A stretch of DNA of 63,822 bases, counting the filler, from Psammoneis japonica (taxonomy: Eukaryota): the NCBI GenBank assembly GCA_008632985.1. It is 4 parts of 4 records of this genome, joined end to end, with 100 filler letters (N's around TTAATTAATTAA, not from the genome) between each part and the next. Parts side by side here need not be neighbours in the genome. Positions count along the whole stretch, not along the records: positions 1 to 20,062 come from QPGO01000454.1; positions 20,163 to 40,169 come from QPGO01000455.1; positions 40,270 to 60,185 come from QPGO01000456.1; positions 60,286 to 63,822 come from QPGO01000575.1. One strand, given 5' to 3'. The notes under the pieces are model-generated. The model was not told where the DNA came from and did not search any database. It worked only from the letters and a program-made list of their open reading frames with translations. Positions 1-63,822 of this stretch are shown here, piece by piece (the first letter of the stretch is position 1; each line of letters starts with the position of its first letter). The translations under genes and the position numbers were made by a program.

Positions 1-524
1 ATCAAGATTTGGGGGGCGGGTTCTCAACCTGACATGCACGGCTCTGTTGTTTGCATGGAAGCATGCCACTCTGGTCCACTTTCCTTGGTGTTCCAAAGGT
101 CCTGCACTCAGAGGGCTGGTTGTTGGTGGACTTGGCGTGTCACATGCAAAAGTTGTGCATGTCATGTCAGCCTCATCATTAAATGCACAAAGCGCACAAG
201 CTTGCTGCTCAGTGGCGCACTCTGCCGGACATGTGAGACAGAGCAAAAGGGCGGTGCAAAGTTTGTTGTCTTGACTGGAAAGGGCCTCACAAATGGCACT
301 GGCTGCAGAAGCAGCTGCAGCAGAACCTTGCAAAGATCACACAGTGATTTTGTGGTGTCGCCAGAGCCAGCGGCATCCATGCAGGCATCCACAGCTGAAT
401 CCTCAGCTTTGCAACTAGACGTGCTGTCTTCATCATGACAAGCTTTGTGCCAAAAGAAGTCATGCACAACTCTGTCTCCGCAACAACAGGGCACACAATG
501 AAAAATCTTAAATAAGACAAAAAA

Positions 525-1132
525 TTTTGTTGGTCCTGTTGTGACGCGTTCCAGGTGCAGGTGGGACCTCGCACTGCTGAACTGTGACATCGACAGTTTT
601 TTGAATCGCGTCGCATGTCGCACACACAGATTTCTGCGTGATTTTTTCGATGTTTTGCATCATTTTACGGCAACAACTTTTGACATTTTTCATTGCAGCG
701 CGATTCTACAATGTCTTAAGAATCGCACAGGGCAGGCGCATTTTCAAAAACGTTGAGTGGCAAGAGGCACAATTGCACCACAAACTTGGCCGTTTGTTTG
801 ATGTTGAAGACAAATGCACCCATTGATTAAATTCTTGCACTGCGGAGCTTGCATGTAGAATTCTGCGGGCCCAATGTCACACGGAGTCCCACCCAGGGCT
901 GGAACGCGTCTTGTGACAGTCAGAGTGGTTTGTGCATGTGGCGCATGAAATCAGGACAGATGGAGGATCAGATGGTGTGTTGATTTCTTTGGCTGCATGT
1001 GTGACATTTGCAGAATTCAATTTTGGCACACCGTGATCAACAGTCATTTCTCGATGACAGTGGATTTTGTTGACAATGTTTTGGTGATCAACGTCATGCA
1101 TTGCAAGCTCAAGAGAGTTGTCTTGGTCTTTT
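525..1132 (+). repeat. Ngaro split direct repeat A1, interrupted by the MITE at 543-910
   Basis: tttgttggtcctgt before the MITE plus gtcagagtggtttgtg...gcattgcaagctcaagaga..ttggtctttt after it match 10639-10866. Confidence 0.8.
543..910. mobile_element. MITE, GAC-terminal family with 4-bp TSD
   Basis: Perfect termini GACGCGTTCC/GGAACGCGTC; TSD TTGT; interrupts Ngaro repeat A1. Confidence 0.85.
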
Positions 1133-1139
1133 GAAGACA

Positions 1140-3135
1140 ACACATCTGATTGTGTCACCAGCGGACAGCTGGAAGAACTTTTTCACAATCTGCCCATCAA
1201 ACGATGATGCCAATCACATGCTTGGTTCGCTGCGTGAGATTCTGCATGAAGGTCCTGCGGAGTCAAGTCAAGGAATGCATCTCAAAAGAGACACAGTGTT
1301 CCTTGGTGCATGCCAAGTGACAGGAAACCCTGTCTCGCTCCACAACTGTGCTGTCATTGGAGGATCAAGACTTCAACCGGACTCATTCCATGCCGTGTTG
1401 ATTGGAATGGAATCACGTGCTTGCCCAGCACAAGTCAACCCAGAAGACATGTTCCAACAGGTGGATCTTGATGCCCCAACCTGGAATGGCCTGAAAAACC
1501 TGGAGTCCATTGGCAAAGTGGAGAAAGTCACCCCTCTGGCTTGTGATGCATTCCATCTCAAGGTGGGACCTTGCACCACTGAACTGTGACATCCACAGTT
1601 TTTTGGATTGCACTGCATGTCGTGTGTGCACATTTCTGTGTGTGCGTTTCTACAAAATTGTTTTGCACTCCCTGTTTTGCAAAGCCAAAGGCTTTCTATT
1701 TTCTCCATTCATGACAATGAGAACAAGCTGGGTGCACTCTTTAATGTCTGAAGAAGGTGCCCACGCAAAGTGCAGACAATGTGCTTGAAGTGTGGAGAAG
1801 GAGATGCATGTGTAAAAACACCTCTTTTTCTGTTGGCGATCATTCTCATTTTCATTGCTGAACAATTTTGCTGTGCAGCTTGCACGCAGAATTCAGCGGG
1901 CGGAATGTCACAAAAAGTCCCACCTGGGGCTGGAACCCATCTCATGTGGACTCAGCAGCCAAAGCAACTGTTCACCAATCGTTGCTCTCCCTCCCTTCCC
2001 AGTGAGTCACTTCTTGGATGAAGAAGACAAGTCAGCCACCAACCCATTGATCATCACCCTCCCCAAGGAACTGCACAACCTTGCCTCCCAGTTTTGCAAA
2101 TGACTGACCTCAGCAGCTGCCAGGAACTGGGCCACGCACACTCTCAAGAGCAAGCTTGGATGACTGCTCATCCTCAAACAAGGCATTGTCACAGCAGCAC
2201 CAGCAGGTGAATTCCTTTGTGACAGAGATGACCTCCCAAACAACTTCAGTGCATTCTTCATTGCTCACCCCCTGATCTCCCCTGGCAGCAACAATGAGGA
2301 AGCAGTCTCAAACTTGGTGACTTGCCTCCACCCACAAGCAAAAGAAGGCAAATGACTTTCAGACAACAACATCAAGAAGATCATTGAACAGAAACTTGAG
2401 CGGCCTGCCACAGCCAATGCCCTCTCATTCCAGATCCAAAACTTCATGAGTCCACTTGCCATTGTCATGGGTGAGAACTCCCTGGCAGTCAAGAACCTCC
2501 TCACCTGGGTCTGCCATGTCAAGCAACATTGCATCACATGCAACAACCAACAAGCCCAGGACCCCACATTCCCAGCAAAAACACTCCTGGAAGTCTGTGG
2601 CAACATTGTCAATTCACTCATCTGCTTCTCTTGCCTCCAACATGAGACAGCACTGGGCTGTTTCACTCAAGCCACCCCAGCCTTTGTCTCCACCTCATTG
2701 ACGGATGACAAACATGGGGCCAAACACCAAGGAGACAATGCTTCCAAGGAAGGCAAACTTGTCCACAATGACAAGATGGTGCCGACCTGGAAACTCAGAC
2801 AAGGCAAAGACTTTGGCAAGGCATTCCATCCACATGTCAAGAATCTGTCAAAGTTTGAAGGCACACAACTCTGCAGCAAATGCCACGTCAAAGACCGCTG
2901 CACCACCAGCTGCAAGTTCAGTCACTCCAAGCCTTGTGACAAGTCCATGGAGGACATGTCCAAGTGGGTGCCATCTTGCTGCAATGGCTCCCCTTCAGAC
3001 AAGGATGACAAACAGGAATGGGATGCACGGTTTCGTCCACCGCCCAAACCTCCCCATGCCACTCCAGCTCTAAATGACACACACATGCAAGCTTGCCTGC
3101 CAAACAAGAAAACAAGAAATGGTTGGAAGAAATGA
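1140..3135 (+). pseudogene. Ngaro ORF1/gag-like remnant with C-terminal Cys/His zinc-finger-like motif
   Basis: ORFs 1101-1589 and 2446-3135; LCSKCHVKDRCTTSCKFSH motif; lies between A1 and pol; split by the MITE at 1545-1941 and TGA stops. Confidence 0.6.
1545..1941. mobile_element. MITE, same family
   Basis: Termini GATGCATTCC...GGTGGGAC / GTCCCACCTGGGGCTGGAACCCATC; flanks TTGT and TCAT (TSD diverged at a TG/CA site). Confidence 0.8.
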
Positions 3136-4338
3136 GGAGATCAAGTTGATCCTCACAACCTCCACCTCCCAAGACACCCAACCCCATCAGAGCAAAGCAA
3201 TCAAGTTCCCTTCTGCCCAATGACACCCCATCCTCCTGCGATGCCACAAAAGGATCAAGTTCCTTTTGACAGCACGTCCAACAGTGCCAACTTGCAATTG
3301 ACAGAGTCCCCTTCATCTCCAGGTGCAATTCAGAGATCTGCTCAACACAAGAGCCTAGACAGCAAGCACAAGCGCAATCTCAAACAACATCAGAGAACAC
3401 AAAATGCTTGTCAAGCATGCCAATCCACCTGGAACCATCAAACTGCAGGGCCAAGACTCTCAAGACTCAACGATGACACTCCCAACAGTTCAGCCCCCTG
3501 CAAAACCCCCAGGATGCAGACTCTGCCACCTTGTCATCAGACCTGATGACCGTGCAAGCTCCCTTGGACAGCACAAACCCCAAGGCACCCAGATCCGAAC
3601 AGTTTCCCTTGCAGGTCAACTTGGCAGAGCCTGCCGCAAACACCAAGGCACCCAAATCCAAACAGTCTCCCTCGCAGGTCGACTTGGCAGAGCCCACCAA
3701 AATGCCTGCCAGCTTGGCAGAACCAAAGGTCCTCAAATCTGCACAGCACCCTCTTTGGAGGCACCTGGCAGAACCTGCCAAACAGCCGCCTCTTCAGGCT
3801 GACCTGCAGATCCCTCTCAGGCACTAAAATCCGAAAAAGTCACCTGCCCAGACTGACCTGGTGAAGCCTCTCTCTCAGTTGTCAGCTGACACAGACACTG
3901 CAGATCACCCAACACATCTGGCCTCACAGCCAGAATGCTCACTCCCTCCACCTGAGACAGATCTGCTCCAGCTCATGAGCCAAATCACACCACAACCTCC
4001 ACGACTTGGTTTGGTTTTACCCGTTTGGGGATTCCCCAAAATGGCCAGGGCAAGGGGGAATTGCCTCACCCTTTTGGGGAATTCCCGGGCAACAAGGGCA
4101 ATTTAGCGGGAAGGAATGCCTGGAAGAGGTCAGGGGAGGGGAACAAAAAACGAGTGGATTGCGGTAATTCCGGATCTATTTGATTTAGGCTTACGTGCTT
4201 TTGCGTCTTGTGTGGTCGAATCCACTGCTGCTGCTGCCGGCAGCTGCTGCTAGAGCAGCAGCTCTCTACTCTAGAGCAGAGAACTTCAATTGTGTGGCAC
4301 TCTAGATTGGGAGCTCACTGTTGCCAATGCGCCACAGA

Positions 4339-7112
4339 TTAATCTGCTTCACTGCTGCTGTCGATGCCACTGCTGTTCTCCATCTCCAAAAGCTCCACAT
4401 TGACAGAGGCTGGCTGCGCGGTTTGTTGGATCATGTCAACCAAGCATTCGTTGATCATCCATGGCTTCAAGATTGTGTCATCAGTGCCATCACAATCTGG
4501 AGGCATTCCAAGGACACACCACCCACCACTTCGGCCCTTCTGGAAGTCAAGGTTGCCACTCAAAACAGTGCAGGCAACATCGTCATCCACCACATGAAAT
4601 GTCAAGCCCTCGTACTTCTCCAGCAGCCTGGCCTCCACAACTGGATCATTCTTCTCAAGCAGTGGCTTCTCCCAGTCTTCCAGCCAGCACCTGAACTTCC
4701 GCTTTGGGTGATCTCTCAAACTCTGGACATCCACCCCAAATCTCTCAAGACCCAGGTCAAACTTGGCGTCGTCATCACCCCACATGCCTCCTTTGCCGGA
4801 GTCCAATTTCTTCTTCTCAACTCTCTCGTGCCTGGCTTCCTGAAGCCATGCCGTGGTGTAGATGATGGCCTGCTTCTCTGTCTTGTCTCCACTCAGATGA
4901 GAGTGCTTGTTAGTCTTCAGCTGCTTCACGCCCCCCCACGACCTCTCAGCTGCACCTGTGCCTGGCAACTTGGACGTGGATTGGCAAGCGACAAACCCAA
5001 GAACCTTGGTGTGCGGGAGGGAGCATTTCTCATGCCACAACCAAGAGTTTCCCTCTGCGACATCAGGAACATTCCACCTGTTCATGTGACTGAATGGCCC
5101 CGTCTTCTTGGCGAAATGCTTGCACTCTGTCCAAAAAGTGTCCAGGGTGGTGGCAATGTCGGCATCGTCATGCGAGAGAAGCTTCACCACTGCTTCCTCG
5201 ATGTCATTTCGATCCACCCCAGTTGACCTGGCATCCACATCTTCCATGACCTCTGGCTGCACACAAAGGAGACAAGCGACTTTGGCAAACTTGCTCTCCA
5301 ACTTCACTCGCCGCTTGTCCCATGCCTGCCAAACCGTTGTTGCCAAGTCGACCACACAAGGCCCGTTGTCACCCGACTCGGCATTGTCGTCATCATCATT
5401 GCCCTCATCATCATCATCGGCACCCAAATCATCGTCAGAGTCATTGTCTTCATCAGAAGACATGTCGTCGTCATCTGAGTTACCACAAGTTGCGTCTTTG
5501 ACGTCATCTGAGCTGATGGCAGCTCCGAGAGGGAAACAAGTCTCGTCATCAAGACAATCTGTGGATTGCTCGAGGGCCTTGGTGGTCCTGTTGGTGAGGT
5601 GGAGCAGTTCATCCATGCCGGGTTGGTTGGAATCGGCCAGACGCAAGACCAAGAGAGTGGGGAACACACTGCGCAACAAGTGGTGTGTTGCCTGCCAGAA
5701 GTTTTCATCTGAAATGTCACGGGCGGCTCTACGATCAATCTCTTTTTTTCAAAGACCAGTCCACTGAGGCGTGTGAACTGTGGCAAGGAGAATGCTTTGG
5801 AGGCGCAAGGCTCGGTGCATGCTGCAGAAGCAAGATGCCATTCTAGTGTCTGCACCTTTGAGGAGACACACGCCTCTTCCTTGATTGACTGGCTTCGATT
5901 GGTTCACAAAAATGGCATGAGGAGCGTGACTTGAACCGGAGCCAAACACACGATAAAGGCGTTTCACTCACAGCATCATGATCTGGCAAAATTTCGGGTG
6001 GAAGGAGACAGCGGATGAGTGAGAGCAATGCCTTTGAAGAAAAGATTAAAACAAACAATCACACTCACCCATGCGGGATCAATCTTAGCTGCATCATGAA
6101 AAAACAGAGCAACACAGTGCTCCGCTCCATGCAGACAGGAAGCTCGGGGGCACTTGACCTCGAGTGTCTCTCCCGCTTTCTGAACGTTGGAGGCCCCATC
6201 AAAAAAGAATGTGTCAACCAAATGCTTCTGCGGATCAAGCTCTTGAGCATGGCTTAGAAAAATGTTTGCAGTGTGAGGAGCATCCTTTTTCCCTCCTTCC
6301 GCCATGTGCTCCTGGCAATTGTGCATCTCCAGTGCCATCGGTGGGACATTGGCGGTGAATCCCAATGCATTGAAGAGCAGTGGTTTTTTAATGGCAGCTC
6401 CATTGCCCAAAAAAGAGAGACCAAATGTCTTGGATTCAGCAAGCATTGCCTTCTTGTTGTTCTGGAGGCATTGTTGAAAATTCAGGTCAAGCAGTTCACC
6501 TCCAATTTTCTTGTTGTCAGGAGGACTGTGAGTGCTGCTGACTGTCCTTGCTGGCATTGGCACTCGCTCAAAATGGGCAGTTGTGGCCAAGGTAAATGGC
6601 AGCCCATGGGAGTGACTTGGGTCAGCAATCGCCGCAGTGAGCATGGCTTCATTTGCACCACTGACTGATCGTCAGCTGGAAGTTGCTCCTTCTCCACCAG
6701 AACCAGCCGAGTGGGCCACAATGGATGTTTGGATCTGTGGACGGAGATCCAACAGAGCTGCTGGTGTGCTGATGCTTGGCCAACAAAGCAGCCGCTGATG
6801 CTTCATTGGCCTCAGCAACAGCATCTTTGGTGGCAGCTGACACTCGTCTCTTGGCCGCCATTCATTCTTGCGAAGAATTGCACAGCCCACGATGCCGTTT
6901 GGCATGGTCATTGGAGATCTTGGCGTTGCAGGGCTTGACGTGCATCCTCTTGATCTTGCAGAGATGGGCGACAGCTTTTGTCGCGTTGAGCCCTTTGCAT
7001 GACTGCTTGCACCAGTGCTTGTGATTTCTGGGAGCTCATCTTCCTCTGCAACAGCAGTGACATGACTGTCGACACTCATGCCAGCATCATCCTGCTGCTC
7101 TTTGTCACTCAT
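4339..7112 (-). pseudogene. hAT transposase (DUF659-like plus C-terminal dimerisation region), mutated
   Basis: FFDGASNVQKAG...CLHGAEH; LYRVFGSG; ADTRMAS; WLWHEKCSLPHTKVLGFVACQSTSKLPGTGAAERSWG. Segments 5976-6644, 5749-5967 and 4339-5679 join in frame via one intron and TGA stops. Confidence 0.88.
5983..6068 (-). other. 86-nt spliceosomal intron in the hAT transposase
   Basis: GTGAGT donor at 6068 and ...TTTTGCCAG acceptor at 5983; removal joins KIDPAW to IMML*VKRLYRVFGSG in frame. Confidence 0.75.
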
Positions 7113-8071
7113 GTTTCAACATGCATTTTATGAGAGAAAGCAAAACCCTGCAATGTGAATGGTGAAAAAGATGCGGGTGAGCGCACGAAGTGTGAATGCC
7201 AAGACACCAGATGCACATCTCAACAAAAAAACACACCTGTGCCGGACACGTGGCATCAAAATGAAAGATGCGGCTCAACGTGACAACAAACAGATGCTGA
7301 ATCAACGTGGTGCGGCAATGCAAGAAGGTGCTGCAGCTGTGGAGAAGCCGCTGCGGCTGTCATCGTGTTGAGTGAGTGCTCCGAACTGCTGCGGGTGCAT
7401 GTGATTGCCAATGTGTTGTTTTTTGTTCGTGCATTGAGCATGCATGCAAAGAAGTGCAACTCATGGTGATTCCCCGGGAAATCACGCTTCCCGTGGAAAA
7501 TCACGGCAAAGGTGGCAATCCCGGGGAAATTTGGGGAATCCCGCGGTAAAACCAAACTGAGCTCCACGATTGCCTTCAAAACCAATTTTCTCTTTCAAGC
7601 CAACCAAAGAGGCAGCTGAACAAAACTGGATGATCTCATCTCAGTGCTTCAACTTGAATCTTGAACACACCTTGCGAGCACAAGGAGACTCAGTCTCAGG
7701 GTGTGGCTCAGAATTTTGATCTGTCAATGATCTTAGACTGCTCCTTCACCATCATCCGCTCTGGCCCAAAGTCAAGGACTTCTTGTCCAATGGCGCCAAA
7801 CACCCCACACACTTGATCAGTGATCAAGAATGCCAACACAACCTGTGCAAAGCAATTGAAAGAGGAAATCACAAGTCAGCAGTTCAAAACTCCTTGACAC
7901 TGTGAAAAAACTCTATGACGAGATGTCTTGTCTCCCCAGCACACTGGCAGCTCCTCCAAGAGTCAATGAGAGAGGCAAAGCAATCCCCTCCAAGCACTTC
8001 ACTCTTGACCAGTCCTTCAATTTTGGCTCTGGGGCTTCAGTGAATTCTAGAGTGATGCCTGAAGAAAAGCT

Positions 8072-8147
8072 TGATTTCCCAGGGAATCACCCTGAATTAC
8101 GCTTCGTCACATGCATGCTCCACACATGGACAAAAAATTGCACATTG
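8072..8147 (+). mobile_element. Fragment of a related hAT subterminal region, inverted relative to the full copy
   Basis: gatttcccagggaatcaccctgaattacgcttc...gcatgctc...aaaaa..cacattgg resembles the reverse complement of 7408-7483. Confidence 0.6.
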
Positions 8148-9214
8148 GAACTCCCCGTGCTTCCCCTCTCGTACATTTCTACGCCTTCTACGTGCCGGGA
8201 CGTAGGAGCCAGACGATCTGAGATCGACCGACCGCAACGCAACAAAAATGGGCAACACGCCATGGCGCGTTCACATCCCATTTGTGACGGCTTTTGTCCA
8301 TCAATCACAACGCCATTCAATGCATTCGATGACATCGATTGAACGGGACATGTGGCACAAAACACAAGATGAAACATGATTGCATGTGTGTTTGGAACAC
8401 TGGTTTAGTTGAGTCGTCAGTCGTCAGTTTTTCTTTTGTCGTGCAGCCACAAATTTAAGCCACAAGGCACACAGCAAAGGCCAAGGCAAAAGCAGAACCA
8501 TGCACAGCCAACAACAACAATGTGGAGGATTGAACAGTCACCCTCATTCTTCCAATTTACACATGTTGTGTTCAGAATGAAGGGGATTGTTTAGATGACT
8601 CTTTTTCCACATGCCCGCCATTTTCTAAGTCATCTCCACTGACTCATGCAACAAGCTGAGAACAGACGCTGGTGCAAGATGCGGCCTCCAGAGATTGAAG
8701 ATGCCAAACTTGGACCAAGTTTCTTGTCCAAGCTTGAGACAGCATCAGTCTGAACCTGACTGCTTGCCACAAATTGACTCATGTCTGCAGATCAGATGTG
8801 CCCAAACATGGAATCAGAGGATGCAATGCAATGACTGGACAAGCACAACAAGGACTCAAACTGCAAGATCACCTTGCACATGGTCTCAACCTCAACACCA
8901 AGGAGTTCATCGCAAGCACAGTCTGCACCTGGATTGCCTGCATTGAAGGCAACCTGCCACCCAAAATTCAACTTTGATGGAGAGACCAACCCGGAACAGA
9001 TGGAAGTCGCCCGCTGGTTTGCACCCATCATGATGATTGACAAGAGTCAATCCTTTGGTCAATGGTTCCCAGGAAGGAAAAGAATGTTGTCAGCAATTGT
9101 CTGTCTCATGACGGGAATCCATCCATCAAGATGCTGACCCTTTTTCTTTGTCATGTTGTTCCAAAAAGGTTCCTCAAAATTTCACATCTCTCCATTGCCC
9201 AACAAAATTGTTTG

Positions 9215-10300
9215 ATGCTTGACCTCCTTGATGCTGAAGGAGCCCATGAAGCCCATGCCAAAGACACCAACAAGAAGCAAGACACAGCTTTCACCCACTG
9301 GGAAAAGTTTCTTGGCAAGATTGGACTTGGCGGTGACCCCTTCATGGACAACCTCACCATCGCCCATTGCCATTGCACCCTTGGAGCCTTTGCAGCAGCA
9401 GCAGTCAGAGACAGGCAGCACTTGGCTGAACAATTTGAAACACTGGTGGCAGGGGCCATCAGAGCTGTTGTGGACAATGTGACAGCAGCCTCCAGATTTT
9501 ACAACAGGAAGGACCCAAGGTTAGATGAGGATGGGTGCACCTCATGCCTTTTGCTCTGACAGTGCAGAGGCTGCAAGAACCAAGATGGGAAACAGAAGCA
9601 ACAGAAAGTGATCACTGCCTCCCTCTCATGCACCTTGTCCTGACAGCAAGCAACATCAAGGATGTGGCAATGAGTCAACTGACAATCGGAGCCTGGTTCT
9701 TTGCCATGGGATTGTGCAAACATTCTGAGACTAAAGGCAACCAATGCACCAAGCCACCATGTCTGAAAAACCTTTGCTTCTTCTGCAACAACACCAAACT
9801 GGACCACAATGATCAAGACTTAGCACTGGCGGACACTGTCTCCATCACCTTTGAGCATTAGAAGAACAACAAACAGTGTGACACAATGACAATGTTCTGC
9901 ACCAGAGACAACCTGCTCTCTGCTCTGCTCAGTTCAAGCAAGGGCTGCAGTTGTTCACTGAGCATCCTCCTGCCCCAGATCCCTTCCAGACTCTCCAGTG
10001 TGCACCATTTGCACTGATGGCAAGCTGCACTCTCTCAAATCTTCCATGACACTGGCCAAGATGCAAGCTGCAACCACAGCAATTGGCAAGGAGAAGCTGG
10101 GATGTGAAGCACACGAGATCGGAGCACATTCAATCCACTCAGGTGCAGCAATGGCAGTGCACCTCACAAATGCACCTGTGTGCTCTGTTGTGCTGATTGG
10201 CAGACAGTCCTCTGATGGCTTCCCATGACATGTCAGGAAACAAACTCAACAGCTCAGCATCAATGTCTCCACAAAGATGATCAAGCACCGGCACTTCTTC
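9215..10300 (+). pseudogene. Tyrosine recombinase of the Ngaro element, inactivated
   Basis: DPRLDEDG, GAWFFAM, TVSITFE and IGAHSIHSGAAMAVHL..LIGRQSSDGFP*HVRKQ match the YR C-terminal consensus HSIRSGAA...GRWSSDAF.RYIR; the catalytic Tyr position reads CAT (His). Confidence 0.85.
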
Positions 10301-10485
10301 ACTGTCCCAGATGCAAACTCCGATGACCCACGAATCCAAGACCACCACAAAAACCAAGCTGTTTGCACAAATGATGGCCCACATCAAGTGCAGTTGATGG
10401 CACAACTTCCATGGTTTGCTCTCTTCTCCTGAGCAGCTTGGTGCAGAGCCTTCAGATTGAAAATTTGCAAGTGAGTCATGATGGC

Positions 10486-11039
10486 GCATCATCTCCGGCA
10501 CTGTTGGGTCCCTGGGGAATCATCATTTGTGGGAATGAAAATTTTCCAGGCCAAACTGTTGGGTTTTAATGTCAGACCACTTGCACTTGGGATTGGAGTC
10601 CACTGCCTGTGGTGAGGACTTGGCTCAATGGGTCATCATTTGTTGGTCCTGTGAGTCAAAGTGGTTTGTGTGTGTGGTGCATGAAATCAGGATGTGCAGA
10701 GGATCAGATGGTGCGTTGATTTCTTTGGCAGTGTGTGTGACACTTGGAGAACTCAATTTTGGTGTGCCATGATCAAGAGTCATTTCTCGATGACAGTGGA
10801 TGTTCAACAATGCCGTGACAATCAATGTCATGCATTGCAAGCTCAAGAGATTTGTTTTGGTCTTTTAAATTCCCCAAACCCACCCTGCATCATCTGCGGC
10901 ACTGTTGGGTCCCTGGGGAATCTTCATTTGTGGGAATGAAAATTTCCCAGGCCAAACCGTTGGGTTTTGATGTTGGACTGTTCACTCTTGGGATTGGAGC
11001 CCATGACCTGTGGTGAGGACTTGGTTTGATGGGTCATCA
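10486..11039 (+). repeat. Ngaro 3' split repeats B1 (10486-10638), A2 (10639-10866), B2 (10887-11039)
   Basis: gcatcatct.cggcactgttgggtccctggggaatc...gggtcatca occurs twice, flanking a second copy of repeat A. Confidence 0.85.
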
Positions 11040-14000
11040 ATCTGAATGCGCGGGTGATGCGCGTGGGAAGCAAGCATCAACAAGGAGATGCTGACGACCA
11101 ACAGGACAGCTGGCATTGTGCAACACACAATCTGGAGGTTGATGGACAAGGTTGAATGATCAAATCTCCACCTCAAACCCCATCAACAAAGCAAGCAATC
11201 ACAGTGACAGCACTTCCTTTTTCAACACTGGGAGTTGGCTTGGCAGGGCATGAAAACTGCGCTCGTGTCTTGGCACGGGGCTGTGCATGCAGATGAATCT
11301 GCACTTGCAGACAGCTGGCAGGATGGGAAAATGCACAACAAACAATGAAGCAAATTGTCACTTCAGAGAAATGATGGAATCTTTGTTGAAACATGTGAAA
11401 ACTCTTTTTCTTTTCATTGTTTCTCATGTCTGTGAGCAACTCCCTTTCTCAGCAGCAACAGCAGCATCAGAGTTTCCACCTGACACAAAGTCAGGGTGTT
11501 GTTTTTTGTCATCTCTCGTGTGCCCTCTCCACTTGGCTGCATTTGTTGCAGCATGTTTGGGGGTGAGTGGCACAACAACGTGGCAAAAGAAGTGGTCGCT
11601 TGAGCTGTGCATTGTTTGGCAAGCAAGCAAAGCAGAAAAGACAAGGTCAAAAGAAAAAAAGGTTTGAAAATGACCTGCTGATGATGACAGCAAGTCTGCT
11701 CCTCTTCAAGGAAACCTGTGTCATTGCCTCTGACAGCACCACCAACAACTCTGCAGCAAGAAAGTGCCAAGCCTGAGATGACAAGAGCAAGCTGCTCTGC
11801 CCATTTTCAGACCCCCCTGCTCTTGGATTGTGCCTCAAAAATCTGAGCACTCTGTTGATGAAAATGGCTTGAAGAACATGCTTCTTGAGTGGGGCAAGCT
11901 CAGCTGGTGTGCACCCAATGTGAGGGTTGGCAACACTGCACACAAAAAGACTGGGGCTTGTCAGATTGACTGACAAGCAAGAACAACTTGTTGGCATGAA
12001 AAGAACTGCTTGACAACACACACCACATCAGAGGCGGGTTCAATGCAGGTTCCGTCTTGATCCGTTGTGTCTCTGTTCCTTAAATGAGCCATGACCTTCA
12101 TTTAAGTTGACCAACCTGCGTCAATGTCACACTGCCCTGCCTGACTCCAGTGGCACCTGCATGTCCCCTGTAGACAGGATGAATTTAATTGACGCCTCAT
12201 TCATTTAATTTGTCTGTTTTTGCCCCCTTGATTCTTCCAGTGGTCTGTTTGGGTGATGCTCTGATTTTTGCTGCACAACAACACCTCTTTTTCACCACAG
12301 TTGAGGTGTTTCTCATTGTCAACAAAAATTTCAATGTCCACACCCAATTGTGTCAATGACATGTTCAGAAATTTTTGATTTTGTCAGTTGGGTTGTTGCT
12401 GTTTTAGCTGCCAAAAACCATCAGCAACACTGTTGCACACTCTTCTTTGTGCCATGTGTTGTCATTCCTTTCCTTCTGGTGGCTCAAAGTCATGAAGGGG
12501 CACCCGCCGCTCTCGTCCATTGAAGAAGCAGCATCAGAACTCAGTCAATGTTGGTCAAGGAAAGTTGCTGTCTCAAGATCTGTCATTGTCTGTCCACATT
12601 CCTGCACCAACAGACATCCCTCCTGCAGCCAGGGCTTGTCCCATGCCCCCCACCATTGGCAGGGGTGCAGCAGGTTGCTTTGTGCATGTTGATGGCTGTC
12701 CCAACATTGCTGCCAGGGTTCATCCAATGGCTCCGTTTTCCACAGGGGGTGCAGCAATGTCTGTGGATGCTCCCTTTTGTGATTGTGTGATGGTGCATCA
12801 AACACTCCCTCCTCACTTTGGAGGCTGCTGGGTCCAACTTTCCGGGCTTGCATGCCGGAGCTTGTGCTGCCAGGGTTCATCCCATGACTCGTGCCTTCAG
12901 CGGGGGTGCAGCTGTGCTGGGACCCCCTCATTTCTGCAGAATTCTTTCACAACGGTCTTGACATTGGCAGCCTTTCCTCTGCTGATGGCTCTTCTGGTTC
13001 CTCCACAGTCCTTCCCAGTGCCAACCCAGTTGTGTTTGGCCCGGAACTTGCCGACTCTTTTGCACAAACTCCCCTCACATCCTCTCCAAACCTGTCGACT
13101 GTCCCCCGGTCTGCACCTTCCCAATGGAGAGGGCTCAAGAATGTGGGCATGGTGTGCAAAGAACCCCAACTGTCTCACTGGAAGAAAACATCTTCACTCT
13201 GTGAGCTGGCCAGATGGGCTCCAGTCCTGGATGGGACTTGTGGTGGAACACACAGAAATGTGCACACAAAACATGTGATGGATGACAAAAAACAATCGTG
13301 CCACAGCTCAGCAGCGCGAGGTCCCATGTTTTGCCAAATCTTGGCAGTGGTCAGGCCTTGGTGCATGTTGACAGGAAGCACTGTCACCACATGATGGCAC
13401 ACTTGGATCTTTGCAGATCTGTTGTGGCGCGCTGTTGTTGAAATGACAACATCTCATTTGATGTGAGCTTGCTGCACAAGAATCACCACAATGGTGGCCT
13501 TCATGTTGTCAGTGAGGGTCACCCAATCCTTGACAGAATTGATTTCAAGGCTTTGTCTGAGAAAGCCGGAAAAATTCCCGCCGACTCCACTTCCTCTTCC
13601 GGCACCACTTGTCAGTCACTGGGCATGTGCAAGGATTGTGTGAGCACTTCTGTCCAATGTGCTGCCCGGATGAACTCCCACAGCAGAGTGTCCACTGGCC
13701 ACTTCTGCCCAGTCAAGGATCCCGTTGTGCTGTCCACTTTCCTTGGAGTTTCTGACTGCACAAAACAAATGCAAGGTGTCCCATGGTTTTTTCCCGGAGA
13801 AGAGTTGTTCAATCACAACAACCCATCTGACACAAACAGCAAGAAAGGCAACAAAGTGGCTCCTGATTGTTGTGTTCCTTTGCTTTGTGCAGCCAACACC
13901 AACCATTTCAACATGTTGGGCTGTCACCATGACAAACACAACACAACACCATGTGGCTTGGTGCAACAAGGTTTGGGGCAGAAGAGCTTGTCCTCTCCAG

Positions 14001-15573
14001 CATGATGGGATGACATCTTGGCACAACCACCATCATCATTGGCCAATGATTTGGCAACAGGAGTGTGTCATCATGGTGGGAGAATCATTGGATTGGGAGA
14101 CAAAGTGCCCATGTCCTGAGATTCACATCAGCAACTTGAAGAAGCAAGTGTGTGTTCTGTGTGCAAAATGCGCACATGGCACCTGGGATCTCTCGCGCAT
14201 CACTCCATCTGCTGCGAAGAATTCAGCCTGCTGCCATTGAGTGACAGCAGTGATCTTTCCATTGATTTTCTTTGAAACAAATGACAAACATCATTTCTTG
14301 CTCATGAACAATGGCAAACAAAATTGACAAGCTCCACCTTGCCATGTCATCTGCTTCCTCAAAGTTCCTGCTGAAGAATCTTGCAGGGAATCCCGGGAAA
14401 CTGCGAAGATGTGGAAAGATTCCACATTCCCACCATGACGCAACAGGATTTGCTTTAGTTGGGAGCTTGCAACAGTTTCATTTAGTCATGGAAGCTTTGA
14501 AGACAGTTTGAAGACACTTCAAAGGCACTTTGAAGAATTTCCATCACATGGAGATGATGTCAGTTGGCTCAACATGGAAGAAACTTTGAAGTTTCTTCGA
14601 AGTTTCTTCAAAGGTCACTTTGAAGCATCACTTTAAGTAAATCAGCGTCATGATTGCATCATCAAATCTTTCTAAGCCCACACGAAATCTTGGCACCAAT
14701 TCTACGGTCACACTAAAAAAATCGCTCTACAGACGCTGCTGCCAAAAAGCTGGTCCCGGACGAGACTGCACCGGTGCTGTGCGCACAGCAGTGATTGGAC
14801 CCTTTGATGACAAGCTCCTTTGCCCATTGCAACAACGACCACAGTGCCGGCGCATGGCACAAGTGAAACTTGCAGGAGGTGTGTGCTTTGTGCATGCAAT
14901 GACCCAGCGCGTGTGACACTGTGCTCGTTTTCGAACCTGGGCGAAATTCTGTTTTTGACCGTTTGAAATTAAGACTTTCAGAGACAGACATTGTTCAATT
15001 GGCATTGTGTCATGCTGCAGCCTTCGAAGTTTTGACCGTTTGAAATGAAGACTTGCAGCGACAGATGTTGTTGAGCTGGCATTGTGTCATGCTGCAGCCT
15101 TCGAAGTTTCTGCGAAGAATGGACAATTTTGTTAAAGCTTGGATTTTGTTTGCACAGAAGTCACAAATCGATCATGCATTGGAAGTCTTCAAAGCATGGG
15201 TGACTTTGTTTGACAATGGATTTTTTTCAACATGAAAGATTGGCTTCGAAGTCACTTTGAATTAAATTTGACAAATTGCGTTGAACAAAAATTTTGAAGG
15301 AACAAGGACATTTCTGCCATTTCATCATGTGACAAATCTCAGTCGAGCTCTTCCCCAACAAAAACATTTGTTCCACACTGTGAAATCACGGGTGTGATTT
15401 TGTTTCGCAGACACTTTGCATTTTCCCGGGTCTCCCAGGGGGCGAACATCCATTGTCTGTCAATGACAAAATGAAAACCTTTGGAGACCTGTGCAAGTGG
15501 GCATTGTCATAAAAGGGCGTCCCCATTTGCCATCCTCACAGATTTGTCATGAATGGACATGCATTGCACATCC

Positions 15574-16132
15574 GACGTGTTCCAGTCCCAGGTGACGCAC
15601 AAAACGACAATCGATTTTGAACACAAATTGTGTGTCTTTTTAGTGCATGGAGCATTTTTGTGCAAAACACTTAAGTGGATTGGCTTTCACAGGCGTCTAG
15701 AGCACAAACATTCAAACAGTTTTTTGTTGGGTGTTCAAGTCCTCATGGGACATGTGTCACAAACTTTGTCAGCAGAATCAACGCTGATTGTACGTCAGTG
15801 CATTTTGCACTGAGGTTTCTCTGCAGGTGGAAAACACACCAAGTGGCATCGTAGCAAGACACATTTGGGTGACATCCAAATGACGGCAACAGTTTCGCCG
15901 AAAATCATCCGTTGTGTTACGACTCTTTTGTTGCAATGAAAAACGTAGACAGCACAAAAACAATGATGTTGCAACACTCACATGAGTCTTGTCAGTGTTG
16001 CAAAACACAAACATTCACATGTGGATCTATGCTTTTGGTGGTGAAAGTTCGATCGTAAGTCAGAGACCACGCAAAAATCACGCAAATGTCATTTTTGTGC
16101 ATGATGTGGGTCACGTGCGGCTGGAACACGTC
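15574..16132. mobile_element. MITE, related subfamily with a different interior, 559 bp
   Basis: Perfect 12-bp TIR GACGTGTTCCAG/CTGGAACACGTC; TSD ATCC on both sides. Confidence 0.85.
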
Positions 16133-19100
16133 ATCCATCAAGCTTGCCCCTGTAGAGAATGTTCATGAATTGGAAAGATGGCGAACATGTGCTGAATGAC
16201 TGCAACTTCATCAAGGATGAACAGGGCAACTTAGATCACATGAAAAACTTGGTTTTTCTTGCATGGGGAGGCAGCAAAGATTGCATCCTGCCCCACCCCA
16301 ATGTCAATTTTGTGGTCAATTCAACTGAGAAGAAATTGATTCAAAATGTCATCTCTGTCTGCAAAAGCGAGGATTCAAAGAGGAAGACTGGTCACACCCA
16401 AAAACGGCAAGAGAGTGGGTGCAAGAGCATCGCAGGAACCCCAACTCAGAAAAAGGAGTTGCAAGCACAATGGTGGCCAAATGGAAAACTGCAGACAGCA
16501 ATTGGCAAGGGAGTCCACTGCTTGAGGTGGACAGTGCATGAGGCACATTGTGCTCTGGTGCATTGACAGAACATTGTTGATCATGTGCTGCAACAGGGCA
16601 AGTGTCAGTGGGGTTGAGGCATGGATGGTTGGGGGGGGGGTTGCATCACGTGCGTGTGGGATGAGCACGCATCATCAATCAAATGTCTGGGTGAAGTTGC
16701 AATTTTGTTTGACCATTTTGACCTGTGGGGGTGCGTGCCAGAAATTTAGATGGGGCAACATGGAGACAGCGGCGTGATGCACTGCTGACACATGCAGCTT
16801 CATGTGTCATGAATGGACAGGGAGTCATGATCATGACAAGAAAAGCCTGCCAGCAGAAGACAAGATGCCAACTCTGAAACAAATGCAAGAGGCAGGGATG
16901 GCATGATGGCACAGACACATTTCACCCTCCACTTCCTGCCAATCATGGTGGGAAAGACCATGTGGAAACATTGGCTTAAATCAAGACATTGCTTGAACAA
17001 GTTGGTGTCAGCAAGCAATGAGGCAAAACCCTGCCAGTTTTGGAAAACAAATGGGACAAGTGGGCGCACATGCATGGTGAGACAAAGGAGGAGTTGAAGG
17101 TGGTGAAAACTGAGAATGACATTCTGGAGGCAAAATGCAGCAATGGGAAGGGCTCGGAAGCAAAGTGGAGTCACTGGTGGGACAAGGGTGGACTGACCAG
17201 GTGCAGGGCACCAAGAAAACAGATGCAAGAAAAAAGATTGATCAAGGCAGCGGATGAGTGAAGTGAAGTTTGGTCCAAGGAGTTCCCAAGAAGGAGAGGG
17301 TGATTGTAGATGGACCAAGGAGGGGGGGGGGGGGGGGACAAATGATGGATCCACAAACAGAGCAAAAAAGAACAATGCAACAGCGTGAAATTGTCAGTGC
17401 AGTGGAAACAATCAGGCTCAAGTCATTGACCCACATTTTAAATGAAGGAAGTGCATTTAAAATGAACAAAGCCAGTGTGGCTGCCACCACCAAATGCAGT
17501 GGGAGATGGGTTCCAGCCCCAGGCGGGGCTTTTTGTGACATTGGGCCCACAGAATTTCATGTGCAAGCTCTGCAGCAAAATTGTTGAGCAGTGCAAACAT
17601 GGGTGATTGCCAACAGAAAAAGAGGCAAGTTTGTGAGTGCATCTCCTCCTCCACACTTGAAGCACATTGTGGGTGTAACGCACTCCAGCTCCAGGTGGGA
17701 CCTTGCTCAACTGTGACATCAAGAGTTTTTTGGATCTTGCCGCATGTCGCGCACGCACATTTCTACATGACTTTGGCTTGATTTTGTGTCATTTTGTGGC
17801 ACACTTGAGCACGCAGGAATGTGTGTGTGAAACAAATGGCAGATGACAAAAAACAATCATGTCGCAGTTCAGCAGTGCAACGTCCCACCCAGAGCAGGGG
17901 TGCATTGGGACCCCAAATGCAATGAACCCAAAACCTGCATGGAAAATGCGAGGCAGCCTGCATTTTTTCATTGCCCCCCAAACCAATTGTTCTCCCCTCT
18001 GATGCAAACTCCAGCCAGCTGTCAAGGCAGCACACAACACCTGGAGAAAAAGCACAAGATGAGTGCTGACATTGACAGATCTGTTGTCAAACGATTGTCG
18101 CGCAACTTTCTCAAAAGGAGGTGCAAGCACCCTGGATCAGCACCTGCTCCAACAACAAAAGCTGTTGATGCTGTTTTGGCAGCTGCTTGCTTGCCACAGC
18201 TTTCCTGGCCCAACAGATGGGCAACCCTCCTTGAGCAGCAAAAGGTGTCAAAGCAGTTCTCAAAAGTCAGGTGGCCCATTGTGGAGAGCTTTCAGCTGCT
18301 GAAGTCTGCCCAGCAAAGGAAAGGTTGCACATCAATGGTCAGTTGAGCAGAGTTTGCAAGCTCAAAGACATGGCCACAGGGGAAATTGATTCTCATCCAG
18401 CAAGAGAGTGCAGAGCTGCACAACTCTTGAGAGCCAGCACTGTGCATCCTCCATCAGCCCAACATCTGCAAGTTCTTTTTTGCAAAGCTGCCAGCAGCAC
18501 ACACAAAAAGGGAACAATCTGTTTTCCAAGCTCTCCAGTGCACAAATGACCCATCAGAGAACCTTCTTGTGTGAGCTCACCAAAAACTGGGCTGAAAGAG
18601 CATGAGAGTTTTCCAAACAAAGGGCCACGCAGTCCAGGATGATGACAGATCTGATGTGGGAGATGCTTTTTGGAAAGGACTGCAAGTCCATGGCTCAAAC
18701 TTCAAGCTGCTTGTGGCAGAGGCACAGCCAATGCTCTGCACCAGCTCCAGCCCCTCAACTGAGCTGTCAAAGTTGTGCAGCCTGCACAAAACTCTGAAGC
18801 TGAGGGCACCTGCAGCACTCAACAACTGCAGCATCACAGACAGATGAGGTTGGCACAAAAAGGAAACAGAGTGTGCAGACAGAGCAGAAGGGTGCTTGGC
18901 TTCCTGTGAAAACAGCAGCCTCAGAGAGATGCTGATCTTTGCCAGAGGCTTGTCATTTGCGGACATTGCAATGAAGGCTTCTCGCCAAAGCCAGCAGACT
19001 CAACTCATGGAGCCATGGCTTTTTGGGTGTCTTTGCTCCAAGAGCTTTGTTGTTTGTCAGTTTTGCTTTGTTGTTTTGGGTGGTGATTTCCTTGTTTGCA

Positions 19101-19233
19101 TCACCCAGAGCATCGAAAACATGCATTTTTTGCTGTTAAAAGGTTGGTTCATTTTTCATTCAGTGAGCTCATGCAGTTGGCAGCGCAGCTCATTGCATGT
19201 TGACTTGCATCTTGTTGATCAATTGCAAGGGCT

Positions 19234-19357
19234 CCAATCACAACGGTGCAAAAAATCATCCAGATGTGGCACAAAGGCAAGCTCACGTCAGTGTTCCAAT
19301 CACAACAGCACCCAAAATCATCCAGATGCAGCACAAAGGTGAGTTCATGTCGGTGTC
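19234..19357 (+). repeat. ~61-bp tandem duplication
   Basis: ccaatcacaac...aaaatcatccagatg..gcacaaagg..ag.tca.gtc.gtgt occurs twice; copies differ by TG/CA swaps. Confidence 0.7.
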
Positions 19358-19398
19358 CTCTTCGCTGGTCTTGACAAGACAAACATCATGCACCATGT

Positions 19399-20049
19399 TC
19401 AAAACAACAGGAACTCAAGTGCAACCCAAGAGTTTGGTCTCATCCATGTCTTGGCTGAAAAAAGCAGCAACATCCCATGCACAAACAGCAAGATGCCTGA
19501 CCACTTGGCAGACCCAAGTGTGCACTTGTCCTCTTCCACCTCAAGGCCCCACTTCTTGCCAGCATTCTTTGTGTCCAGAAAGCACCACATGCCTTTCAGC
19601 ACATTGCAGGCACCACAGATCAACATGACTGCATTGGCACTCTCCAGGTTTTGAAGACAAGCGCATGCTGCAACAACTTGAGGCACCAAGACTGCGAGTG
19701 CCTGGGCCATGTTGGGGATTCCCAGTTTTTCTTCTTCATCATTCAGGATGCTGCAAAAGACTTTGGCATGCACCAGGAACATTCCACATCTGATGGCTGT
19801 GTTGATGCTTTTGATGTGGATGAGTGCAAGGTGCGCAACAAGAGATGTTGCAAGGAAGAACGTCCACTCCTTTTGGCAAATGAAGACATGCTCGGGGTTG
19901 GGCTGCTTGACACCACAGGCCTCCATGGCCTTCTCTGTTTCAAGTGCAGAGAGAACATGAGCCACCAGAAGGATTGTCCTGCTTGTCTTGGCCATTTTGC
20001 TTGAGTCAAGAGGTCCAGTCCCTCCATGAGCTACAGAGAGTGCAGCCAA
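19399..20049 (-). pseudogene. Probable host-type multi-pass membrane protein gene, hypermutated
   Basis: 216-aa frame with several hydrophobic segments, no transposon motifs and no Tyr; begins near the contig edge. Confidence 0.4.
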
Positions 20050-20062
20050 ACACAGAACGGTG

Positions 20063-20162
20063 NNNNNNNNNNNNNNNNNNNNNNNNNNNNNNNNNNNNNN
20101 NNNNNNTTAATTAATTAANNNNNNNNNNNNNNNNNNNNNNNNNNNNNNNNNNNNNNNNNNNN
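20063..20162. other. Artificial contig linker
   Basis: 44 N + TTAATTAATTAA (stops in all six frames) + 44 N. Confidence 0.98.
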
Positions 20163-20560
20163 GTGGACAAAAAGGGCATTGTTTGCAATGCACTGAAACT
20201 GGCAAAGTGGTTCCAGCATGACATCTTGCGAGACCACCCTGAAAGACTGTGGCTCTGTGAGGAAATGGAGTTCTTCCTGTTGTCTCCAAGGACAGTCAAT
20301 GAATGGACACTGGATTTAATTGCAGAGGAGGAGGATGAGCGGGAGAACTTTCACAGCAGGAGAGAGGAAATGCATTGGGTGGAGAGACGACAGTGCACTG
20401 AAGTTGACGAATTCGTGAGATTGGTCGGAGCGGAGATGAGGGCTTTCATTTGTTTGGAGTTGCAAGGTTAGAGGGAGATGACAAAGTGGGCCAGAAAAAA
20501 CGATTTGGCGCCAAAAAGGATTTGTGCGCTGCAGCCCCACCAGCAAACCAGAGTGTCACC

Positions 20561-23500
20561 AAAGCATGTGTGTGGTTTGTTCATTGCAGCAAAAACAACT
20601 TTTAGAGGCACACGTTTTCACGATGATGTTTTGAGCAAAATGCTTGTGCATGCTGTTGTGCAACATGCAGCCACTGACAAGAGTCAATGTGTCACGGCAA
20701 CGTGTCACAGCCTTTGAATGTCACAAAGGGCGTGACAAAAACAACCTTTTGTCTGCATGCACACTGCGTTGTGAATTCATGGTGGAGTGGTGCATCGCAA
20801 CCACTGGGCAGGAGGCCAGGGGTTCAAAACCCGAGTGGGAGTTGTCTGCAGCAACGTTGGTCACTGTTGAACGCGCAAAACTCTGTGCAGTTCTGTGTGT
20901 TCCTTCGCACGCACCCACACTGTTCCGCCAAAACCGTGCAGTGTCAGCACACGTGAGCGCAGGTCGCATGATGCATGGGGAGGAGTGCAACATGCAGCCA
21001 CCAATGAGAGCCAATGCATCACGGCGACGTGTTGCAGCCTTTAAATGTCACAAAGGGCGTGACAAAAACAACCTTTTGTCTGCATGCATGCTGCAGTTGA
21101 CAGCATGGAAGTGGATTTTGACATTGCAGCAACAGAGAGGTTTGAACTGGAATTTGCATGGATTCGAAATTTTCAAAAGACAACAAGGAATGGCAAAATT
21201 GACAAATCATGCACACATCAAAAGATTTGGCCAATTCTTGATTGTGCTGCAATTGAGAAAAGAGAGTCATTGATGAAAAGCATCAGATTTTTGGTGTTGA
21301 AGAGAGGTTTGGAAATTTCCCAATGGTGAAACAAGCTGGGGAACCAAGGCATGGAGCCACCCACAATTGGCAACAGCGGCACAGGCAATGGCAAGGAAGA
21401 AGAAGCAAGAAAGTGCGGGGGTGGCTGGAGATCAACCAGCCAGCCAAAGGCCAGCAGCGGCATTGGTGCGGGTTGGAGCCACTGGGGATCACCAGTCTGT
21501 GAAGCGAGAGGCAGAAGAGGTGGCGCGGAAGAAACTCTTCCCGAAGGCAAAGTTCCTTGTCAAGGCAGACATGGCAAGCAGCAGCAAAGTGTCACGACTC
21601 ATCAGGAAAAAGATGGCCGGCTGCAATTGCAGCAAGCGAGACTGGGCAGGAGCGTGGGAAGACTGGGCAAAGAAGTGTGTCATGCATGCAATTGATGCAA
21701 AAAGGAGCACGGTCACTCAGGCGATCAAGCACAATGCAGCAGCTGGCAAGTGTTTTGTGGTGCACGGCATGTTGAGTGTGGCTGTGCTTGACACTGCTGC
21801 ACCCACATTTGCTGAAGTCGTGTTGACAGAGAACAAAGCCAAGGGGACACACGGTCAGAAGAAACTGGCAGCGAGAGGCAAAGGAGGGAAGAAGAGCAAG
21901 AAGAGGAAGAGGAACGATCAGATGGCAGATGAAGAGCCATTCCTGGTGACTTGGGAGGAGGAGACAGTGACGACGATTGTGGAGGACAAGTGCGAGAACA
22001 AGGAAGCACACACTTGGTTCCATCAAAGCATGTGTGGGGTTTGTTCATTGCAGCAAAAATGACTTTTAAGCGAAATGCTTGTGCATGCTGTCAACAGCAG
22101 CATGGAAGTGGATTTTGACGTTGCAGTGACAGAGAGGTTTGAACAGGAATTTGCGTGGATTCAAATTTTTCAAAAGATGACAAGGGATGGCAAAATTGAC
22201 AAAATGTGTGCATTGAAAGATTTGGTTGATTCTCAACTGTGCTGCAATTGAGAAAAGAGAATCATTGATGAAAAGCATCAGAGTTTGAGTGTCAAAGAGA
22301 CGATTGTGGAGGACAAGTGCAAGAACAAGGAAGCGCGTGCTTGGTTCTACAATTGCAGCAAGTGAGACTGGGCAGGAGCATGGGAAGACTTGGCAAAGAA
22401 GTGCGTCATGCATGCAATTGACACAAAAAGGAGCACGGTCACTCAGGCGATCAAGAACAATGCAACGGCTGGCAAGTGTTTTGTGGTGCACGGCATGTTG
22501 AGTGTGGTTGTGCTTGACACTGCTGCACCCACATTTGCTGAAGTGGTGTTGACAGAGAACAAAGCCAAGGGGACACACAGTCAGAAGAAACCGGCAGCGA
22601 GAGGCAAAGGAGGGAAGAAGAGCAAGAAGAGGAAGAAGAGTGATCAGACGGCAGATGAAGAGCCGTTCCTGGCAACTTGGGAGGAGGAGACAGTGACGAC
22701 GATTGTGGAGGACAAGCGCAAGAACAAAAAAGTGCACGCTTGGTTCCATCAAAGCATGTGTGGGGTTTGTTCATTGCAGCAAAAATGACTTTTAAGCAAA
22801 ATGCTTGTGCATGCTGTCAACAGCAGCATGGAAGTGGATTTTGACATTGCAGTGACAGAGAGGTTTGAACTGGAATTTGCATGGATTCGAAATTTTCAAA
22901 AGATGACAAGGAATGGGAAAATTGACAAAATGTGTGCATCAAAAGATTTGGCCAATTCTCAACTGTGCTGCAATTGAGAAAAGAGAACCATTGATGAAAA
23001 GTGTCAGATTTTCAGTGAAGAGAGGTTTGAAAATTTCCCAACGGCGAAACAAACTGGGGAACCAAGGCATGGAGCCACCCACAATTGGCAACAGCGGCAC
23101 AGGCAATGGCAAGGAAGAAGAAGCAAGAAAATGAGGGGGTGGCTGGAGATCAACCAACCAGCCAAAGGCTGGCAGTGGCGTTGGTGCGGGTGGGAGCCGT
23201 CGGGGATCACCAGCCCACAAAGAGAGAGGTGGAAGAGGTGGCACGGAAGGAACTCTTCCCAAAGGCAATGTTCCTTGTCAAGGCGGACATGGCAAGCAGC
23301 GGCAAAGTGTCATGGCTCATCAGGAAAAAGACAGCCGGCAGCAATTGCAGCAAGCAAGACTGGGCAGGAGCGTGGGAAGACTGGGCAAAGAAGTGCGTCA
23401 TGCATGCTGCCAATGCGAAAAGGAGCATGGTCACTCAGGCGATCAAGAACAATGCAACAGCTGGCAAGTGTTTTGTGGTGCACGGCATGTTGAGTGTGGC

Positions 23501-23900
23501 TGTGCTTGACACTGCTGCGCCCACATTTGCTGAAGTCATGTTGACAGAGAACAAAGCCAAGGGGACACGCGGTCAGAAGAAACTGGCAGCAAGAGGCAAA
23601 GGAGGGAAGAAGAGCAAGAAGAGGAAGAAGAGCGATCAGATGGCAGATGAAGAGCCGTTCCTGGCAACTTGGGAGGAGGAGACAGTGACGACAATTGTGG
23701 AGGACAAGCACAAGAACAAGGAAGCACGTGCTTGGTTCTGCGAAAACATCCTGAAATTCACAAAGAGCACCACGACATGGAGAAGGAAGGCAGAGTCGGG
23801 TGAGACAAAGGCAACCGGTCTGGCTGCAGTGAGCAATGAGGCTCTGGGGCTGTTGATGTTGGAAAACTGCTGGAAGAGTTGGGAGCACAAGGCCCGTCAT
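20561..23900 (+). repeat. Tandem triplication (units start ~20561, ~22025, ~22751; middle unit internally deleted) of a repeat-borne unknown gene
   Basis: aaagcatgtgtg.ggtttgttcattgcagcaaaaa starts each unit; ORFs 21367-22062, 22390-22788 and 23085-24065 are near-identical in their shared parts. Confidence 0.85.
20659..21095 (+). mobile_element. Miniature LTR element (TRIM-like), copy 1
   Basis: Two ~110-bp direct repeats with outer termini TG...CA; GGGGAGGAG polypurine tract directly before the 3' repeat; TSD GTTG; empty sites in paralogous units at ~22085 and ~22810. Confidence 0.88.
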
Positions 23901-23960
23901 GACAAGACTGTTGGAGCTGGGGGGGGGGGCTCAGACAAAGAGGATGATGGGATGAGGTGG
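23085..23960 (+). pseudogene. Unknown repeat-associated protein, most complete copy
   Basis: LFPKAMFL...WEDWAKK...KRS.VTQAIK, a basic NLS-like run, AWFCENILKF, VSNEALGLLMLENCW; a diverged homologue lies at 42607-43260. Confidence 0.55.
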
Positions 23961-25369
23961 GTTTGGGTGGATGGCTGGTCAGATGTGGCATTGTTGCCTG
24001 ATTTTGGCAAATTGAGAAACTGGATGGCCTGGGTGGGATCCATGATTTCCGGGTTGCTTTGTTGATTGGTGACCTGTGCAGAAACAGAGAATGAGCACTT
24101 AAACCTCAGAGATGGAGATTTTCTGTGTGTGCAAAAATTGCAATTTTGGCATCGCTCCCATTGAAGCTGCCTGTGTGCGTTTCTACACGTGCTCTGGCAC
24201 AGATGCCTCCCTTCTCAAACGGTGTGTTGCTTGGTCTCACACGCTCCTTTCGGGAACATCCACCAATGGCACACCCTCATTTCAGCATGACAAGTGATGT
24301 TTCTCAGTGGAAAACAACTGGCGTCGACGCCTCATGGGTCGCAAGCTGCTTGTCTTTTCTGGTGATTTTTTGCCGATTCAGAAATTTTTCCACTCAGGAT
24401 CCAGTGCAAATTCTGCGCATTTCAGGAATTGACACCGACAATCGACTTTTCAAATCTCTGAACTGTTCATGCCCACACCTGCCTGTTCTCAGCAACCCCC
24501 CTTCTTCCTGTTGGCCAACTGCAGTCTTTCCTTCATGTGGGGAAAGAAACATTTCCATTGATGCACTTTTGAGTGTGAGATTGAGCTCTCCCTTGGAGTC
24601 ACTTGATTTTCGTCCATCCGCTGCACATGTCGGCACTTCTGCGCAGAACCCAGTGTCGTTTCTACATGTGTCAAAATTGCCGCCATTTTCCGATGCGTTG
24701 CAACATCAAGATCTGCCCTTCCATGCCTGCAAGTCCAGAACGACCTTCCTTCTAATTGCCAACACACCAAGCTGCCTCCTTTGAGTGGCGAACATTCTGC
24801 TCTCGTTCCAGCCCTGCAAAGCATGAAATCAAGTCTGTCTGTGTTGATGGCGCATGCCTGTCACGGAAGCAAATGTTCTGCCCCAGATTCAGTGTTGGGT
24901 TTTTCTACGTCGGAAGTTGCTGTTGCCAGCTGTCACCCTGTCAAGTTCCCAAGTCATCCATCCCCCTGTCTGCCAGTTCCCAGCAACCATCCTTCCACTG
25001 CTGTCTGCCAGCAATTCAAGATCACTGTTCCAAACTGTGCACCCCACACTGTGGTGGCTGCACTCAAGGGTTTGGAGTTCCCGTGCTTTCTTCAAGGTGC
25101 GCTGCTGTTTCTGAACCAAGTTCTTCTGAATGTCATTGTCTTTTGATGTTGTTTTGTGGCCACCATGGCTCCTTTCTCAACGAAAGCAAGAAATCCTTTT
25201 AAGTGTTGTCATCTCAACGTCGTCTTTCACTTTGGCTGGGCATCATCTGCTGCAGATGGTGCCTTTTCTGGCCAGTTGACATGCATCCCTGCCGCACGCA
25301 GGTGCACTGGGGGTGTGGGTCAGCTTGTTGCCAGAGTTGCAGGGCGGGAGTGCAATGGCACCTTAAAAA

Positions 25370-25710
25370 CAGATTTTTGGTTTTGTGTGTGCAAAAATCA
25401 TGAGCTTGTTTTACGCAGAGCATGCGCACGTGCGACAGCAAGACATGTGGAGTTTGAGTCCTTTCACGGAATCAGTCATGCTCGGTGCTGTGTGCATCCT
25501 GCGCATGCCCTTCATGCAAGGTGAGTCACGTGCGCGATGGCCAGTCGCGCCGGTCTCAGTCGCGTGGATCTCCCGTAGACCATCGCAGGTCTTGCGCCAG
25601 GAGTCGCGTCGTCCAATGCGTGCTTCTGCGGGATCAGCGTCGCTGTGGACAGCCTGCAGATGCAGGAAAGTGGCATCATCGGCGGCCACGGCAGGGATGC
25701 CTGCTGCACT
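25370..25710 (+). repeat. Dispersed repeat shared with 28513-28877; its start also occurs at 24071-24145
   Basis: tgtgtgtgcaaaaat...gcagagcatg...gcgcatgcccttcatgcaaggtgagtcacgtgcgcgatgg...ggcggccacggcagggatgcctg present in both long copies. Confidence 0.8.
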
Positions 25711-28700
25711 CGCCCCTGTGACAAGGTCGCACGAGTGACAGAAGGGTCCTGCTGCTGGAAAAAGGACATTTTTTTGGTGTGTCCAAAAAACCAGCACACA
25801 TGCCTTCTCATGCACGAAGGATGTCATTGTCATTGTGACCATTTCAGCAGACATTTCCCCACTCATGTGTGCGTCAGTCGTTTTTTGAGCTGACGTCATG
25901 AAGCGGAGCATGCACCTCCTGTTGCGCGTGGCATCTGACGTCATCAAAGCTTGCTTCTTCGACTCGCTCGGCGTGCGACTCTCACGACTGACTCACAGCA
26001 GTTGTTTGGGGCCTTGCGTGGAATCATCGGATCATCTGCCGCACCACACAGCGGTTTCAGCGTGAAAACGGTGAGCGTGTCTGTCTGTGAAAAAAAATTG
26101 TTTGGGTGTGCCACATGAATGAGGAATTGGGAATTTTGGAATCTTCAAATTGTTGAAAACACAACACTGTCACCGCACAAAAAAAATTTGTTGCTCAGAA
26201 CCGCAGTCACCATGAATCGACAACAGCCTGTTCTGCTTCATGCAAACTGCTGACACTGAGGAAAAAATGAGATGTGTTGTCGTTCATGGTGTTTTCGAGG
26301 CAACACATCGTTTTTTCCTCAGTCAAAGACATTTTGATGCCGTTGTTGTTGACATGGTTGACAATGGCGGATGGAATCTTGCTTGTCTAGAATTCCATGT
26401 GAAGAACGCACCAGGTGTCGGCGTCAATTTCTTTTTGAGATGTGTTCCACTGTTGTCACTCCATTGACCATTGCCATTCTTCTCGGCGTCTTGCTCGAAG
26501 TGTCTCACATCTGTCAGCTCCCTGACATGTTGTGCTGCCTGATTGTGTGGCGCCATTTCCTGAGTGGAGCTGCACAGACCAACAGCATGGTTTTTTGCAG
26601 CCGCTCTGATCAACCACACTGTTTGTTGTCAAGAAATCCAACATCAGGCAAACAGCTCAAGGATTCAGGGGAAACATTGCAGCATCTCAATGATTCCGAA
26701 TTCTTTGCAATGCAGGAGGCACTCATGTGCAGACTGTGGCATTGGAATCTTGCTGCAAGAAGGTGACTTTCACATCTGTTTGCAGGCAAATCCAAAATGT
26801 TTTCTGACTCGCCCATGAACCAGATGACATTGAGCCATGGGAATCTGTTTCCAGCAAGTGAAATGACTCCAATGTCAATTCATGAGTGAGCCATGCAGCT
26901 GTTGCAGACATCTGACACTTGTGAGGACGATTCTCAAAGCCACAACTCTCAAACACCAACGAGTCACCAGTTGTTGATGGGGTGCAACCACAAGCTCTCC
27001 TGCAGAAGAGCATCATTGTTGTGCCAACAAGCCAAACAACAAAGCCCTGCTCTGCAAAACTTGCAGAGCAAGAGTTCGATGCCGCACAGCAAGGAATCAA
27101 GCTGCTGGAAAACTGCGTCCACGATGCACAAGACACAAGCTTGCATCTGCCAATGTTTCTCTGTCACCCCCAGCAAATTGCACAATGAGCGGCCCACCTT
27201 CCTTCCACCACAATGGTTTCCACTCAACAGAATCTCCAAGAAAAGTCTGTTGCAAGGACAACGAGCGTTGCGCCAATTCTTGTTCTTGACAAATGTCAAG
27301 GCGCGCTTCACGAAAGCCACCATCCCTCCCAACATTCTTGGCATGCATCGCTGTTTGTGTGCTGGCAAAACACAAGTCACAACCATGCCATTGAACAAAC
27401 TGTGAAAACGAAGCATCCGATCGACTCACCATGGGAGCCATGATGTGTGAAATGGGAGTGAACATGCCAAAACAGAAAGAAAAGGTGAAAAGAAGTGAGC
27501 AGCATGCCGGCGGAGAAGCGCGCTGCTCCGATGCATCATGCATGGGCAAAAAGCCCACTGTGAATCAACCCCATTTAACAAGAATCAGAAATGACAAAAG
27601 AATGTAAAAGCAACCCTCTTGTTGTCTTGTTCCTTTGCCATTGTCATGGTGACATGACAGCACGGCGGAGATGGAAAAAAGGTGAGAGATTGGGCAATGA
27701 GCACAGTTCACCGTTCTCCCTGAATCGTGTGTTGAAACCGCTGTGACCACTCTTGAGGGTCGCCTTGAGGGTCATCTTGCTTGAGGGTCATCTTGCTTGA
27801 GGGTCATCTTCATGAGGCACGGCACTGTGCGTCAGGTCAGGCAGAAGGTCTGTGACGTGTGCGGGATGCTGTGCATTGGAATGGCGCACAACATGGGCAT
27901 TAGCTCCAGGCCCTTTTTTGCAGGCCTTGCAGAAATGTGATGTCCATTCTACGTCCCAGAGACGTGGAAAATGTGCCATGGGCAATGTCACAAGTCATTT
28001 TCTGTTGACACTTTGTCTTGGGCCGTTTGGCACATCCAAGCTGCTGTTTTTGTGCAGTTTGCAGTGCTGCCTTCTTGGCAGTCATCAGTGTCAGCATCTT
28101 TCTCACCGGTGATGAATGAACTTAGAACAAGATTCTCAAATCGCTCACGAAACACAACATCTGCGGCGTTCGTGTCGAGCGGGTTGAACACTGGTGCTCT
28201 CATCTCGCGCTGACATCACGAGGTGTGCCACATTCAACGTGATTGATTCTCTCATTGTTCTGCATCGCTTTTGGTGCATCACCACCATTGTCAAGCGGCA
28301 AGTTCTTTGAATTTTGCTCGTGTGCGTTCTTCTCACCGCAAGAGTGCCATTTTGGCGATTTTTTGTTTTCTGCACTGCACTCCCAACTGAACAGTCATGG
28401 AGAACAGGAAAGTGACACAATGCAGCATCTTGCTCTTCTCTGCAGAACGGCTGACAATCATGGTGAGCCAAATGAAGGCTGTTTTTGCACTTGCCGGAAG
28501 TGACATTGCTGTGACCTGTGCAGAAATGGAGAACAAGTGCTTGAACCACAGAGACAGAGATTTTCTGTGTGTGCAAAAATTGTGAGCTCATTTCATGCAG
28601 AGCATGTGCATGTGCGACAGTGAGACATGCAGAGTTTGATTCCTTTCGTGGAATCAGTCACACTCGGCACTGCGCACATCCTGCGCATGCCCTTCATGCA

Positions 28701-28949
28701 AGGTGAGTCACGTGCGCGATGGTCAGTCACGCCGGTCTCAGTTGCATGGATCTCCCGCAGACCATCGCAGGTCTCGCACCAGGAGTCACATCATTCTGCA
28801 GGATCAGCGTCACTGCGGACAGCCCACAGACGCAGGAAAGTGGCATCATTGGCGGCCACGGCAGGGATGCCTGTTGCATGATCAGCGACCCCCCAAGTGA
28901 CTCGTGTTTCACCCAGGAACGGGTGGGAATGATTCTCTTTTCATTCCAA

Positions 28950-31900
28950 CCTTGCAGCAAGAACCTTTGTGACAGAAAGAATGACAACAACAAGTTCTGT
29001 GCCACCCGCCAGTTCTAAGATGACAGAGCACCACATCAATGCATGTGCGCATCCAGGCTCTCTTCCAGTTTGTACACCCTTTTGGACCTGCCGCAATCCA
29101 AAATGACTCGGGCTTGATTTGTGCTTCAAACAAAGGCATTGCACTGCAGCATTTGCTCTGCACTGAGACTGCACCACCGGTCTCTGTTTTCTTTGGTTTC
29201 CTTTCGTTCAAACCACCAAACCCGAGCAACAATCCATCCAGCATTGAATTGATTGGTTCCACAAACTCCCCCTTCCATCAATTTTTGAGGCTTTTCAAGT
29301 GACCAAGCAACAAAACAATCATCGTCAGGATGCATGCTTTTTTCTGCAGGATGAATTCTCACAATTGCAATGTCTCCTCTCTGAAGCCAATTGCAGAAAT
29401 CTTCCAACATGTGCCCGCCCCTTGTTTCCACTGCATTTGACGGTTGTGCTGGTTCGATCCGCACGGGTGCTGGCAGCGGGCCGCAAAGCCTTGTGAGTTC
29501 ACACTTTTTGTGCTGGCCTTTGAGGCAAGTTTCACAAGTGCAATTGTCCCGCCTGCAAATCAAATTTGAATCCGTCGCACTGCCACCAACAGACATGTAG
29601 AAGTGATCCAAGCTGGATCCTTTGTAGCCTCTCTTGGCATTGACAACTTGCTTGTCAAATGAATCAGAAGGACAGCACAAACAAACACAAAGATCCACGG
29701 CAAATGTTCCATCCTGCAAGCTTCTCATTTTTCCTTCTGGTTGCTGTGTTTTTCCAGAGCACCTTGTTTTGCCGCCGACATGTGCATGTCAAACTTCTGT
29801 CCATGTGTGAAACCATCAGCCGTGCATTTGCCATGGTGAGCCGGGTTTTGCATGTCTTCAGCTTCCACACCGTTCCTTGCCTGGAAGGTTTGCCAGCCAA
29901 AAAATGCTTTCATTCCTTGATGCTGTCCTTTGCAGCCATTGCATCGACATCGCAGTCGACGCATCATCCCAAAACAGTGGTTCCGGGGGACCGCTCCAAT
30001 CCATCAGGCCACTCGGCAATGGAGGATCTGACTCACTTCTGATTCCTCCGGGTGGTTGCTTTTCGTTGAGAAACGCCTCTCCTCTGCTTCCATTGGTGAG
30101 TTCCCCCTTTTTTGGGATGGAGATGACGTCAGTCACAGTGGTGTGATCACAAGCCGTGCTCCCGGATGTTTTGCTGTGTGCAAAAAACACCATGTTCTTG
30201 GCATGCATGAGTCGTTCCATGCCTTGCTTTTGAAGCTTCTTGGCAGCTCTTGGATGGTTGGTGGCAATTGACTCCACCGGCTCAACACAAGGGCTGTGTG
30301 TCACGTGTGCAACGTTTCAGTTGTGAGTTTCCGGATGGGAGCATGTCTTGTCGTGCTTCCGCATGGAATGGAGAACAGAGGAAAAGTTGCTCTGTGCATG
30401 TGCCACGTCTTTGAATTCATCTGGGCAGCTCTCATCTGTGGCAGGAAGGTGCAAGAAATGTCTGATTTCTCTTGGCTTCAAGCTCTGGTCATGCTTGACT
30501 TTCCAGCAGTGCTTGATGCAGTCCTCAAACATGTCCTTGAAACAAAACATAAATTCTTTTTGAGTGCCAACAACAGGAAGCCATTCTTCCTGCATTGTGA
30601 CTCCATTGTCACCGTGCGTGCCATCGTCGTCTTTCGCTTTGCTGTCTTTGCTTGACAGTCGAGCCACCTTGACCCATTTCTTGCAAATGAAGTGGTTGTC
30701 TGTCGTTTCATTGGGACAAGCACGCATCTTTCGGGTCATGCCATCACCAGTTGCTGGATCCATTTCAGTTGGTTCATCCACACTGAACTTGTTCCTTTGG
30801 TCCACACACTCCAGTGGCAGGGTCTGTTCACTCGTCTTCTGGCATGAGGCGCTTGCAAGCACCCATGCAGCAACGCCTCTTGAAACAGCAAAAATTGTTT
30901 GTGTCTGGGACAAATGATTCACCCCCATCCTCGTCTTGCTCTGCAAGGAGGTTGCCGTCCTCATCTTTCTTGCACACCGAATTTCCGTTTTTGTCAATTG
31001 CAGGCAGCAACAATTCTGGTGTTGTCTCCGGCTCACACAAAAGCTTCTCTAGACAGTCGCGAGCTGACGTGGAAAACTTCCCGCACACAGAATGACGGTT
31101 GCAGTTTCTGTGACATTTCTTGCAGGACCAGTCTCCAGATGTTTCAGCAGCACCCTCCATCTCTCGTTTTTTGACTGCTTGACGAGACCACTCCCTTCTG
31201 GCTTTGTTGCACAGTTGCAAGGATTCCGTGAATGCTGTGCACTTTGGGCACGAGCAGAAGCATGTGGCCATTTTCCACAAGCATGGGCAATTGCAACTGT
31301 GGAGAAGCTTTGAGCTCCCCTTTGTGCCATTTGGCCTGCTCAGCAATTTTGTGTCCTCCTGAATTTCCTTCCACACTGGACACGGTTTGTTTGGCTTGTC
31401 AGGATCAGCTCTGCTTCGACCCGTGAGCAAATCAAACACTTCTTCATCTGGCATCAGCATGCATCGGGCTTCGTGGAGATCATGCATCTGTTGCCCTTCA
31501 GGCACAACACCCACCGGCACAAAGTCCTCACGTTTGTTCACATTGTCTTGCTGCGACACTTCATCGGAATGCACAGCACTGGCAGAAACAGCTGCAGACT
31601 CATCACCTTGGGCAGCATTCGATGCATGTGGCAGCACGCAACCAAAACAATGAAGCAGGTTTGAGGACTGACGAGCCGGGGCAGTGGCATCCTCCCCAGT
31701 GTTTTGCTCCGACAGCCACTCTTCGAGTGAACAGAACATCAGATCCTCGTTGGAATGTTTCAGCTTGTCCACAAAGGCATGCAAGAAACGATTCACCAGT
31801 GGCACATTCTTCTGGCCCTCTGGTGCTTCATTGTTCAGAATTTCAGAGATCATGGCAACACCGTCGTCGCCAAATTCCTGAACCCATTTGTCCTCAACAG

Positions 31901-32560
31901 CCACTCCATCCTGAGCCGCAGTGGTGCACTCCTCTAGAGCCTCTGCCACCAGGTCATGTTCTTCAAGATCTGAAACAAAAGCACTGCCCTTCGCGGGTTC
32001 CCCTTTGAGCCAACAGGAACAAACAAGTGATGCCTCCTTCTGTGACTCCTCGCAATCTGCCTCATGTCATGCTCCATTGTCCAGAAGTCCCTGCAGCTTG
32101 CGCAAAATTTCTTCATGTTCCTTTTTGATCTCCTCATTGATGCTTTCCAACGCGGCTGCTTTGCAGTTGTCAAAAACTTCAACGCACTTGTTGAACATTT
32201 CCGTGTCGCAACTGGAAGTGTCCATCGCTCCTTCATGAGGTCTCGGCCTTGCATTGCTTGATGGAATGGAAGTGGGCACAAGAGTTGGGTCCCGGCCACG
32301 AAATCGACCACCCGAAACAGAAGCTGTGAGTGCTTCCGACTCACCCATTTGGGTCTTGGTGGTCGTGTCCATGCGCGGTGCTTTGCATGGATGAGATTGG
32401 CCGCATTTGCATCTCTTGCGCTCCCGTTTCTTCTTGTTTGGTGTTTTTTTTGCTTCCTGGACAAAGTGACAGTTGCAGCAATCACAACACCTTGTTCTTT
32501 TGCACCCCACAGAGTCGCTGCAGCTTGGCTGCGTGATGCAGCCTTGCAGCTCACTGTGTC
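28950..32560 (-). pseudogene. Sola2-like DDE transposase relic
   Basis: Ordered motifs CFCSCPKC, QS(N)FS, RC(N)GCKGQ(H)QG, PAHHGKCTADG and C-terminal CTCETC resemble the DF...DG..GQYK...HGKG..DG pattern I associate with Sola2. Two expected Asp positions read Asn, consistent with CpG->CpA. Confidence 0.55.
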
Positions 32561-32929
32561 ACGGGACAGTGTGTGAAACCTGAGTTGCAATGGACGGGAC
32601 CTCTGAACCATTGGTGACCGGATCTGGAATCAGCTCGTCGAGCTCATTCCAAATCCGTGCTCAAATGGATCGGAGCGGCTGTCCTCCCTTGCGTCTGTAC
32701 GTCGTCCGCACTGAATCTTGTTTTGCCACCAGTGGACACTCTGGCTGGCCAACCACCCATTCCCATGGTGAAAAATTGTGTGCTGCAACATGTGACAAAA
32801 AATCACGGTCTGCACAACCATCAAGGATTGAAACCTTGACATTCATGCCCACAATGGCAGCAAAAATTGCCCATGAGAAGGGTGGCCAGGATTGCCACAA
32901 TTTTTGCTCTGATGTTGTTGCATTGGCTG

Positions 32930-33940
32930 ACAAACAGTGCAAACAAGTCACATGTTTCCAGGTTGTGCACTGCCCCACAGCCAAAAGAAGCAATCTTTGC
33001 CTTTAGAGCCGCCATGAACAGTTGGGGAGAAATGTCGTCAAAACTGCCTGATGATGTGTTTGAGCTCTTGAGAGCTCGTCCAGCTTGAGACATCACAGCT
33101 CCAAGTCACCATGTTTGTCGTGAACTCTTCCTGATGCTGTGTCTGTGACTTGGCTGCGTCGTTGAATTGCCGTGGCCATCGCACTTCAGAAACGACATTC
33201 TTGACAAGAAAAAGTGTCTCTGGGACACCTCACAACAACAGAGACCCTGCAGAACAAAAGAACAATGTGGAAAGAGAAATTGCATGCAAAATGAATGGCT
33301 GCAAACATGTGAAGCCTCGACAAAACACACAGCACGAATTGCAGTGCATGAGGTTGGTTGTGATGCAACAGAAGCAACGTTGTCAATGCGAGCCTTCAGC
33401 AAGAATTTTTGCCATGATCTGCCCATGTGAGCCTGGATGTTCTCGAGCTTGTCTCGCAGAAGATGATGTGACAGTGCCGAGCTCCGTTGAGAGCATCCAG
33501 GTTCTGACCTGGAGATGATCACATTTTTCAATTTGGCAAAACGCCGTTGTTCGCGCCATTTTGCATGTCATTTTGAGCTGCGAGCCAGAGAACACTTCAA
33601 AAAACTGTTCTGCAGGGCAAAGTGCACTGAATCTACACAGGTTTGGGTTGTTCCAGGCCACGTAGAAAGTGAACGGGCCAAAAACTCTGGTGCACCCACT
33701 CAGACACATTCAACAACTGACTGACAACAGACCAGTTGACTGGTTTCCCAAAGCGTCGCTTGTGCTGTGCCCTTCCCCAGCTGCTCTCCGGCTGGCACCG
33801 TGGGACGCAGTCATTCAATTTAGATTGTGCCCGCAACGTCATTTGCAACAAACGTGACTGCCACCCTTCACACATTGTCTGCCAAACAGGTGTTGGCTCC
33901 AGCTCAGGTGTCTCAGTGCAACCCGCCACGTGGCTTTCCT
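32930..33940 (+). repeat. Dispersed composite repeat, also at 35848-36360 and 37895-38675
   Basis: Shared blocks gtcacatgtttccaggttgtg..., gttgagagcatccaggttc.gacct..., ctgcagggcaaa.tg..ctga.tct.cacag.tttgggttg. Confidence 0.8.
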
Positions 33941-34336
33941 GACGCGTTCCAGCCCTGGGTGGGAGCTCGCAGTGCTGACGTGTGAAAACAACAGCTTTTG
34001 TCATCCGTCGCATGTTTCGCACGTAGATTTCCACGTGTGACATTTAAAAAAAATTGTCCAGACTCGCTGTTTTGCGAAGCCCCAGACGTTTTACATGACA
34101 AATTTGTGGAAACAACAATGCGCCAGTTGCATTCTTCAATGTCTGAAGAACGCAACTGGCTGAGTAAAAAATGATGCACTTCAATCATGTGCGAGTTTGT
34201 GCGTTCGCAAAATTGCCTCATTTTCTGTTGGCGATCATTGACATTTTAATTGCCGCAAAATTTTGCTGCGGAGCTCGCACGCAGAAGTCTGCGGGCCCAA
34301 TGTCACACAGATTCCCGCCTGCATCTGGAGCGTGTC
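33941..34336. mobile_element. MITE, same family
   Basis: TSD TCCT; empty-site paralogue tggctttcctcatcccccaac at 36311-36331. Confidence 0.88.
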
Positions 34337-34611
34337 TCCTCATCCCCCAACCCACTGCCCCCCTCCTCCACTTTCCTGCCGATGGGCTCCAGCCCTGGGT
34401 GGGACTTTTTGTGACATTTGCCCCGCAGAATTCCATGTGCGAGCTCTGCAGTTTGCACTCTGGTCAATGGACATGTTTGTCTTTGACACAAAACAAATGG
34501 CCAAGTTTGCAGCGCGCGCATCTCTGTTCGCACTCGAAGCTGCAAAGGGTCCAAAATGGCAGAGGGCACAAAACCACAATGGCCAAAAATTGCTGAAGGC
34601 ACAAAATCATG

Positions 34612-35058
34612 TGCAACACACAGCTGCCAACAAGAGCCAATGCACCACGGCGACGTGTTGCAGCCTTCAAATGTCACAAAAGGCATGACAAAAACAACCT
34701 TTTGTCTGCGTGCATGCTGCATTGTGAATTCATGGCGGAGTGGTTCATCGCAACCATTGGGCAGGAGGCCAGGGGTTCGAAACCCTGAGTGGGAGTTGTC
34801 TGCAGCAACGTTGATCACTGTCGAACGCGCAAAACTCTGTGCAGTTCTGCGTGTTCCTTCGCACGCACCCACACTGTTCCGCCAAAACCGTGCAGTGTCA
34901 GCACACGTCAGCAAAGAGCCGCATGGACGCGTGGTGCATGGGGAGGAGTGCAACACACAGCTGCTGATGAGAGCCAATGCATCACGGTGACGTGTTGCAG
35001 CCTTTAAATGTCACAAAGGGCATGACAAAAACAACCTTTTGTCTGCATGCATGCTGCA
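34612..35058 (+). mobile_element. TRIM-like element, copy 2
   Basis: LTRs 34612-34721 and 34949-35058; PPT 34940-34948; TSD CATG. Confidence 0.9.
34733..34784 (+). promoter_or_regulatory. tRNA-type (Pol III type 2) A box and B box inside the TRIM
   Basis: TGGCGGAGTGG (34733-34743) and GGTTCGAAACC (34774-34784), 30 nt apart; identical in copies 3 and 4, one CpG-type change per box in copy 1. Confidence 0.6.
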
Positions 35059-35315
35059 CATGAGGGGCACCAAATGCAGCTGAGGGCCCAAAACCAAAAA
35101 AGGCACAAAATGGACAAGGGCACAAAGCCACAAAGGGCGCAAAATGGCCAAGGGCACAAAACCATGAGATGGGGCAAAGTGCTCAAGGGCACAAAAAAAG
35201 GAAAGGGCACAAAACAGCCAAGGGCAACAAAAGGTCAAGGGCGCAAAATCAAGAATTGCGCAACATGGCTGAGGGCACAAAATCTCAAAGGTGCCCCCAG
35301 CGCCAAACACTTGCA

Positions 35316-35704
35316 GACGGGCTCCAGCCCCAGGTGGGACTTTTTGTGACATTTGCCCCGCAGAGTTCCAAGTGCGAGCTCTGCAGTTCGTGCTCTGGCC
35401 AATGGACATGTTCATCTTCGACATGAAACAAACGGCCAAGTTTGCAGTGCATGTGTCTCTGTTCGCACTCGAAGTTTTGGACAACGCGCCTGCCCTGCGC
35501 CACTCTCAAGACACTCGAGAATGGCGCAGAAAAAAAAAATGTCAAAAGTTGTTGAATGGATCGCCTGACAATTGCACTGTAAAATGATGCAAAATTTTGC
35601 CAAAATCACGTAGAAATGCACGTGCGCGACATGCGACGCGATTCAAAAAACTGTCGATGTCGCAGCTCAGCAGTGCGAGGTCCCACCTGGACCTGGAACG
35701 CGTC
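35316..35704. mobile_element. MITE, same family
   Basis: TSD TGCA; empty-site paralogue gccaaacacttgcaccacaaa at 39386-39406. Confidence 0.88.
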
Positions 35705-38700
35705 TGCACCACAAAGCTTGTTTGGTCAGCTCCCTGCCGGTGGGCTGTGTCCCTTCAGCCCCCCCTGCAACATGTGGTGAGATTGTTCTTGATTTGGAGC
35801 TTCGCAAAATGTGAAAATGCAAAAATGCAAAAATGCGAAAATGATGTGACGCACCAAATTCCGTTGAGAGTGTCCAGGTTCCGACCTCAGAGACGATCGC
35901 ATTTTTCAATTTGGCGAAACGCCATTGTCCGTGCTGTTTTGCGTGTTGTTTTGAGCCGCAGAGCCAGAAAACACTCCCAAAAAATTGTTCTGCAGGGCAA
36001 AATGTGCTGAATCTACACAGATTTGGGTTGCACCAGGCCGCGCAGAAAGTGAGCGGGCTAAAAACTCCAGTGCACCCACTTGAGCACATTCAACAACTGG
36101 CCGACAACAGGCTGGTTGGCTGGTTTCCCAAAGCCCTGCTTGTGTTGTGCCCTTCCCCAGCTGCTCTCCAGCTGGTGCCGTGGAGCGCAGCCACTCAATT
36201 TGGATTGTGTCTGCAATGTCATTTGCAACAAACGTGACTGCCGCTTTTCACACATTTTCTGCCAAACAGGTTTTGGCTCCAGCTCATGTGTCTCAGTGCA
36301 ACCCGCCACATGGCTTTCCTCATCCCCCAACCCGCTGCCCCCCTCCTCCACTTTCCTGCTGACGGGCTCCAGCCCTGGGTCGGACTTTTTGTGACATTTG
36401 CCCCGCAGAAATCCACGTGCGAGCTCTGCAGTTTGCACTCTGGTCAATGGACATGTTTGTCTTCGACACAAAACAAACAGCCAAGTTTGCAGCACGTGCA
36501 TCTCTGTTCGCACTCGAAGCTGCAATTCTGTGCAAGCGCCCGCAGGATTGTCCTGTGTGAGAGTGTGGTGGTGTGCCAACCTCCTCGGGCACTTTGGGAC
36601 GTCAGGCAGTTGCGCCAATGACAGAGAAGCCAAAAGGCATTGGAGGGGATGCTCTGTTGTGTCTGCATCCGGGGGAGCGGCGCCGCCATGGTGTCGTGTC
36701 TCTTTGCATTTCTTTCCCGATGTCAGCATGTTTTCTGCGTTAAATTCTGCGCGATTCAGCAATTTTCAAGTCAGTCATTTTGGTGCAAGTTTCACGCACA
36801 ATTCCACGCGTTTGGCCAGAATTTCGAGTCGACGACCGTGCAAGGTTTGTCCTCTTGTTCTTCTCACCAACACGCTTCCTTTGAGTTTTCTTTCCAATGT
36901 GCTGCAACACATGATGGACATTCTATGGTGCTCCAAAGTGGGTTGTCACAAGTCTTCCAAGTGGTTTGCAGTTCCAAGTCTTGGTGTTGCTTCTTCATGC
37001 TCTTCGATGTTGCAACTTCAGTGCACAATTTCTGCACAATTCTGCGCATGACGGAAATTTCATCCGAAATTCCGATCATCATTTCCTTTTCCTTCGTTGG
37101 GGTCCGCGTTGGACTTTCTTGGGTGTTTTTCATCCCAGGAATCCCTCTCACATCTCTTCAAGCATGTCATCTTTGGAGACAGACACGAGTCCAGTTTTTC
37201 TGCAGTGTTTGTTTTGGTGTCTCCCAAGTGGTGTGGCTGGGCTTGTCCGTTCTTCGAGGCACAGCAACTGTGGTTGCCATGTGACAAGCATCCGGTCGGT
37301 TGCCATTCTGACTTGGAAAAAACAGCCTCTTTCTGATGGTGCATTGATGGCATTGCCTTCGGACAATGTGTCAACGGCATTGTCTTTCTGACAACGTTTG
37401 ATGGTGTTTAAATTGTCCCTGCTGCCCTTTGTGGGTGCTGGGGAACGTGGGTCTGCTGTGGCCGGTGTTGGTGTGGGCGGCAGCGAGGCAGCGGTGGAAC
37501 AGATTTCGAGTTTTATTTTGTTCGCACTCAAAGCTTTGGACAGCGCGCCTGCCCCACGCCATTCTCAAGACACTTGAGAATGGCGCAGAAGAAAAAAATG
37601 TCAAAAGTTGTTGAATGGATCGCCCGACAATTGTGCTACAAAGTGATGCAAAATTTTGCCAAAATCATGCAGAAATGCACATGCGCGACATGCGACGCGA
37701 TTCAAATAACTTTTGATGTCACAGTTCAGCAGTGCGAGGTCCCACCCACACCTGGAGCACATCTGCCACGCTCTGCAACAACCTTCCTGCAAAAAACCTC
37801 CCTCTTGCATTTCCTGGGTGCACCCTCTTCCGCATCTCCGTTCTTGGAGTTCCCTGCCGTGAAGTGCTCCAGGCATCTCGTGCACTTTCATGCAAACGAG
37901 TCACATGTTTCCAGGTTGTGACCTGCCTCACAGCCAAAAGAAGCAATCTTTGCCTTTGGAGCCACCATGATGCACTGGTCTGCCAAATCAAACTCAGCAT
38001 CACTGTGGACAGTCGGGGAGAAATGTTGTCAAAACTGTGCGATGATGTGTTTGAGCTCTTGAGAGCTCACCCAGCTCAAGACATCATGGCTCCAAGTGGC
38101 CGTGTTTGTCGCGAACTCTTCATGATGCTGTGTCTGTGACTTGGCTTCGTCATTGAATTGCCGTGGCCATCGCACTTCAGAGATGACATTCTTGACAAGA
38201 AAAAGTGTCCCTGGGATGCCTCATGACAACGGAGACCCCACAGAACAAAAGAGCAGCGCAGAAAGAGAAATTGCATGCAAGCCAAACAGCCACAAACATG
38301 CAAAGCCTCGACAAAACACACAGCACGAATGGCAGTGCACAAGGTTGGTTGTGACGCAACAGAAGCAACGTTGTCAATGCGAGCCTTCAACAAAAGAATT
38401 TTTGCCACAATCTGCCCATGCGAGCCTGGGTGTTCTCAAGCTTGTCTCGTGCGAGATGACACAATGCACTGAACTCTGTTGAGAGCATCCAGGTTCCGAC
38501 CTCAGAGACAACCGCATTTGTCAGTTTGGCAAAACGCCATTGTCCGTGCCATTTTGCATGTCATTTTGAGCCGCGAGCCAGAAAACACTCCCAAAAACTG
38601 TTCTGCAGGGCAAAATGTGTTGAGTCTGCACAGATTTGGGTTGCTCCAGGCCACGCAGAAAGTGAGTGGGCTCAAAGTTGCAAAGGGCACAAACTGGCCA

Positions 38701-39530
38701 AGGGCAGCAGAAAAGGCACAAAGGGCACAAAGTGGCCAACGGCAAAAAACCAGGAAGAGCAAAAGTGCAAAGTGGTCAAGGGCACAAAACCATGAATGTA
38801 AAAATGGCGGCGGCAGCGGCAGCAGTTGTGCCACCCTTGTGACTCAAGTTGTTGTCGCAGCTGCCCTCACGCTGTCATTGTTGCATTTTGCAAAAAAGCC
38901 AAGATGCGGCATGTGAGGGGACATGTCGGTGAAATCTGCCTCTGCATCATGGGGAAGCCCATTTGTCCCCCATGATGTGCTCATCCTGGGCTCTGCATGT
39001 TGGGGGTCACAGCATGTTGGGTGAGCATGTCAGCCTCTCTCCCCCAGCATGCCATTCCCGCGCCATGCACTCTTTTGTTGACGTGCCACAGAAGCCATTT
39101 TGCTTGACCTGGCTTCATCACGAGTGTTCTTCGATCCACAGCTGCAGGTGATGTCGCCCTTTTTTTGTGATGTCCTCTTTTGTTGCTGATGTGTCCACTC
39201 CACGTCAGCTCCACCTTTGTGGGCGCATGCCTCCTCGTCTCCTTCCCTTGTGCTGCCGTCCACACCACAGGTGCTGCACTCCATTCTGCCCAAACACATG
39301 TGTTGTTTGAAGCAACAAACCCTGCTCTGCTTTCCCAAGGCATTTGCGGCAGTTGTCCCATTGGCTTTGCTCCAGTGCCCCCAGCGCCAAACACTTGCAC
39401 CACAAATCTTGTTTGATCAGCTCCCTTGCCAGCGGGCTGTGTCCCTTCAGTGCCCCCCCTGCAACACGTGGCGGGTCATGTGCAAAGATTGTCCTCAATT
39501 TAAAGACCGCCTTTGGAGCTTCATGGAAGT

Positions 39531-40169
39531 GTGCAAATGCGCAAATGCGCAAACACAGAAGTGCAAAAATGCGAAAATGCAAAAATGCGGAAGTGCAAAA
39601 ATGCTGAAATGCGGAAACGCAAAAATGCAAAAATGCAAAAATGCGGAAACGCAGAAACGCAGAAACGCAGAAACGCGGAAACGCGGAAATGCGAAAATGC
39701 AAAAATGCAAAAATGCAAAAATGCGGAAATGCGGAAATGCAGAAATGCAGAAATGCAAAAGTGCGGAAATGCGGAAATGCAAAAATGCACAAATGCAAAA
39801 ATGCGGAAACGCGGAAATGCGAAAATGCAAAAATGCCCAAATGCGAAAATGCGAAAATGCGGAAATGCGGAAATGCCAAAATGCCAAAATGCAAAAATGC
39901 GAAAATGCGGAAATGCGGAAATGCGGAAATGCGAAAATGCGGAAATGCAAAAAAAAAGAAATGCAAAAATGCAAAAATGCGGGAATGCAGAAAAACACGA
40001 AAACACGGAAATGTGGAAATGCAAAAAGGGCCAGGGTTGGGGTCAGGGTTGGGTTTGGGGCTGCGGTCAGGGTTGGGGTTTGTCTCTGAATCTTTGGCAC
40101 ATGACAAACACGCAAATGCAAAAATGCACAAATGCACAAATGCGCAAATGCAAAAATGCAAAATGCAAA
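39531..40169 (+). repeat. 8-bp satellite (GCRRAAAT)n running into the contig end
   Basis: Direct reading: gcaaaaat/gcggaaat/gcgaaaat/gcagaaac units. Confidence 0.95.
40027..40080 (+). repeat. Degenerate (TTAGGG)n-like tract
   Basis: CCAGGG TTGGGG TCAGGG TTGGGT TTGGGG CTGCGG TCAGGG TTGGGG, with 6-bp period. Confidence 0.7.
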
Positions 40170-40269
40170 NNNNNNNNNNNNNNNNNNNNNNNNNNNNNNN
40201 NNNNNNNNNNNNNTTAATTAATTAANNNNNNNNNNNNNNNNNNNNNNNNNNNNNNNNNNNNNNNNNNNN
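40170..40269. other. Artificial contig linker
   Basis: Identical 100-nt linker. Confidence 0.98.
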
Positions 40270-40666
40270 GTATGTCGCGCACGCACATTTCTACGTGATT
40301 GTGTCGAAATTTTGTGTGATTTTGCAGTGCAATTGTCAGGCCATGCATTGACCAACTTTTGACATTTTTTTCTTCTGCGCCATTCTCGAGTGTCTTGAAA
40401 ATGGCGCAGGGCAGGCATGTTGTCCAAAACTTTGAGCACCTGCATGGACAGATGTGCCACAAACTTGGCCGTTTTTTTCATGTTGAAGACAAATGTGTCC
40501 ATCAACCAGAGTGCGAACTGCAGAGCTTGCAGAATTCCACGGGGCAAATGTCACAAAAAGTCCCACCTGGGGCTGGAACCCGTTGACATGTTTGTTTTCC
40601 TTGAAGCCACATGTTTGTTTGCATGTTTGTTTTCCTTGAAACCACACATTTGTTTCACTTGAAAAC

Positions 40667-41056
40667 GATGGGCTCCAGTCCTGGATGGGACTCTGTGTGA
40701 CATTGGGCCCACAGAATTCTGCGTGCGAGCTCCGCAGTGTGAGAATTTGACCAATGGGTGTGTTTGTCTTCAACATCAAATGAGCTGCCAAGTTTGTTGT
40801 GCAATTGTGCCTCTTGCCACTTGACGTTTTTGCAGGTGCGCCTGCCCTGCGTGACTCTCAAGACATTGTAGAATCGTGTTGCAACAAAAAATGTCAAAAG
40901 TTGTTGGACGGATCGCTCAATGAATGCACCGTAAAATGACAAAAAATGTCAAAAAAATCATGCAGAAATCTACGTGCGCAACATGCGACGTGATTCAAAA
41001 AACTGTCGATGTCACAGTTCAGCAGTGCGAGGTCCCACCTGGACCTGGGGCGCGTC
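40667..41056. mobile_element. MITE, same family (other partial or composite copies at 13213-13327, 17505-17905, 34381-34540, 36361-37763, 40270-40584)
   Basis: Both family termini present (GATGGGCTCCAG...; ...GGTCCCACCTGGACCTGGGGCGCGTC); no TSD recognisable. Confidence 0.75.
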
Positions 41057-41208
41057 TGTCATCATCTCAAGTGGTGAACTGCAGTGTCTTGAGTGCTCAA
41101 CATCCAGTCTTGAGTGGCAGGCGCCATCTTGAGTGGGGCCCCTGGCAAATTTTGTCTCTGTTGGCTCTGTGCTGTCTCGAGCGGCAAACATCCAATGTCC
41201 AATCTAAC

Positions 41209-41862
41209 GTTTTCCTTGAAAACACATGTTTGTTTTCCTTGAAACGACATGTTTGTTGTCCTTGAAAAGACATTTTTTTCCCCCTTGAAATGACATGTTT
41301 GTTTTCCTTGAAATGACATGTTTGTTTTCCTTGAAATGACATGTTTGTTTTCAAGACATGTTTGTTTTCCTTGAAACGACATGTTTGTTTTCATTGAAAA
41401 GACATGTTTGTTTTCCCTGAAAAGACATGTTTGTTTTCCTTGAAACGACGCGATTGTTTTTCTTGAAATGACACATTTGTTTTCCTTGAAAAGACATGTT
41501 TGTTTTCCTTGAAAAGACATGTTTGTTTTCCTTGAAACCACATGTTTGTTTTCTTTGAAATGACACGTTTGTTTTGTTGAAAAGACATGTTTGTTTTCCT
41601 TGAAACGACACGTTTGTTTTCCTTGAAAAGACATGTTTGTTTTCCTTGAAACGAAATGTTTGTTTTCCTTGAAAAGACATGTTTGTTTTCCTTGAAACGA
41701 CACACTTGTTTTCCAGAAAAGACATGGTTGTTTTCATTGAAACCACATGTTTGTTTTCCTTGAAACGCCGCGTTTGTTTTCCTTGAAAAGACATTTTTTT
41801 CCCTTGAAGCGACATGTTTGTTTTCCTTGAAACGACATGTTTGTTTTCAAGACATGTTTGTT
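41209..41862 (-). repeat. 23-bp satellite array (short array also at 40585-40665)
   Basis: Unit GTTTCAAGGAAAACAAACATGTC on the - strand. Confidence 0.95.
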
Positions 41863-41919
41863 TGACCTTGACATTGAAGTCTTCTCTGCAGACAGGCCCA
41901 AGTCCCACTCTGGCACTCA

Positions 41920-42235
41920 ACTCACCTTGCGCGCGCAAAAGCACCCTGATTTTCAAGTCAGGGAAAACAACAGAGTGCGCGCTGTTGGGGTCAAACTGGC
42001 GAGGGGTGTCGTGGACAGTCAGCTCACTTGCTCACAGTTGGCTGGGGCACAGCAGGGTGTCAGTCATTCTTTCCCTGAAAAACACAGCCTTGTGGGCTGG
42101 CAGTGGGCGTGGCTGTCCATTGGCTGGATCAACCCACATGGCAGCAGCCACGCAAATGGGGACATTCCTCATTGGCGCGCACTCTTTGGAGCAAGGATGC
42201 ACTGCAGCAGCGTGGTTGCTGACAACAATTTGTTC
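41920..42235 (-). pseudogene. Diverged Copia protease-region fragment
   Basis: VHPCSKECAPMRNVPICVAAAMWVDPANGQP...TDTLLCPSQL parallels 44180-44460. Confidence 0.75.
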
Positions 42236-42606
42236 AATGTTGTGGAGAAAAATGGAGTGGCTGGCTGTCTCAACACGACCCAAATGACGGCTGCACTGTC
42301 GAACAGCAATGCTCCTCTCATTGTTGCTGGCCTGTTCCAGCTCCAGGTGCTCTGCTTTTCATCACGCGAGAGGCCGATTTTCTGCGCAGTTTGGCGCAAT
42401 TGACTCCTTCAATTTTGATCGTTTCGAAAATCGAAAGGTGAGTGTACACCCGAAAATGCATGCAAAGTGCACACTCACCCTTTGATTTGCCAAAAAACGG
42501 ATTTGGAAAAAGTCAATTGCGCCAAATGCACAAATTTCCAAATGATGGGAATCGAACCCGCGCGGAGCACCTGGAGCTGGAACAGGCCTGCTGTGAAAAG
42601 ATCAAG

Positions 42607-43260
42607 ATGTCGTCTCCAGCACCACCGGCAAAGAAGAGAAAGAAAAATGAGACTGTTGAGCCAATGAGCCTGAGACTTCAGGCAGTGTTGAAGAGAATGG
42701 GCACGCAGGCAGCGCATGGTGCGCTGAAACCAGAAGTGGAGAAGGTGGCTGGAAATGATCTCTTTTCACAGGTGAAGTTTCTCAGTCCATCAGAATTGGC
42801 AAGCAATGGGAGCGTCTCAATGTTTGTCAAGAAACAGATTGCTGGTGGCAACATGGACACTTCAAATTGGTCAGGAACTTGGGAGGAATGGGCAAAAGAG
42901 GCGGCAAAAAGGCAAGTTGACAATCTCAGAAACACGGTGTGTTCGGCTAAGGGGCGGAGGCAATGGCCCGCAAGTTGGGTGACCAATGTGTGTGACTCGA
43001 GAGTTGCGCGCATCTTGCAAGGAGATGACGGTGATGCTTTGTCTGTGCAGGCGTTGTCGCCAAGGAAGAGGGAAAGGAAAAAGAAAAGAAACTCAAGGCG
43101 GCAGTCAAGAGGAAAAAGCAAGGCAGGAAAAAGTCAAGCCGTGACAAGAACGAAAAGAAAGACACCCCGATTGTGCCGACATGGGATCCGCTTGGCCCAG
43201 ACACTGTCGCTGGCAGCAAACGAAGGAACAAGCAGGCATGCAAGTGGTTCTGTGATCACA
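42607..43260 (+). pseudogene. Homologue of the unknown protein at 21367-23960; deleted derivatives at 47400-48078, 54880-55558 (-) and 58798-59475 (-)
   Basis: EVEKVAGNDLFSQVKFL..ELASNGSVS..VKKQIAGGN...WSGTWEEWAK aligns by eye with EAEEVARKKLFPKAKFL..DMASSSKVS..IRKKMAGCN...WAGAWEDWAK. Confidence 0.65.
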
Positions 43261-44055
43261 CCCCTGTTTGCAAAAATTAACAAACCAAGGATTGTGCGGC
43301 AATGCAATCATGGATTGGCACATGGCAACAAGGTGGAGGCAGAAGTGGCGATGTGGGCACAGTGAAATGTGGCGCACATGATTCTCAACAAGTTGTCGCG
43401 ACATTGGCACAGCAAACTTGCAACCAGAGGTTGGCCTGTCATTGTGCGACAACAATTTTTTGCAACATTTTGACAAATTGCCATCATGCAAATCCACACA
43501 TTTTTGACGTTTCGTGCACTCTGATGTGTGTGTTGTGCACAGCATCATCGCACAGCATTTGTCCAACTCTCCCTCTCATCGCAGGATGGGTTGTCGCCAT
43601 GTGGTGCATCTGCACAGCGGACTTGCGAATTTGACCATGCACTCCCTCAGTGCCAGCAGGTTTGGCGACATTTGGTTCTGTGCCTTTCAGTGCTGGCGCA
43701 ACTGTTCATTCCTCATTCTGAGGTTTCTCATGTGCGCTGCATCCAAGCTGGGTGCCTGCATTGGCGGCAGGTTCATCAGGCTCGTCGGAGTCTTTCGGTG
43801 CATCAGCAGGTTGAGCAGCAGGCTCGGCAACAGCCGCTTTCTTTGCAGTGCGAGTTTCGGCATCAACCCACTCAGCTTCCAAGGACACAGCAGCAGCTTT
43901 GCATTTCTTTTTGGCCTTCTTGGCGTCGCGGAGCTTTTGGACTTGCTCTCACTCGGGACCATCAAGAGCACTCCGGTCGGAGATGCCCTTCAGAAAGTCA
44001 GAGACCTTCTTGGTCTCGGCCACCTGTTTGTTTGTCTGGGTGATTCTCAAAGGAT

Positions 44056-45549
44056 GTGCGTGTCTCTTTGTCATCTGCTGGAAATTCAGATGATGAAGCC
44101 ACCACTGATTTAGACTCGCACGCTGACACGTGTGCTGTTGGGTCCAATTTTGTGATGTGCTCTGACATCGACAGAACTGTCGTGGTGCACCCCCACTCCA
44201 AAGAGCACGCGCCAATGGAAAACACTCCTGTTTGCGCGGCTGCTGCCGTGTGGGTTGATCCAACTGATGGACAACCGTGCTTGCTGCCAGTCCACGAGGC
44301 CATGTTTTTTGGGGACAAGATGACCAACACCCTTCTGTGCCCCAACCAACTGCAAGCAAATGGGCTGATTGTCCACGACACCCCTTGCCAGTTTGACCCG
44401 ACTGGCGTGCACTCCATTGCTTTCCCTGACTTGAAGATCAGGGTGCCACTGCGAACAAGAGGCGTTGCTTCTGTCTTTGATTCACACGAGCCAACAAATG
44501 AGGATCTGGAGAACCTCCCCCGGCTGGAACTCACATCACCCCCGAGATGGGAGCCTTCTGCTGATGCCATGGCGCAAAAGGAGGAAGCGCGCGCATGTGC
44601 CAGTGTGCGCCAAGGATCAGCAAAGTCGGGCGGATGGTCGACGACAATGAATGTGACCAGGTGTGTTGCTTCCATTCACTCACACCAAATGTCCTGTCAT
44701 GACGAGAGCATCATTGTGGACACTGATGATGACAATTCATTGCATCGCCGCATGGTTGCTCAGGCGAATGTCTCCCACAACGACACTGAGGGAGACGGGC
44801 CACACGACCGGCATGACCTGGATGTCCACCTGGATTGTGCCGAGCGGAAACGGGTGCATGCACTGTCGACCTTGAGTCGCGCATCAACTGTCACACCCGA
44901 GACACTCTCTAAAAGGTGGAACATTGGCCTGACGGCTGCTGAGAACACCATCAGAGTGATGACCCAGGCAGGGGTCCGCAATGTCTGCACACCATCCGAA
45001 CGGAAAGTCCGGAAGAAAGCCCCTTGGCTCAAGTTCCCTGCTGTCAAGGGACGACTCTGCTCCGACCAGATGTTTTCAAAGGTCAAATCAACACATGGCA
45101 AGATGGGAGGAAGCGCACTTGCCAACGGAAGAGGGTGTGACAGGTTCCATCCTTGGAAGAGGAAACAGGACCACCCAGATGCCGTCATGTCATTTGTGCA
45201 TGACGTTGGCACACCGCAGGTCCTTGTGTCGGATGGCGCGCCGGAAATGGCGGAAGGCCAGACCAAGGAGATCTGCAAGGAATGCAGGATGCACCAGGAG
45301 GTGTCCACTCCATGCAGCCCCTGGCAGAACCTGGCCGAGGCATCCATTCGTGAGTTGAAGAAAAGAGTCCGTGTGACTCTGCGCTGGACTGGCGCTCACA
45401 GACGACTTTGGTCCCACAGCGCCAAATGGACATGTGACATCCGACGCATGATTGCAGCCAGTGTGTCAGACATGGGAGGACGAGTCCCAGAAGAGGAGGT
45501 GACAGGTTCAACACCCGACATCTCTTCCCTCTCTCTCTTTGATTGGTGA
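44056..45549 (+). pseudogene. Ty1/copia (diatom CoDi-like) pol fragment: protease and integrase
   Basis: DLDSHADTCAVGSN, LLCPNQL, TPETLSKRWNIGL, VHDVGTPQVLVSDGAPE, PCSPWQNLAEASIRELKK, TPDIS; 497 aa with no Tyr. Confidence 0.9.
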
Positions 45550-45809
45550 AAACAAACATGTCTTTTCAAGGAAAACAAACATGTCATTTCAAGGGGAAAA
45601 AATGTCTTTTCAAGGAAAACAAACATGTCGTTTCAAGGAAAACAAACACGTGTTTTCAAGGAAAACAAACATGTCTTTTCAATGAAAACAAACATGTCAT
45701 TTCAAGGAAAACAAACATGTCATTTCAAAGAAAACAAACACGTTGTTTCAGGGAAAACAAGCGTGTCATTTCAAGGAAAACAAACGTGTCTTTTCAAGGA
45801 AAACAAACA
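45547..45809 (+). repeat. 23-bp satellite array
   Basis: Same unit; abuts and truncates the Copia ORF. Confidence 0.95.
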
Positions 45810-46403
45810 CCCCACCTCAAACCAAGCAAAAGCAGGCATGGAGCAGCGCCGCCAAAACTTGCAGACAGGCTCAAGTCCCGCTCTGGCACTCAGCTCTCAG
45901 CTTGTGCTCCGCACAAAACCCTCAGACAATGCTTGGCTCCAACTGGCACCCAGAGGACTCAGTTGAAGAAACTCTGACACAAGAGCAACAGCTCTTTTCC
46001 TTTGATCTTGTTGACATGATCATGTGGAACCATGGAGATGCTGCCGTGCACGCCATCTCTCCTTGATGACCTGTGTTCTCCCTGGCTGGACCTTTCTCAC
46101 CAAACCGTTGCTCGCCGCTGAACAGAGAGCAGCGCGGTCACATTGTCAAATGTGGGCGCAGCTGAAACACAAATTGGCTCATCTTGTGTGGCCGCAAGGC
46201 TTGAGACCAAAAAAAAACCAAACCCCAATTTTAAGTGCCATTGCACCTTTGCCCAGCAACACCGGCGCCGGCCAACCCACACTTCCAGTGCACCCTGCGG
46301 AGGATGCGGCAGAAATGTGGTGCAGTTGGCCGGTTTTGGCGCCCCCATCAGAGGGCGCCCGGCGGAGACAGCTGCAAATGGCATGAGTGCCGCTTTTTGC
46401 CAG

Positions 46404-46668
46404 TCATTTGGCTTCTTTCAGGCTGTCTTTTAGTCTTGGACGGACCACAGAGATCCAGCTTTGGATCCTCGTTGTTGAAAATGACAGTTGTTCTTCGACC
46501 GAATCCAGCAATGCGCCTCTGTCCTTCGCCAAGCATTCTTGTCGTTTGTTGCATGTCGCCGTCAGCTTGGCTTCCGCCTTCCTCTGTTGAGATGATTTCC
46601 AAGAATCAACATCGTGCCCATGAACCAACTTGCTGTGCTCTTCCCAAAGTTCCCACCAGCACCTCTGC
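46404..46668 (-). pseudogene. Possible non-LTR retrotransposon ORF2 C-terminal fragment
   Basis: WQRCWWELWEEHSKLVHG resembles the W..LW..RN..VHG motif at LINE ORF2 ends; short match only. Confidence 0.35.
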
Positions 46669-49600
46669 CATGTTTGTTTTCCTTGAAACGACATGTTTGT
46701 TTTCACTGAAAAGACATGTTTGATTTCCTTGAAACGACATGTTTGTTTTCCTTGAAACCACATGTTTGTTTTCCTTGAAAAGACACGTTTGTTTTCCTTC
46801 AAACAACATGTTTGTTTTCCTTGAAATGGCGTGTTTGTTTTCCTTGAAAACACACAATTGTTTTCCTTGAAACAACATGATTGTTTTCCTTGAAATGGCA
46901 TGTTTGTTTTCTTTGAAACGACGTGTTTGTTTTCCTTGAAACGACATGTTTGTTTTCCTTGAAAAGACATGTTTGTTTTCTTTGAAACCACATGTTTGTT
47001 TTCCTTGAAACCACATGTTTGTTTTCCTTAAAATGACACGTTTGTTTTCCTTGAAACGACATGTTTGTTTTCATTTGTTTTCCTTGAATTGACATTTTTT
47101 TTGAAATGACACATTTGTCTTTCTTAAAACAACATGAGTTTGCCTTGAATTCTGCGCAAGAACGCACTGACGGAAGCAAACCAACATGATTCCATGTGCA
47201 GGAGAACAGCATCTGCACCCCACAAGAAGCTCACGCCTGTCCCCAAGTTCAGTTGGATCCACGAGACTGCAATGTGCAGCAATTTGTGGGGTTGATCCTC
47301 TCCCAGATGAAAGTGTGTGACACCTCTGGAATGCTTGAGCAGCACCCGCAATTGAGCAACTCCTCATTTGGTGTCTGGCAGTCAAAACCTGCCACCGCCA
47401 ATCCAGCACCACCGGCAAAGAAGAGAAAGAAAAATGAGACTGTTGAGCCACAAGAAGATGACGGTGATGCTTTGTCTGTGCAGGCGTTGTCGCCAAGGAA
47501 GAGGGAAAGGGAAAAAAAAAGAAACTCAAGGCGACAGTCAAGAGGAAAAAGCAAGGCAGGAAAAAGTCAAGCCGTGACAAGAACGAAAAGAAAGACGTCC
47601 CGATTGTGCCGACATGGGATCTGCTTGGCCCAGACACTGTCGCTGGCAGCAAACGAAGGAACAAGCAGGCACGCAAGTGGTTCTGTGATCACACCCCTGT
47701 TTGCAAAAATTGACAAACCAAGGATTGCACGGCAATGCAATCATGGATTGGCACATGGCAACAAGGTGGAGGCAGAAATGGCAATGTGGGCACAGTGAAA
47801 AATGGCGCACATGATTCTCAACAAGTTGTCGCGACATTGGCACAGCAAACTTGCAGCCAGAGGTTGGCCTGTCATTGTGCGACAACAATTTTTTGCAACA
47901 TTTTGACAAATTGCCATCATGCAAATCCACACATTTTTAACGTTTCGTGCACTCTGATGCCTGTGTTGTGCACAGCATCATCGCACAGCATTTGTCCAAC
48001 TCTCCCTCTCATCGCAGGATGGGTTGTCACCATGTGGTGCATCTGCACAGCGGACTTGCGAATTTGACCATGCACTCCCTCTGTCAGGCAGGATGGGTTG
48101 GTGCCATGTTTGTTTTCCTTGAAAAGACATGCTTGTTTCCTTAAAATGACACGCTTGTTTTCCCTGAAACGACATGTCTGTTTTCCTTGAAACCACATGT
48201 TTGTTTTCCTTGAAAACACATGTTTGTTTTCCTTGAAACGACATGTTTGTTTTCCTTGAAAAGACATGTTTGTGTTCAAGACATGCCTGTTTTCCTTGAA
48301 ACGACATGTTTGTTTTCACTGAAAAGACACGCTTGTTTTCCCTGAAAAGACATGTTTGTTTTCTTTGAAACGAAATGTTTGTTTTCCTTGAAAAGACATG
48401 TTTGTTTTCTTTGAAACCACATGTTTGTTTTCCTTGAAACGACATGTTTGTTTTCATTGAAAAGACATGTTTGATTTCCTTGAAAAGACATGTTTGTTTT
48501 CCTTGAAACCACATGTTTGTTTTCCTTAAAATGACACATTTGTTTTCCTTAAAACGACATGTTTGTTTTCATTAAAAAGACATGTTTGTTTCTTTGAAAC
48601 AAAATGTTTGTTTTCTTTGAAACGAAATGTTTGTTTTCCTTGAAAAGACATGTTTGTTTTCATTGAAACGACATGTTTGTTTTCATTGAAAAGACATGTT
48701 TGATTTCCTTGAAACGACATGTTTGTTTTCCTTGAAATGACGTGTTTATTTTCCTTGAAAAGACATGTTTGTTTTCATTGAAAAGACATGTTTGATTTCC
48801 TTGAAATGACATGTTTGTTTTCCTTGAAACCACGTGTTTGTTTTCCTTGAAAACACACATTTGTTTTCCTTGAAACAACATGTTTGTTTTCCTTGAAACC
48901 ACATGTTTGTTTTCCTTGAAATGACGCGTTTGTTTTCCTTGAAACAACATGTTTGTTTTCCTTGAAAAGACATGTTTGTTTTTCTTGAAATGACACGTTT
49001 GTTTTCTCTGAAAAGACATGTTTGTTTTCCTTGAAACAACATGTTTGTTTTCCTTGAAAAGACATGTTTGTTTTCCTCAAAAGACATGTTTGTTTTCCTT
49101 GAAATGACACGTTTGTTTTCCTTGAAACCACACGTTTGTTTTTCTTGAAATGACACCTTGGTTTTCTCTGAAAAGATGTGTTTGTTTTCCTTGAAACGAC
49201 ACGTTTGTTTTCCTTGAAAAGATGTGTTTGTTTTCTTTGAAACAACGTGTTTGTCTTTAAACGACATGTTTGTTTTCCCTGAAACGACACGTTTGTTTTC
49301 CTTGAAAAGACACGTTTGTTTTCCTTGAAAAGACATGTTTGTTTTCTTTGAAACGACACATTGTTTTTCTTGAAACGACATGTTTGTTTTCTCTGAAACC
49401 ACGTGTTTGTTTTCCCTGAAACAACACATTTGTTTTCCTTGAAAAGACATGTTTGTTTTCCTTGAAACGACACGTTTGTTTTCCTTGAAACGACACGTTT
49501 GTTTTCCTTGAAAAGACACGTTTGTTTTCCTTGAAAAGACATGTTTGTTTTCTTTGAAAAGACATGCTTGTTTTCCATGAAACGACGTGTTTGCTTTCCT

Positions 49601-49783
49601 GGAAACCACATGTTTATTTTCCTTGAAACACACATTTGTTTTCCTTGAAACAACACGTTTGTTTTCCTTGAAAAGACATGTTTGTTTTCCTTGAAACCAT
49701 GTGTTTGTTTTCCTTGAAACCGCGCGTTTGTTTCCTTGAAATGGCACGTTTGTTTTCCTTGAAAAGACATGTTTGTTTTCTTT
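46669..49783 (-). repeat. 23-bp satellite arrays 46669-47135 and 48105-49783
   Basis: Same unit; separated by a ~1-kb non-satellite block. Confidence 0.95.
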
Positions 49784-49785
49784 GA

Positions 49786-51392
49786 CTTCAAATCCTTGAG
49801 AGGAACCCATGATGCAGTCCCATCCTTCTGTTCGACTCGCAGGTCCCAGCCTGCAGTCGTCCTCCCAGGAGCGCGCCTGCCAGTCTTGGTCGTTGTGCAC
49901 CCGTCATTGGCCGTTGCAGCACGGTGCAATGTGCAGCTGCCAATGAGAGTTGATGCATCACGGCAACGTGCTGCAATTTGAATGTCACAAAGGTCGTGAC
50001 AAAAACAACCTTTTGTCTGCACGCATGCTGCATCATGAATTTTTGGCGGAGTGGCTCATCGCAACCATTGGGCAGGAGGCCAGGGGTTCGAAACCCTGAG
50101 CGGGAGTTGTCCGCAGCAACGTTGATCACTGTCGAACGCGCAAAACTCTGTGCAGTTCTGTGTGTTCCTTCGCACGCACCCACACTGTTCCACCAAAACT
50201 GTGCAGTGTCAGTGCACGTCAGCCAAGTGCCGCATGGACGCGCGACACATGGGGAGGAGTGCAGTGCGCAGCTGCTGACAAGAGCCAATGCATCACGGCG
50301 ACGTGCTGCAATTTAAATGCCACAAAGGTTGTGACAAAAACAACCTTTTGTCTGCATGCACACTGCAACGGGCATTGCGTCAGTGGCCAACTGTTTCCTT
50401 CATGATCTGGCGGGCATTCCCTTCAGAGTCGATCTGAGTGAATGGGTTGTCTGCAATTGTGTCAGCAGCATGGGAGTCGGTGGATCCGTCAGGGAATTCC
50501 ACGTCGCATGTCCTCAAGTTGTTTCCAGTGCCAACAGGAACCCCGTCACCATCTCACTTGTGTGCAATGACCCCAGCATGAGTCAGCTTGCCTCCTCGTG
50601 GTGACATGACTTGAGCTGCGAGACATTCATCCAGCCCTTCCAGGGTGTGCTCATCAGCTTCCGGTTTGGAAGCATCGGGTTCCACAGGTTCAACGGCATC
50701 ATCCCATTCATCCATGAAGTCGTCAGGGAGTTCAGGGAAGTCAGCGCTGGCATCCTTTTCCGGGATGCTGAGCCGTTTGATCAAAGCTTGGTCGACCGAT
50801 GCAAGATCCGTCTGGATCACCGGAGTTTTAAGGTCATCCTCTGGCATGGCCCACACATCCTTCCGAATGATGGGTTTGCCTGATTCGGGCAAAACAATGA
50901 ATGCCATTTCGTCAATGCAGTTGTCAGCTGTGCCAAGCCAACGGCCAACGCACTTTTTTTCGTGTGGGAACTCCGCCACAGGCACGCAGCAATGCACAGG
51001 TTGACGCCAATCAAAGAGAGAGAGGGAAGAGATGTCGGGTGTTGAACCTGTCACCTCTTCTGGGACTCGTCCTCCCATGTCTGACACACTGGCTGCAATC
51101 ATGCGTCGGATGTCACATGTCCATTTGGCGCTGTGGGACCAAAGTCGTCTGTGAGCGCCAGTCCGGCGCAGAGTCACACGGACTCTTTTCTTCAACTCAC
51201 AAATGGATGCCTCGGCCAGGTTCTGCCAGGGGCTGCATGGGGTGGACACCTCCTGGTGCATCCTGCATTCCCTGCAGATCTCCTTGGTCTGGCCTTCCAC
51301 CATTTCTGGCACGCCATCCGACACAAGGACATGCGGTGCGCCAACGTCATGCACAAATGACATGACGGCATCTGGGTGGTCCTGTTTCCTCT
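49786..51392 (-). pseudogene. Copia pol fragment (integrase C-terminal half and downstream region), interrupted by the TRIM; partial duplicates at 53316-53671 (-) and 56424-57085 (+)
   Basis: Near-identical to 45150-45545, continuing FPHEKKCVGRWLG...FPDGSTD..A.TIADN..QIDSEG...RTTAGWDLRVEQKDGTASWVPLKDLK. Confidence 0.88.
49925..50367 (+). mobile_element. TRIM-like element, copy 3, inserted in Copia pol
   Basis: TSD ACGG (49921-49924, 50368-50371); same LTR-core-PPT-LTR structure; removal restores the Copia frame RNAR|AATANDG. Confidence 0.9.
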
Positions 51393-54300
51393 TCCAAGGA
51401 AAAAAACATGTTGTTTCAAGGAAAACAAACGCGTCATTTTAAGGAAAACAAACATGTGGTTTCAAGGAAAACAAACATGTGGTTTCAAGAAAAACAAACA
51501 TGTCGTTTCAAGGAAAACAAACATGTCGTTTCAAGGAAATCAAACATGTCTTTTCAATGAAAACAAACATGTTGTTTCAAGGAAAACAATCATGTTGTTT
51601 CAAGGAAATCAAACATGTCTTTTCAGTTGAAACAAACATGTCGTTTCAAGGAAAACAAACATGTGGTTTCAAAGAAAACAAACATGTCTTTTCAAGGAAA
51701 ACAAACGTGTCTTTTCAAGGAAAACAAACATGTCGTTTCAAGGAAAACAAACGCGTCATTTCAAAGAAAACAAACATGTGGTTTCAAGGAAAACAAACAT
51801 GTTGTTTCAAGGAAAACAAATGTGTGTTTTCAAGGAAAACAAACACGTGGTTTCAAGGAAAACAAACATGTCATTTCAAGGAAATCAAACATGTCTTTTC
51901 AAGGAAAACAAACACGTCGTTTCAAGGAAAACAAACATGTCATTTCAAGGAAATCAAACATGTCTTTTCAATGAAAACAAACATGTCGTTTCAATGAAAA
52001 CAAACATGTCGTTTCAAAGAAAACAAACATGTCTTTTCAAGGAAAACAAACATTTCGTTTCAAAGAAAACAAACATGTCTTTTTAATGAAAACAAACATG
52101 TCGTTTCAAGGAAAACAAATGTGTCATTTTAAGGAAAACAAACATGTGGTTTCAAGGAAAACAAACATGTCGTTTCAAGGAAAACAAACACGCCATTTCA
52201 GAGAAAACAAATGTGTTGTTTCAAGGAAAAGAAATGTGTCTTTTCAAGGAAAACAAACATGTCGTTTCAAGGAAAACAAACATGTTGTTTCAAGGAAAAC
52301 AAGTGTGTCTTTTCAAGGAAAACAAACATGTTGTTTCAAGGAAAACAAACATGTCGTTTCAAGGAAATCAAACATGTCTTTTCAATGAAAACAAACATGT
52401 CGTTTCAAGGAAAATAAACACGTCGTTTCAAAGAAAACAAACATGCCAAGGAAAACAAACATGCCATTTCAAGGAAAACAAACATGTTGTTTCAAGGAAA
52501 ACAAATGTGTCTTTTCAAGGAAAACAAACATGTTGTTTCAAGGAAAACAAACATGTCGTTTCAAGGAAATCAAACATGTCTTTTCAATGAAAACAAACAT
52601 GTCATTTCAAGGAAAATAAAGACGTCGTTTCAAAGAAAACAAACATGCCATTTCAAGGAAAACAATCATGTTGTTTCAAGGAAAACAAATGTGTGTTTTC
52701 AAGGAAAACAAACGTGTGGTTTCCAGGAAAGCAAACATGTTGTTTCATGGAAAACAAGCATGTCTTTTCAAAGAAAACAAACATGTCTTTTCAAGGAAAA
52801 CAAACGTGTCTTTTCAAGGAAAACAAACATGTCGTTTCAAGGAAAACAAACGTGTCGTTTCAAGGAAAACAAACATGTCTTTTCAAGGAAAACAAATGTG
52901 TTGTTTCAGGGAAAACAAACACGTGGTTTCAGAGAAAACAAACATGTCTTTTCAAGGAAAACAAACATGTCGTTTCAAGAAAAACAAACGTGTCATTTCA
53001 AAGAAAACAAACATGTCTTTTCAAGGAAAACAAACGTGTCTTTTCAAGGAAAACAAACGTGTCGTTTCAGGGAAAACAAACATGTTGTTTAAAGACAAAC
53101 ACGTTGTTTCAAAGAAAACAAACACATCTTTTCAAGGAAAACAAACGTGTCGTTTCAAGGAAAACAAACACATCTTTTCAGAGAAAACCAAGGTGTCATT
53201 TCAAGAAAAACAAACGTGTGGTTTCAAGGAAAACAAACGTGTCATTTCAAGGAAAACAAACATGTCTTTTTGAGGAAAACAAACATGTCTTTTCAAGGAA
53301 AACAAACATGTCGTTGTGTTGAACCTGTCACCTCTTCTGGGACTCGTCCTCCCATGTCTGACACACTGGCTGCAATCATGCGTCTGATGTCACATGTCCA
53401 TTTGGCGCCATGGGACCAAAGTCGTCTGTGAGCGCCAGTCCGGCGCAGAGTCACACGGACTCTTTTCTTCAACTCACAAATGGATGCCTCGGCCAGGTTC
53501 TGCCAGGGGCTGCATGGGGTGGACACCTCCTGGTGCATCCTGCATTCCCTGCAGATCTCCTTGGTCTGGCCTTCCACCATTTCTGGCGCGCCATCCGACA
53601 CAAGGACCTGCGGTGCGCCAACGTCATGCACAAATGACATGACGGCATCTGGGTGGTCCTGTTTCCTCTTCCAAGGAAAAAAACATGTTGTTTCAAGGAA
53701 AACAAACGCGTCATTTTAAGGAAAACAAACATGTGGTTTCAAGGAAAACAAACATGTGGTTTCAAGAAAAACAAACATGTCGTTTCAAGGAAAACAAACA
53801 TGTCGTTTCAAGGAAATCAAACATGTCTTTTCAATGAAAACAAACATGTTGTTTCAAGGAAAACAATCATGTTGTTTCAAGGAAATCAAACATGTCTTTT
53901 CAGTTGAAACAAACATGTCGTTTCAAGGAAAACAAACATGTGGTTTCAAAGAAAACAAACCTGTCTTTTCAAGGAAAACAAGCGTGTCTTTTCAAGGAAA
54001 ACAAACATGTTGTTTCAAGGAAAACAAACGTGTCATTTCAAGGAAAACAAACATGTGGTTTCAAGGAAAACAAACATGTTGTTTCAAGGAAAACAAATGT
54101 GTGTTTTCAAGGAAAACAAACACATGGTTTCAAGGAAAACAAACATGTCATTTCAAGGAAATCAAACATGTCTTTTCAATGAAAACAAACATGTCTTTTC
54201 AAGGAAAATAAACACGTCATTTCAAGGAAAACAAACATGTCGTTTCAAGGAAATCAAACATGTCTTTTCAATGAAAACAAACATGTCGTTTCAATGAAAA

Positions 54301-57300
54301 CAAACATGTCTTTTCAAGGAAAACAAACATTTCGTTTCAAAGAAAACAAACATTTTGTTTCAAAGAAAACAAACATGTCTTTTTAATGAAAACAAACATG
54401 TCGTTTTAAGGAAAACAAATGTGTCATTTTAAGGAAAACAAACATGTGGTTCAAGGAAAACAAACATGTCGTTTCAAGGAAATCAAACATGTCTTTTCAA
54501 TGAAAACAAACATGTCGTTTCAAGGAAAACAAACATGTGGTTTCAAAGAAAACAAACATGTCTTTTCAAGGAAAACAAACATTTCGTTTCAAAGAAAACA
54601 AACATGTCTTTTCAGGGAAAACAAGCGTGTCTTTTCAGTGAAAACAAACATGTCGTTTCAAGGAAAACAGGCATGTCTTGAACACAAACATGTCTTTTCA
54701 AGGAAAACAAACATGTCGTTTCAAGGAAAACAAACATGTGTTTTCAAGGAAAACAAACATGTGGTTTCAAGGAAAACAGACATGTCGTTTCAGGGAAAAC
54801 AAGCGTGTCATTTTAAGGAAAACAAGCATGTCTTTTCAAGGAAAACAAACATGGCACCAACCCATCCTGCCTGACAGAGGGAGTGCATGGTCAAATTCGC
54901 AAGTCCGCTGTGCAGATGCACCACATGGTGACAACCCATCCTGCGATGAGAGGGAGAGTTGGACAAATGCTGTGCGATGATGCTGTGCACAACACAGGCA
55001 TCAGAGTGCACGAAACGTTAAAAATGTGTGGATTTGCATGATGGCAATTTGTCAAAATGTTGCAAAAAATTGTTGTCGCACAATGACAGGCCAACCTCTG
55101 GCTGCAAGTTTGCTGTGCCAATGTCGCGACAACTTGTTGAGAATCATGTGCGCCATTTTTCACTGTGCCCACATTGCCATTTCTGCCTCCACCTTGTTGC
55201 CATGTGCCAATCCATGATTGCATTGCCGTGCAATCCTTGGTTTGTCAATTTTTGCAAACAGGGGTGTGATCACAGAACCACTTGCGTGCCTGCTTGTTCC
55301 TTCGTTTGCTGCCAGCGACAGTGTCTGGGCCAAGCAGATCCCATGTCGGCACAATCGGGACGTCTTTCTTTTCGTTCTTGTCACGGCTTGACTTTTTCCT
55401 GCCTTGCTTTTTCCTCTTGACTGTCGCCTTGAGTTTCTTTTTTTTTCCCTTTCCCTCTTCCTTGGCAACAACGCCTGCACAGACAAAGCATCACCGTCAT
55501 CTTCTTGTGGCTCAACAGTCTCATTTTTCTTTCTCTTCTTTGCCGGTGGTGCTGGATTGGCGGTGGCAGGTTTTGACTGCCAGACACCAAATGAGGAGTT
55601 GCTCAATTGCGGGTGCTGCTCAAGCATTCCAGAGGTGTCACACACTTTCATCTGGGAGAGGATCAACCCCACAAATTGCTGCACATTGCAGTCTCGTGGA
55701 TCCAACTGAACTTGGGGACAGGCATGAGCTTCTTGTGGGGTGCAGATGCTGTTCTCCTGCACATGGAATCATGTTGGTTTGCTTCCGTCAGTGCGTTCTT
55801 GCGCAGAATTCAAGGCAAACTCATGTTGTTTTAAGAAAGACAAACGTGTCATTTCAAAAAAAATGTCAATTCAAGGAAAACAAATGAAAACAAACATGTT
55901 GTTTCAAGGAAAACAAATGTGTCTTTTCAAGGAAAACAAACATGTTGTTTCAAGGAAAACAAACATGTCGTTTCAAGGAAATCAAACATGTCTTTTCAAT
56001 GAAAACAAACATGTCATTTCAAGGAAAACAAAGACGTCGTTTCAAAGAAAACAAACATGCCATTTCAAGGAAAACAATCATGTTGTTTCAAGGAAAACAA
56101 ATGTGTGTTTTCAAGGAAAACAAACATGTCGTTTCAAGGAAAACAAACGCGCCATTTCAAGGAAAACAAACATGTTGTTTCAAGGAAAACAAATGTGTCT
56201 TTTCAAGGAAAACAAACATGTGGTTTCAAGGAAAACAAACATGTTGTTTCAAGGAAATCAAACATGTCTTTTCGGTGAAAACAAACATGTTGTTTCAAGG
56301 AAAACAAACATGGCAGAGGTGCTGGTGGGAACTTTGGGAAGAGCACAGCAAGTTGGTTCATGGGCACGATGTTGATTCTTGGAAATTGTCTCAACAGAGG
56401 AAGGCGGAAGCCAAGCTGACGGCCCCATTCACTCAGATCGACTCTGAAGGGAATGCCCGCCAGATCATGAAGGAAACAGTTGGCCACTGACGCAATGCCC
56501 GTTGCAGTGTGCATGCAGACAAAAGGTTGTTTTTGTCACAACCTTTGTGGCATTTAAATTGCAGCACGTCGCCGTGATGCATTGGCTCTTGTCAGCAGCT
56601 GCGCACTGCACTCATCCCCATGTGTCGCGCGTCCATGCGGCACTTGGCTGACGTGCACTGACACTGCACAGTTTTGGTGGAACAGTGTGGGTGCGTGCGA
56701 AGGAACACACAGAACTGCACAGAGTTTTGCACGTTCGACAGTGATCAACGTTGCTGCGGACAACTCCCGCTCAGGGTTTCGAACCCCTGGCCTCCTGCCC
56801 AATGGTTGCGATGAGCCACTCCGCCAAAAATTCATGATGCAGCATGCGTGCAGACAAAAGGTTGTTTTTGTCACGACCTTTGTGACATTCAAATTGCAGC
56901 ACGTTGCCGTGATGCATCAACTCTCATTGGCAGCTGCACATTGCACCGTGCTGCAACGGCCAATGACGGGTGCACAACGACCAAGACTGGCAGGCGCGCT
57001 CCTGGGAGGACGACTGCAGGCTGGGACCTGCGAGTCGAACAGAAGGATGGGACTGCATCATGGGTTCCTCTCAAGGATTTGAAGTCAAAGAAAACAAACA
57101 TGTCTTTTCAAGGAAAACAAACGTGCCATTTCAAGGAAAACAAACGCGCGGTTTCAAGGAAAACAAACACATGGTTTCAAGGAAAACAAACATGTCTTTT
57201 CAAGGAAAACAAACGTGTTGTTTCAAGGAAAACAAATGTGTGTTTTCAAGGAAAATAAACATGTGGTTTCCAGGAAAGCAAACACGTCGTTTCATGGAAA

Positions 57301-60185
57301 ACAAGCATGTCTTTTCAAAGAAAACAAACATGTCTTTTCAAGGAAAACAAACGTGTCTTTTCAAGGAAAACAAACGTGTCGTTTCAAGGAAAACAAACGT
57401 GTCGTTTCAAGGAAAACAAACATGTCTTTTCAAGGAAAACAAATGTGTTGTTTCAGGGAAAACAAACACGTGGTTTCAGAGAAAACAAACATGTCGTTTC
57501 AAGAAAAACAAATGTGTCGTTTCAAAGAAAACAAACATGTCTTTTCAAGGAAAACAAACGTGTCTTTTCAAGGAAAACAAACGTGTCGTTTCAGGGAAAA
57601 CAAACATGTCGTTTAAAGACAAACACGTTGTTTCAAAGAAAACAAACACATCTTTTCAAGGAAAACAAACGTGTCGTTTCAAGGAAAACAAACACATCTT
57701 TTCAGAGAAAACCAAGGTGTCATTTCAAGAAAAACAAACGTGTGGTTTCAAGGAAAACAAACGTGTCATTTCAAGGAAAACAAACATGTCTTTTTGAGGA
57801 AAACAAACATGTCTTTTCAAGGAAAACAAACATGTTGTTTCAAGGAAAACAAACATGTCTTTTCAGAGAAAACAAACGTGTCATTTCAAGAAAAACAAAC
57901 ATGTCTTTTCAAGGAAAACAAACATGTTGTTTCAAGGAAAACAAACGCGTCATTTCAAGGAAAACAAACATGTGGTTTCAAGGAAAACAAACATGTTGTT
58001 TCAAGGAAAACAAATGTGTGTTTTCAAGGAAAACAAACACGTGGTTTCAAGGAAAACAAACATGTCATTTCAAGGAAATCAAACATGTCTTTTCAATGAA
58101 AACAAACATGTCTTTTCAAGGAAAATAAACACGTCATTTCAAGGAAAACAAACATGTCGTTTCAAGGAAATCAAACATGTCTTTTCAATGAAAACAAACA
58201 TGTCGTTTCAATGAAAACAAACATGTCTTTTCAAGGAAAACAAACATTTCGTTTCAAAGAAAACAAACATTTTGTTTCAAAGAAAACAAACATGTCTTTT
58301 TAATGAAAACAAACATGTCGTTTTAAGGAAAACAAATGTGTCATTTTAAGGAAAACAAACATGTGGTTTCAAGGAAAACAAACATGTCTTTTCAAGGAAA
58401 TCAAACATGTCTTTTCAATGAAAACAAACATGTCGTTTCAAGGAAAACAAACATGTGGTTTCAAAGAAAACAAACATGTCTTTTCAAGGAAAACAAACAT
58501 TTCGTTTCAAAGAAAACAAACATGTCTTTTCAGGGAAAACAAGCGTGTCTTTTCAGTGAAAACAAACATGTCGTTTCAAGGAAAACAGGCATGTCTTGAA
58601 CACAAACATGTCTTTTCAAGGAAAACAAACATGTCGTTTCAAGGAAAACAAACATGTGTTTTCAAGGAAAACAAACATGTGGTTTCAAGGAAAACAGACA
58701 TGTCGTTTCAGGGAAAACAAGCGTGTCATTTTAAGGAAAACAAGCATGTCTTTTCAAGGAAAACAAACATGGCACCAACCCATCCTGCCTGACAGAGGGA
58801 GTGCATGGTCAAATTCGCAAGTCCGCTGTGCAGATGCACCACATGGTGACAACCCATCCTGCGATGAGAGGGAGAGTTGGACAAATGCTGTGCGATGATG
58901 CTGTGCACAACACAGGCATCAGAGTGCACGAAACGTTAAAAATGTGTGGATTTGCATGATGGCAATTTGTCAAAATGTTGCAAAAATTGTTGTCGCACAA
59001 TGACAGGCCAACCTCTGGCTGCAAGTTTGCTGTGCCAATGTCACGACAACTTGTTGAGAATCATGTGCGCCATTTTTCACTGTGCCCACATTGCCATTTC
59101 TGCCTCCACCTTGTTGCCATGTGCCAATCCATGATTGCATTGCCGTGCAATCCTTGGTTTGTCAATTTTTGCAAACAGGGGTGTGATCACAGAACCACTT
59201 GCGTGCCTGCTTGTTCCTTCGTTTGCTGCCAGCGACAGTGTCTGGGCCAAGCAGATCCCATGTCGGCACAATCGGGACGTCTTTCTTTTCGTTCTTGTCA
59301 CGGCTTGACTTTTTCCTGCCTTGCTTTTTCCTCTTGACTGTCGCCTTGAGTTTCTTTTTTTTTCCTTTCCCTCTTCCTTGGCGACAACGCCTGCACAGAC
59401 AAAGCATCACCGTCATCTTCTTGTGGCTCAACAGTCTCATTTTTCTTTCTCTTCTTTGCCGGTGGTGCTGGATTGGCGGTGGCAGGTTTTGACTGCCAGA
59501 CACCAAATGAGGAGTTGCTCAATTGCGGGTGCTGCTCAAGCATTCCAGAGGTGTCACACACTTTCATCTGGGAGAGGATCAACCCCACAAATTGCTGCAC
59601 ATTGCAGTCTCGTGGATCCAACTGAACTTGGGGACAGGCGTGAGCTTCTTGTGGGGTGCAGATGCTGTTCTCCTGCACATGGAATCATGTTGGTTTGGCT
59701 TCCGTCAGTGCGTTCTTGCGCAGAATTCAAGGCAAACTCATGTTGTTTTAAGAAAGACAAACGTGTCATTTCAAAAAAATGTCAATTCAAGGAAAACAAA
59801 TGAAAACAAACATGTTGTTTCAAGGAAAACAAATGTGTCTTTTCAAGGAAAACAAACATGTTGTTTCAAGGAAAACAAACATGTCGTTTCAAGGAAATCA
59901 AACATGTCTTTTCAATGAAAACAAACATGTCATTTCAAGGAAAACAAAGACGTCGTTTCAAAGAAAACAAAACATGCCATTTCAAGGAAAACAATCATGT
60001 TGTTTCAAGGAAAACAAATGTGTTTTTCAAGGAAAACAAACATGTTGTTTCAAGGAAAACAAACGCGCCATTTCAAGGAAAACAAACATGTTGTTTCAAG
60101 GAAAACAAATGTGTCTTTTCAAGGAAAACAAACATGTGGTTTCAAGGAAAACAAACATGTTGTTTCAAGGAATTCAAACATGTCT
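51393..60185 (+). repeat. 23-bp satellite arrays 51393-53312, 53672-54852, 55822-56311, 57084-58771, 59740-60185
   Basis: Same unit, interleaved with duplicated transposon fragments. Confidence 0.95.
56503..56945 (-). mobile_element. TRIM-like element, copy 4 (inverted duplicate of copy 3)
   Basis: TSD CCGT; flanks identical to copy 3. Confidence 0.88.
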
Positions 60186-60285
60186 NNNNNNNNNNNNNNN
60201 NNNNNNNNNNNNNNNNNNNNNNNNNNNNNTTAATTAATTAANNNNNNNNNNNNNNNNNNNNNNNNNNNNNNNNNNNNNNNNNNNN
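60186..60285. other. Artificial contig linker
   Basis: Identical 100-nt linker. Confidence 0.98.
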
Positions 60286-63101
60286 CAAGCTCAAGTTGGT
60301 GCTCACAAGAGAAATGTGCTTCAACAAAAGCACCATTGAGGCACAAAGTGTTGAAGAGTCAAAACCAGCTCTCCACTTGCCATCACCTGGAAGTCCAAAG
60401 AAGCTCAACTTTTTGGTGTTCACAAATGACTTTGCTGCAGCTGTTTGTGCCTGACCACTGCTTTGTTGACAACCTGTGCATGCAACCACATGTCTGCTGC
60501 TTTGCCAATGGGCTTGTCAGAAAACAGATGGTGCCCTCTTGGTGTGAGCCAATGACAAAAAAATTAGACATGACAGCAAGAGCTCTCTTTTTGCACAGGC
60601 ATGATGAGTGCTGCTTTTGCATGTGCTCAACATTGCAAGGAAGCAGCAAGAGCAAAGAGCACAGTCACAAGCTGCATGAGTTGGTTGATGCATGCAGCCA
60701 GAGTGGGTCAAGAAAAGAATGTGGACCAATTGAGTGGTGCAACCAGAGCCAGCATCATCATTTCCCCCCAAGAACAACACTTGTCACCAGGTCTTGTCAG
60801 TTTTTGCCAGTGCATGAGATTGAATGACTCTGGTGCACCAAACAGGCAAATGTGACTGTGGAAATCTGCACCCACCTGGTGCACAAAACTGATCAAGCTG
60901 AAAATGCTTGTTCTTTTCCCACTTGTCTTTCAGCTTTGCAGGCTGCAAAGTTTCAAGCCAGTGAGAGTGCTGAAGGCATTGATTTGGGAGCCACAGCTTT
61001 CCACATGGTGGCATTGAAGCAGCACTTAAAATGTTCACATCAGGGGTGGTGTCTTCCAAAAAAAGATCTTTGGGGTGAGTTGAGACTGCAGCTGTTGGCT
61101 GCAGTGCTTCAACAGTGCAGACCTCTGGGGCATGCCAGTTGTCAGCATGTGGACCAGGTTCAAAGATGGGCCATTGTGCTCTTCACAGCAGCACATTGGA
61201 GGTGAGGCTTGTGTCCAAGGACAAAGCAGCCGGGTTGAACAAAGGACTGGCAGTGCTGGCACAGCAGCACAAGAACACCCAAGCACTGTCTGCACAAGGT
61301 GTTTTAAGGCCAGGAGAGGAGGCATGGCAGAGGCACCACTCTGCTGGCAGCAGCAGCAGCATTCTTCACAGCAGATGCAGCCAACAGCATCATTGCTCAC
61401 AAGGATTTTTTGCTCTCCTCAGTTAGAGATTTGTGTGCAGGAGAGTTGTCAAGATGGGTTTGAGGCACACCAAAAAAATGACTTGCCCCAGTTGAAAAGG
61501 GCAAAGCTTTCTGTGTGTCATGCAGAAAATGTGATGTGAGTGTTGACACAAGCTGGGCGGCATCATGACCTTGGTTTTGGCTTGCATGTGTCCATGCCTG
61601 CCCTGCAGGTGGAACATGCATGGGGTTCAGCACTGATTTTTCTTTGAAAGGGCATCAACTTTTGCTGGCACAAAACTCACATTTCCAGCACACAAACATG
61701 CACACTTGTCTTCAAGCATTTTGTTCTCACACTTTGTTGGAAATGTCTCCTGGTGCAAATGCCAAGAATGTGCCAAAAGCTCAAAAAAGTGAGGAACAGC
61801 ACCACCATGAAGTGCATTTTCATGGTGCTGGTTGAAAAGATCTTTGTTGTTGCAATGGCTCAAATGACAGAGTTGTTGCACAACACATTTCAAACAAATT
61901 GAGTGCAGGAAAGCAATGACCACTGGCAAAACAGAGTCATGGCTGCTGGCAAAATGGATGTCAGCACTGGCCTGCCAGCAGCTTTCTAGTTTCTGTGTGT
62001 GCAGCTGGCACAAACAGCCAGCAGCAGCCACACATGCTGTGTGCACCACCAGCCAAGCTCTGCCAGTGGCTTCCACTGTGTGACACCACACCAAGTTTAG
62101 GTGCTCTGCCTTGAGTTCATTGGGGTTGTCCTCCCTGACCAGATTGCTTGGCCAAATGGCACAAGAACCTCCTGTCAATGAGAGGCCTGCAGTTGGCATG
62201 CTCCACTGCAGCTGCAATGTGATGAGAGGTGGGTGACCAACAGGCTCTCAATGATCATGTGGTTGCCTGTTGCAGCCAATTGCCTTTGTTGCATCATTGT
62301 TGTTCTGTTGGCTCAGGCTGCTGTTGTCAAAATGCAGCAACTCACACCATTTGCTTGCGAAAACACCAATGTTGCAATGAGAGGACCCCCCCGAGTGCCC
62401 ACAGTGGCATGAGAAATCTGGTGCCAACCAGACAGCTCAGAGCAAAATAAAAGAGGTACAAACAAAGGGAGAAAGTCCTGCTGTTGAACTGTGATTTGCA
62501 TCAGAAGTCATTGCATGAATCAGAAGAGTTAAGAAGCACACAAATGAAGATTCAAAATGTGACGCTCTCGGACTGTCGGACACGTTACAAACGACAAAAC
62601 GGGCGTAATTCGTGTCGACTCTGAATGCATGAGCAGGTTCCACTCTACTCTAGAGAGCGCACCTCTAGAGCTAGCTAGCTTCGAGATACGGTGCAGTAGA
62701 GTAGAGACGTTCCTTCTATGAACGAGACGCACTTTTACCTCCTGGACTAAGATATAATGTATGCCAGAATCGATGTAAGCTACTCTCCAAGAGAGCGATA
62801 AGAGGCACGCTCGTTGAACAGATGCGCGGGGTACAATTTAGATAGAGATTTGCAGCCAATCCAACGTAGCTTTGGCAGAGTCGAAAATTTCAGTGTCGTA
62901 GGCCCTTGGCATAGGGCCCTAACAAAGTGCCGAATAAATCCAAAATTTCAGGTGTGGTAGCCTTCTACTCTAGTAGTAGTACATTTCCCGCAGCGACTCT
63001 CGGCAGCCTTCGCCACATTGGGTCGAGTTTTCGAGTGAAAGCACCATAAACAAAGAGAGTTTCTGCCTTTGAGGCATTCATTCGTTGTCTCCTGGCACAC
63101 A

Positions 63102-63822
63102 ATGGTGAAGCCACGAAAGTTCATTCTTCCTCAGTGCCAGGACAAAGAGCAACGGGAAATAGCGGAGAATCTGTTGGAATGGGGTATCGATGAGTTCAAC
63201 GGAGACCGAGACCATCGGGATTTTGGAGCTCTCTATCGCTCATTGATACGAAAGGCTCAAGCAGGATTGGTAGACGAGATGTTGCACGATCCTCAGATGC
63301 TTCCAGCGGATGCGTTAGAGGCGGTAAGGATTGTACTTCGAAGCACAATCCAAGAGAGCACTCGGCACCGCGTACTCGATGATTCTATCTCTGGTGAGAG
63401 CTGGGCTCCATATAACGTCTATCCTTCACGCTTTGCGGACGAAAAGGACGTTGTCTTTGTGAAGCAACGTTGGGAGTTCGACAGGCTCTCCCGGTTGGAT
63501 CTTGATCCGTTGAATCGATTCACAATGGAACAAACAACGAAGCGAGAGTACTTCTTCTCTTGGGCGATGGCTCCAGAGGACAATTCTATCAAAGGTCTTG
63601 TCTTTGAGGCACTCCTTGCGTCCCATGCGATTCACAATGTGGCGTGCTTTCACTGCTACGGACGCAAGTGCTTTCGTTGGAACGGAGGCCACAAAGTTTC
63701 TTGGGCCGATCTAGTTTGTATCCATTGCGATAGTACTTACGAGATCAAATCCAAGCACGACATGGAATCCATTGAAAGATCCAATGAGTACAAACTCAGA
63801 GGCGGTGATTTCAAGAATTATT
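63102..63822 (+). CDS. Intact ORF (at least 240 aa, runs off the window) with a DpnI/Dam-replacing-protein-like zinc-binding PD-(D/E)XK nuclease motif
   Basis: My translation MVKPRKFILP... has no stop to the window end and normal Tyr, TA and CG content. It contains GLVFE-x12-CFHC-x16-ADLVCIHCDSTYEIKSK-x15-GGDF. It is absent from the ORF track because it has no stop codon in the window. Confidence 0.7.
   Translation, partial: MVKPRKFILPQCQDKEQREIAENLLEWGIDEFNGDRDHRDFGALYRSLIRKAQAGLVDEMLHDPQMLPADALEAVRIVLRSTIQESTRHRVLDDSISGESWAPYNVYPSRFADEKDVVFVKQRWEFDRLSRLDLDPLNRFTMEQTTKREYFFSWAMAPEDNSIKGLVFEALLASHAIHNVACFHCYGRKCFRWNGGHKVSWADLVCIHCDSTYEIKSKHDMESIERSNEYKLRGGDFKNY

Follow-up and report, generated by a model that had tools for sequence, protein, structure and literature searches.

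Over about 62 kb and in all four of its contigs, the window analyzed here (a stretch of 63,822 nucleotides from the Psammoneis japonica assembly GCA_008632985.1) has lost nearly every TpA dinucleotide and has a surplus of TpG and CpA. We consider it probable that this is the nearly complete product of an in-genome transition process specific for TpA that acts on silenced algal, probably diatom, repeat DNA, in which deamination of the ADAT2/TadA type would be the likeliest chemistry.

Extent of the TpA depletion

The contig parts occupy positions 1–20062, 20163–40169, 40270–60185 and 60286–63822, with joints of the form N44 + TTAATTAATTAA + N44. When spacers and flank are removed and dinucleotides are counted as far as about position 62445, TA occurs 206 times where 4287 are expected; 200 mononucleotide shuffles gave a mean TA count of 4275 (sd 46, minimum 4155). 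With everything included, the entire window has 275 TA (observed/expected ratio, o/e, 0.063), a CG o/e of 0.51, and TG and CA o/e of 1.65 and 1.64, respectively; in the hypermutated parts of the individual contigs the TG and CA values are 1.58–2.0. TA o/e is 0.25 or less in all 62 of the one-kb windows up to position 62000 (TG and CA are mostly 1.4–2.0 there), and the longest TA-free runs reach 2051 bases. The first-pass annotation of this DNA, which reported that TA is nearly absent and TG and CA abundant over some 62 kb of four contigs, was thus correct on this point. The regions are as follows (no strand applies):

1..20062: contig 1, hypermutated domain; TA 99 of 1306 expected (o/e 0.076), CG o/e 0.33
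20163..40169: contig 2, hypermutated domain; TA 52 of 1253 expected (o/e 0.041), CG o/e 0.58
39535–40169: 8/16-bp AAATGCRR array at the end of contig 2
40270..60185: contig 3, hypermutated domain; TA 49 of 1587 expected (o/e 0.031), CG o/e 0.68
60286..62445: contig 4, repeat part; TA 6 of 142 (o/e 0.042), CG 4 of 128 (o/e 0.031)
62446..63822: unmutated flank, the last 1.4 kb; TA o/e 0.63, CG o/e 0.99

Contig 2 has internal repeat families whose members are distinguished by TG in one and CA in another, contig 3 is laid out as a 23-bp satellite interleaved with Copia fragments (below), and diverged copies of the contig 4 repeat part are also present in a public sequencing run (X1). The single domain edge in the window lies between 62098 and 62448; across these approximately 350 bases TA o/e rises from 0.04 to 0.63 and CG o/e from 0.03 to 0.99. 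A CpG deficit (o/e 0.03–0.68) is co-extensive with the TA-depleted domain and shares its edge. Among TA sites that survive, those in TTAA have been kept most often, and ATAT and ATAC were always converted.

Direction of change in the Copia frames

The following stretches of contig 3 could be related to Copia elements:

44044..45549, + strand: protease-integrase frame (P0001), 501 codons from stop to stop, 0 Tyr
50341..51429, - strand: second fragment, covering integrase to pre-RT, its aligned stretch free of Tyr
41915–42283, - strand: fragment
49783–49980, - strand: fragment
53227–53706, - strand: fragment
56890–57177, + strand: fragment

The first of these appears from its sequence to be a Ty1/Copia element with protease-integrase-RT (RVT_2) order and a DD35E integrase core: in full-length relatives (~1360 amino acids) the aligned region is followed downstream by RVT_2, and a profile of the family matched the retroviral integrase core in PDB (E 3e-4). 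In Pfam the frame itself gave nothing significant and one sub-threshold match (TNFR_c6, E 0.009). The sole named relative in the family is from Phaeodactylum tricornutum, and Bacillariophyta is the commonest phylum on record in the nearest Atlas cluster. The frame had previously been described as 497 amino acids long and free of Tyr; the length is corrected here, and Tyr is indeed missing.

All nine conserved-Tyr columns are changed in this frame, to Cys (4), His (2), Phe (2) and Leu (1). Replacement of conserved Tyr by Cys or His, as originally noticed, is seen in six of nine columns, and the altered motif PCSPWQN is found at three sites (45310, 51220 and 53497). Among 74 amino-acid changes in the frame, 20 are in the direction predicted by TA loss and 4 in the reverse direction, as against 59 and 45, respectively, in ten control relatives pooled; native codons that contain TG or CA are largely retained (Trp 6/6, His 3/3, Gln 4/6). 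The Tyr residues of the four closest relatives (159 positions in 20 tblastn alignments) face Cys 54 times, His 38 times, Phe 28 times and Tyr 0 times, whereas in comparisons of relative with relative Tyr is aligned with Tyr 56% of the time and with His 4.8% of the time. Not one of 213 fetched relatives of the two protein families studied here (this one and that of the relic frame below) is Tyr-free, the lowest Tyr content being 0.67%. These comparisons of sequence support a polarity of TA to TG or CA, that is, A:T to G:C at TpA on either strand, and the proposal that repeat DNA has been so altered on both strands agrees with the Tyr loss, with the choice of TG or CA in each copy and with the sparing of a neighboring gene (below).

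Other sequences in the depleted domain

4342..5748, - strand: relic frame of 469 amino acids (P0198), 17 relatives, E down to 1e-106
51395..54853, no strand: 23-bp satellite, largest array
41209–41848, 45548–45809, 46669–47072 and 48105–49785: 23-bp satellite, further arrays
55886–56312, 57085–58771 and 59802–60184: 23-bp satellite, further arrays

The relic frame has a C-terminal motif that looks hAT-like. Its Tyr content is 0.4%, compared with 1.5–3.6% in its relatives, and seven of its nine conserved-Tyr columns are changed and two kept; with 15 changes in the predicted direction and 11 in the reverse, its polarity is less clean than that of the Copia frame. Pfam gave no family for this frame or for nine close relatives, and one distant relative carries DUF659; a profile search of PDB gave no match, and Foldseek with an AlphaFold model of the frame (mean pLDDT 60) found nothing in PDB at E 0.001 or better.

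The 23-bp satellite unit is without TA, and its rare TA variants are confined to TTAA or TTAT contexts. A clear TG/CA dimorphism derived from TA was not found among 359 satellite monomers; the sites that are dimorphic may derive from CG. The satellite also produces a spurious Pfam match, to LbR_Ice_bind.

The strings GCGSEF* (7699–7716) and *HVRK (10229–10240), which had been offered as decayed Tyr-containing motifs, are present, but no family could be assigned to them. The second lies in a 900-base stretch, 9500–10399, that has a box resembling a tyrosine recombinase; the read-through of this stretch matched no Pfam family. Rfam and tRNA scans of the window found nothing. The original statement that every element class is affected is accordingly accepted in part: the depletion is uniform throughout, and the classes that were identified are Copia (five fragments), the 23-bp satellite and one relic with a hAT-like motif, the remainder being unclassified.

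Independent mutation of copies, and a spared gene

We compared 23 pairs of non-satellite paralogues (the pairs overlap) and found 834 transitions versus 147 transversions. Double differences in which one copy has CA and the other TG are the largest class in these pairs (n = 167, of which about 30 go back to CG and not to TA according to a rough hand calculation). Since paralogues differ mostly by transitions, with the TG/CA exchange as the top class, each copy was mutated alone and in place. Strand-coordinated runs among the paralogue differences do not exceed chance (87 observed, 81.3 expected, z 1.1).

The unmutated flank contains the following gene:

63102..63821, + strand: intact open frame of 240 amino acids (P0002) that runs off the contig end

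It has a weak, below cut-off Pfam match to a DpnI-like nuclease and one homologue with 33% identity, and its Atlas matches are all below 0.9. Diverged contigs in run X1 are converted at nine of nine of its TA sites, four to TG and five to CA (among the 40 of 194 differences listed), and in that run this multi-copy gene family has one copy mutated and one copy spared. All of the mutated DNA in the window is repeated or of unknown copy number.

Comparison with known systems

Fungal RIP is a C to T change at CpA that creates TpA and stop codons. The process seen here is like RIP in being resident in the genome, in producing transitions copy by copy in one dinucleotide context of repeated or selfish DNA, and in sparing neighboring genes, but it is opposite to RIP in that TpA is destroyed, GC content is raised, stops are not made and long open frames are left. 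The RIP signature, from C to T at CpA or another CpN, is a TpA surplus with a high TpA/ApT index; TA o/e here is 0.03–0.08 and CA o/e 1.6–2.0. Deamination of 5mC at CpG does yield TG and CA, and a CpG deficit is present in the same domain, but it is unable to remove TA, and the TA deficit of 4081 exceeds the CG deficit of 1756 more than twofold (the two sum to 5837, compared with a TG plus CA surplus of 5121). Both RIP and 5mC deamination, which run from C to T, were thus rightly set aside as causes of the TA loss; the latter covers only the CpG deficit, and CpG loss is a distinct process that has acted on this DNA as well. The ADAR and APOBEC systems of animals are similar in being deaminase-driven and in disabling selfish nucleic acids through clustered transitions. 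ADAR, unlike the process here, acts on RNA and is seldom complete, and APOBEC differs in making C to T or G to A changes; strand-coordinated clusters are not seen here.

Hypermutation of TpA to TpG/CpA is not a new mechanism: it has been measured in Bigelowiella natans with mutation-accumulation lines (Mettrop et al., bioRxiv 10.64898/2026.01.13.699255). There, two viral insertions acquired 231 new mutations, of which 230 were A to G or T to C changes at TpA, the local mutation rate was about 1000 times that of the genome, and reverse transcriptase and DDE domains were over-represented among coding sequences poor in TpA; the authors compared the process with RIP, read it as a RIP-like defence and proposed an ADAT2-like deaminase (10.64898/2026.01.13.699255). 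The first-pass annotation knew of no description of such a system in diatoms. This preprint describes one in another alga, and the literature searched had such hypermutation for B. natans only and none for diatoms.

The two cases share the dinucleotide target and its products on both strands, and in both TpA loss is tied to a CpA plus TpG surplus in clustered windows; in both, the change is confined to foreign or selfish DNA, transposon-type proteins are among the targets, and normal DNA adjoins the affected domain (here at one edge only). What we see here is an end state, not a measured mutation spectrum, and as such it is consistent with change at TpA only, to TpG or CpA, whereas in B. natans the rate was measured directly in lines. 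They also differ in degree, the depletion in the B. natans viral region being mild (Rho 0.45, TA 3.3% of dinucleotides) and that here close to saturation (o/e 0.03–0.08) over 62 kb. The process has hit Copia fragments, satellite, unclassified repeats and a gene-family copy here, and viral and other foreign DNA in B. natans (10.64898/2026.01.13.699255); CpG loss is co-extensive with TpA loss here; and the survivor contexts given above (TTAA most, ATAT never) come from the present DNA only. The host lineage is probably a stramenopile here, and B. natans is a chlorarachniophyte.

Mechanism and alternatives

In the mechanism that we favor, adenine in TpA, whichever strand it lies on, is read as G after the change, giving TG or CA; repeat copies are struck independently and site by site, and the process halts at a sharp edge beside the intact gene. 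CpG of this domain has also been lost, presumably by 5mC deamination. No stop codons are created, TAA and TAG are removed, and proteins are disabled by missense changes, chiefly Tyr to Cys or His. The likeliest chemistry would be that a TadA/ADAT2-type enzyme with a preference for a 5' T deaminates DNA adenine to hypoxanthine, and this enzyme may be directed to silenced or foreign DNA as has been proposed for B. natans (10.64898/2026.01.13.699255). Composition, polarity, the independence of copies, the edge and the occurrence of the sequence in reads are observed in the present data, and from them an enzyme, a targeting signal and a role in defence are inferred.

Alternatively, the T of TpA rather than the A might be modified, for example oxidized to 5-hydroxymethyluracil by a TET/JBP-type enzyme as in dinoflagellates, with mispairing with G or mis-repair then leading from T to C on either strand; 5-hydroxymethyluracil in dinoflagellates prefers TpA. 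Because TpA reads identically on the two strands, the products do not reveal whether T went to C or A went to G, and the co-extensive CpG loss shows that base-modifying machinery is at work on this domain. We nevertheless regard T modification as unlikely: nothing in the present data favors it, and the candidate reported for B. natans is ADAT2-like and not a T-modifying enzyme (10.64898/2026.01.13.699255).

Less likely still is hyperediting of RNA, in which an ADAR- or ADAT-like enzyme would convert A to I at UA in double-stranded RNA and copies would arrive already mutated after reverse transcription and insertion. Copia fragments are among the targets, independent TG/CA states in each copy would also be expected, and ADARs prefer a 5' U (10.64898/2026.01.13.699255), but the depletion is uniform over 62 kb that include satellite, unclassified DNA and the relic with the hAT-like motif, at least 90% of sites are converted and on both strands, and the copy converted at all nine TA sites (among the 40 of 194 differences listed) belongs to a gene family that is not a retroelement. 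In B. natans, moreover, the changes arise in an integrated dsDNA virus during mitotic growth (10.64898/2026.01.13.699255).

It is about as improbable, or slightly more so, that base modification or polishing caused a base-caller or assembler to write G or C for A or T at TpA. The reads had been named as the place to settle this, and k-mer contigs of run X1 (Logan contigs, made from exact 31-letter words) do keep the TA-free sequence: they match the window with 0 differences at a word depth of about 33, reach 315 kb, and include one of 1324 bases that spans the edge. An assembly artefact is therefore unlikely; noisy long reads would not yield such contigs. This support is not independent, because the assembly may have been made from X1, for which no library type is recorded; the sequence was found in one sample of one study, and X1 is the only run that matches it strongly. 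In a second run (X2) coverage is confined to the TA-normal gene part and a third (X3) covers none of it, gaps that count neither for nor against the sequence, and no RNA run was listed as containing it. The effect is also limited to repeat DNA, where heavy modification is frequent. On the other hand, polymerase-based reads do not render a modified A or T as G or C, the copies show stable differences of TG against CA at one site, and Illumina NovaSeq gave the same signature in B. natans (10.64898/2026.01.13.699255).

That there was no directed mutator, and that ordinary drift in composition, biased gene conversion or selective avoidance of TA by the elements or their source is responsible, is scarcely credible: mild under-representation of TpA is common, and the flank itself has an o/e of 0.63, but the o/e of the domain and its long TA-free runs are far beyond drift, biased gene conversion is not dinucleotide-specific, native TG/CA codons have persisted where conserved Tyr is down to 0 of 9, relatives of both protein families keep Tyr, the copies diverged after duplication, and polarity and copy independence already contradict it.

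Scope and implications

Returning to TpA-specific editing of DNA in place, it is possible, although we would not yet lean towards it, that such a defence exists also in a diatom or other stramenopile and is perhaps ancient in SAR, that it saturates all kinds of repeats, satellites and gene-family copies among them, within a boundary that it has in common with CpG methylation, and that it has a flanking-base preference. If this is true, that preference could identify the enzyme, and the saturated state offers many substrate and survivor sites from which its sequence preference can be read. If the host is a diatom or some other alga outside the chlorarachniophytes, a second major algal lineage would have the reverse-RIP signature, so far known from one 2026 preprint, and would have it far more strongly, which would support a widespread eukaryotic genome defence by A:T to G:C editing.

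There are practical consequences as well. Erasure of TAA and TAG leaves many spurious long open frames, and hypermutated regions evade domain-based annotation of transposons; 100 frames of at least 150 amino acids gave no transposon families in Pfam, their matches being sub-threshold or spurious only. Such regions also bias estimates of GC content and of mutation spectra.

One small island inside the depleted domain has kept TA:

4165..4340, no strand: island with 9 TA kept

This island and the unmutated flank (at 62643) have the motif CTCTACTCTAGAG in common.

Composition and extent of the TA-poor domain

The near-absence of TA over about 62 kb, noted in the first-pass annotation, is confirmed by our counts: up to position ~62445 TA occurs 206 times, where base composition predicts 4287 (mean of 200 shuffles 4275, sd 46, minimum 4155), and TA-free runs extend up to 2051 bases. 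TG and CA each stand at 1.58–2.0 times expectation in this domain, and their joint surplus of 5121 approximates the TA deficit of 4081 plus a CG deficit of 1756. CG is low but uneven among the contigs.

Observed/expected (o/e) ratios by contig; junctions are N/TTAATTAATTAA spacers
Contig 1, 1–20062: TA o/e 0.076, CG o/e 0.33
Contig 2, 20163–40169: TA o/e 0.041, CG o/e 0.58
Contig 3, 40270–60185: TA o/e 0.031, CG o/e 0.68
Contig 4, 60286–63822 (whole): repeat part to ~62445, TA o/e 0.042, CG o/e 0.03

The boundary of the TA depletion falls between 62098 and 62448, and the last 1377 bases of the window, where the intact frame P0002 lies, have a TA o/e of 0.63 and a CG o/e of 0.99. CpG o/e is 0.03 in the contig 4 repeat (60286–62445) and 0.33–0.68 elsewhere, with TA loss even throughout; since CpG loss is uneven between elements and TA loss uniform, the two processes are at least partly uncoupled.

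Direction of change in proteins

Frames referred to by name:
44044–45549 (+): P0001, Copia protease-integrase frame of 501 codons
4342–5748 (–): P0198, relic frame in contig 1
63102–63821 (+): P0002, intact open frame truncated by the contig end

P0001 is devoid of Tyr. When it is aligned with 36 relatives, all nine columns with Tyr as majority residue are altered (4 Cys, 2 His, 2 Phe, 1 Leu); ten control relatives treated in the same way lose 1 to 6 of their 11–15 Tyr columns. Among 74 amino-acid changes in P0001, 20 are predicted by TA loss and 4 are the reverse, as against 59 and 45 for the pooled controls. P0198 is less clean (7/9 Tyr columns altered; 15 predicted versus 11 reverse). At 159 positions where the four closest relatives have Tyr (20 tblastn alignments), the window reads Cys 54, His 38, Phe 28, Leu 11 and Arg 8 times, and Tyr never, while in relative-to-relative comparison Tyr is opposite Tyr in 56%, Phe in 11.7% and His in 4.8%. 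The eight Arg hint at a possible slow second step in which CA or TG would become CG. None of 213 relatives is Tyr-free (minimum 0.67%); the median is 3.07% over 216 proteins, these relatives plus three window frames at 0, 0 and 0.43%.

Direction of change in DNA copies

The public sequencing run X1 (matched as Logan k-mer contigs) contains the intact window copy of P0002 together with diverged contigs over 63135–63288 and 63326–63386. Among the differences listed (40 of 194, so that the lists for these zones may be incomplete), all nine TA sites of the window copy are converted in the diverged contigs (TG 4, CA 5), and 6 of its 15 CG sites are altered. These diverged copies are the most direct DNA evidence for the direction of change. 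With the protein results, they rule out that intact copies of these elements are equally TA-free, which the first-pass annotation had named as the finding that would count against it.

The P0002 family is multi-copy in run X1 (contigs over 62811–63436). The frame has a CxxC...CxHC box and, after it, D...E-I-K; its Pfam match to a DpnI-like (methyl-directed) nuclease is weak and falls under the cut-off (E 0.0046). Two environmental proteins of 579–580 aa at 33% identity are the sole homologues, and no close match was found in public protein sets. P0002 may itself belong to a selfish element, the other copy of which was hypermutated.

Among 23 non-satellite paralogue pairs (some copies belong to more than one pair), transitions number 834 and transversions 147. 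CA/TG (167), CA/CG (130) and CG/TG (122) are the top classes of dinucleotide difference; TA/TG (17) and TA/CA (8) are scarce, as nearly every copy has lost its TA. A CA/TG difference implies an ancestral TA or CG at that site, resolved independently in each copy; ancestral CG accounts very roughly for 30 of the 167 (a hand estimate from CG/CG 261 and CG/mutated 252). TG and CA follow one another at random within a copy (87 runs versus 81.3 expected), so the events were single and struck either strand, without processivity along one of them. Pairs at 96–97% identity agree in their TG/CA states, and their duplication is therefore later than the mutation. Contig 3 is mirrored over large parts (e.g. 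49924–50367 and 56503–56946), which suggests a big inverted duplication later than hypermutation.

Surviving TA sites

The context TTAA holds 71 of the 206 survivors.

Survivors as a percentage of survivors plus possible products (native TG and CA swell the denominators)
TTAA: 6.1%
CTAA/TTAG: 3.1%
CTAG: 2.2%
CTAC/GTAG: 2.2%
GTAA/TTAC: 1.4%
GTAC: 0.7%
ATAA/TTAT: 0.7%
ATAG/CTAT: 0.4%
ATAC/GTAT: 0.07% (1/1509)
ATAT: 0/1123

With one parameter per base, these values fit a putative preference in the order A > G > C > T at the second base 5' of the target A. The order T > C > G > A on its 3' side is equivalent, since the symmetry of the TA site makes the two inseparable. An island of 176 bases (4165–4340) retains nine TA within the TA-free domain. 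It has CTCTACTCTAGAG in common with the unmutated flank (62640–62710); this sequence has five matches at ≤2 mismatches against 0.12 expected. The island may be a recently inserted sequence, the end of an element or a regulatory site that is protected. CTCTAC/CTAGAG-rich letters of similar kind also occur in loose ends of run contigs.

Mechanism and precedent

The best reading is that the adenine of TpA would be deaminated in the DNA of silenced or foreign sequences, on either strand, and copied as G in the following round of replication. Over many generations this would use up the TA, with 5mC deamination stripping CpG from the same domain. We consider the process likely and the nature of the enzyme less secure. 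Modification of the T of TpA instead of the A, a less likely route, would give the same signature, and RNA hyperediting ahead of reverse transcription is a second, also unlikely alternative. A sequencing or assembly artefact (noisy reads, polishing) is argued against by contigs of up to 315 kb and by X1 contigs that show no difference from contig 4 (exact 31-letter words, depth ~33), one of which, of 1324 bases, spans the edge of the TA-poor domain; X1 is possibly the assembly's own source (library type unrecorded), so this read support is not independent. Compositional drift without a directed mutator is the least likely alternative. Codons of P0001 with native TG or CA are stable (Trp 6/6, His 3/3, Gln 4/6), so the change is specific to TA and does not reflect a general drift from A to G.

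The observation of the first-pass annotation holds, and its interpretation is supported in part. The mechanism class is already in print for Bigelowiella natans (10.64898/2026.01.13.699255). According to that 2026 bioRxiv preprint, in 15 mutation-accumulation lines 231 of 302 new single-nucleotide mutations fell in an integrated giant-virus region and a virophage region, and 230 of those 231 changed A to G or T to C, every one at TpA; 324 TpA-poor coding sequences were enriched in reverse transcriptase and DDE domains, and 124 clusters of windows were poor in TpA and rich in CpA+TpG. Its authors likened the process to RIP and proposed an ADAT2-like adenine deaminase (10.64898/2026.01.13.699255). 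Rho is 0.45 in the B. natans viral region, compared with a TA o/e of 0.03–0.08 in our window (10.64898/2026.01.13.699255). New relative to B. natans are the probable lineage, the degree of depletion, the target range, the co-extensive CpG loss and the survivor context. The literature searched held no other description of TpA to TpG/CpA hypermutation, and none for diatoms. A B. natans origin of the window is unlikely: no protein of that species is among the named relatives of P0001 and P0198, and P0002 lacks a close public match.

The TpA process erases TAA and TAG and makes no stop codons, leaving TGA as the sole stop in the window; hence the 107 stop-to-stop frames of at least 150 aa in 64 kb, on both strands and often overlapping. 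Missense changes disable the proteins, domain searches fail on hypermutated proteins, and gene finders would over-predict genes in TA-depleted regions.

Elements in the window

Five Copia-type fragments are interspersed with a 23-bp satellite in contig 3. The representative library contains 3543 relatives of P0001, the best at just 47–48% identity; full-length relatives (~1360 aa) have RVT_2, and the family profile matches the retroviral integrase core. The sole named relative comes from Phaeodactylum tricornutum (30% identity), and in the nearest Atlas cluster Bacillariophyta is the most frequent recorded phylum. P0198 has 17 relatives (E down to 1e-106) and a C-terminal motif that we take to be hAT-like in appearance; Pfam, PDB and fold searches gave no confirmation of this identity. 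Pfam found no transposon families among 100 window frames of at least 150 aa, leaving the remaining DNA without a class, and Rfam and tRNA scans found no RNA genes in the window. Two further repeats flank the junction of contigs 2 and 3:
39535–40169: AAATGCRR array of 8/16 bp, end of contig 2
40270–41000: imperfect inverted self-match of 729 bases, 65% identity, start of contig 3

The stretch 9500–10399 (+), for which the read-through matched no Pfam families, reads (stops as X) H-S-I-H-S-G...L-I-G-R-x-S-S-D...[stop]-H-V-R-K, a pattern resembling the catalytic box at the C-terminus of a tyrosine recombinase (Crypton or DIRS type), with His replacing the catalytic Tyr.

Follow-up and report, generated by a model that had tools for sequence, protein, structure and literature searches.

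The LTRs of a very abundant TRIM-like family were probably mutated after insertion by a DNA-level process that turns TpA into TpG or CpA within a compartment of the genome. The window, that is the whole stretch of 63,822 nucleotides that was analysed, is drawn from four contigs and holds three independent insertions of the family. The changes found in these elements took place after insertion, are transitions only and hit both strands, and they lie in a region nearly without TA that ends at a sharp boundary. We propose that the two LTRs of each copy would be identical at integration, and that the copies would have inserted into a compartment where TpA is converted to TpG or CpA on the DNA itself, a change of A→G on either strand running far above ordinary mutation speed, with ordinary decay of CpG to TpG or CpA operating in parallel. 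Nearly all of the about 10 TA steps per LTR would be lost, in each LTR independently. Hits on opposite strands in paired LTRs would give a TG/CA swap, and a site mutated so far in one LTR would show TA opposite TG or CA, as at a slow TTTAAA site. By our own arithmetic, an indirect estimate of the rate sets a TA loss of ~0.93 per LTR against a background of ~1% per site per lineage, roughly a 100-fold difference.

Structure and copies of the element

Copy 1 (437 bp, plus strand) spans 20659-21095, with a 5′ LTR at 20659-20768 and a 3′ LTR at 20986-21095, and is flanked by a perfect 4 bp target duplication, GTTG, at 20655-58 and 21096-99. Copy 2 (447 bp, plus strand) lies at 34612-35058 (5′ LTR 34612-34721, 3′ LTR 34949-35058) and has a perfect 4 bp target duplication, CATG. 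Its site was also found empty: a contig of run X1 connects 34607 to 35059 and omits 34608-35058, four letters being shared. Copy 3 (443 bp, plus strand) occupies 49925-50367 (5′ LTR 49925-50032, 3′ LTR 50260-50367), with ACGG as its perfect 4 bp target duplication. Copy 4, on the minus strand at 56503-56945, is an inverted segmental duplicate of copy 3 with identical flanks. The two arms of this duplication (49731-50446 and 56424-57139, 716 bp) differ by one TG/CG difference and one transversion, all TG/CA states being common to both, which shows that these states are inherited. Copy 4 is not an independent insertion, and the number of independent insertions is three. No further copy or solo LTR was found in the window, and exact-pattern scans of metagenome contigs and viral contigs gave 0 matches to the element. 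The preliminary description had rightly taken the repeats as true LTR pairs of separate insertions, and was short by one copy. The single span that it gave, 20659..35058, is not one element: its first position is that of copy 1 and its last that of copy 2, and 13.5 kb of unrelated DNA separates the two copies.

The LTRs are 108-110 bp long, against about 100-250 bp for TRIM repeats, with TGCA at the start and TGCA at the end, except for the 5′ LTR of copy 1, which terminates in CG. A polypurine tract adjoins the 3′ LTR (GGGGAGGAG in copies 1-3, at 34940-48 in copy 2, and GGGGATGAG in copy 4), and a TGG-initiated stretch is found 11 nt past the LTR. The internal part carries motifs that resemble the consensus and are candidate tRNA-type A and B boxes. 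ARAGORN found 0 tRNA genes in the window, where Rfam returned nothing at gathering score, and Rfam matches to copy 2 at E≤10 were at chance level only. None of the ORFs overlapping the elements had a Pfam match. Being 437-447 bp long (well under 1 kb) and devoid of coding capacity, with TG..CA repeats, a target duplication and a polypurine tract, the elements have in common with TRIMs their tiny size, their non-coding nature, the terminal direct repeats, the tract, the duplications and non-autonomy. They differ from them by a target duplication of 4 bp. No primer-binding site complementary to a tRNA was recognised, though the TGG-initiated stretch past the LTR may be a candidate. Identity with retrozymes was rejected: there is no hammerhead in the repeats (no such family was found at gathering score in the window or at E≤10 in copy 2), and CTGATGAG is present in just one of the six LTRs.

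Differences between paired LTRs

The two LTRs differ at 14 of 110 positions in copy 1, 9 of 110 in copy 2 and 16 of 108 in copy 3 (8-15%). All 39 differences are transitions, with 0 transversions and 0 indels. Other repeats in the window carry 117 transversions among 499 substitutions, so that 39 transitions out of 39 would be met by chance with a probability of ~3×10−5 (our own arithmetic). Twenty-two of the 39 fall in 11 adjacent TG/CA swaps (5 in copy 1, 2 in copy 2, 4 in copy 3), among them cTGaCAag/cCAaTGag and atgTGtc/atgCAtc, which had been reported earlier and are both present in copy 1. All three elements have swaps at columns 16 and 19 (permutation P = 3×10−4), and in 4 of 6 LTRs the state differs between neighbouring swap sites that are 3 bp apart. 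Three more differences, one per pair, are at a single surviving TA, hereafter the focal site; 4-5 are due to CpG decay, and 6-7 are background transitions. Six of the seven background changes that were polarised are AT→GC at non-TpA positions, and the specificity of the process may therefore be looser than strict TpA.

At the focal site, coordinates and states were all as first described: TG at 20715-16 against TA at 21042-43 in copy 1, CA at 34668-69 against TA at 35005-06 in copy 2, and TG in the 5′ LTR against TA in the 3′ LTR in copy 3. One LTR of every pair retains TA, as proposed for a TA ancestor, and this means that TA went to TG twice and to CA once, after insertion and on either strand. 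These are three polarised events, and all three TA losses are in 5′ LTRs, which is not significant, yet not symmetric. In the genome contigs aligned to copy 2, every alternative letter among those listed stayed below 4% at 35005/35006.

The focal site is the sole surviving TA of the LTRs and lies in TTTAAA. TA survival depends on flanking sequence, TTAA being the most resistant context: the survival index is 0.069 for TTAA, 0.03 for CTAA/TTAG, at most 0.007 for ATAN/NTAT, and 0 for ATAT. Among 13 sites with TA left in one copy, 7 are TTAA and none is ATAN.

Regional composition

TA-depleted, TG/CA-enriched DNA extends from 1 to 62450. In its four contigs (1-20062, 20163-40169, 40270-60185 and 60286-62450), TA is at 0.076, 0.041, 0.031 and 0.049 of expectation, respectively, and TG and CA are at 1.58-2.0. 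Non-element DNA flanking the insertions is equally TA-free. For the whole window, observed/expected ratios are 0.063 for TA, 1.66 for TG, 1.64 for CA and 0.52 for CG, with TG and CA counts near balance (6295 and 6731). Composition switches sharply at ~62,450-62,560, where TA passes from 0.049 to 0.625. The normal DNA beyond (62451-63822, plus strand; CG 0.99, TG 0.98, CA 1.13) is in view over 1.4 kb. It contains the only intact ORF, P0001, which starts at 63102 and runs off the window end; P0001 has one relative (JGI), 33% identical, and weak, sub-threshold Pfam matches (DpnI, E = 0.005), and an atlas search gave no informative neighbours. The 131 ORFs of the TA-poor DNA gave nothing above Pfam cut-offs, only weak low-complexity matches, and no viral domain. 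The targets of mutation in the window are repeats, satellites and a TRIM.

Family-wide contig data

About 1,266 contig pieces were aligned to copy 2, with weights given by k-mer depth, so that neither copies nor events are counted; the pieces are not independent, and run X1 may be the source of the assembly. All alternative letters, among those listed, are transitions. Subtracting CG from TA leaves a positive residual at 12 of 14 dinucleotide sites and a slight CG excess at the other 2. At the swap columns the family-wide surplus of TA over CG is just ~2-16% of depth, and unmutated masters must therefore be rare. Four internal sites (34830, 34866, 34909 and 34912) have TA in 37-49% of family depth and CA, never TG, in all window copies. 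This one-strand pattern looks like subfamily descent. Shared, strand-asymmetric changes had been opposed to the chromosomal reading in the preliminary description, and these four sites come close to them.

Ancestral state of the swap sites and alternative explanations

If CpG methylation decay alone were at work, the swap columns would once have been CG, with 5-methylcytosine deaminated on either strand, and the focal TA would be secondary. A TG/CA swap is predicted alike from CG and TA ancestors, and decay has left clear marks: beyond the low overall CG ratio, CG falls to 0.03 of expectation at 60286-62450 and 0.1 in some 1-kb bins, its loss being uneven between regions; single differences in other repeats are most often CG against TG/CA (118 cases); the 4-5 LTR differences assigned to it are clearly of CpG type; and column 7 has one CG among TG/CA. 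About one of the 11 swaps probably arose in this way. The remainder are too many, however. Taking the number of swaps expected under uniform CpG decay as S²/8R, where S is the number of single-CG differences and R that of retained CGs, the LTRs' own CG retention predicts 1.4 swaps, against 11 seen, and seven other repeat pairs show 56 for 16.7 expected. By the preliminary description, CG at the swap sites of unmutated copies would speak against a TA ancestor; none of the 36 cells in the six swap columns holds CG, which is kept in 18 of the 24 cells of true CG columns (Fisher 1.5×10−10). Over 10 swap-type columns and six LTRs, the only CG cell is that of column 7, and 3 TA cells are counted for the 2.4-3.6 predicted from a regional survival of 4-6%. 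The ratio of swaps to single-TA differences gives, by our own arithmetic, a per-copy TA loss of 0.94 in the LTRs (11:3) and 0.95 in other repeats (56:13), which matches 1 minus the regional TA observed/expected. Moreover, CpG decay leaves TA at 0.03-0.08 of expectation unexplained, would take at least three steps from CG to produce TA against TG/CA within all three pairs, and does not account for a family residual lying mostly on the TA side. We hold it improbable as the sole cause. These counts suggest that TA rather than CG was ancestral at most swap columns; for an individual swap this would be a statistical assignment, which assumes roughly uniform CpG decay within the LTR, the unmutated state not being seen in the window. 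A test on swap flanks did not discriminate, the share of ATAN (21 of 44) being that of the background TG/CA contexts (~46%).

A TG or CA present at insertion might also have been turned into TA by an ordinary G→A or C→T change and resolved at once, half of such cases appearing as swaps. This scheme requires TA hypermutability alone, which is well supported, and from the transition rate in other contexts we estimate that it might yield about one third of 61 swaps in other repeats. It is nevertheless quite improbable for the LTRs, since it predicts swaps spread over the 27-29 TG/CA columns per LTR, against the recurrence of columns 16 and 19, and since the 6-7 background transitions are too few to supply 11 swaps. 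Editing of RNA or cDNA before integration, by an ADAR-like enzyme or a deaminase acting on single-stranded cDNA, agrees with the preference of ADAR for a 5′ U, as stated in a recent preprint (10.64898/2026.01.13.699255), and the one-strand CA pattern at the four internal sites, shared by descent, could stem from it. For the differences between LTR pairs it is refuted, as it has no way to make the LTRs of a single insertion differ, to yield TG at one site and CA at another 3 bp away in the same LTR, or to remove TA from flanking non-element DNA on four contigs, and overall we consider it very unlikely. Changes made at the stage of reverse transcription, with TG falling to the 5′ LTR and CA to the 3′ LTR, were rejected as a model because the orientation is mixed. 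Least credible is a sequencing or assembly artefact, by which a modified-base TA would be miscalled TG or CA according to the read strand. A palindromic modified step miscalled according to strand would indeed give TG or CA and never CG, and the sole read evidence (X1) may be the assembly's own source data. But copies 3 and 4, in opposite orientation and at different loci, agree in every TG/CA state over 716 bp, the disagreement between swap sites 3 bp apart is unlike a local strand-majority effect, and 97% of the sampled 31-mers of the tested stretch occur in X1 contigs. In addition, the available text on Bigelowiella natans describes the same changes as heritable mutations in Illumina-sequenced lines (10.64898/2026.01.13.699255). 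The TA ancestor and the chromosomal, rather than RNA-stage, mutation put forward in the preliminary description are supported.

Comparison with known systems

RIP, in fungi, changes C to T mainly at CpA, enriches TpA and lowers GC. The window has in common with it a DNA-level, transition-only hypermutation of repeated or foreign DNA, sharp compositional boundaries and a saturated dinucleotide target, but the sign is opposite, TpA being destroyed and CpA/TpG created. As a result the RIP indices are inverted (TpA/ApT = 0.08; (CpA+TpG)/(ApC+GpT) = 1.71), and identity with RIP was rejected, the TpA, CpA and TpG ratios of the window being the reverse of RIP. Methylated-CpG decay and TpA loss are alike in that a self-complementary pyrimidine-purine step becomes TG or CA depending on the strand. 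In the window this decay is a second, slower process, which explains neither the TA loss nor the swap excess.

The only account of A:T→G:C hypermutation targeted to nuclear DNA that a literature search returned is a 2026 preprint on one alga (10.64898/2026.01.13.699255). According to the sections available, mutation-accumulation lines of B. natans yielded 231 mutations in hypermutable regions, of which 230 were A→G or T→C; all GC-biased ones were on TpA, and clusters poor in TpA and rich in CpA+TpG were found. The substrate was integrated viral DNA (two viral insertions), and the authors propose that an ADAT/TadA-like enzyme deaminates adenine to inosine (Mettrop et al., bioRxiv 10.64898/2026.01.13.699255). 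As far as these sections go, both systems share the TpA target, TpG/CpA products by strand, changes from AT to GC that run counter to the usual bias, confinement to certain regions, a long-term loss of TpA with a gain of CpA+TpG, and TE-type sequences among the depleted ones (10.64898/2026.01.13.699255). The substrate differs, non-coding repeats and a TRIM family in the window against viral genes in B. natans, and so does the depletion, near saturation here (Rho 0.03-0.08) against 0.45 in the B. natans NCLDV region and a cluster cut-off of 0.43 (same source). Unlike what those sections describe, CpG is also purged in places in the window. The flanking-base hierarchy (ATA/TAT fastest, TTAA slowest) is seen in the window, and none is given in the main text of the preprint, although its Table S2 might contain one; conversely, de novo events were observed in B. 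natans, whereas the window displays a long-term signature only (10.64898/2026.01.13.699255).

The process acting on TpA in the window may be a defence aimed at repeats or foreign DNA. With slightly less than even confidence, we picture a repeat-directed, RIP-like defence of opposite sign, in which an enzyme would mark or deaminate TpA in silenced DNA, A-TA/TA-T fastest and TTAA slowest, and which together with CpG decay would leave just TG and CA. Its chemistry could be adenine deamination to inosine (ADAT/TadA-like) or an oxidised thymine (5hmU/5fU) mispairing with G, between which the sequence cannot separate. Dinoflagellates have 5-hydroxymethyluracil, a thymine modification that is reported to favour TA and TC steps and is linked to the silencing of TEs; a mutational consequence of this base is not described in the part of the source at hand (PMC11572971). 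If thymine were oxidised at TpA, T→C changes could follow on either strand and leave the footprint that the window shows.

The window would display the long-term end state of TpA hypermutation on ordinary repeats, with four contigs nearly without TA and a sharp boundary against a gene. If so, and if its host is other than B. natans, the process reaches past that species and past viral insertions. Since LTR pairs are identical at insertion, every mismatch within a pair marks a dated change that arose in the DNA after integration; such pairs constitute a clean internal control, which the available part of the B. natans preprint does not use (10.64898/2026.01.13.699255). The abundant TRIM family would then offer hundreds of dated LTR pairs for measuring how fast the enzyme works, how evenly it hits the two strands and which sequences it prefers, and candidate enzymes could be told apart by the footprint left in the flanking-base hierarchy of surviving TA. 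Dating by LTR divergence in such DNA would grossly overestimate insertion ages. Lastly, DNA free of TA has no TAA or TAG stop codons, and long spurious ORFs therefore arise in all six frames.

A family of very small LTR elements

Reading of the region and a search of the window gave four copies of one element family, each 437 to 447 bp long, with direct repeats of 108–110 bp that start with TG and end with CA, about 225 bp of internal sequence, and a purine run, GGGGAGGAG, adjoining the 3′ repeat. Copies 1 (20659–21095), 2 (34612–35058) and 3 (49925–50367) have perfect 4-bp target duplications on both sides (GTTG, CATG and ACGG, respectively). Copy 4 (56503–56945, minus strand) lies within an inverted segmental duplication, with arms at 49731–50446 and 56424–57139, and shares the flanks of copy 3; it is therefore not a separate insertion. 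Among contigs from a public run aligned to copy 2, one joins 34607 straight to 35059, with four shared letters, and is the empty site of copy 2. The flanks of this copy (34560–34611 and 35059–35300) are themselves repeats made of GGGCACAAAA-type units. Since the depth of the empty-site contig is around 1000, many uninterrupted copies of the flank are present in the genome.

The repeats that the preliminary description called LTRs are thus real long terminal repeats of very small elements; its span of 20659–35058 is not a single element, but runs from the start of copy 1 to the end of copy 2. No coding capacity was found when ORFs of the element were scanned against Pfam, and neither a tRNA nor a ribozyme was detected in it by ARAGORN or Rfam. 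The element fits the description of TRIMs, save that a primer site complementary to a tRNA was not recognised. In the internal part, at 34733–34790 and at the equivalent places of the other copies, are motifs which we take to resemble the A and B boxes of tRNA genes (TGGCGGAGTGG ... GGTTCGAAACC), and no tRNA was called there by either program. No unmutated element was found among the window copies, or by exact-pattern scans of metagenome and viral contigs.

Paired LTRs differ by transitions only

The two LTRs differ at 14 of 110 positions in copy 1, 9 of 110 in copy 2 and 16 of 108 in copy 3. Each of these 39 differences is a transition; there is neither a transversion nor a gap. This is not due to chance (about 3×10−5 by simple arithmetic), because 117 of 499 substitutions in the other repeats of the window are transversions. 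Single changes were polarised by the remaining five LTRs. Twenty-two differences form 11 adjacent swaps, in which one LTR reads TG and its partner CA, and three fall at the focal site, the aligned dinucleotide where one TA survives. Four correspond to CpG decay, one is a CG/TG difference of ambiguous direction (column 7), three are A→G or T→C changes making a CpG, three are other A→G or T→C changes, one is G→A, and two, at column 25, were left unpolarised. Swap columns 16 and 19 recur in all three elements (permutation P = 3×10−4).

Outside TpA and CpG decay, six of seven polarised post-insertion changes (columns 4, 33, 62, 97–99 and 108, for example 34710, 34645 and 50023) were A→G or T→C, a hint that the AT→GC process also acts, more weakly, on secondary targets other than TpA.

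TA rather than CG as the probable ancestor of most swaps

A swap between once-identical LTRs would need one change in each LTR, starting either from TA or from CG. We favour TA for most swaps, because CpG decay is too slow, no CG is left at the columns that swap, the quantitative fit is good and survival depends on context. With S single-CG differences and R retained CGs, and assuming uniform decay per copy, CpG decay is expected to yield S²/8R swaps, that is 1.4 for the three LTR pairs, where 11 were observed, and 16.7 for seven other repeat pairs, where 56 were observed. At the six columns with a swap inside a pair, CG was found in 0 of 36 LTR cells, compared to 18 of 24 cells at four true CG columns (Fisher test, 1.5×10−10). 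From the ratio of swaps to single-TA differences, TA loss per copy comes to 0.94 for the LTRs (11:3) and 0.95 for the other repeats (56:13), which equals 1 minus the regional TA observed/expected ratio. Over ten swap-type columns and six LTRs, 3 TA cells and 1 CG cell remain, and regional survival predicts 2.4 to 3.6 TA. For any given site the ancestry is a matter of statistics and supposes a roughly uniform CpG decay within the LTR, although CpG loss varies between regions; a minority of the swaps (about 1–2 of the 11) may have arisen from CpG instead, or by a flip-flop via newly made TA.

About 1,266 contig pieces of the family were aligned to copy 2, and all alternative letters listed were transitions. 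TA exceeded CG at 12 of 14 dinucleotide sites (paired letter shares, sign test, 0.013); these shares are depth-weighted over contigs of a run that is possibly the assembly's own source, and are neither copy counts nor independent. The family-wide data therefore agree with a TA ancestor, as a weaker line than the others. At the focal site (35005/35006 in copy 2), every alternative letter listed stays below 4%, so that TA dominates family-wide, TG and CA being derived states there. Re-reading of copies 1, 2 and 3 confirmed all the dinucleotide states quoted in the preliminary description, and the TA ancestor that it proposed is supported by these results.

Survival of TA depends on flanking bases

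A survival index was defined as TA/(TA+TG+CA). Survival of TA strongly depends on context, the index falling from 0.069 in TTAA to about 0.03 in CTAA/TTAG and about 0.02 in CTAG and in CTAC/GTAG, then to at most 0.007 in ATAN/NTAT and 0 in ATAT. The last TA of the LTRs sits within TTTAAA. Among sites where TA was kept in one repeat copy, 7 of 13 were TTAA and 0 of 13 ATAN.

The elements lie in TA-poor DNA

The window counts 275 TA, or 0.063 of expectation, with observed/expected ratios of 1.66 for TG, 1.64 for CA and 0.52 for CG; TG and CA are in balance. The N blocks at 20063–20162, 40170–40269 and 60186–60285 each consist of 44 N, TTAATTAATTAA and 44 N. This linker is a six-frame stop, and contributes 9 of the 275 TA. 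The window is thus four contigs placed end to end in order of decreasing length (the first three of about 20 kb), not one continuous locus, and the TA ratio is 0.076, 0.041, 0.031 and 0.049 in the successive contigs. The depletion ends abruptly in the interval of about 62,450–62,560. On the left side the ratios are 0.049 for TA and 0.031 for CG, and near 2.0 for TG and CA; on the right side all four are close to normal, at 0.625 for TA, 0.99 for CG, 0.98 for TG and 1.13 for CA. Given this depletion on all four contigs and its sharp end, the elements therefore sit in DNA whose TA turned wholesale to TG or CA, and the mutation proposed for the LTRs belongs to a regional phenomenon on a much larger scale.

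Within the TA-poor DNA (1–62450), the extent of CpG loss is very variable, CpG being nearly extinct as well (0.03–0.12) at 60286–62450, 2001–3000, 9001–10000 and 18001–19000. The content of this DNA is satellites and dispersed repeats. Large arrays of a 23-bp satellite occupy 45.4–45.9, 48.5–49.1, 51.2–54.4 and 57.7–58.8 kb, with more than 230 register-shifted matches in both orientations, inside nested inverted duplications. TAA and TAG are nearly absent from the TA-poor DNA, so stop-to-stop ORFs are inflated (143 of at least 130 aa over the six frames of the window), and gene finders would over-call there. Among 131 ORFs scanned, no protein domain reached the Pfam cut-off in TA-poor DNA. Just beyond the boundary lies an intact ORF, P0001 (63102–63821, plus strand), of 240 aa and continuing past the window end. 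It has one relative (33% identical, 579 aa), and a weak, sub-threshold likeness to DpnI-type methyl-directed endonucleases (E = 0.005).

A chromosomal process acting on both strands

Editing of the RNA or cDNA intermediate cannot account for these observations, as it can neither make two LTRs of one insertion differ nor strip TA from flanking DNA. A base-calling artefact at modified TA is unlikely: copies 3 and 4, at different loci and in opposite orientation, have the same TG/CA state everywhere across 716 bp, and in 4 of 6 LTRs, swap sites next to each other do not have the same state. We conclude that the process is chromosomal and real, in line with the mutation of chromosomal DNA suggested initially. 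The proposal that either strand was hit also holds, since TG and CA outcomes are found 3 bp apart inside single LTRs, which implies that both strands mutated.

Four internal sites, 34830, 34866, 34909 and 34912, have T, making TA, in 37–49% of the family contig depth. The window copies read CA there, except that copy 1 has a G at 34909; a G as second base is rare. The one-strand TA/CA pattern at these sites looks more like subfamily descent than independent hits, and may also come from a one-strand process.

Relation to known systems

A search of the literature for a TpA→TpG/CpA signature led to papers on RIP and to one preprint that bears directly on it. RIP has the opposite sign, as it makes TpA. 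The preprint, by Mettrop et al. 2026 (10.64898/2026.01.13.699255), reports in its main text that in mutation-accumulation lines of Bigelowiella natans, two integrated viral regions took 231 of 302 nuclear mutations, at a rate about 1000 times background. All but one of the 231 (230) were A→G or T→C, the GC-biased ones all on TpA; 124 genomic clusters were TpA-depleted and enriched in CpA and TpG, reverse-transcriptase and DDE domains were over-represented among TpA-poor genes, and an ADAT2-like adenine deaminase was proposed. The footprint is the same as in the window, whereas the targets here are non-viral repeats, depletion is far deeper (0.03–0.08 versus 0.45), CpG is lost alongside, locally down to 0.03, and a hierarchy of flanking bases is visible, of which the main text of the preprint makes no mention. 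We rate the process in the window as of a kind so far known from that one preprint, to which the LTR pairs add a dated internal control, together with an enzyme footprint. Oxidised thymine is an alternative chemistry, as a T→C change of TpA, whichever strand it strikes, yields identical products; in dinoflagellates, 5hmU is reported to prefer TA/TC steps and to mark silenced transposons (PMC11572971).

Follow-up and report, generated by a model that had tools for sequence, protein, structure and literature searches.

The window analysed here, a stretch of 63,822 nt from Psammoneis japonica, consists of four contigs joined by N-linkers (1-20062, 20163-40169, 40270-60185 and 60286-63822). Its second contig carries a short LTR element of 447 bp at 34612-35058 (coordinates exact), referred to as copy c2, with the following features:

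34608..34611, + strand: 5′ TSD CATG; the empty-site joint runs 34607->35059, with 4 letters common to both sides
34612..34721, + strand: 5′ LTR, 110 nt, TG..CA, with a TATA-like site TTCAAA (34666-34671) and a T4 run (34700-34703)
34722..34732, + strand: spacer, 11 nt, where the PBS is expected to begin; lacks TGG; 4/11 columns variable between copies
34722..34948, + strand: internal region, 227 nt, without recognisable coding or Rfam family
34733..34743, + strand: A-box-like motif TGGCGGAGTGG, a consensus match whose first two letters alternate TG/CA among copies
34735..34751, + strand: D-arm-like hairpin GCGG (34735-38) / TCGC (34748-51) with a 9-nt loop, seen by eye and absent from MFE folds
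34770..34787, + strand: T-arm-like hairpin CAGGG (34770-74) / CCCTG (34783-87) with an 8-nt loop, enclosing the B box
34774..34784, + strand: B-box-like motif GGTTCGAAACC, a consensus match
34940..34948, + strand: PPT GGGGAGGAG, adjoining the 3′ LTR, invariant in c1-c3 and with one change in c4
34949..35058, + strand: 3′ LTR, 110 nt, with TTTAAA at 35003-35008 (the sole TpA left in the element) and a T4 run (35037-35040)
35059..35062, + strand: 3′ TSD CATG

Four copies from three insertions

The LTRs of c2 are identical at 101/110 positions (9 differing columns) and both have TG..CA ends. A preliminary description of this DNA had proposed a TRIM of ~440 bp with TG..CA LTRs of ~110 bp and an abutting PPT, and this structure is confirmed at 34612-35058. 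Using BLAST, we searched the window with the element and found four full-length copies, c2 and three others:

20659..21095, + strand: copy c1, 437 nt, TSD GTTG, with a broken A box (TGGTGG) and the B box GGTTCAAAACC
49925..50367, + strand: copy c3, 443 nt, TSD ACGG
56503..56945, - strand: copy c4, the same insertion as c3, on the other arm of an inverted duplication

Short direct TG..CA LTRs likewise bound c1 and c3. The same search detected neither a solo LTR nor an LTR-free core in the window, and all four cores sit between LTRs. Copy c4 differs from c3 at 2 columns and has both flanks in common with it. Since c4 shares these flanks and lies in a duplication arm, the copies represent three independent insertions on two of the four contigs. 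The preliminary description had counted the same three insertions (GTTG, CATG and ACGG; two contigs), which the TSDs and the BLAST copies bear out.

The inverted duplication on the third contig, which carries c3 and c4, is large and nearly perfect (46550-50446 versus 54812-58739, arms 97-100% complementary). It may be a genuine palindrome or a chimera that arose in assembly or amplification. It holds AT-rich tandem repeats with a period of ~23 nt, which give low-complexity matches to an antifreeze beta-roll Pfam model. The host site of c2 (34359-34607 and 35059-35474) is itself a repeat, with a 181-nt unit that recurs 935 nt apart at 84% identity, and a GGGCACAAAA-type array with a 17-nt period lies downstream of c2.

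Coding capacity

As the window has hardly any TAA or TAG, the element is crossed by stop-free frames of 148-235 aa. None of the frames that run through the copies matched a Pfam family. The preliminary description had reported no ORF; this holds in the sense of recognisable coding, but not literally, given the stop-free frames. With lengths of 437-447 bp and no coding, the copies have the size and coding content of TRIMs. Among 210 stop-to-stop frames of at least 110 aa in the window, no Pfam match to RT, integrase, protease or gag was obtained, and the autonomous partner therefore does not lie within the window. The sole Pfam matches of these frames were of low complexity, to the antifreeze beta-roll model at 41-58 kb.

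Mobility and abundance in public sequencing runs

Contigs of four public sequencing runs were aligned on 34300-35400 at a likeness of at least 80%. One X1 contig joins 34607 to 35059 and skips 451 nt (447 + 4), with 4 letters that fit either side. This joint is an unoccupied target site with a single CATG and constitutes independent proof of the c2 insertion. Altogether, 2,174 X1 contigs matched 34300-35400. Their summed word depth, which is not a copy number, was ~1,250-1,440 in the two flank bins directly left of the element, 62,000-114,000 over the core and 139,000-307,000 over the 3′ LTR. The TRIM family is clearly very abundant in the X1 organism. No RNA run was among the public runs listed as carrying the sequence. 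X1 contigs around c2 also show tandem joints that go back 925, and the empty-site version has a depth of ~1,050.

From X5, a marine sediment metagenome of a different study, one 254-nt contig matched 34608-34835 with 16 other letters; it carries a 10-nt deletion at 34771, in the B-box region. The conserved core pattern gave 0 matches in metagenome, viral and prokaryote-genome collections, and an invariant LTR stretch gave 0 matches among metagenome and viral contigs.

TpA loss after insertion

TpA occurs only 275 times in the 63.8 kb of the window (obs/exp 0.06), while CpA, TpG and CpG have obs/exp values of 1.64, 1.66 and 0.51, respectively. The depletion extends over 1-62000, which covers contigs 1-3 completely and contig 4 as far as its middle. 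As a consequence, the stops TAA and TAG hardly occur, and long spurious ORFs are abundant. Surviving TpA are mostly found in TTAA (71/205), and each element copy retains exactly one, in the TTTAAA of its 3′ LTR.

We compared the LTR pairs of c1 (20659-20768/20986-21095), c2 (34612-34721/34949-35058) and c3 (49925-50032/50260-50367). Between 5′ and 3′ LTRs, 39 columns differ: 11 TG-versus-CA doubles (22 columns), 3 TA-versus-edited, 8 CpG transitions and 6 others. The two LTRs of a pair were identical at insertion and now oppose TG to CA; therefore, the editing acted after insertion and on both strands. The pairs thus form a clean natural clock, in which most of the change since insertion is TpA-to-CpA/TpG editing, and the LTR divergence of 8% therefore overstates the age of the copies. 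At LTR positions ~17-18 and 20-21, both TpA-derived, the two LTRs carry opposite products in all three copies (6/6). Between copies, the 5′ LTRs vary at 33/110 columns and the 3′ LTRs at 22/110.

A sequencing artefact is an unlikely cause of the TpA loss. Adjacent sites mix CA and TG within one copy, some products are common to both LTRs, and CA at 34733-34 was read in runs of two different studies.

A tRNA-like module next to the 5′ LTR

Using TRGCNNAGTGG as A-box and GGTTCRANNCC as B-box consensus, we located an A box 11 nt past the 5′ LTR and a B box 30 nt further on, both on the sense strand. The A-box pattern was observed 5 times in the window versus 0.90 expected, with 3/5 in element copies, and the B-box pattern 7 times versus 1.29 expected, with 4/7 in element copies. 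All matches of the copies fall into the internal region and none into an LTR. A further B-box match at 42548 (-) was set aside as it lacks a tRNA-like context. The ordered arrangement A box-N25-45-B box occurs three times in the window (c2, c3 and c4) versus 0 times in 2000 dinucleotide shuffles. Sense A and B boxes with GCGG/TCGC and CAGGG/CCCTG stems after the 5′ LTR, as claimed in the preliminary description, are thus all present and exceed what shuffles yield by chance. Since the motifs, their order, their spacing and the two stems together exceed chance, the segment following the 5′ LTR is very probably derived from a tRNA or a tRNA-SINE.

Could the tRNA-box likeness be a coincidence in an ordinary TRIM core? 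Very many windows were scanned for the original observation, so rare motif pairs will appear; furthermore, no tRNA model or detector reports the module, and it forms no cloverleaf. However, not even one A-N25-45-B pair arose in any of the 2000 shuffles of 63.8 kb, the D- and T-like stems lie around the motifs where a tRNA would have them, and all motifs lie on the sense strand in the right order. We therefore regard a coincidence as highly improbable.

The module is nevertheless no intact tRNA gene. The preliminary description had proposed a search for a tRNA in the core, and none was detected: ARAGORN predicted 0 tRNAs in the window, Rfam returned 0 families at gathering score in the whole window, and the Rfam tRNA model gave no match even at E<=10, whether 551 nt or only 97 nt were searched. 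At E<=10, only weak chance matches to miRNA, CRISPR-repeat and lncRNA models were obtained. The MFE folds of the module are not cloverleaves, differ among c1, c2 and c3, and do not exceed shuffles in stability (z -0.10 to -0.65). We rejected the identity as a tRNA gene on the ARAGORN, Rfam and folding results. By eye, the module has neither an acceptor stem nor an anticodon stem, and an anticodon arm with a variable loop would need ~4 nt more than the D-like and T-like arms leave between them.

Conservation of the boxes above the rest of the core, on which the preliminary description had made its reading depend, is not demonstrable. In three independent copies, and thus at low power, 2/22 columns of the A and B boxes vary versus 35/196 elsewhere in the internal region (Fisher p=0.38), which corresponds to a raw variability of 9% versus 18%. 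For the whole module, the same three copies vary at 6/57 columns versus 27/150 downstream (p=0.21). In c1, the A box TGGTGG fails TRGC and the B box GGTTCAAAACC is a CpG-decay form that fits a looser R form, while the B box is intact in c2, c3 and c4. Among the variants listed (40 of 80), position 34733 reads T>C in 43055/45585 of the X1 depth and 34734 reads G>A in 43639/45585. In ~94% of the X1 depth, and hence in the majority of family members, the A box consequently starts with CA instead of TG and loses its T. The TG/CA alternation at these first A-box letters is evidently the footprint of an ancestral TpA.

The primer-binding site

During reverse transcription, both LTRs acquire any sequence that separates U5 from the primer, which means that the PBS has to begin no more than ~2 nt from the LTR end. 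The spacer that occupies this place (34722-34732) is the most variable part of the internal region. TGG is absent within 11 nt of the 5′ LTR and first occurs in the A box itself, where the TG alternates with CA in other copies and evidently is the signature of an edited TpA, not a conserved TGG. We found no acceptable CCA-type PBS after the 5′ LTR, and to judge from the sequence the minus-strand primer site is probably not a standard CCA-end tRNA site. A normal PBS in antisense orientation, or read-through into a primer tRNA, was rejected by eye: the reverse complement has no CCA end in register and its T-loop is non-canonical.

Self-priming LTR elements of the Tf1 type have a transcript whose 5′ end pairs with the PBS. 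When the LTR was paired with the first 20 post-LTR nt, the duplexes were no better than those of shuffles (0.12-0.84), which leaves Tf1-type self-priming unsupported. Likewise, the module shows no complementarity to the spacer, and priming by an RNA derived from the module is unsupported as well. The suggestion of the preliminary description that the element encodes a tRNA-like RNA for its own priming finds no support in either result.

Priming or packaging might still involve the module in another way, either through an unusual internal-tRNA (anticodon-loop) PBS or as a tRNA mimic for uptake into the particle of a partner element. This would fit its start 11 nt past the LTR, exactly at the PBS position, where a CCA-type PBS is absent. 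In addition, 34723-24 alternates TG/CA between copies, and an ancestral TpA there would yield a short stretch able to pair with a CAU-anticodon loop; anticodon-loop PBSs are documented in fungal Helenus and Copia in the part of Kojima 2024 (PMC10886601) considered here. However, that same part knows truncated-tRNA priming only from Copia lineages with 5-bp TSDs (PMC10886601), and the TSDs of the P. japonica copies have 4 bp. The spacer is, with 4/11 variable columns, the least conserved part of the core, the LTR/post-LTR duplexes remain at shuffle level, and the module has no stable tRNA-like fold. Moreover, the tRNA-like parts of Helenus are described as not complementary to their PBSs (Kojima 2024, PMC10886601, as far as that part extends). 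Taken together, we consider a role of the module in priming or packaging very unlikely.

A putative Pol III transcript and the replicative RNA

At type-2 promoters, transcription starts some 10-20 nt upstream of the A box, and the B box is the main determinant for TFIIIC. T4 runs occur in the element only at LTR positions 89-92, i.e. at 34700 and 35037. A Pol III start, if used, would fall in the spacer or a few nt before it, at the end of the 5′ LTR. The putative Pol III RNA would thus start after the T-run of the 5′ LTR and stop ~20 nt before the element end, with a length of ~320 nt. Given that the boxes lie outside the LTR and given the positions of the T4 runs, such an RNA lacks terminal redundancy. 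Without terminal redundancy it is incapable of the strand transfers that rebuild two LTRs, and hence it is not the replicative RNA, which would have to begin and terminate within the LTRs. A TATA-like TTTAAA is found at LTR positions 55-60 (35003-35008 in the 3′ LTR), with the T-run region ~30 nt further downstream.

The A and B boxes could nonetheless be a working type-2 promoter that binds TFIIIC and yields this ~320-nt RNA, from the LTR/core border to the T-run of the 3′ LTR. Rather than a replicative template, the RNA might be a decoy, a small-RNA precursor, a chromatin boundary, or without function. Both boxes match the consensus exactly in c2, c3 and c4 at a tRNA-like spacing, the first T4 run downstream lies at 35037, and the ancestral TpA at 34733-34 would still match TRGC. 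Furthermore, related TRIMs use small-RNA promoters, as shown for Cassandra and inferred for Helenus and Ajax according to the part of PMC10886601 drawn on here. On the other hand, the T is lost in the ~94% of X1 depth that has CA at the first two A-box letters, the A box of c1 is broken, the X5 copy lacks part of the B box, and the boxes are not conserved above the rest of the core. An RNA without terminal redundancy also means that selection on the element could not act through it. A working promoter is therefore unlikely in our view.

A probable tRNA-derived fossil in a putatively trans-mobilised element

We consider it probable that the family is a high-copy, trans-mobilised, non-autonomous TRIM that carries a decayed tRNA- or SINE-derived fossil in its internal region. 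Most likely, the template for its copies is an RNA with both ends inside the LTRs, which contain the TATA-like TTTAAA, and an autonomous LTR element most likely supplies, in trans, the enzymes for its reverse transcription and integration. We infer both the RNA start and the mobilisation in trans from the known biology of the TRIM family. Plus-strand synthesis would be primed at the PPT, and the target duplications of 4 bp would be the work of the integrase. Of this scheme, the sequences directly show the PPT, the LTR ends, the TSDs and the empty site. The first ~60 nt of the internal region would be the remnant of a decayed tRNA gene or tRNA-derived SINE, captured in sense orientation, which keeps the D-arm, the T-arm and the A and B boxes but has presumably lost the acceptor and anticodon arms. 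The element probably just carries this remnant along; from its place outside the LTR, the remnant cannot promote the replicative RNA. After insertion, the copies would have been hit by the same TpA-to-CpA/TpG hypermutation that stripped the window of TpA.

Several observations count against this reading. The B box is intact in c2, c3 and c4 and matches a looser R form in c1, and the raw variability of the boxes is lower than that of their surroundings (9% vs 18%). An acceptable PBS was not found, the first TGG being an editing product 11 nt from the LTR. In addition, the module sits exactly at the PBS position, which random capture does not predict.

The preliminary description had spoken of a SINE-LTR chimera that may be transcribed by Pol III or encode a tRNA-like RNA. 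A TRIM with a very probably tRNA-derived segment remains from this proposal, while its functional part is unsupported.

Relation to known elements

The closest comparison is offered by Helenus, for which we draw on part of Kojima 2024 (PMC10886601). As described there, Helenus elements are TRIMs 311-1263 bp in length whose LTRs contain A and B boxes of tRNA origin; they occur in fungi, in six animal phyla and in Selaginella. Most cannot encode a tRNA. They possess a PBS and a PPT, and their TSDs measure 4 bp in the animal families but 5 bp in those of fungi and the plant; 4-bp TSDs associate with Gypsy-mobilised animal families. Similarity between internal portions, of the kind expected with an autonomous partner, is reported for LTR-1_PTrit and Copia-9_PGr. 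Anticodon-loop priming is given for Copia, Ty5 and most fungal Helenus. Helenus is grouped with Cassandra and Ajax as TRIMp3, with a SINE insertion into an LTR as proposed origin. In Cassandra, the LTR contains the Pol III start as well as the stop, and the RNA has an 18-nt terminal duplication (all PMC10886601).

The P. japonica element resembles Helenus, in so far as that part describes it, as a short non-coding LTR element of high copy number with tRNA-derived A/B boxes, a PPT and an unlikely working tRNA. Its 4-bp TSD is that of the animal families, and its 447 bp fall within 311-1263 bp. Against the Helenus motifs (A = TRGCY..YGG, B = GGTTC; PMC10886601), both boxes are present in c2, c3 and c4, whereas the A box of c1 is broken and the X1 majority has CA at the first two A-box letters. 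However, the tRNA piece of Helenus is contained in both LTRs, while that of the P. japonica TRIM is single and internal and follows the 5′ LTR directly. With start and stop of Pol III within the LTRs, Helenus can yield a terminally redundant RNA, which the box and T4 positions of the 447-bp TRIM do not allow. Finally, Helenus has an identifiable PBS in that description, and we identified none in the 447-bp TRIM. We rejected membership in Helenus on the internal position of the tRNA piece, outside the LTRs, and the lack of a Pol III start and stop within the LTRs. The preliminary description would have been refuted by a match to an already described element; this kind of element is indeed in print as Helenus (PMC10886601, in the part considered), but with the tRNA piece in the LTRs and not internal.

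With Cassandra, again as portrayed in that part of the paper, the element shares the nature of a TRIM with a small-RNA-gene fragment that bears an internal Pol III promoter. In Cassandra, the fragment derives from 5S rRNA, lies in the LTR and gives an 18-nt terminal duplication, whereas it is tRNA-like and internal in the 447-bp TRIM, where no such duplication is possible. Canonical TRIMs of the Katydid type have the same ~110-bp TG..CA LTRs, tiny interior, PPT, short TSD, absence of genes and trans-mobilisation, but carry a PBS for a tRNA 3′ end a few nt from the LTR in place of a sense tRNA-like piece. SINE2 elements, in turn, share the decayed tRNA head, the A and B boxes and the lack of a cloverleaf; in contrast to them, the 447-bp TRIM has LTR ends, a fixed 4-bp TSD and a PPT, and lacks a LINE-type tail or A-rich end. 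An identity as SINE2 was rejected because all four cores in the window are LTR-flanked and the TSD is fixed at 4 bp.

By its sequence, the 447-bp element is thus most aptly called a TRIM whose interior holds a tRNA/SINE-derived module; it stands beside Helenus as a variant and does not belong to it. Literature searches returned no TRIM described with a tRNA-like piece in its interior. The element could represent a new small-RNA-derived TRIM architecture, possibly the first outside fungi, animals and plants, in which a sense tRNA-derived module replaces or overlaps the PBS, in a host whose repeats have almost all their TpA edited. The module would then serve either as a tRNA mimic in priming or packaging, exploiting the tRNA selection of the partner, or as a TFIIIC/Pol III site. 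We think this quite unlikely. Should the module indeed act in priming, packaging or Pol III recruitment, it would amount to a new way to parasitise a partner element. If it is only a fossil, the element is one more TRIM family, yet it shows that tRNA/SINE pieces enter TRIM cores besides LTRs.

Hypermutation in a wider context

A process that resembles the TpA loss in P. japonica was recently described in Bigelowiella natans, where TpA-to-CpA/TpG hypermutation affects viral and TE-like regions and an ADAT2-like deaminase has been proposed (Mettrop et al. 2026, 10.64898/2026.01.13.699255). In the part of this preprint on which we rely, the process likewise acts only from TpA to CpA/TpG, is concentrated in foreign or repeat DNA and leaves TpA-poor tracts rich in CpA and TpG. 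The extent differs: Rho of an NCLDV region is 0.45 there, whereas the P. japonica window, with an obs/exp of 0.06 over ~62 kb, is depleted far more deeply. The editing of LTR pairs links this hypermutation process, described only in the 2026 preprint as far as the part used here goes, to retrotransposons at near-saturation.

In the last stretch of the window (62001-63822), TpA is about half-normal (61 vs ~119 expected), with a sharp boundary between edited and little-edited DNA. This stretch contains a plausible coding frame at 63039-63821 (+), which is open at the contig end and has no Pfam match. Using 63108-63821 of this frame as query, we found three homologues, the best of them with 52% identity.

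Follow-up and report, generated by a model that had tools for sequence, protein, structure and literature searches.

A sharp border between TpA- and CpG-depleted DNA and ordinary DNA upstream of an intact gene in Psammoneis japonica

In the window analysed here (the whole stretch of 63,822 nucleotides from Psammoneis japonica), the positions from the 62,440s to 62,563 are likely to mark the real edge of a mutational domain that has lost TpA and CpG. Two processes would have acted in this domain: the first, near saturation, would convert TpA to TpG or CpA through A:T to G:C substitution of the TpA adenine, whichever strand carries it, and the second, independent of the first and variable in extent, would convert CpG to TpG or CpA. 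The domain would comprise the rest of the window, that is dead copia-like and hAT-like transposons, dispersed repeats, a 23-bp satellite and the single-copy DNA by the border. Both processes would end within about 120 bp; past this edge come 540 bp of upstream DNA with ordinary composition, and then a conserved gene that is intact.

The border and the ordinary DNA beside it

The window is not one contig; it consists of four pieces joined by artificial linkers (20063-20162, 40170-40269 and 60186-60285), each made up of 44 N, TTAATTAATTAA and 44 N. The border lies inside the fourth piece (60286-63822), which is single and N-free; the earlier note's placement of the boundary "within one contig" holds for this piece, though not for the window. 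The erased segment adjoining the border (60286-62439, 2154 bp) has six TA and four CG, the "handful" previously estimated by eye, against 260 TG and 271 CA. It is followed by a transition zone (62440-62562) with three TA, no CG and 23 TG or CA, whereas 62563-63822 contains 57 TA and 76 CG. A change-point analysis, in which each of the 857 pyrimidine-purine (YR) steps within 60286-63822 was classed as TA/CG or as TG/CA, placed the best split at 62560/62563, with 2-log-likelihood support spanning 62521-62563. TA and CG together account for 2.3% of the YR steps to the left of this point and 45.9% to the right, and the log-likelihood ratio of 129 was matched by none of 2000 permutations; an HMM segmentation agrees with this border. 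The sharp boundary claimed in the earlier note is thus borne out, as are its landmarks: the first CpG past the depleted stretch is at 62563 (against about 62560), TA is dense from 62646 (about 62645), and the ATG of the intact gene at 63102 lies 457 bp beyond the TA-dense start (about 450 bp). GC content is 0.481 to the left and 0.482 to the right of the border, and the share of YR steps is about 24% and 23%, respectively; only the split among TA, CG, TG and CA differs, as expected from the proposal that the signature is domain-limited and not a composition bias.

When scored alone, the TA edge falls best at 62443/62448 (support 62410-62586) and the CG edge at 62560/62563 (support 62539-62563). 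TA may already be back in 62440-62562 ahead of CpG, and TpA and CpG may possibly have separate edges, with an offset that amounts to only three TA and no CG within 123 bp. The window includes one extended normal domain and thus a single border. The edge of the mutational target domain is about 120 bp wide or less, which is below the nucleosome repeat, and such a width would fit an edge fixed by sequence or by the end of an element no less well than a chromatin border of the diffuse kind, the chromatin border of the earlier note being one candidate. The normal DNA opens with nine CpG within 62563-62617, and TCTACTCTAG occurs at 62644 and 62964, with an inverted copy near 62697. In sequence, the normal segment resembles the remainder of the window in a 13-bp motif only. 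Searches with Rfam and for tRNA gave no matches, which argues against a barrier formed there by a tRNA or other RNA gene.

The reads bear out the junction. A k-mer contig of 1324 letters from run X1 matches 61754-63077 with no differences, and so bridges the junction; word depth stands at about 33-37 to either side, and 30 of 30 bins are evenly covered. With this contig a misjoin in scaffolding is ruled out, though not a systematic effect at the level of the reads, and as X1 may be the sample behind the assembly, the contig is not independent support. These data bear on the explanation of the border as an artefact, either a misjoin or a modified base that is systematically misread at TpA and CpG (e.g. 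in error-prone long reads). The concatenation of contigs with artificial linkers would be in keeping with such an artefact, and misreading on either strand would likewise give CA/TG discordances and Tyr codons that appear as His or Cys. However, the linkers lie outside the border, and an even, difference-free contig at about 33x is unexpected from noisy reads or a misjoin. Furthermore, any base pairing as G or C becomes a fixed mutation with a single replication, and therefore cannot persist as a stable modification, and Illumina-sequenced lines of Bigelowiella natans show the same signature de novo, as described in the main text of a preprint (bioRxiv 10.64898/2026.01.13.699255, 2026). Taken together, an artefact appears highly improbable. 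Run X2, of low depth and from the same sample, yielded contigs over 62828-63822 only, and run X3 yielded none; their missing cover of the erased part is no evidence in either direction.

The intact ORF (63102-63821, plus strand, open at the 3' end of the window) encodes a conserved protein of 240 aa with eight Tyr. P0002 (52% identity, E 2e-67), P0003 and P0001 are homologous to it, and it displays four Cys along with an invariant D203-x10-E214-x-K216 (D-x10-ExK) motif. Its match to the Pfam DpnI family (PF06044) is weak (E 0.0046; 17.1 bits, below the cutoff of 26.7). A PDB profile search returned no matches, a viral-contig scan gave no match, the best protein atlas score (0.88) was under the useful level, and the structure model, with a pLDDT of 42.7, is unusable. 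The gene belongs to a small family, with variant contigs of similar depth in run X1 over 63105-63318 (21 differences) and 63296-63436 (10 differences). Similarity to the paralogues begins at about 63100, the start codon, and not at 62563 (with loose ends at 63100 and 63133), which indicates that the upstream 540 bp are not part of a repeated mobile unit.

These features are relevant to an alternative in which the border joins DNA of different ages, the gene and its 540 bp of upstream DNA having come to lie beside already erased DNA through insertion, segmental duplication or rearrangement. The sharpness would then be that of a breakpoint rather than of a maintained barrier, and the mutational reading of the left side could stand unchanged. 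A transition of about 120 bp or less is indeed breakpoint-sharp, the gene is a member of a small family, and young duplicates of about 97% identity in the erased DNA have only 0-1 CA/TG discordances, indicating that TpA loss is older than some rearrangements. Nevertheless, the upstream 540 bp fall outside the repeated unit, the edge shows no evident terminal repeats and no target duplication, and the return of TA and that of CG may be at separate positions, which one breakpoint would not predict; the other end of the normal segment, moreover, falls outside the window. We therefore consider this alternative unlikely. The location of the normal DNA, which coincides with an intact conserved gene, might instead point to mutation everywhere, with purifying selection preserving TA and CG in the gene and promoter only. 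However, the non-coding upstream DNA (62563-63101) keeps TA and CG at 66 of its 128 YR steps, which is no lower than the 67 of 162 in the coding part, and selection would be unable to hold every such site over 540 bp of non-coding DNA. Together with a fall in the TA and CG share of YR steps, from 46% to 2% over about 40-120 bp, this leaves selection with very little probability.

Loss of TpA and CpG in the erased DNA

The edge of a mutational domain remains the favored reading, and this domain is far larger than the 60286-62440 to which the earlier note had restricted the TA- and CG-poor stretch. The TA o/e is 0.03-0.08 throughout 1-62555 (209 TA in about 62.3 kb) with a TG/CA o/e of 1.6-2.0, as against 0.67 and about 1.0 in 62556-63822. 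The first piece (1-20062; TA o/e 0.08, CG o/e 0.33, TG/CA o/e about 1.7) contains a hAT-like remnant and the only three small TA-bearing islands that a two-state HMM (TA versus TG/CA) recovered within 1-62555, namely 4104-4340, 8172-8203 and 14634-14728. The first of these (237 bp, with ten TA and nine CG) keeps CG as well as TA, is located directly 3' of the hAT-like ORF and includes the motif CTCTACTCTAGAG. The second piece (20163-40169; TA o/e 0.04, CG o/e 0.58) contains dispersed repeats, and neither a protein-family signal nor a recognisable origin was found for it. In the third (40270-60185; TA o/e 0.03, CG o/e 0.68), 23-bp satellite arrays are interleaved with copia-like fragments; the copia-like and hAT-like remnants and the satellites of the window are thus in pieces 1 and 3.

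CpG depletion with a reciprocal excess of TpG and CpA is also present, as in 5-methylcytosine-driven decay, with 193 aligned paralogue sites at which CG stands opposite TG or CA. The CG o/e ranges from 0.03 to 0.68 between erased segments, and residual TpA and CpG loss are uncorrelated across 248 windows of 250 bp (Spearman rho 0.02). CpG loss and TpA loss are thus decoupled, a point that the earlier note had missed along with the extent of the depletion. With respect to the idea of nucleosome-linker methylation, residual CpG showed no periodicity peak exceeding random between 50 and 400 bp. The residual TA depends on its flanks (ATAT 0/1288, TTAA 72/1247), and the ratio (TG+CA)/(2 x TA) of 12865/418 in erased DNA implies that, at equilibrium, TpA is lost at a rate at least about 30 times that at which it is created. 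The strand asymmetry (TG-CA)/(TG+CA) is near 0 for most non-satellite 1-kb bins, with exceptions that include 2001-4000 (-0.29/-0.40) and 45001-46000 (-0.23).

Comparison of repeat copies points to mutation as the source of this pattern. Transitions outnumber transversions 701 to 126 in 15 repeat pairs, and CA/TG is the commonest adjacent double difference among paralogue copies. There are 123 CA/TG discordant sites in 16 pairs, while CpG decay alone predicts 29.7 (summed over the 15 pairs for which it could be estimated), an expectation that assumes one rate per pair, such that rate variation between sites could inflate the excess. In the older repeats the mutation is later than the duplication. 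Neighboring converted sites are on the same strand in 49 of 108 cases, a value reached or exceeded in 4444 of 5000 shuffles, and no same-strand runs were found among the converted sites of the repeat pairs; the strand chosen at a converted site is independent of its neighbors.

The transposon remnants show what has been lost from coding sequence. The hAT-like transposase remnant (4342-5991, minus strand) includes an ORF (4342-5748) with 17 homologues, the best at E 6e-106; PF04937 is found in one of them. The copia-type polyprotein remnant (44026-45690, plus strand; protease and integrase part) includes an ORF (44044-45546) with 3543 homologues at E<=0.001 and no Tyr at all; RVT_2 was present in all three of the ~1360-aa homologues scanned, in two of them above Pfam's cutoff. 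Further copia-like fragments are found at 50329-51630 (minus), 41744-42343 (minus), 49666-49980 (minus), 53209-53820 (minus) and 56863-57177 (plus). The codons at seven conserved Tyr columns of the hAT-like ORF are CAC, CAC, TGC, TAC, CTG, CTC and TTT, and those at eight such columns of the copia-type ORF are CAC, TGG, CAC, TGC, CAT, TGC, CAC and CTC. Thus, Tyr is kept at one of 15 columns (TAC), and nine of 15 have CAY (six) or TGC (three), the remainder being one TGG and four others. Other conserved residues are largely kept in the same ORFs (W 6/6, N 5/5, P 18/20, G 17/18, D 14/15), and the control gene keeps Tyr at three of six columns that are Tyr in two or more of its three homologues, the rest being F, F and W. 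None of 80 examined loci, from 117 confirmed metagenome loci encoding relatives of the hAT-like ORF, is erased (TA o/e 0.40-0.81), so that these 80 offer no counterpart of the signature from the environment. The label "hypermutated" applied earlier to this DNA is apt in view of the replacement of Tyr codons by CAY and TGC, the ratio of transitions to transversions and the CA/TG discordances.

The depth of 60286-62555 is the same as that of the unique flank, indicating single-copy DNA, and it has no match in the other pieces of the window. No coding content is recognisable in 60286-62439, nor any transposon or viral content, and to call these 2.2 kb foreign or selfish is an extrapolation from the other three pieces. 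CAG/CTG-like runs in 60286-62440, and a satellite whose consensus CAAGGAAAACAAACATGTCGTTT is without TA (largest array 51395-54853), could suggest that such DNA never had TA, e.g. because it grew from TA-free simple repeats. Yet no tandem repeat with a score of at least 100 was reported in 60286-62555, YR steps are as frequent as in normal DNA, and transposon ORFs with many homologues have lost their Tyr codons to CAY and TGC. The satellite monomers differ at three YR positions, where CA, TG or CG occurs but never TA. An original absence of TA is accordingly the least probable of the alternatives considered, and the missing TpA is best explained by mutation rather than by original composition.

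Comparison with known mutational systems

Fungal RIP converts CpA to TpA, with a rise in AT content, and affects selfish or repeated DNA in delimited domains beside intact genes. The pattern in the window resembles it in showing context-specific transitions in delimited domains by intact genes, and in that copies mutate independently. The direction, however, is opposite: C-to-T change at CpA would leave an excess of TpA and more AT, but the erased DNA has almost no TpA, and GC content does not differ across the border. RIP also acts on duplicated sequence only, whereas the erased DNA here includes 60286-62555, which is at unique-flank depth and unmatched within the window. Decay of CpG through 5-methylcytosine shares with the window the low CG o/e (0.03-0.68) with an excess of TG and CA, as well as satellite monomers that vary among CG, TG and CA, but it cannot remove TpA, and the CpG loss seen here is uncorrelated with residual TpA.

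ADAR favors an A with a U on its 5' side, and copies that have been hyperedited get fixed in genomes. Editing of retroelement intermediates, RNA or cDNA, by ADAR or APOBEC acts on one strand and gives asymmetric runs, whereas here TG and CA are about equal and neighboring sites are strand-independent, and satellites and DNA-transposon remnants are hit too. ADAR hyperediting fixed by retrotransposition was accordingly rejected, given an asymmetry near 0 in most non-satellite bins and the absence of same-strand runs. ADAR-type editing is also cited in the Discussion of the B. natans preprint (bioRxiv 10.64898/2026.01.13.699255).

That preprint was the only report of TpA to TpG or CpA hypermutation found in the literature. 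As its main text describes, de novo mutations in two integrated viral regions of B. natans occur on TpA only and yield TpG or CpA; their rate, about 6e-7 per site and generation, is about 1000-fold over background, and the activity is seen in some lines only (bioRxiv 10.64898/2026.01.13.699255). The same text reports 124 genomic clusters with a shortage of TpA and a surplus of CpA+TpG, and 324 CDS with a mean TpA frequency of 0.0018 that are enriched in DDE and reverse-transcriptase domains; it makes no mention of CpG, boundaries or satellites (bioRxiv 10.64898/2026.01.13.699255). So far as this account goes, B. natans and the window have in common the TpA target, TpG and CpA products on either strand, a domain-limited action that extends to single-copy DNA, and a long-term footprint in which clusters, and CDS of the RT and DDE type, are poor in TpA and rich in CpA+TpG. 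They differ in that the depletion in the window is near-saturated over whole contigs of ~20 kb (TA o/e 0.03-0.08), as against a rho of 0.45 in the NCLDV region of B. natans, and in that the window, unlike B. natans as described, has affected satellite, copia-like and hAT-like remnants, a strong and uncorrelated CpG loss, and a border placed to about 120 bp or less.

A candidate mechanism and its implications

These likenesses suggest that the TpA process is probably of the same kind as in B. natans, namely a locally targeted hypermutation of foreign or selfish DNA. The most plausible route would be enzymatic deamination of the TpA adenine on double-stranded DNA, the resulting inosine being read as G, with a silencing mark or a guide RNA defining the target domain, which would end at the border. 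The loss of CpG might most simply be due to 5-methylcytosine deamination within the same silent domain. We offer this enzyme-level account of TpA loss tentatively.

It is conceivable, if somewhat doubtful, that the window records a second and much further advanced instance of a dedicated genome defence by editing of TpA adenines in double-stranded DNA, perhaps in a lineage other than that of the chlorarachniophyte B. natans. Such a defence would have made TpA loss complete in transposons, satellites and nearby single-copy DNA, with borders sharper than a nucleosome and an independent CpG-decay border offset by about 120 bp. If this is true, borders of silent domains would be readable straight from sequence, and the dependence of residual TA on its flanks would represent the footprint of the enzyme.

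DNA that is free of TpA also confounds annotation, since Tyr, TAA and TAG vanish and ORFs lengthen: 156 ORFs from the erased DNA gave no Pfam match at E<=0.001, even though two of them are transposon-derived by homology searches (with 17 and 3543 homologues). TpA-directed A:T to G:C hypermutation runs opposite to fungal RIP, and the window would show its end state, with tens of kb that have almost no TpA and with satellites and DNA transposons hit beside retroelements. It further shows strand independence at each site, a separate CpG decay and one border, placed to about 120 bp or less, by an intact gene, which makes this border a natural test site for what delimits the process.

A sharp border within the last piece

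In the last piece of the window (60286-63822), DNA in which nearly all TA and many CG dinucleotides are replaced by TG or CA (hereafter erased DNA) passes abruptly into normal DNA. A recount agrees with an earlier note, made from the sequence alone, that few TA and CG are left here and that CpG and then TA return before a gene: the 2154 bp of 60286-62439 hold 6 TA and 4 CG against 531 TG or CA, CpG first reappears at 62563, TA is dense from 62646, and the ATG of the gene lies at 63102. In the change-point analysis that the note had proposed, the piece's 857 pyrimidine-purine (YR) steps were each classed as TA/CG or TG/CA. The best split falls at 62560/62563 (2-log-likelihood support 62521-62563), TA and CG making up 2.3% of the YR steps to its left and 45.9% to its right, and the log-likelihood ratio of 129 was matched by 0 of 2000 permutations. 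GC content (0.481 versus 0.482) and the share of YR steps (about 24% versus 23%) are unchanged across the border, and the sole change is how YR steps are split among dinucleotides, as expected from transitions of TA and CG to TG and CA. Scored alone, the CG edge is tight (62560/62563, support 62539-62563) and the TA edge loose (best 62443/62448, support 62410-62586). The 123-bp zone 62440-62562 contains three TA (P = 0.005 for at least three at the depleted rate) and no CG (P = 0.0006 at the normal rate); by these small numbers, the two edges may be offset by about 120 bp.

The junction is spanned by reads, the point on which the earlier note had let its reading depend: a contig of 1324 letters from one sequencing run (X1) covers 61754-63077 with 0 differences, X1 being possibly the source sample of the assembly and the contig hence not from an independent sample. 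Word depth in X1 is about 33-37 on either side, with 30 of 30 bins covered. These results rule out both a scaffolding misjoin and a noisy-read consensus. Selection does not account for the border, since the non-coding stretch to its right (540 bp) keeps TA or CG at 66 of 128 YR steps.

The chromatin border proposed in the earlier note is one hypothesis for this site. The transition takes about 120 bp at most, less than the length of a nucleosome repeat, and would fit a border set by the end of an element, a bound factor or a breakpoint. In a rival reading that is still live, the erasure came first and the gene, together with its upstream region, was attached to the erased DNA afterwards; the gene does have paralogues, but their similarity begins only at its start codon. 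Under the reading we propose, the site is the edge of a domain hypermutated at TpA to near completion, in which CpG decay has run independently.

Extent of the erased DNA and its two processes

The N-free pieces of the window (1-20062, 20163-40169, 40270-60185 and 60286-63822) are separated by identical artificial joints of 100 bases (44 N, TTAATTAATTAA, 44 N; 20063-20162, 40170-40269 and 60186-60285), and the lengths of the complete pieces decrease in order (20062, 20007 and 19916, the fourth being at least 3537 bp). We infer that separate contigs were sorted by size and concatenated, so that adjacency across the joints is without meaning. The third piece (40270-60185) is a mosaic of inverted blocks, and 46712-50446 and 56424-60185 form an inverted duplication of 3.7 kb at 98.5% identity with satellite arrays and copia-like fragments.

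The stretch 60286-62440 singled out in the earlier note is indeed depleted, but it does not delimit the signature, which spans about 62.3 kb. Observed/expected (o/e) TA in the four depleted stretches is 0.08, 0.04, 0.03 and 0.06, with TG and CA at 1.6-2.0, and only 209 TA are left in about 62.3 kb. A two-state HMM finds three small TA-bearing islands in the erased DNA (4104-4340, 8172-8203 and 14634-14728) and the normal domain from 62448 onward. The first island (237 bp) keeps 10 TA and 9 CG, starts directly after the stop of a hAT-like ORF, and is a second sharp edge, on a small scale, within erased DNA.

CpG loss is uneven (o/e 0.33, 0.58, 0.68 and 0.03 in the four stretches) and, in 250-bp windows (n = 248), showed no correlation with residual TA (rho 0.02, P = 0.75); we therefore see TpA loss and CpG loss as two separate processes. 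The erased DNA has a (TG+CA)/(2 x TA) of 12865/418; by our own arithmetic, at equilibrium TpA must be lost about 30 times as fast as it is created. Across the erased domain 1-62555 residual TA depends strongly on its flanks, with 72 of 1247 YR steps in TTAA, 40 of 1422 in C_A/T_G, 1 of 1735 in A_C/G_T and 0 of 1288 in ATAT, which could reflect either what an enzyme prefers or the setting in which new TAs arise. At 2001-4000, outside the satellite, CA strongly exceeds TG ((TG-CA)/(TG+CA) -0.29 to -0.40), a local strand bias in YR steps.

Fifteen paralogous repeat pairs differ by 701 transitions versus 126 transversions, and among their adjacent double differences CA opposite TG is the most frequent (144), followed by AC/GT (25). 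CA/TG discordant sites number 123 (16 pairs) versus 29.7 predicted by CpG decay alone from per-pair CG/CG and CG/decayed counts (the 15 pairs permitting the estimate). This excess fits ancestral TpA converted separately in each copy, but the count would also rise if CpG decay rates varied from site to site. Strand choice at neighbouring discordant sites is independent (same strand in 49 of 108 neighbour pairs, a value reached by 4444 of 5000 shuffles). Pairs about 97% identical have 0-1 such sites, and some duplications are thus later than the erasure. In the 23-bp satellite (355 monomers) three YR positions switch among CA, TG and CG, never TA; position 15 shows A>G in 85 and position 16 T>C in 40 of the 355 monomers, creating CpG. 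AT o/e in the erased domain is 0.63-0.87 and GC o/e up to 1.46. These ratios, the AC/GT doubles and the two satellite positions may point to a similar but weaker change of A:T to G:C at ApT.

Coding remnants and the direction of change

In all frames of the erased domain ORFs exceed dinucleotide shuffles in length, and in three regions the long ones surpass every one of 100 shuffles that preserve dinucleotides. They are lengthened because TAA and TAG are gone; Tyr is missing from their translations, in which Cys, His and Gln are abundant. Pfam gave no match for 156 ORFs of the erased DNA, and missed both transposon-derived ORFs despite strong homologues.

The copia-like ORF (44044-45546, + strand) has 3543 homologues at E<=0.001; RVT_2 matched all three homologues scanned (about 1360 aa), in two above Pfam's cutoff. 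The ORF represents the protease-integrase portion of a copia-type polyprotein. Tyr is absent from it, and at eight columns where most homologues have Tyr its codons are CAC, TGG, CAC, TGC, CAT, TGC, CAC and CTC, although W, N, P, G and D are mostly retained where they are conserved. The hAT-like ORF (4342-5748, - strand) has 17 homologues (best E 6e-106), one with PF04937, a hAT-associated family, and at seven conserved Tyr columns it reads CAC, CAC, TGC, TAC, CTG, CTC and TTT. Remnants of these two transposon types mark the source of the DNA as a eukaryote. The gene right of the border, used as a control, has 8 Tyr in 240 residues and keeps Tyr at 3 of the 6 columns with Tyr in at least two of three homologues, the rest being F, F and W. 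With the repeat and satellite comparisons, these codons show that the erased signature arose by mutation, in the direction TA to CA/TG.

The neighbouring gene and known mutational systems

The neighbouring gene (63102-63821, + strand) is intact within the window and open at its end. Word-index searches of a 5.8-billion-protein collection recovered only three clusters of homologues (52%, 40% and 33% identity). The gene product carries an invariant D-x10-E-x-K motif, four invariant Cys and WNGG; a match to Pfam DpnI (methyl-adenine-dependent nuclease) is below cutoff, a PDB sequence search gave no match, and the structure model was too low in quality for use. It is a candidate PD-(D/E)XK nuclease, as a lead only, and the same reads contain two or more diverged paralogues of it. 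A motif, CTCTACTCTAGAG with the core TCTACTCTAG, recurs in the normal upstream region (62643-62655 and 62964-62973, and inverted near 62697-62709) and again in the only TA-retaining island of any size in the first piece (4264-4276); allowing one mismatch, it has 4 matches where 0.02 would be expected. This motif might serve as a promoter element or a protein-binding site in DNA spared erasure.

The left flank at the border has single-copy depth and no recognisable origin from window self-comparison, Pfam or homology searches. As this single-copy DNA is affected, the process is not repeat-dependent in the manner of RIP, whose direction is also opposite. RNA-level ADAR editing fixed by retrotransposition does not fit, since both strands are equally affected, without runs, and the targets include satellites and a DNA transposon.

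A full-text literature search returned one paper matching the TpA signature (bioRxiv 10.64898/2026.01.13.699255). According to its main text, mutation-accumulation lines of Bigelowiella natans yielded 302 nuclear point mutations, of which 231 lie in two integrated viral regions. Nearly all of these 231 are A-to-G or T-to-C changes, every such change falling on TpA; the rate is about 6e-7 per site per generation, seen in some lines only. In that genome 124 clusters combine TpA depletion with CpA+TpG enrichment, and 324 CDS of mean TpA frequency 0.0018 are enriched in reverse-transcriptase and DDE domains. The authors propose that an ADAT2-like enzyme deaminates adenine and is steered by RNA or by epigenetic marks; the words CpG, boundary, satellite and heterochromatin are absent from the main text. 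The domain at the border probably belongs to the same kind of TpA hypermutation as in B. natans, here near completion and accompanied by independent CpG decay.
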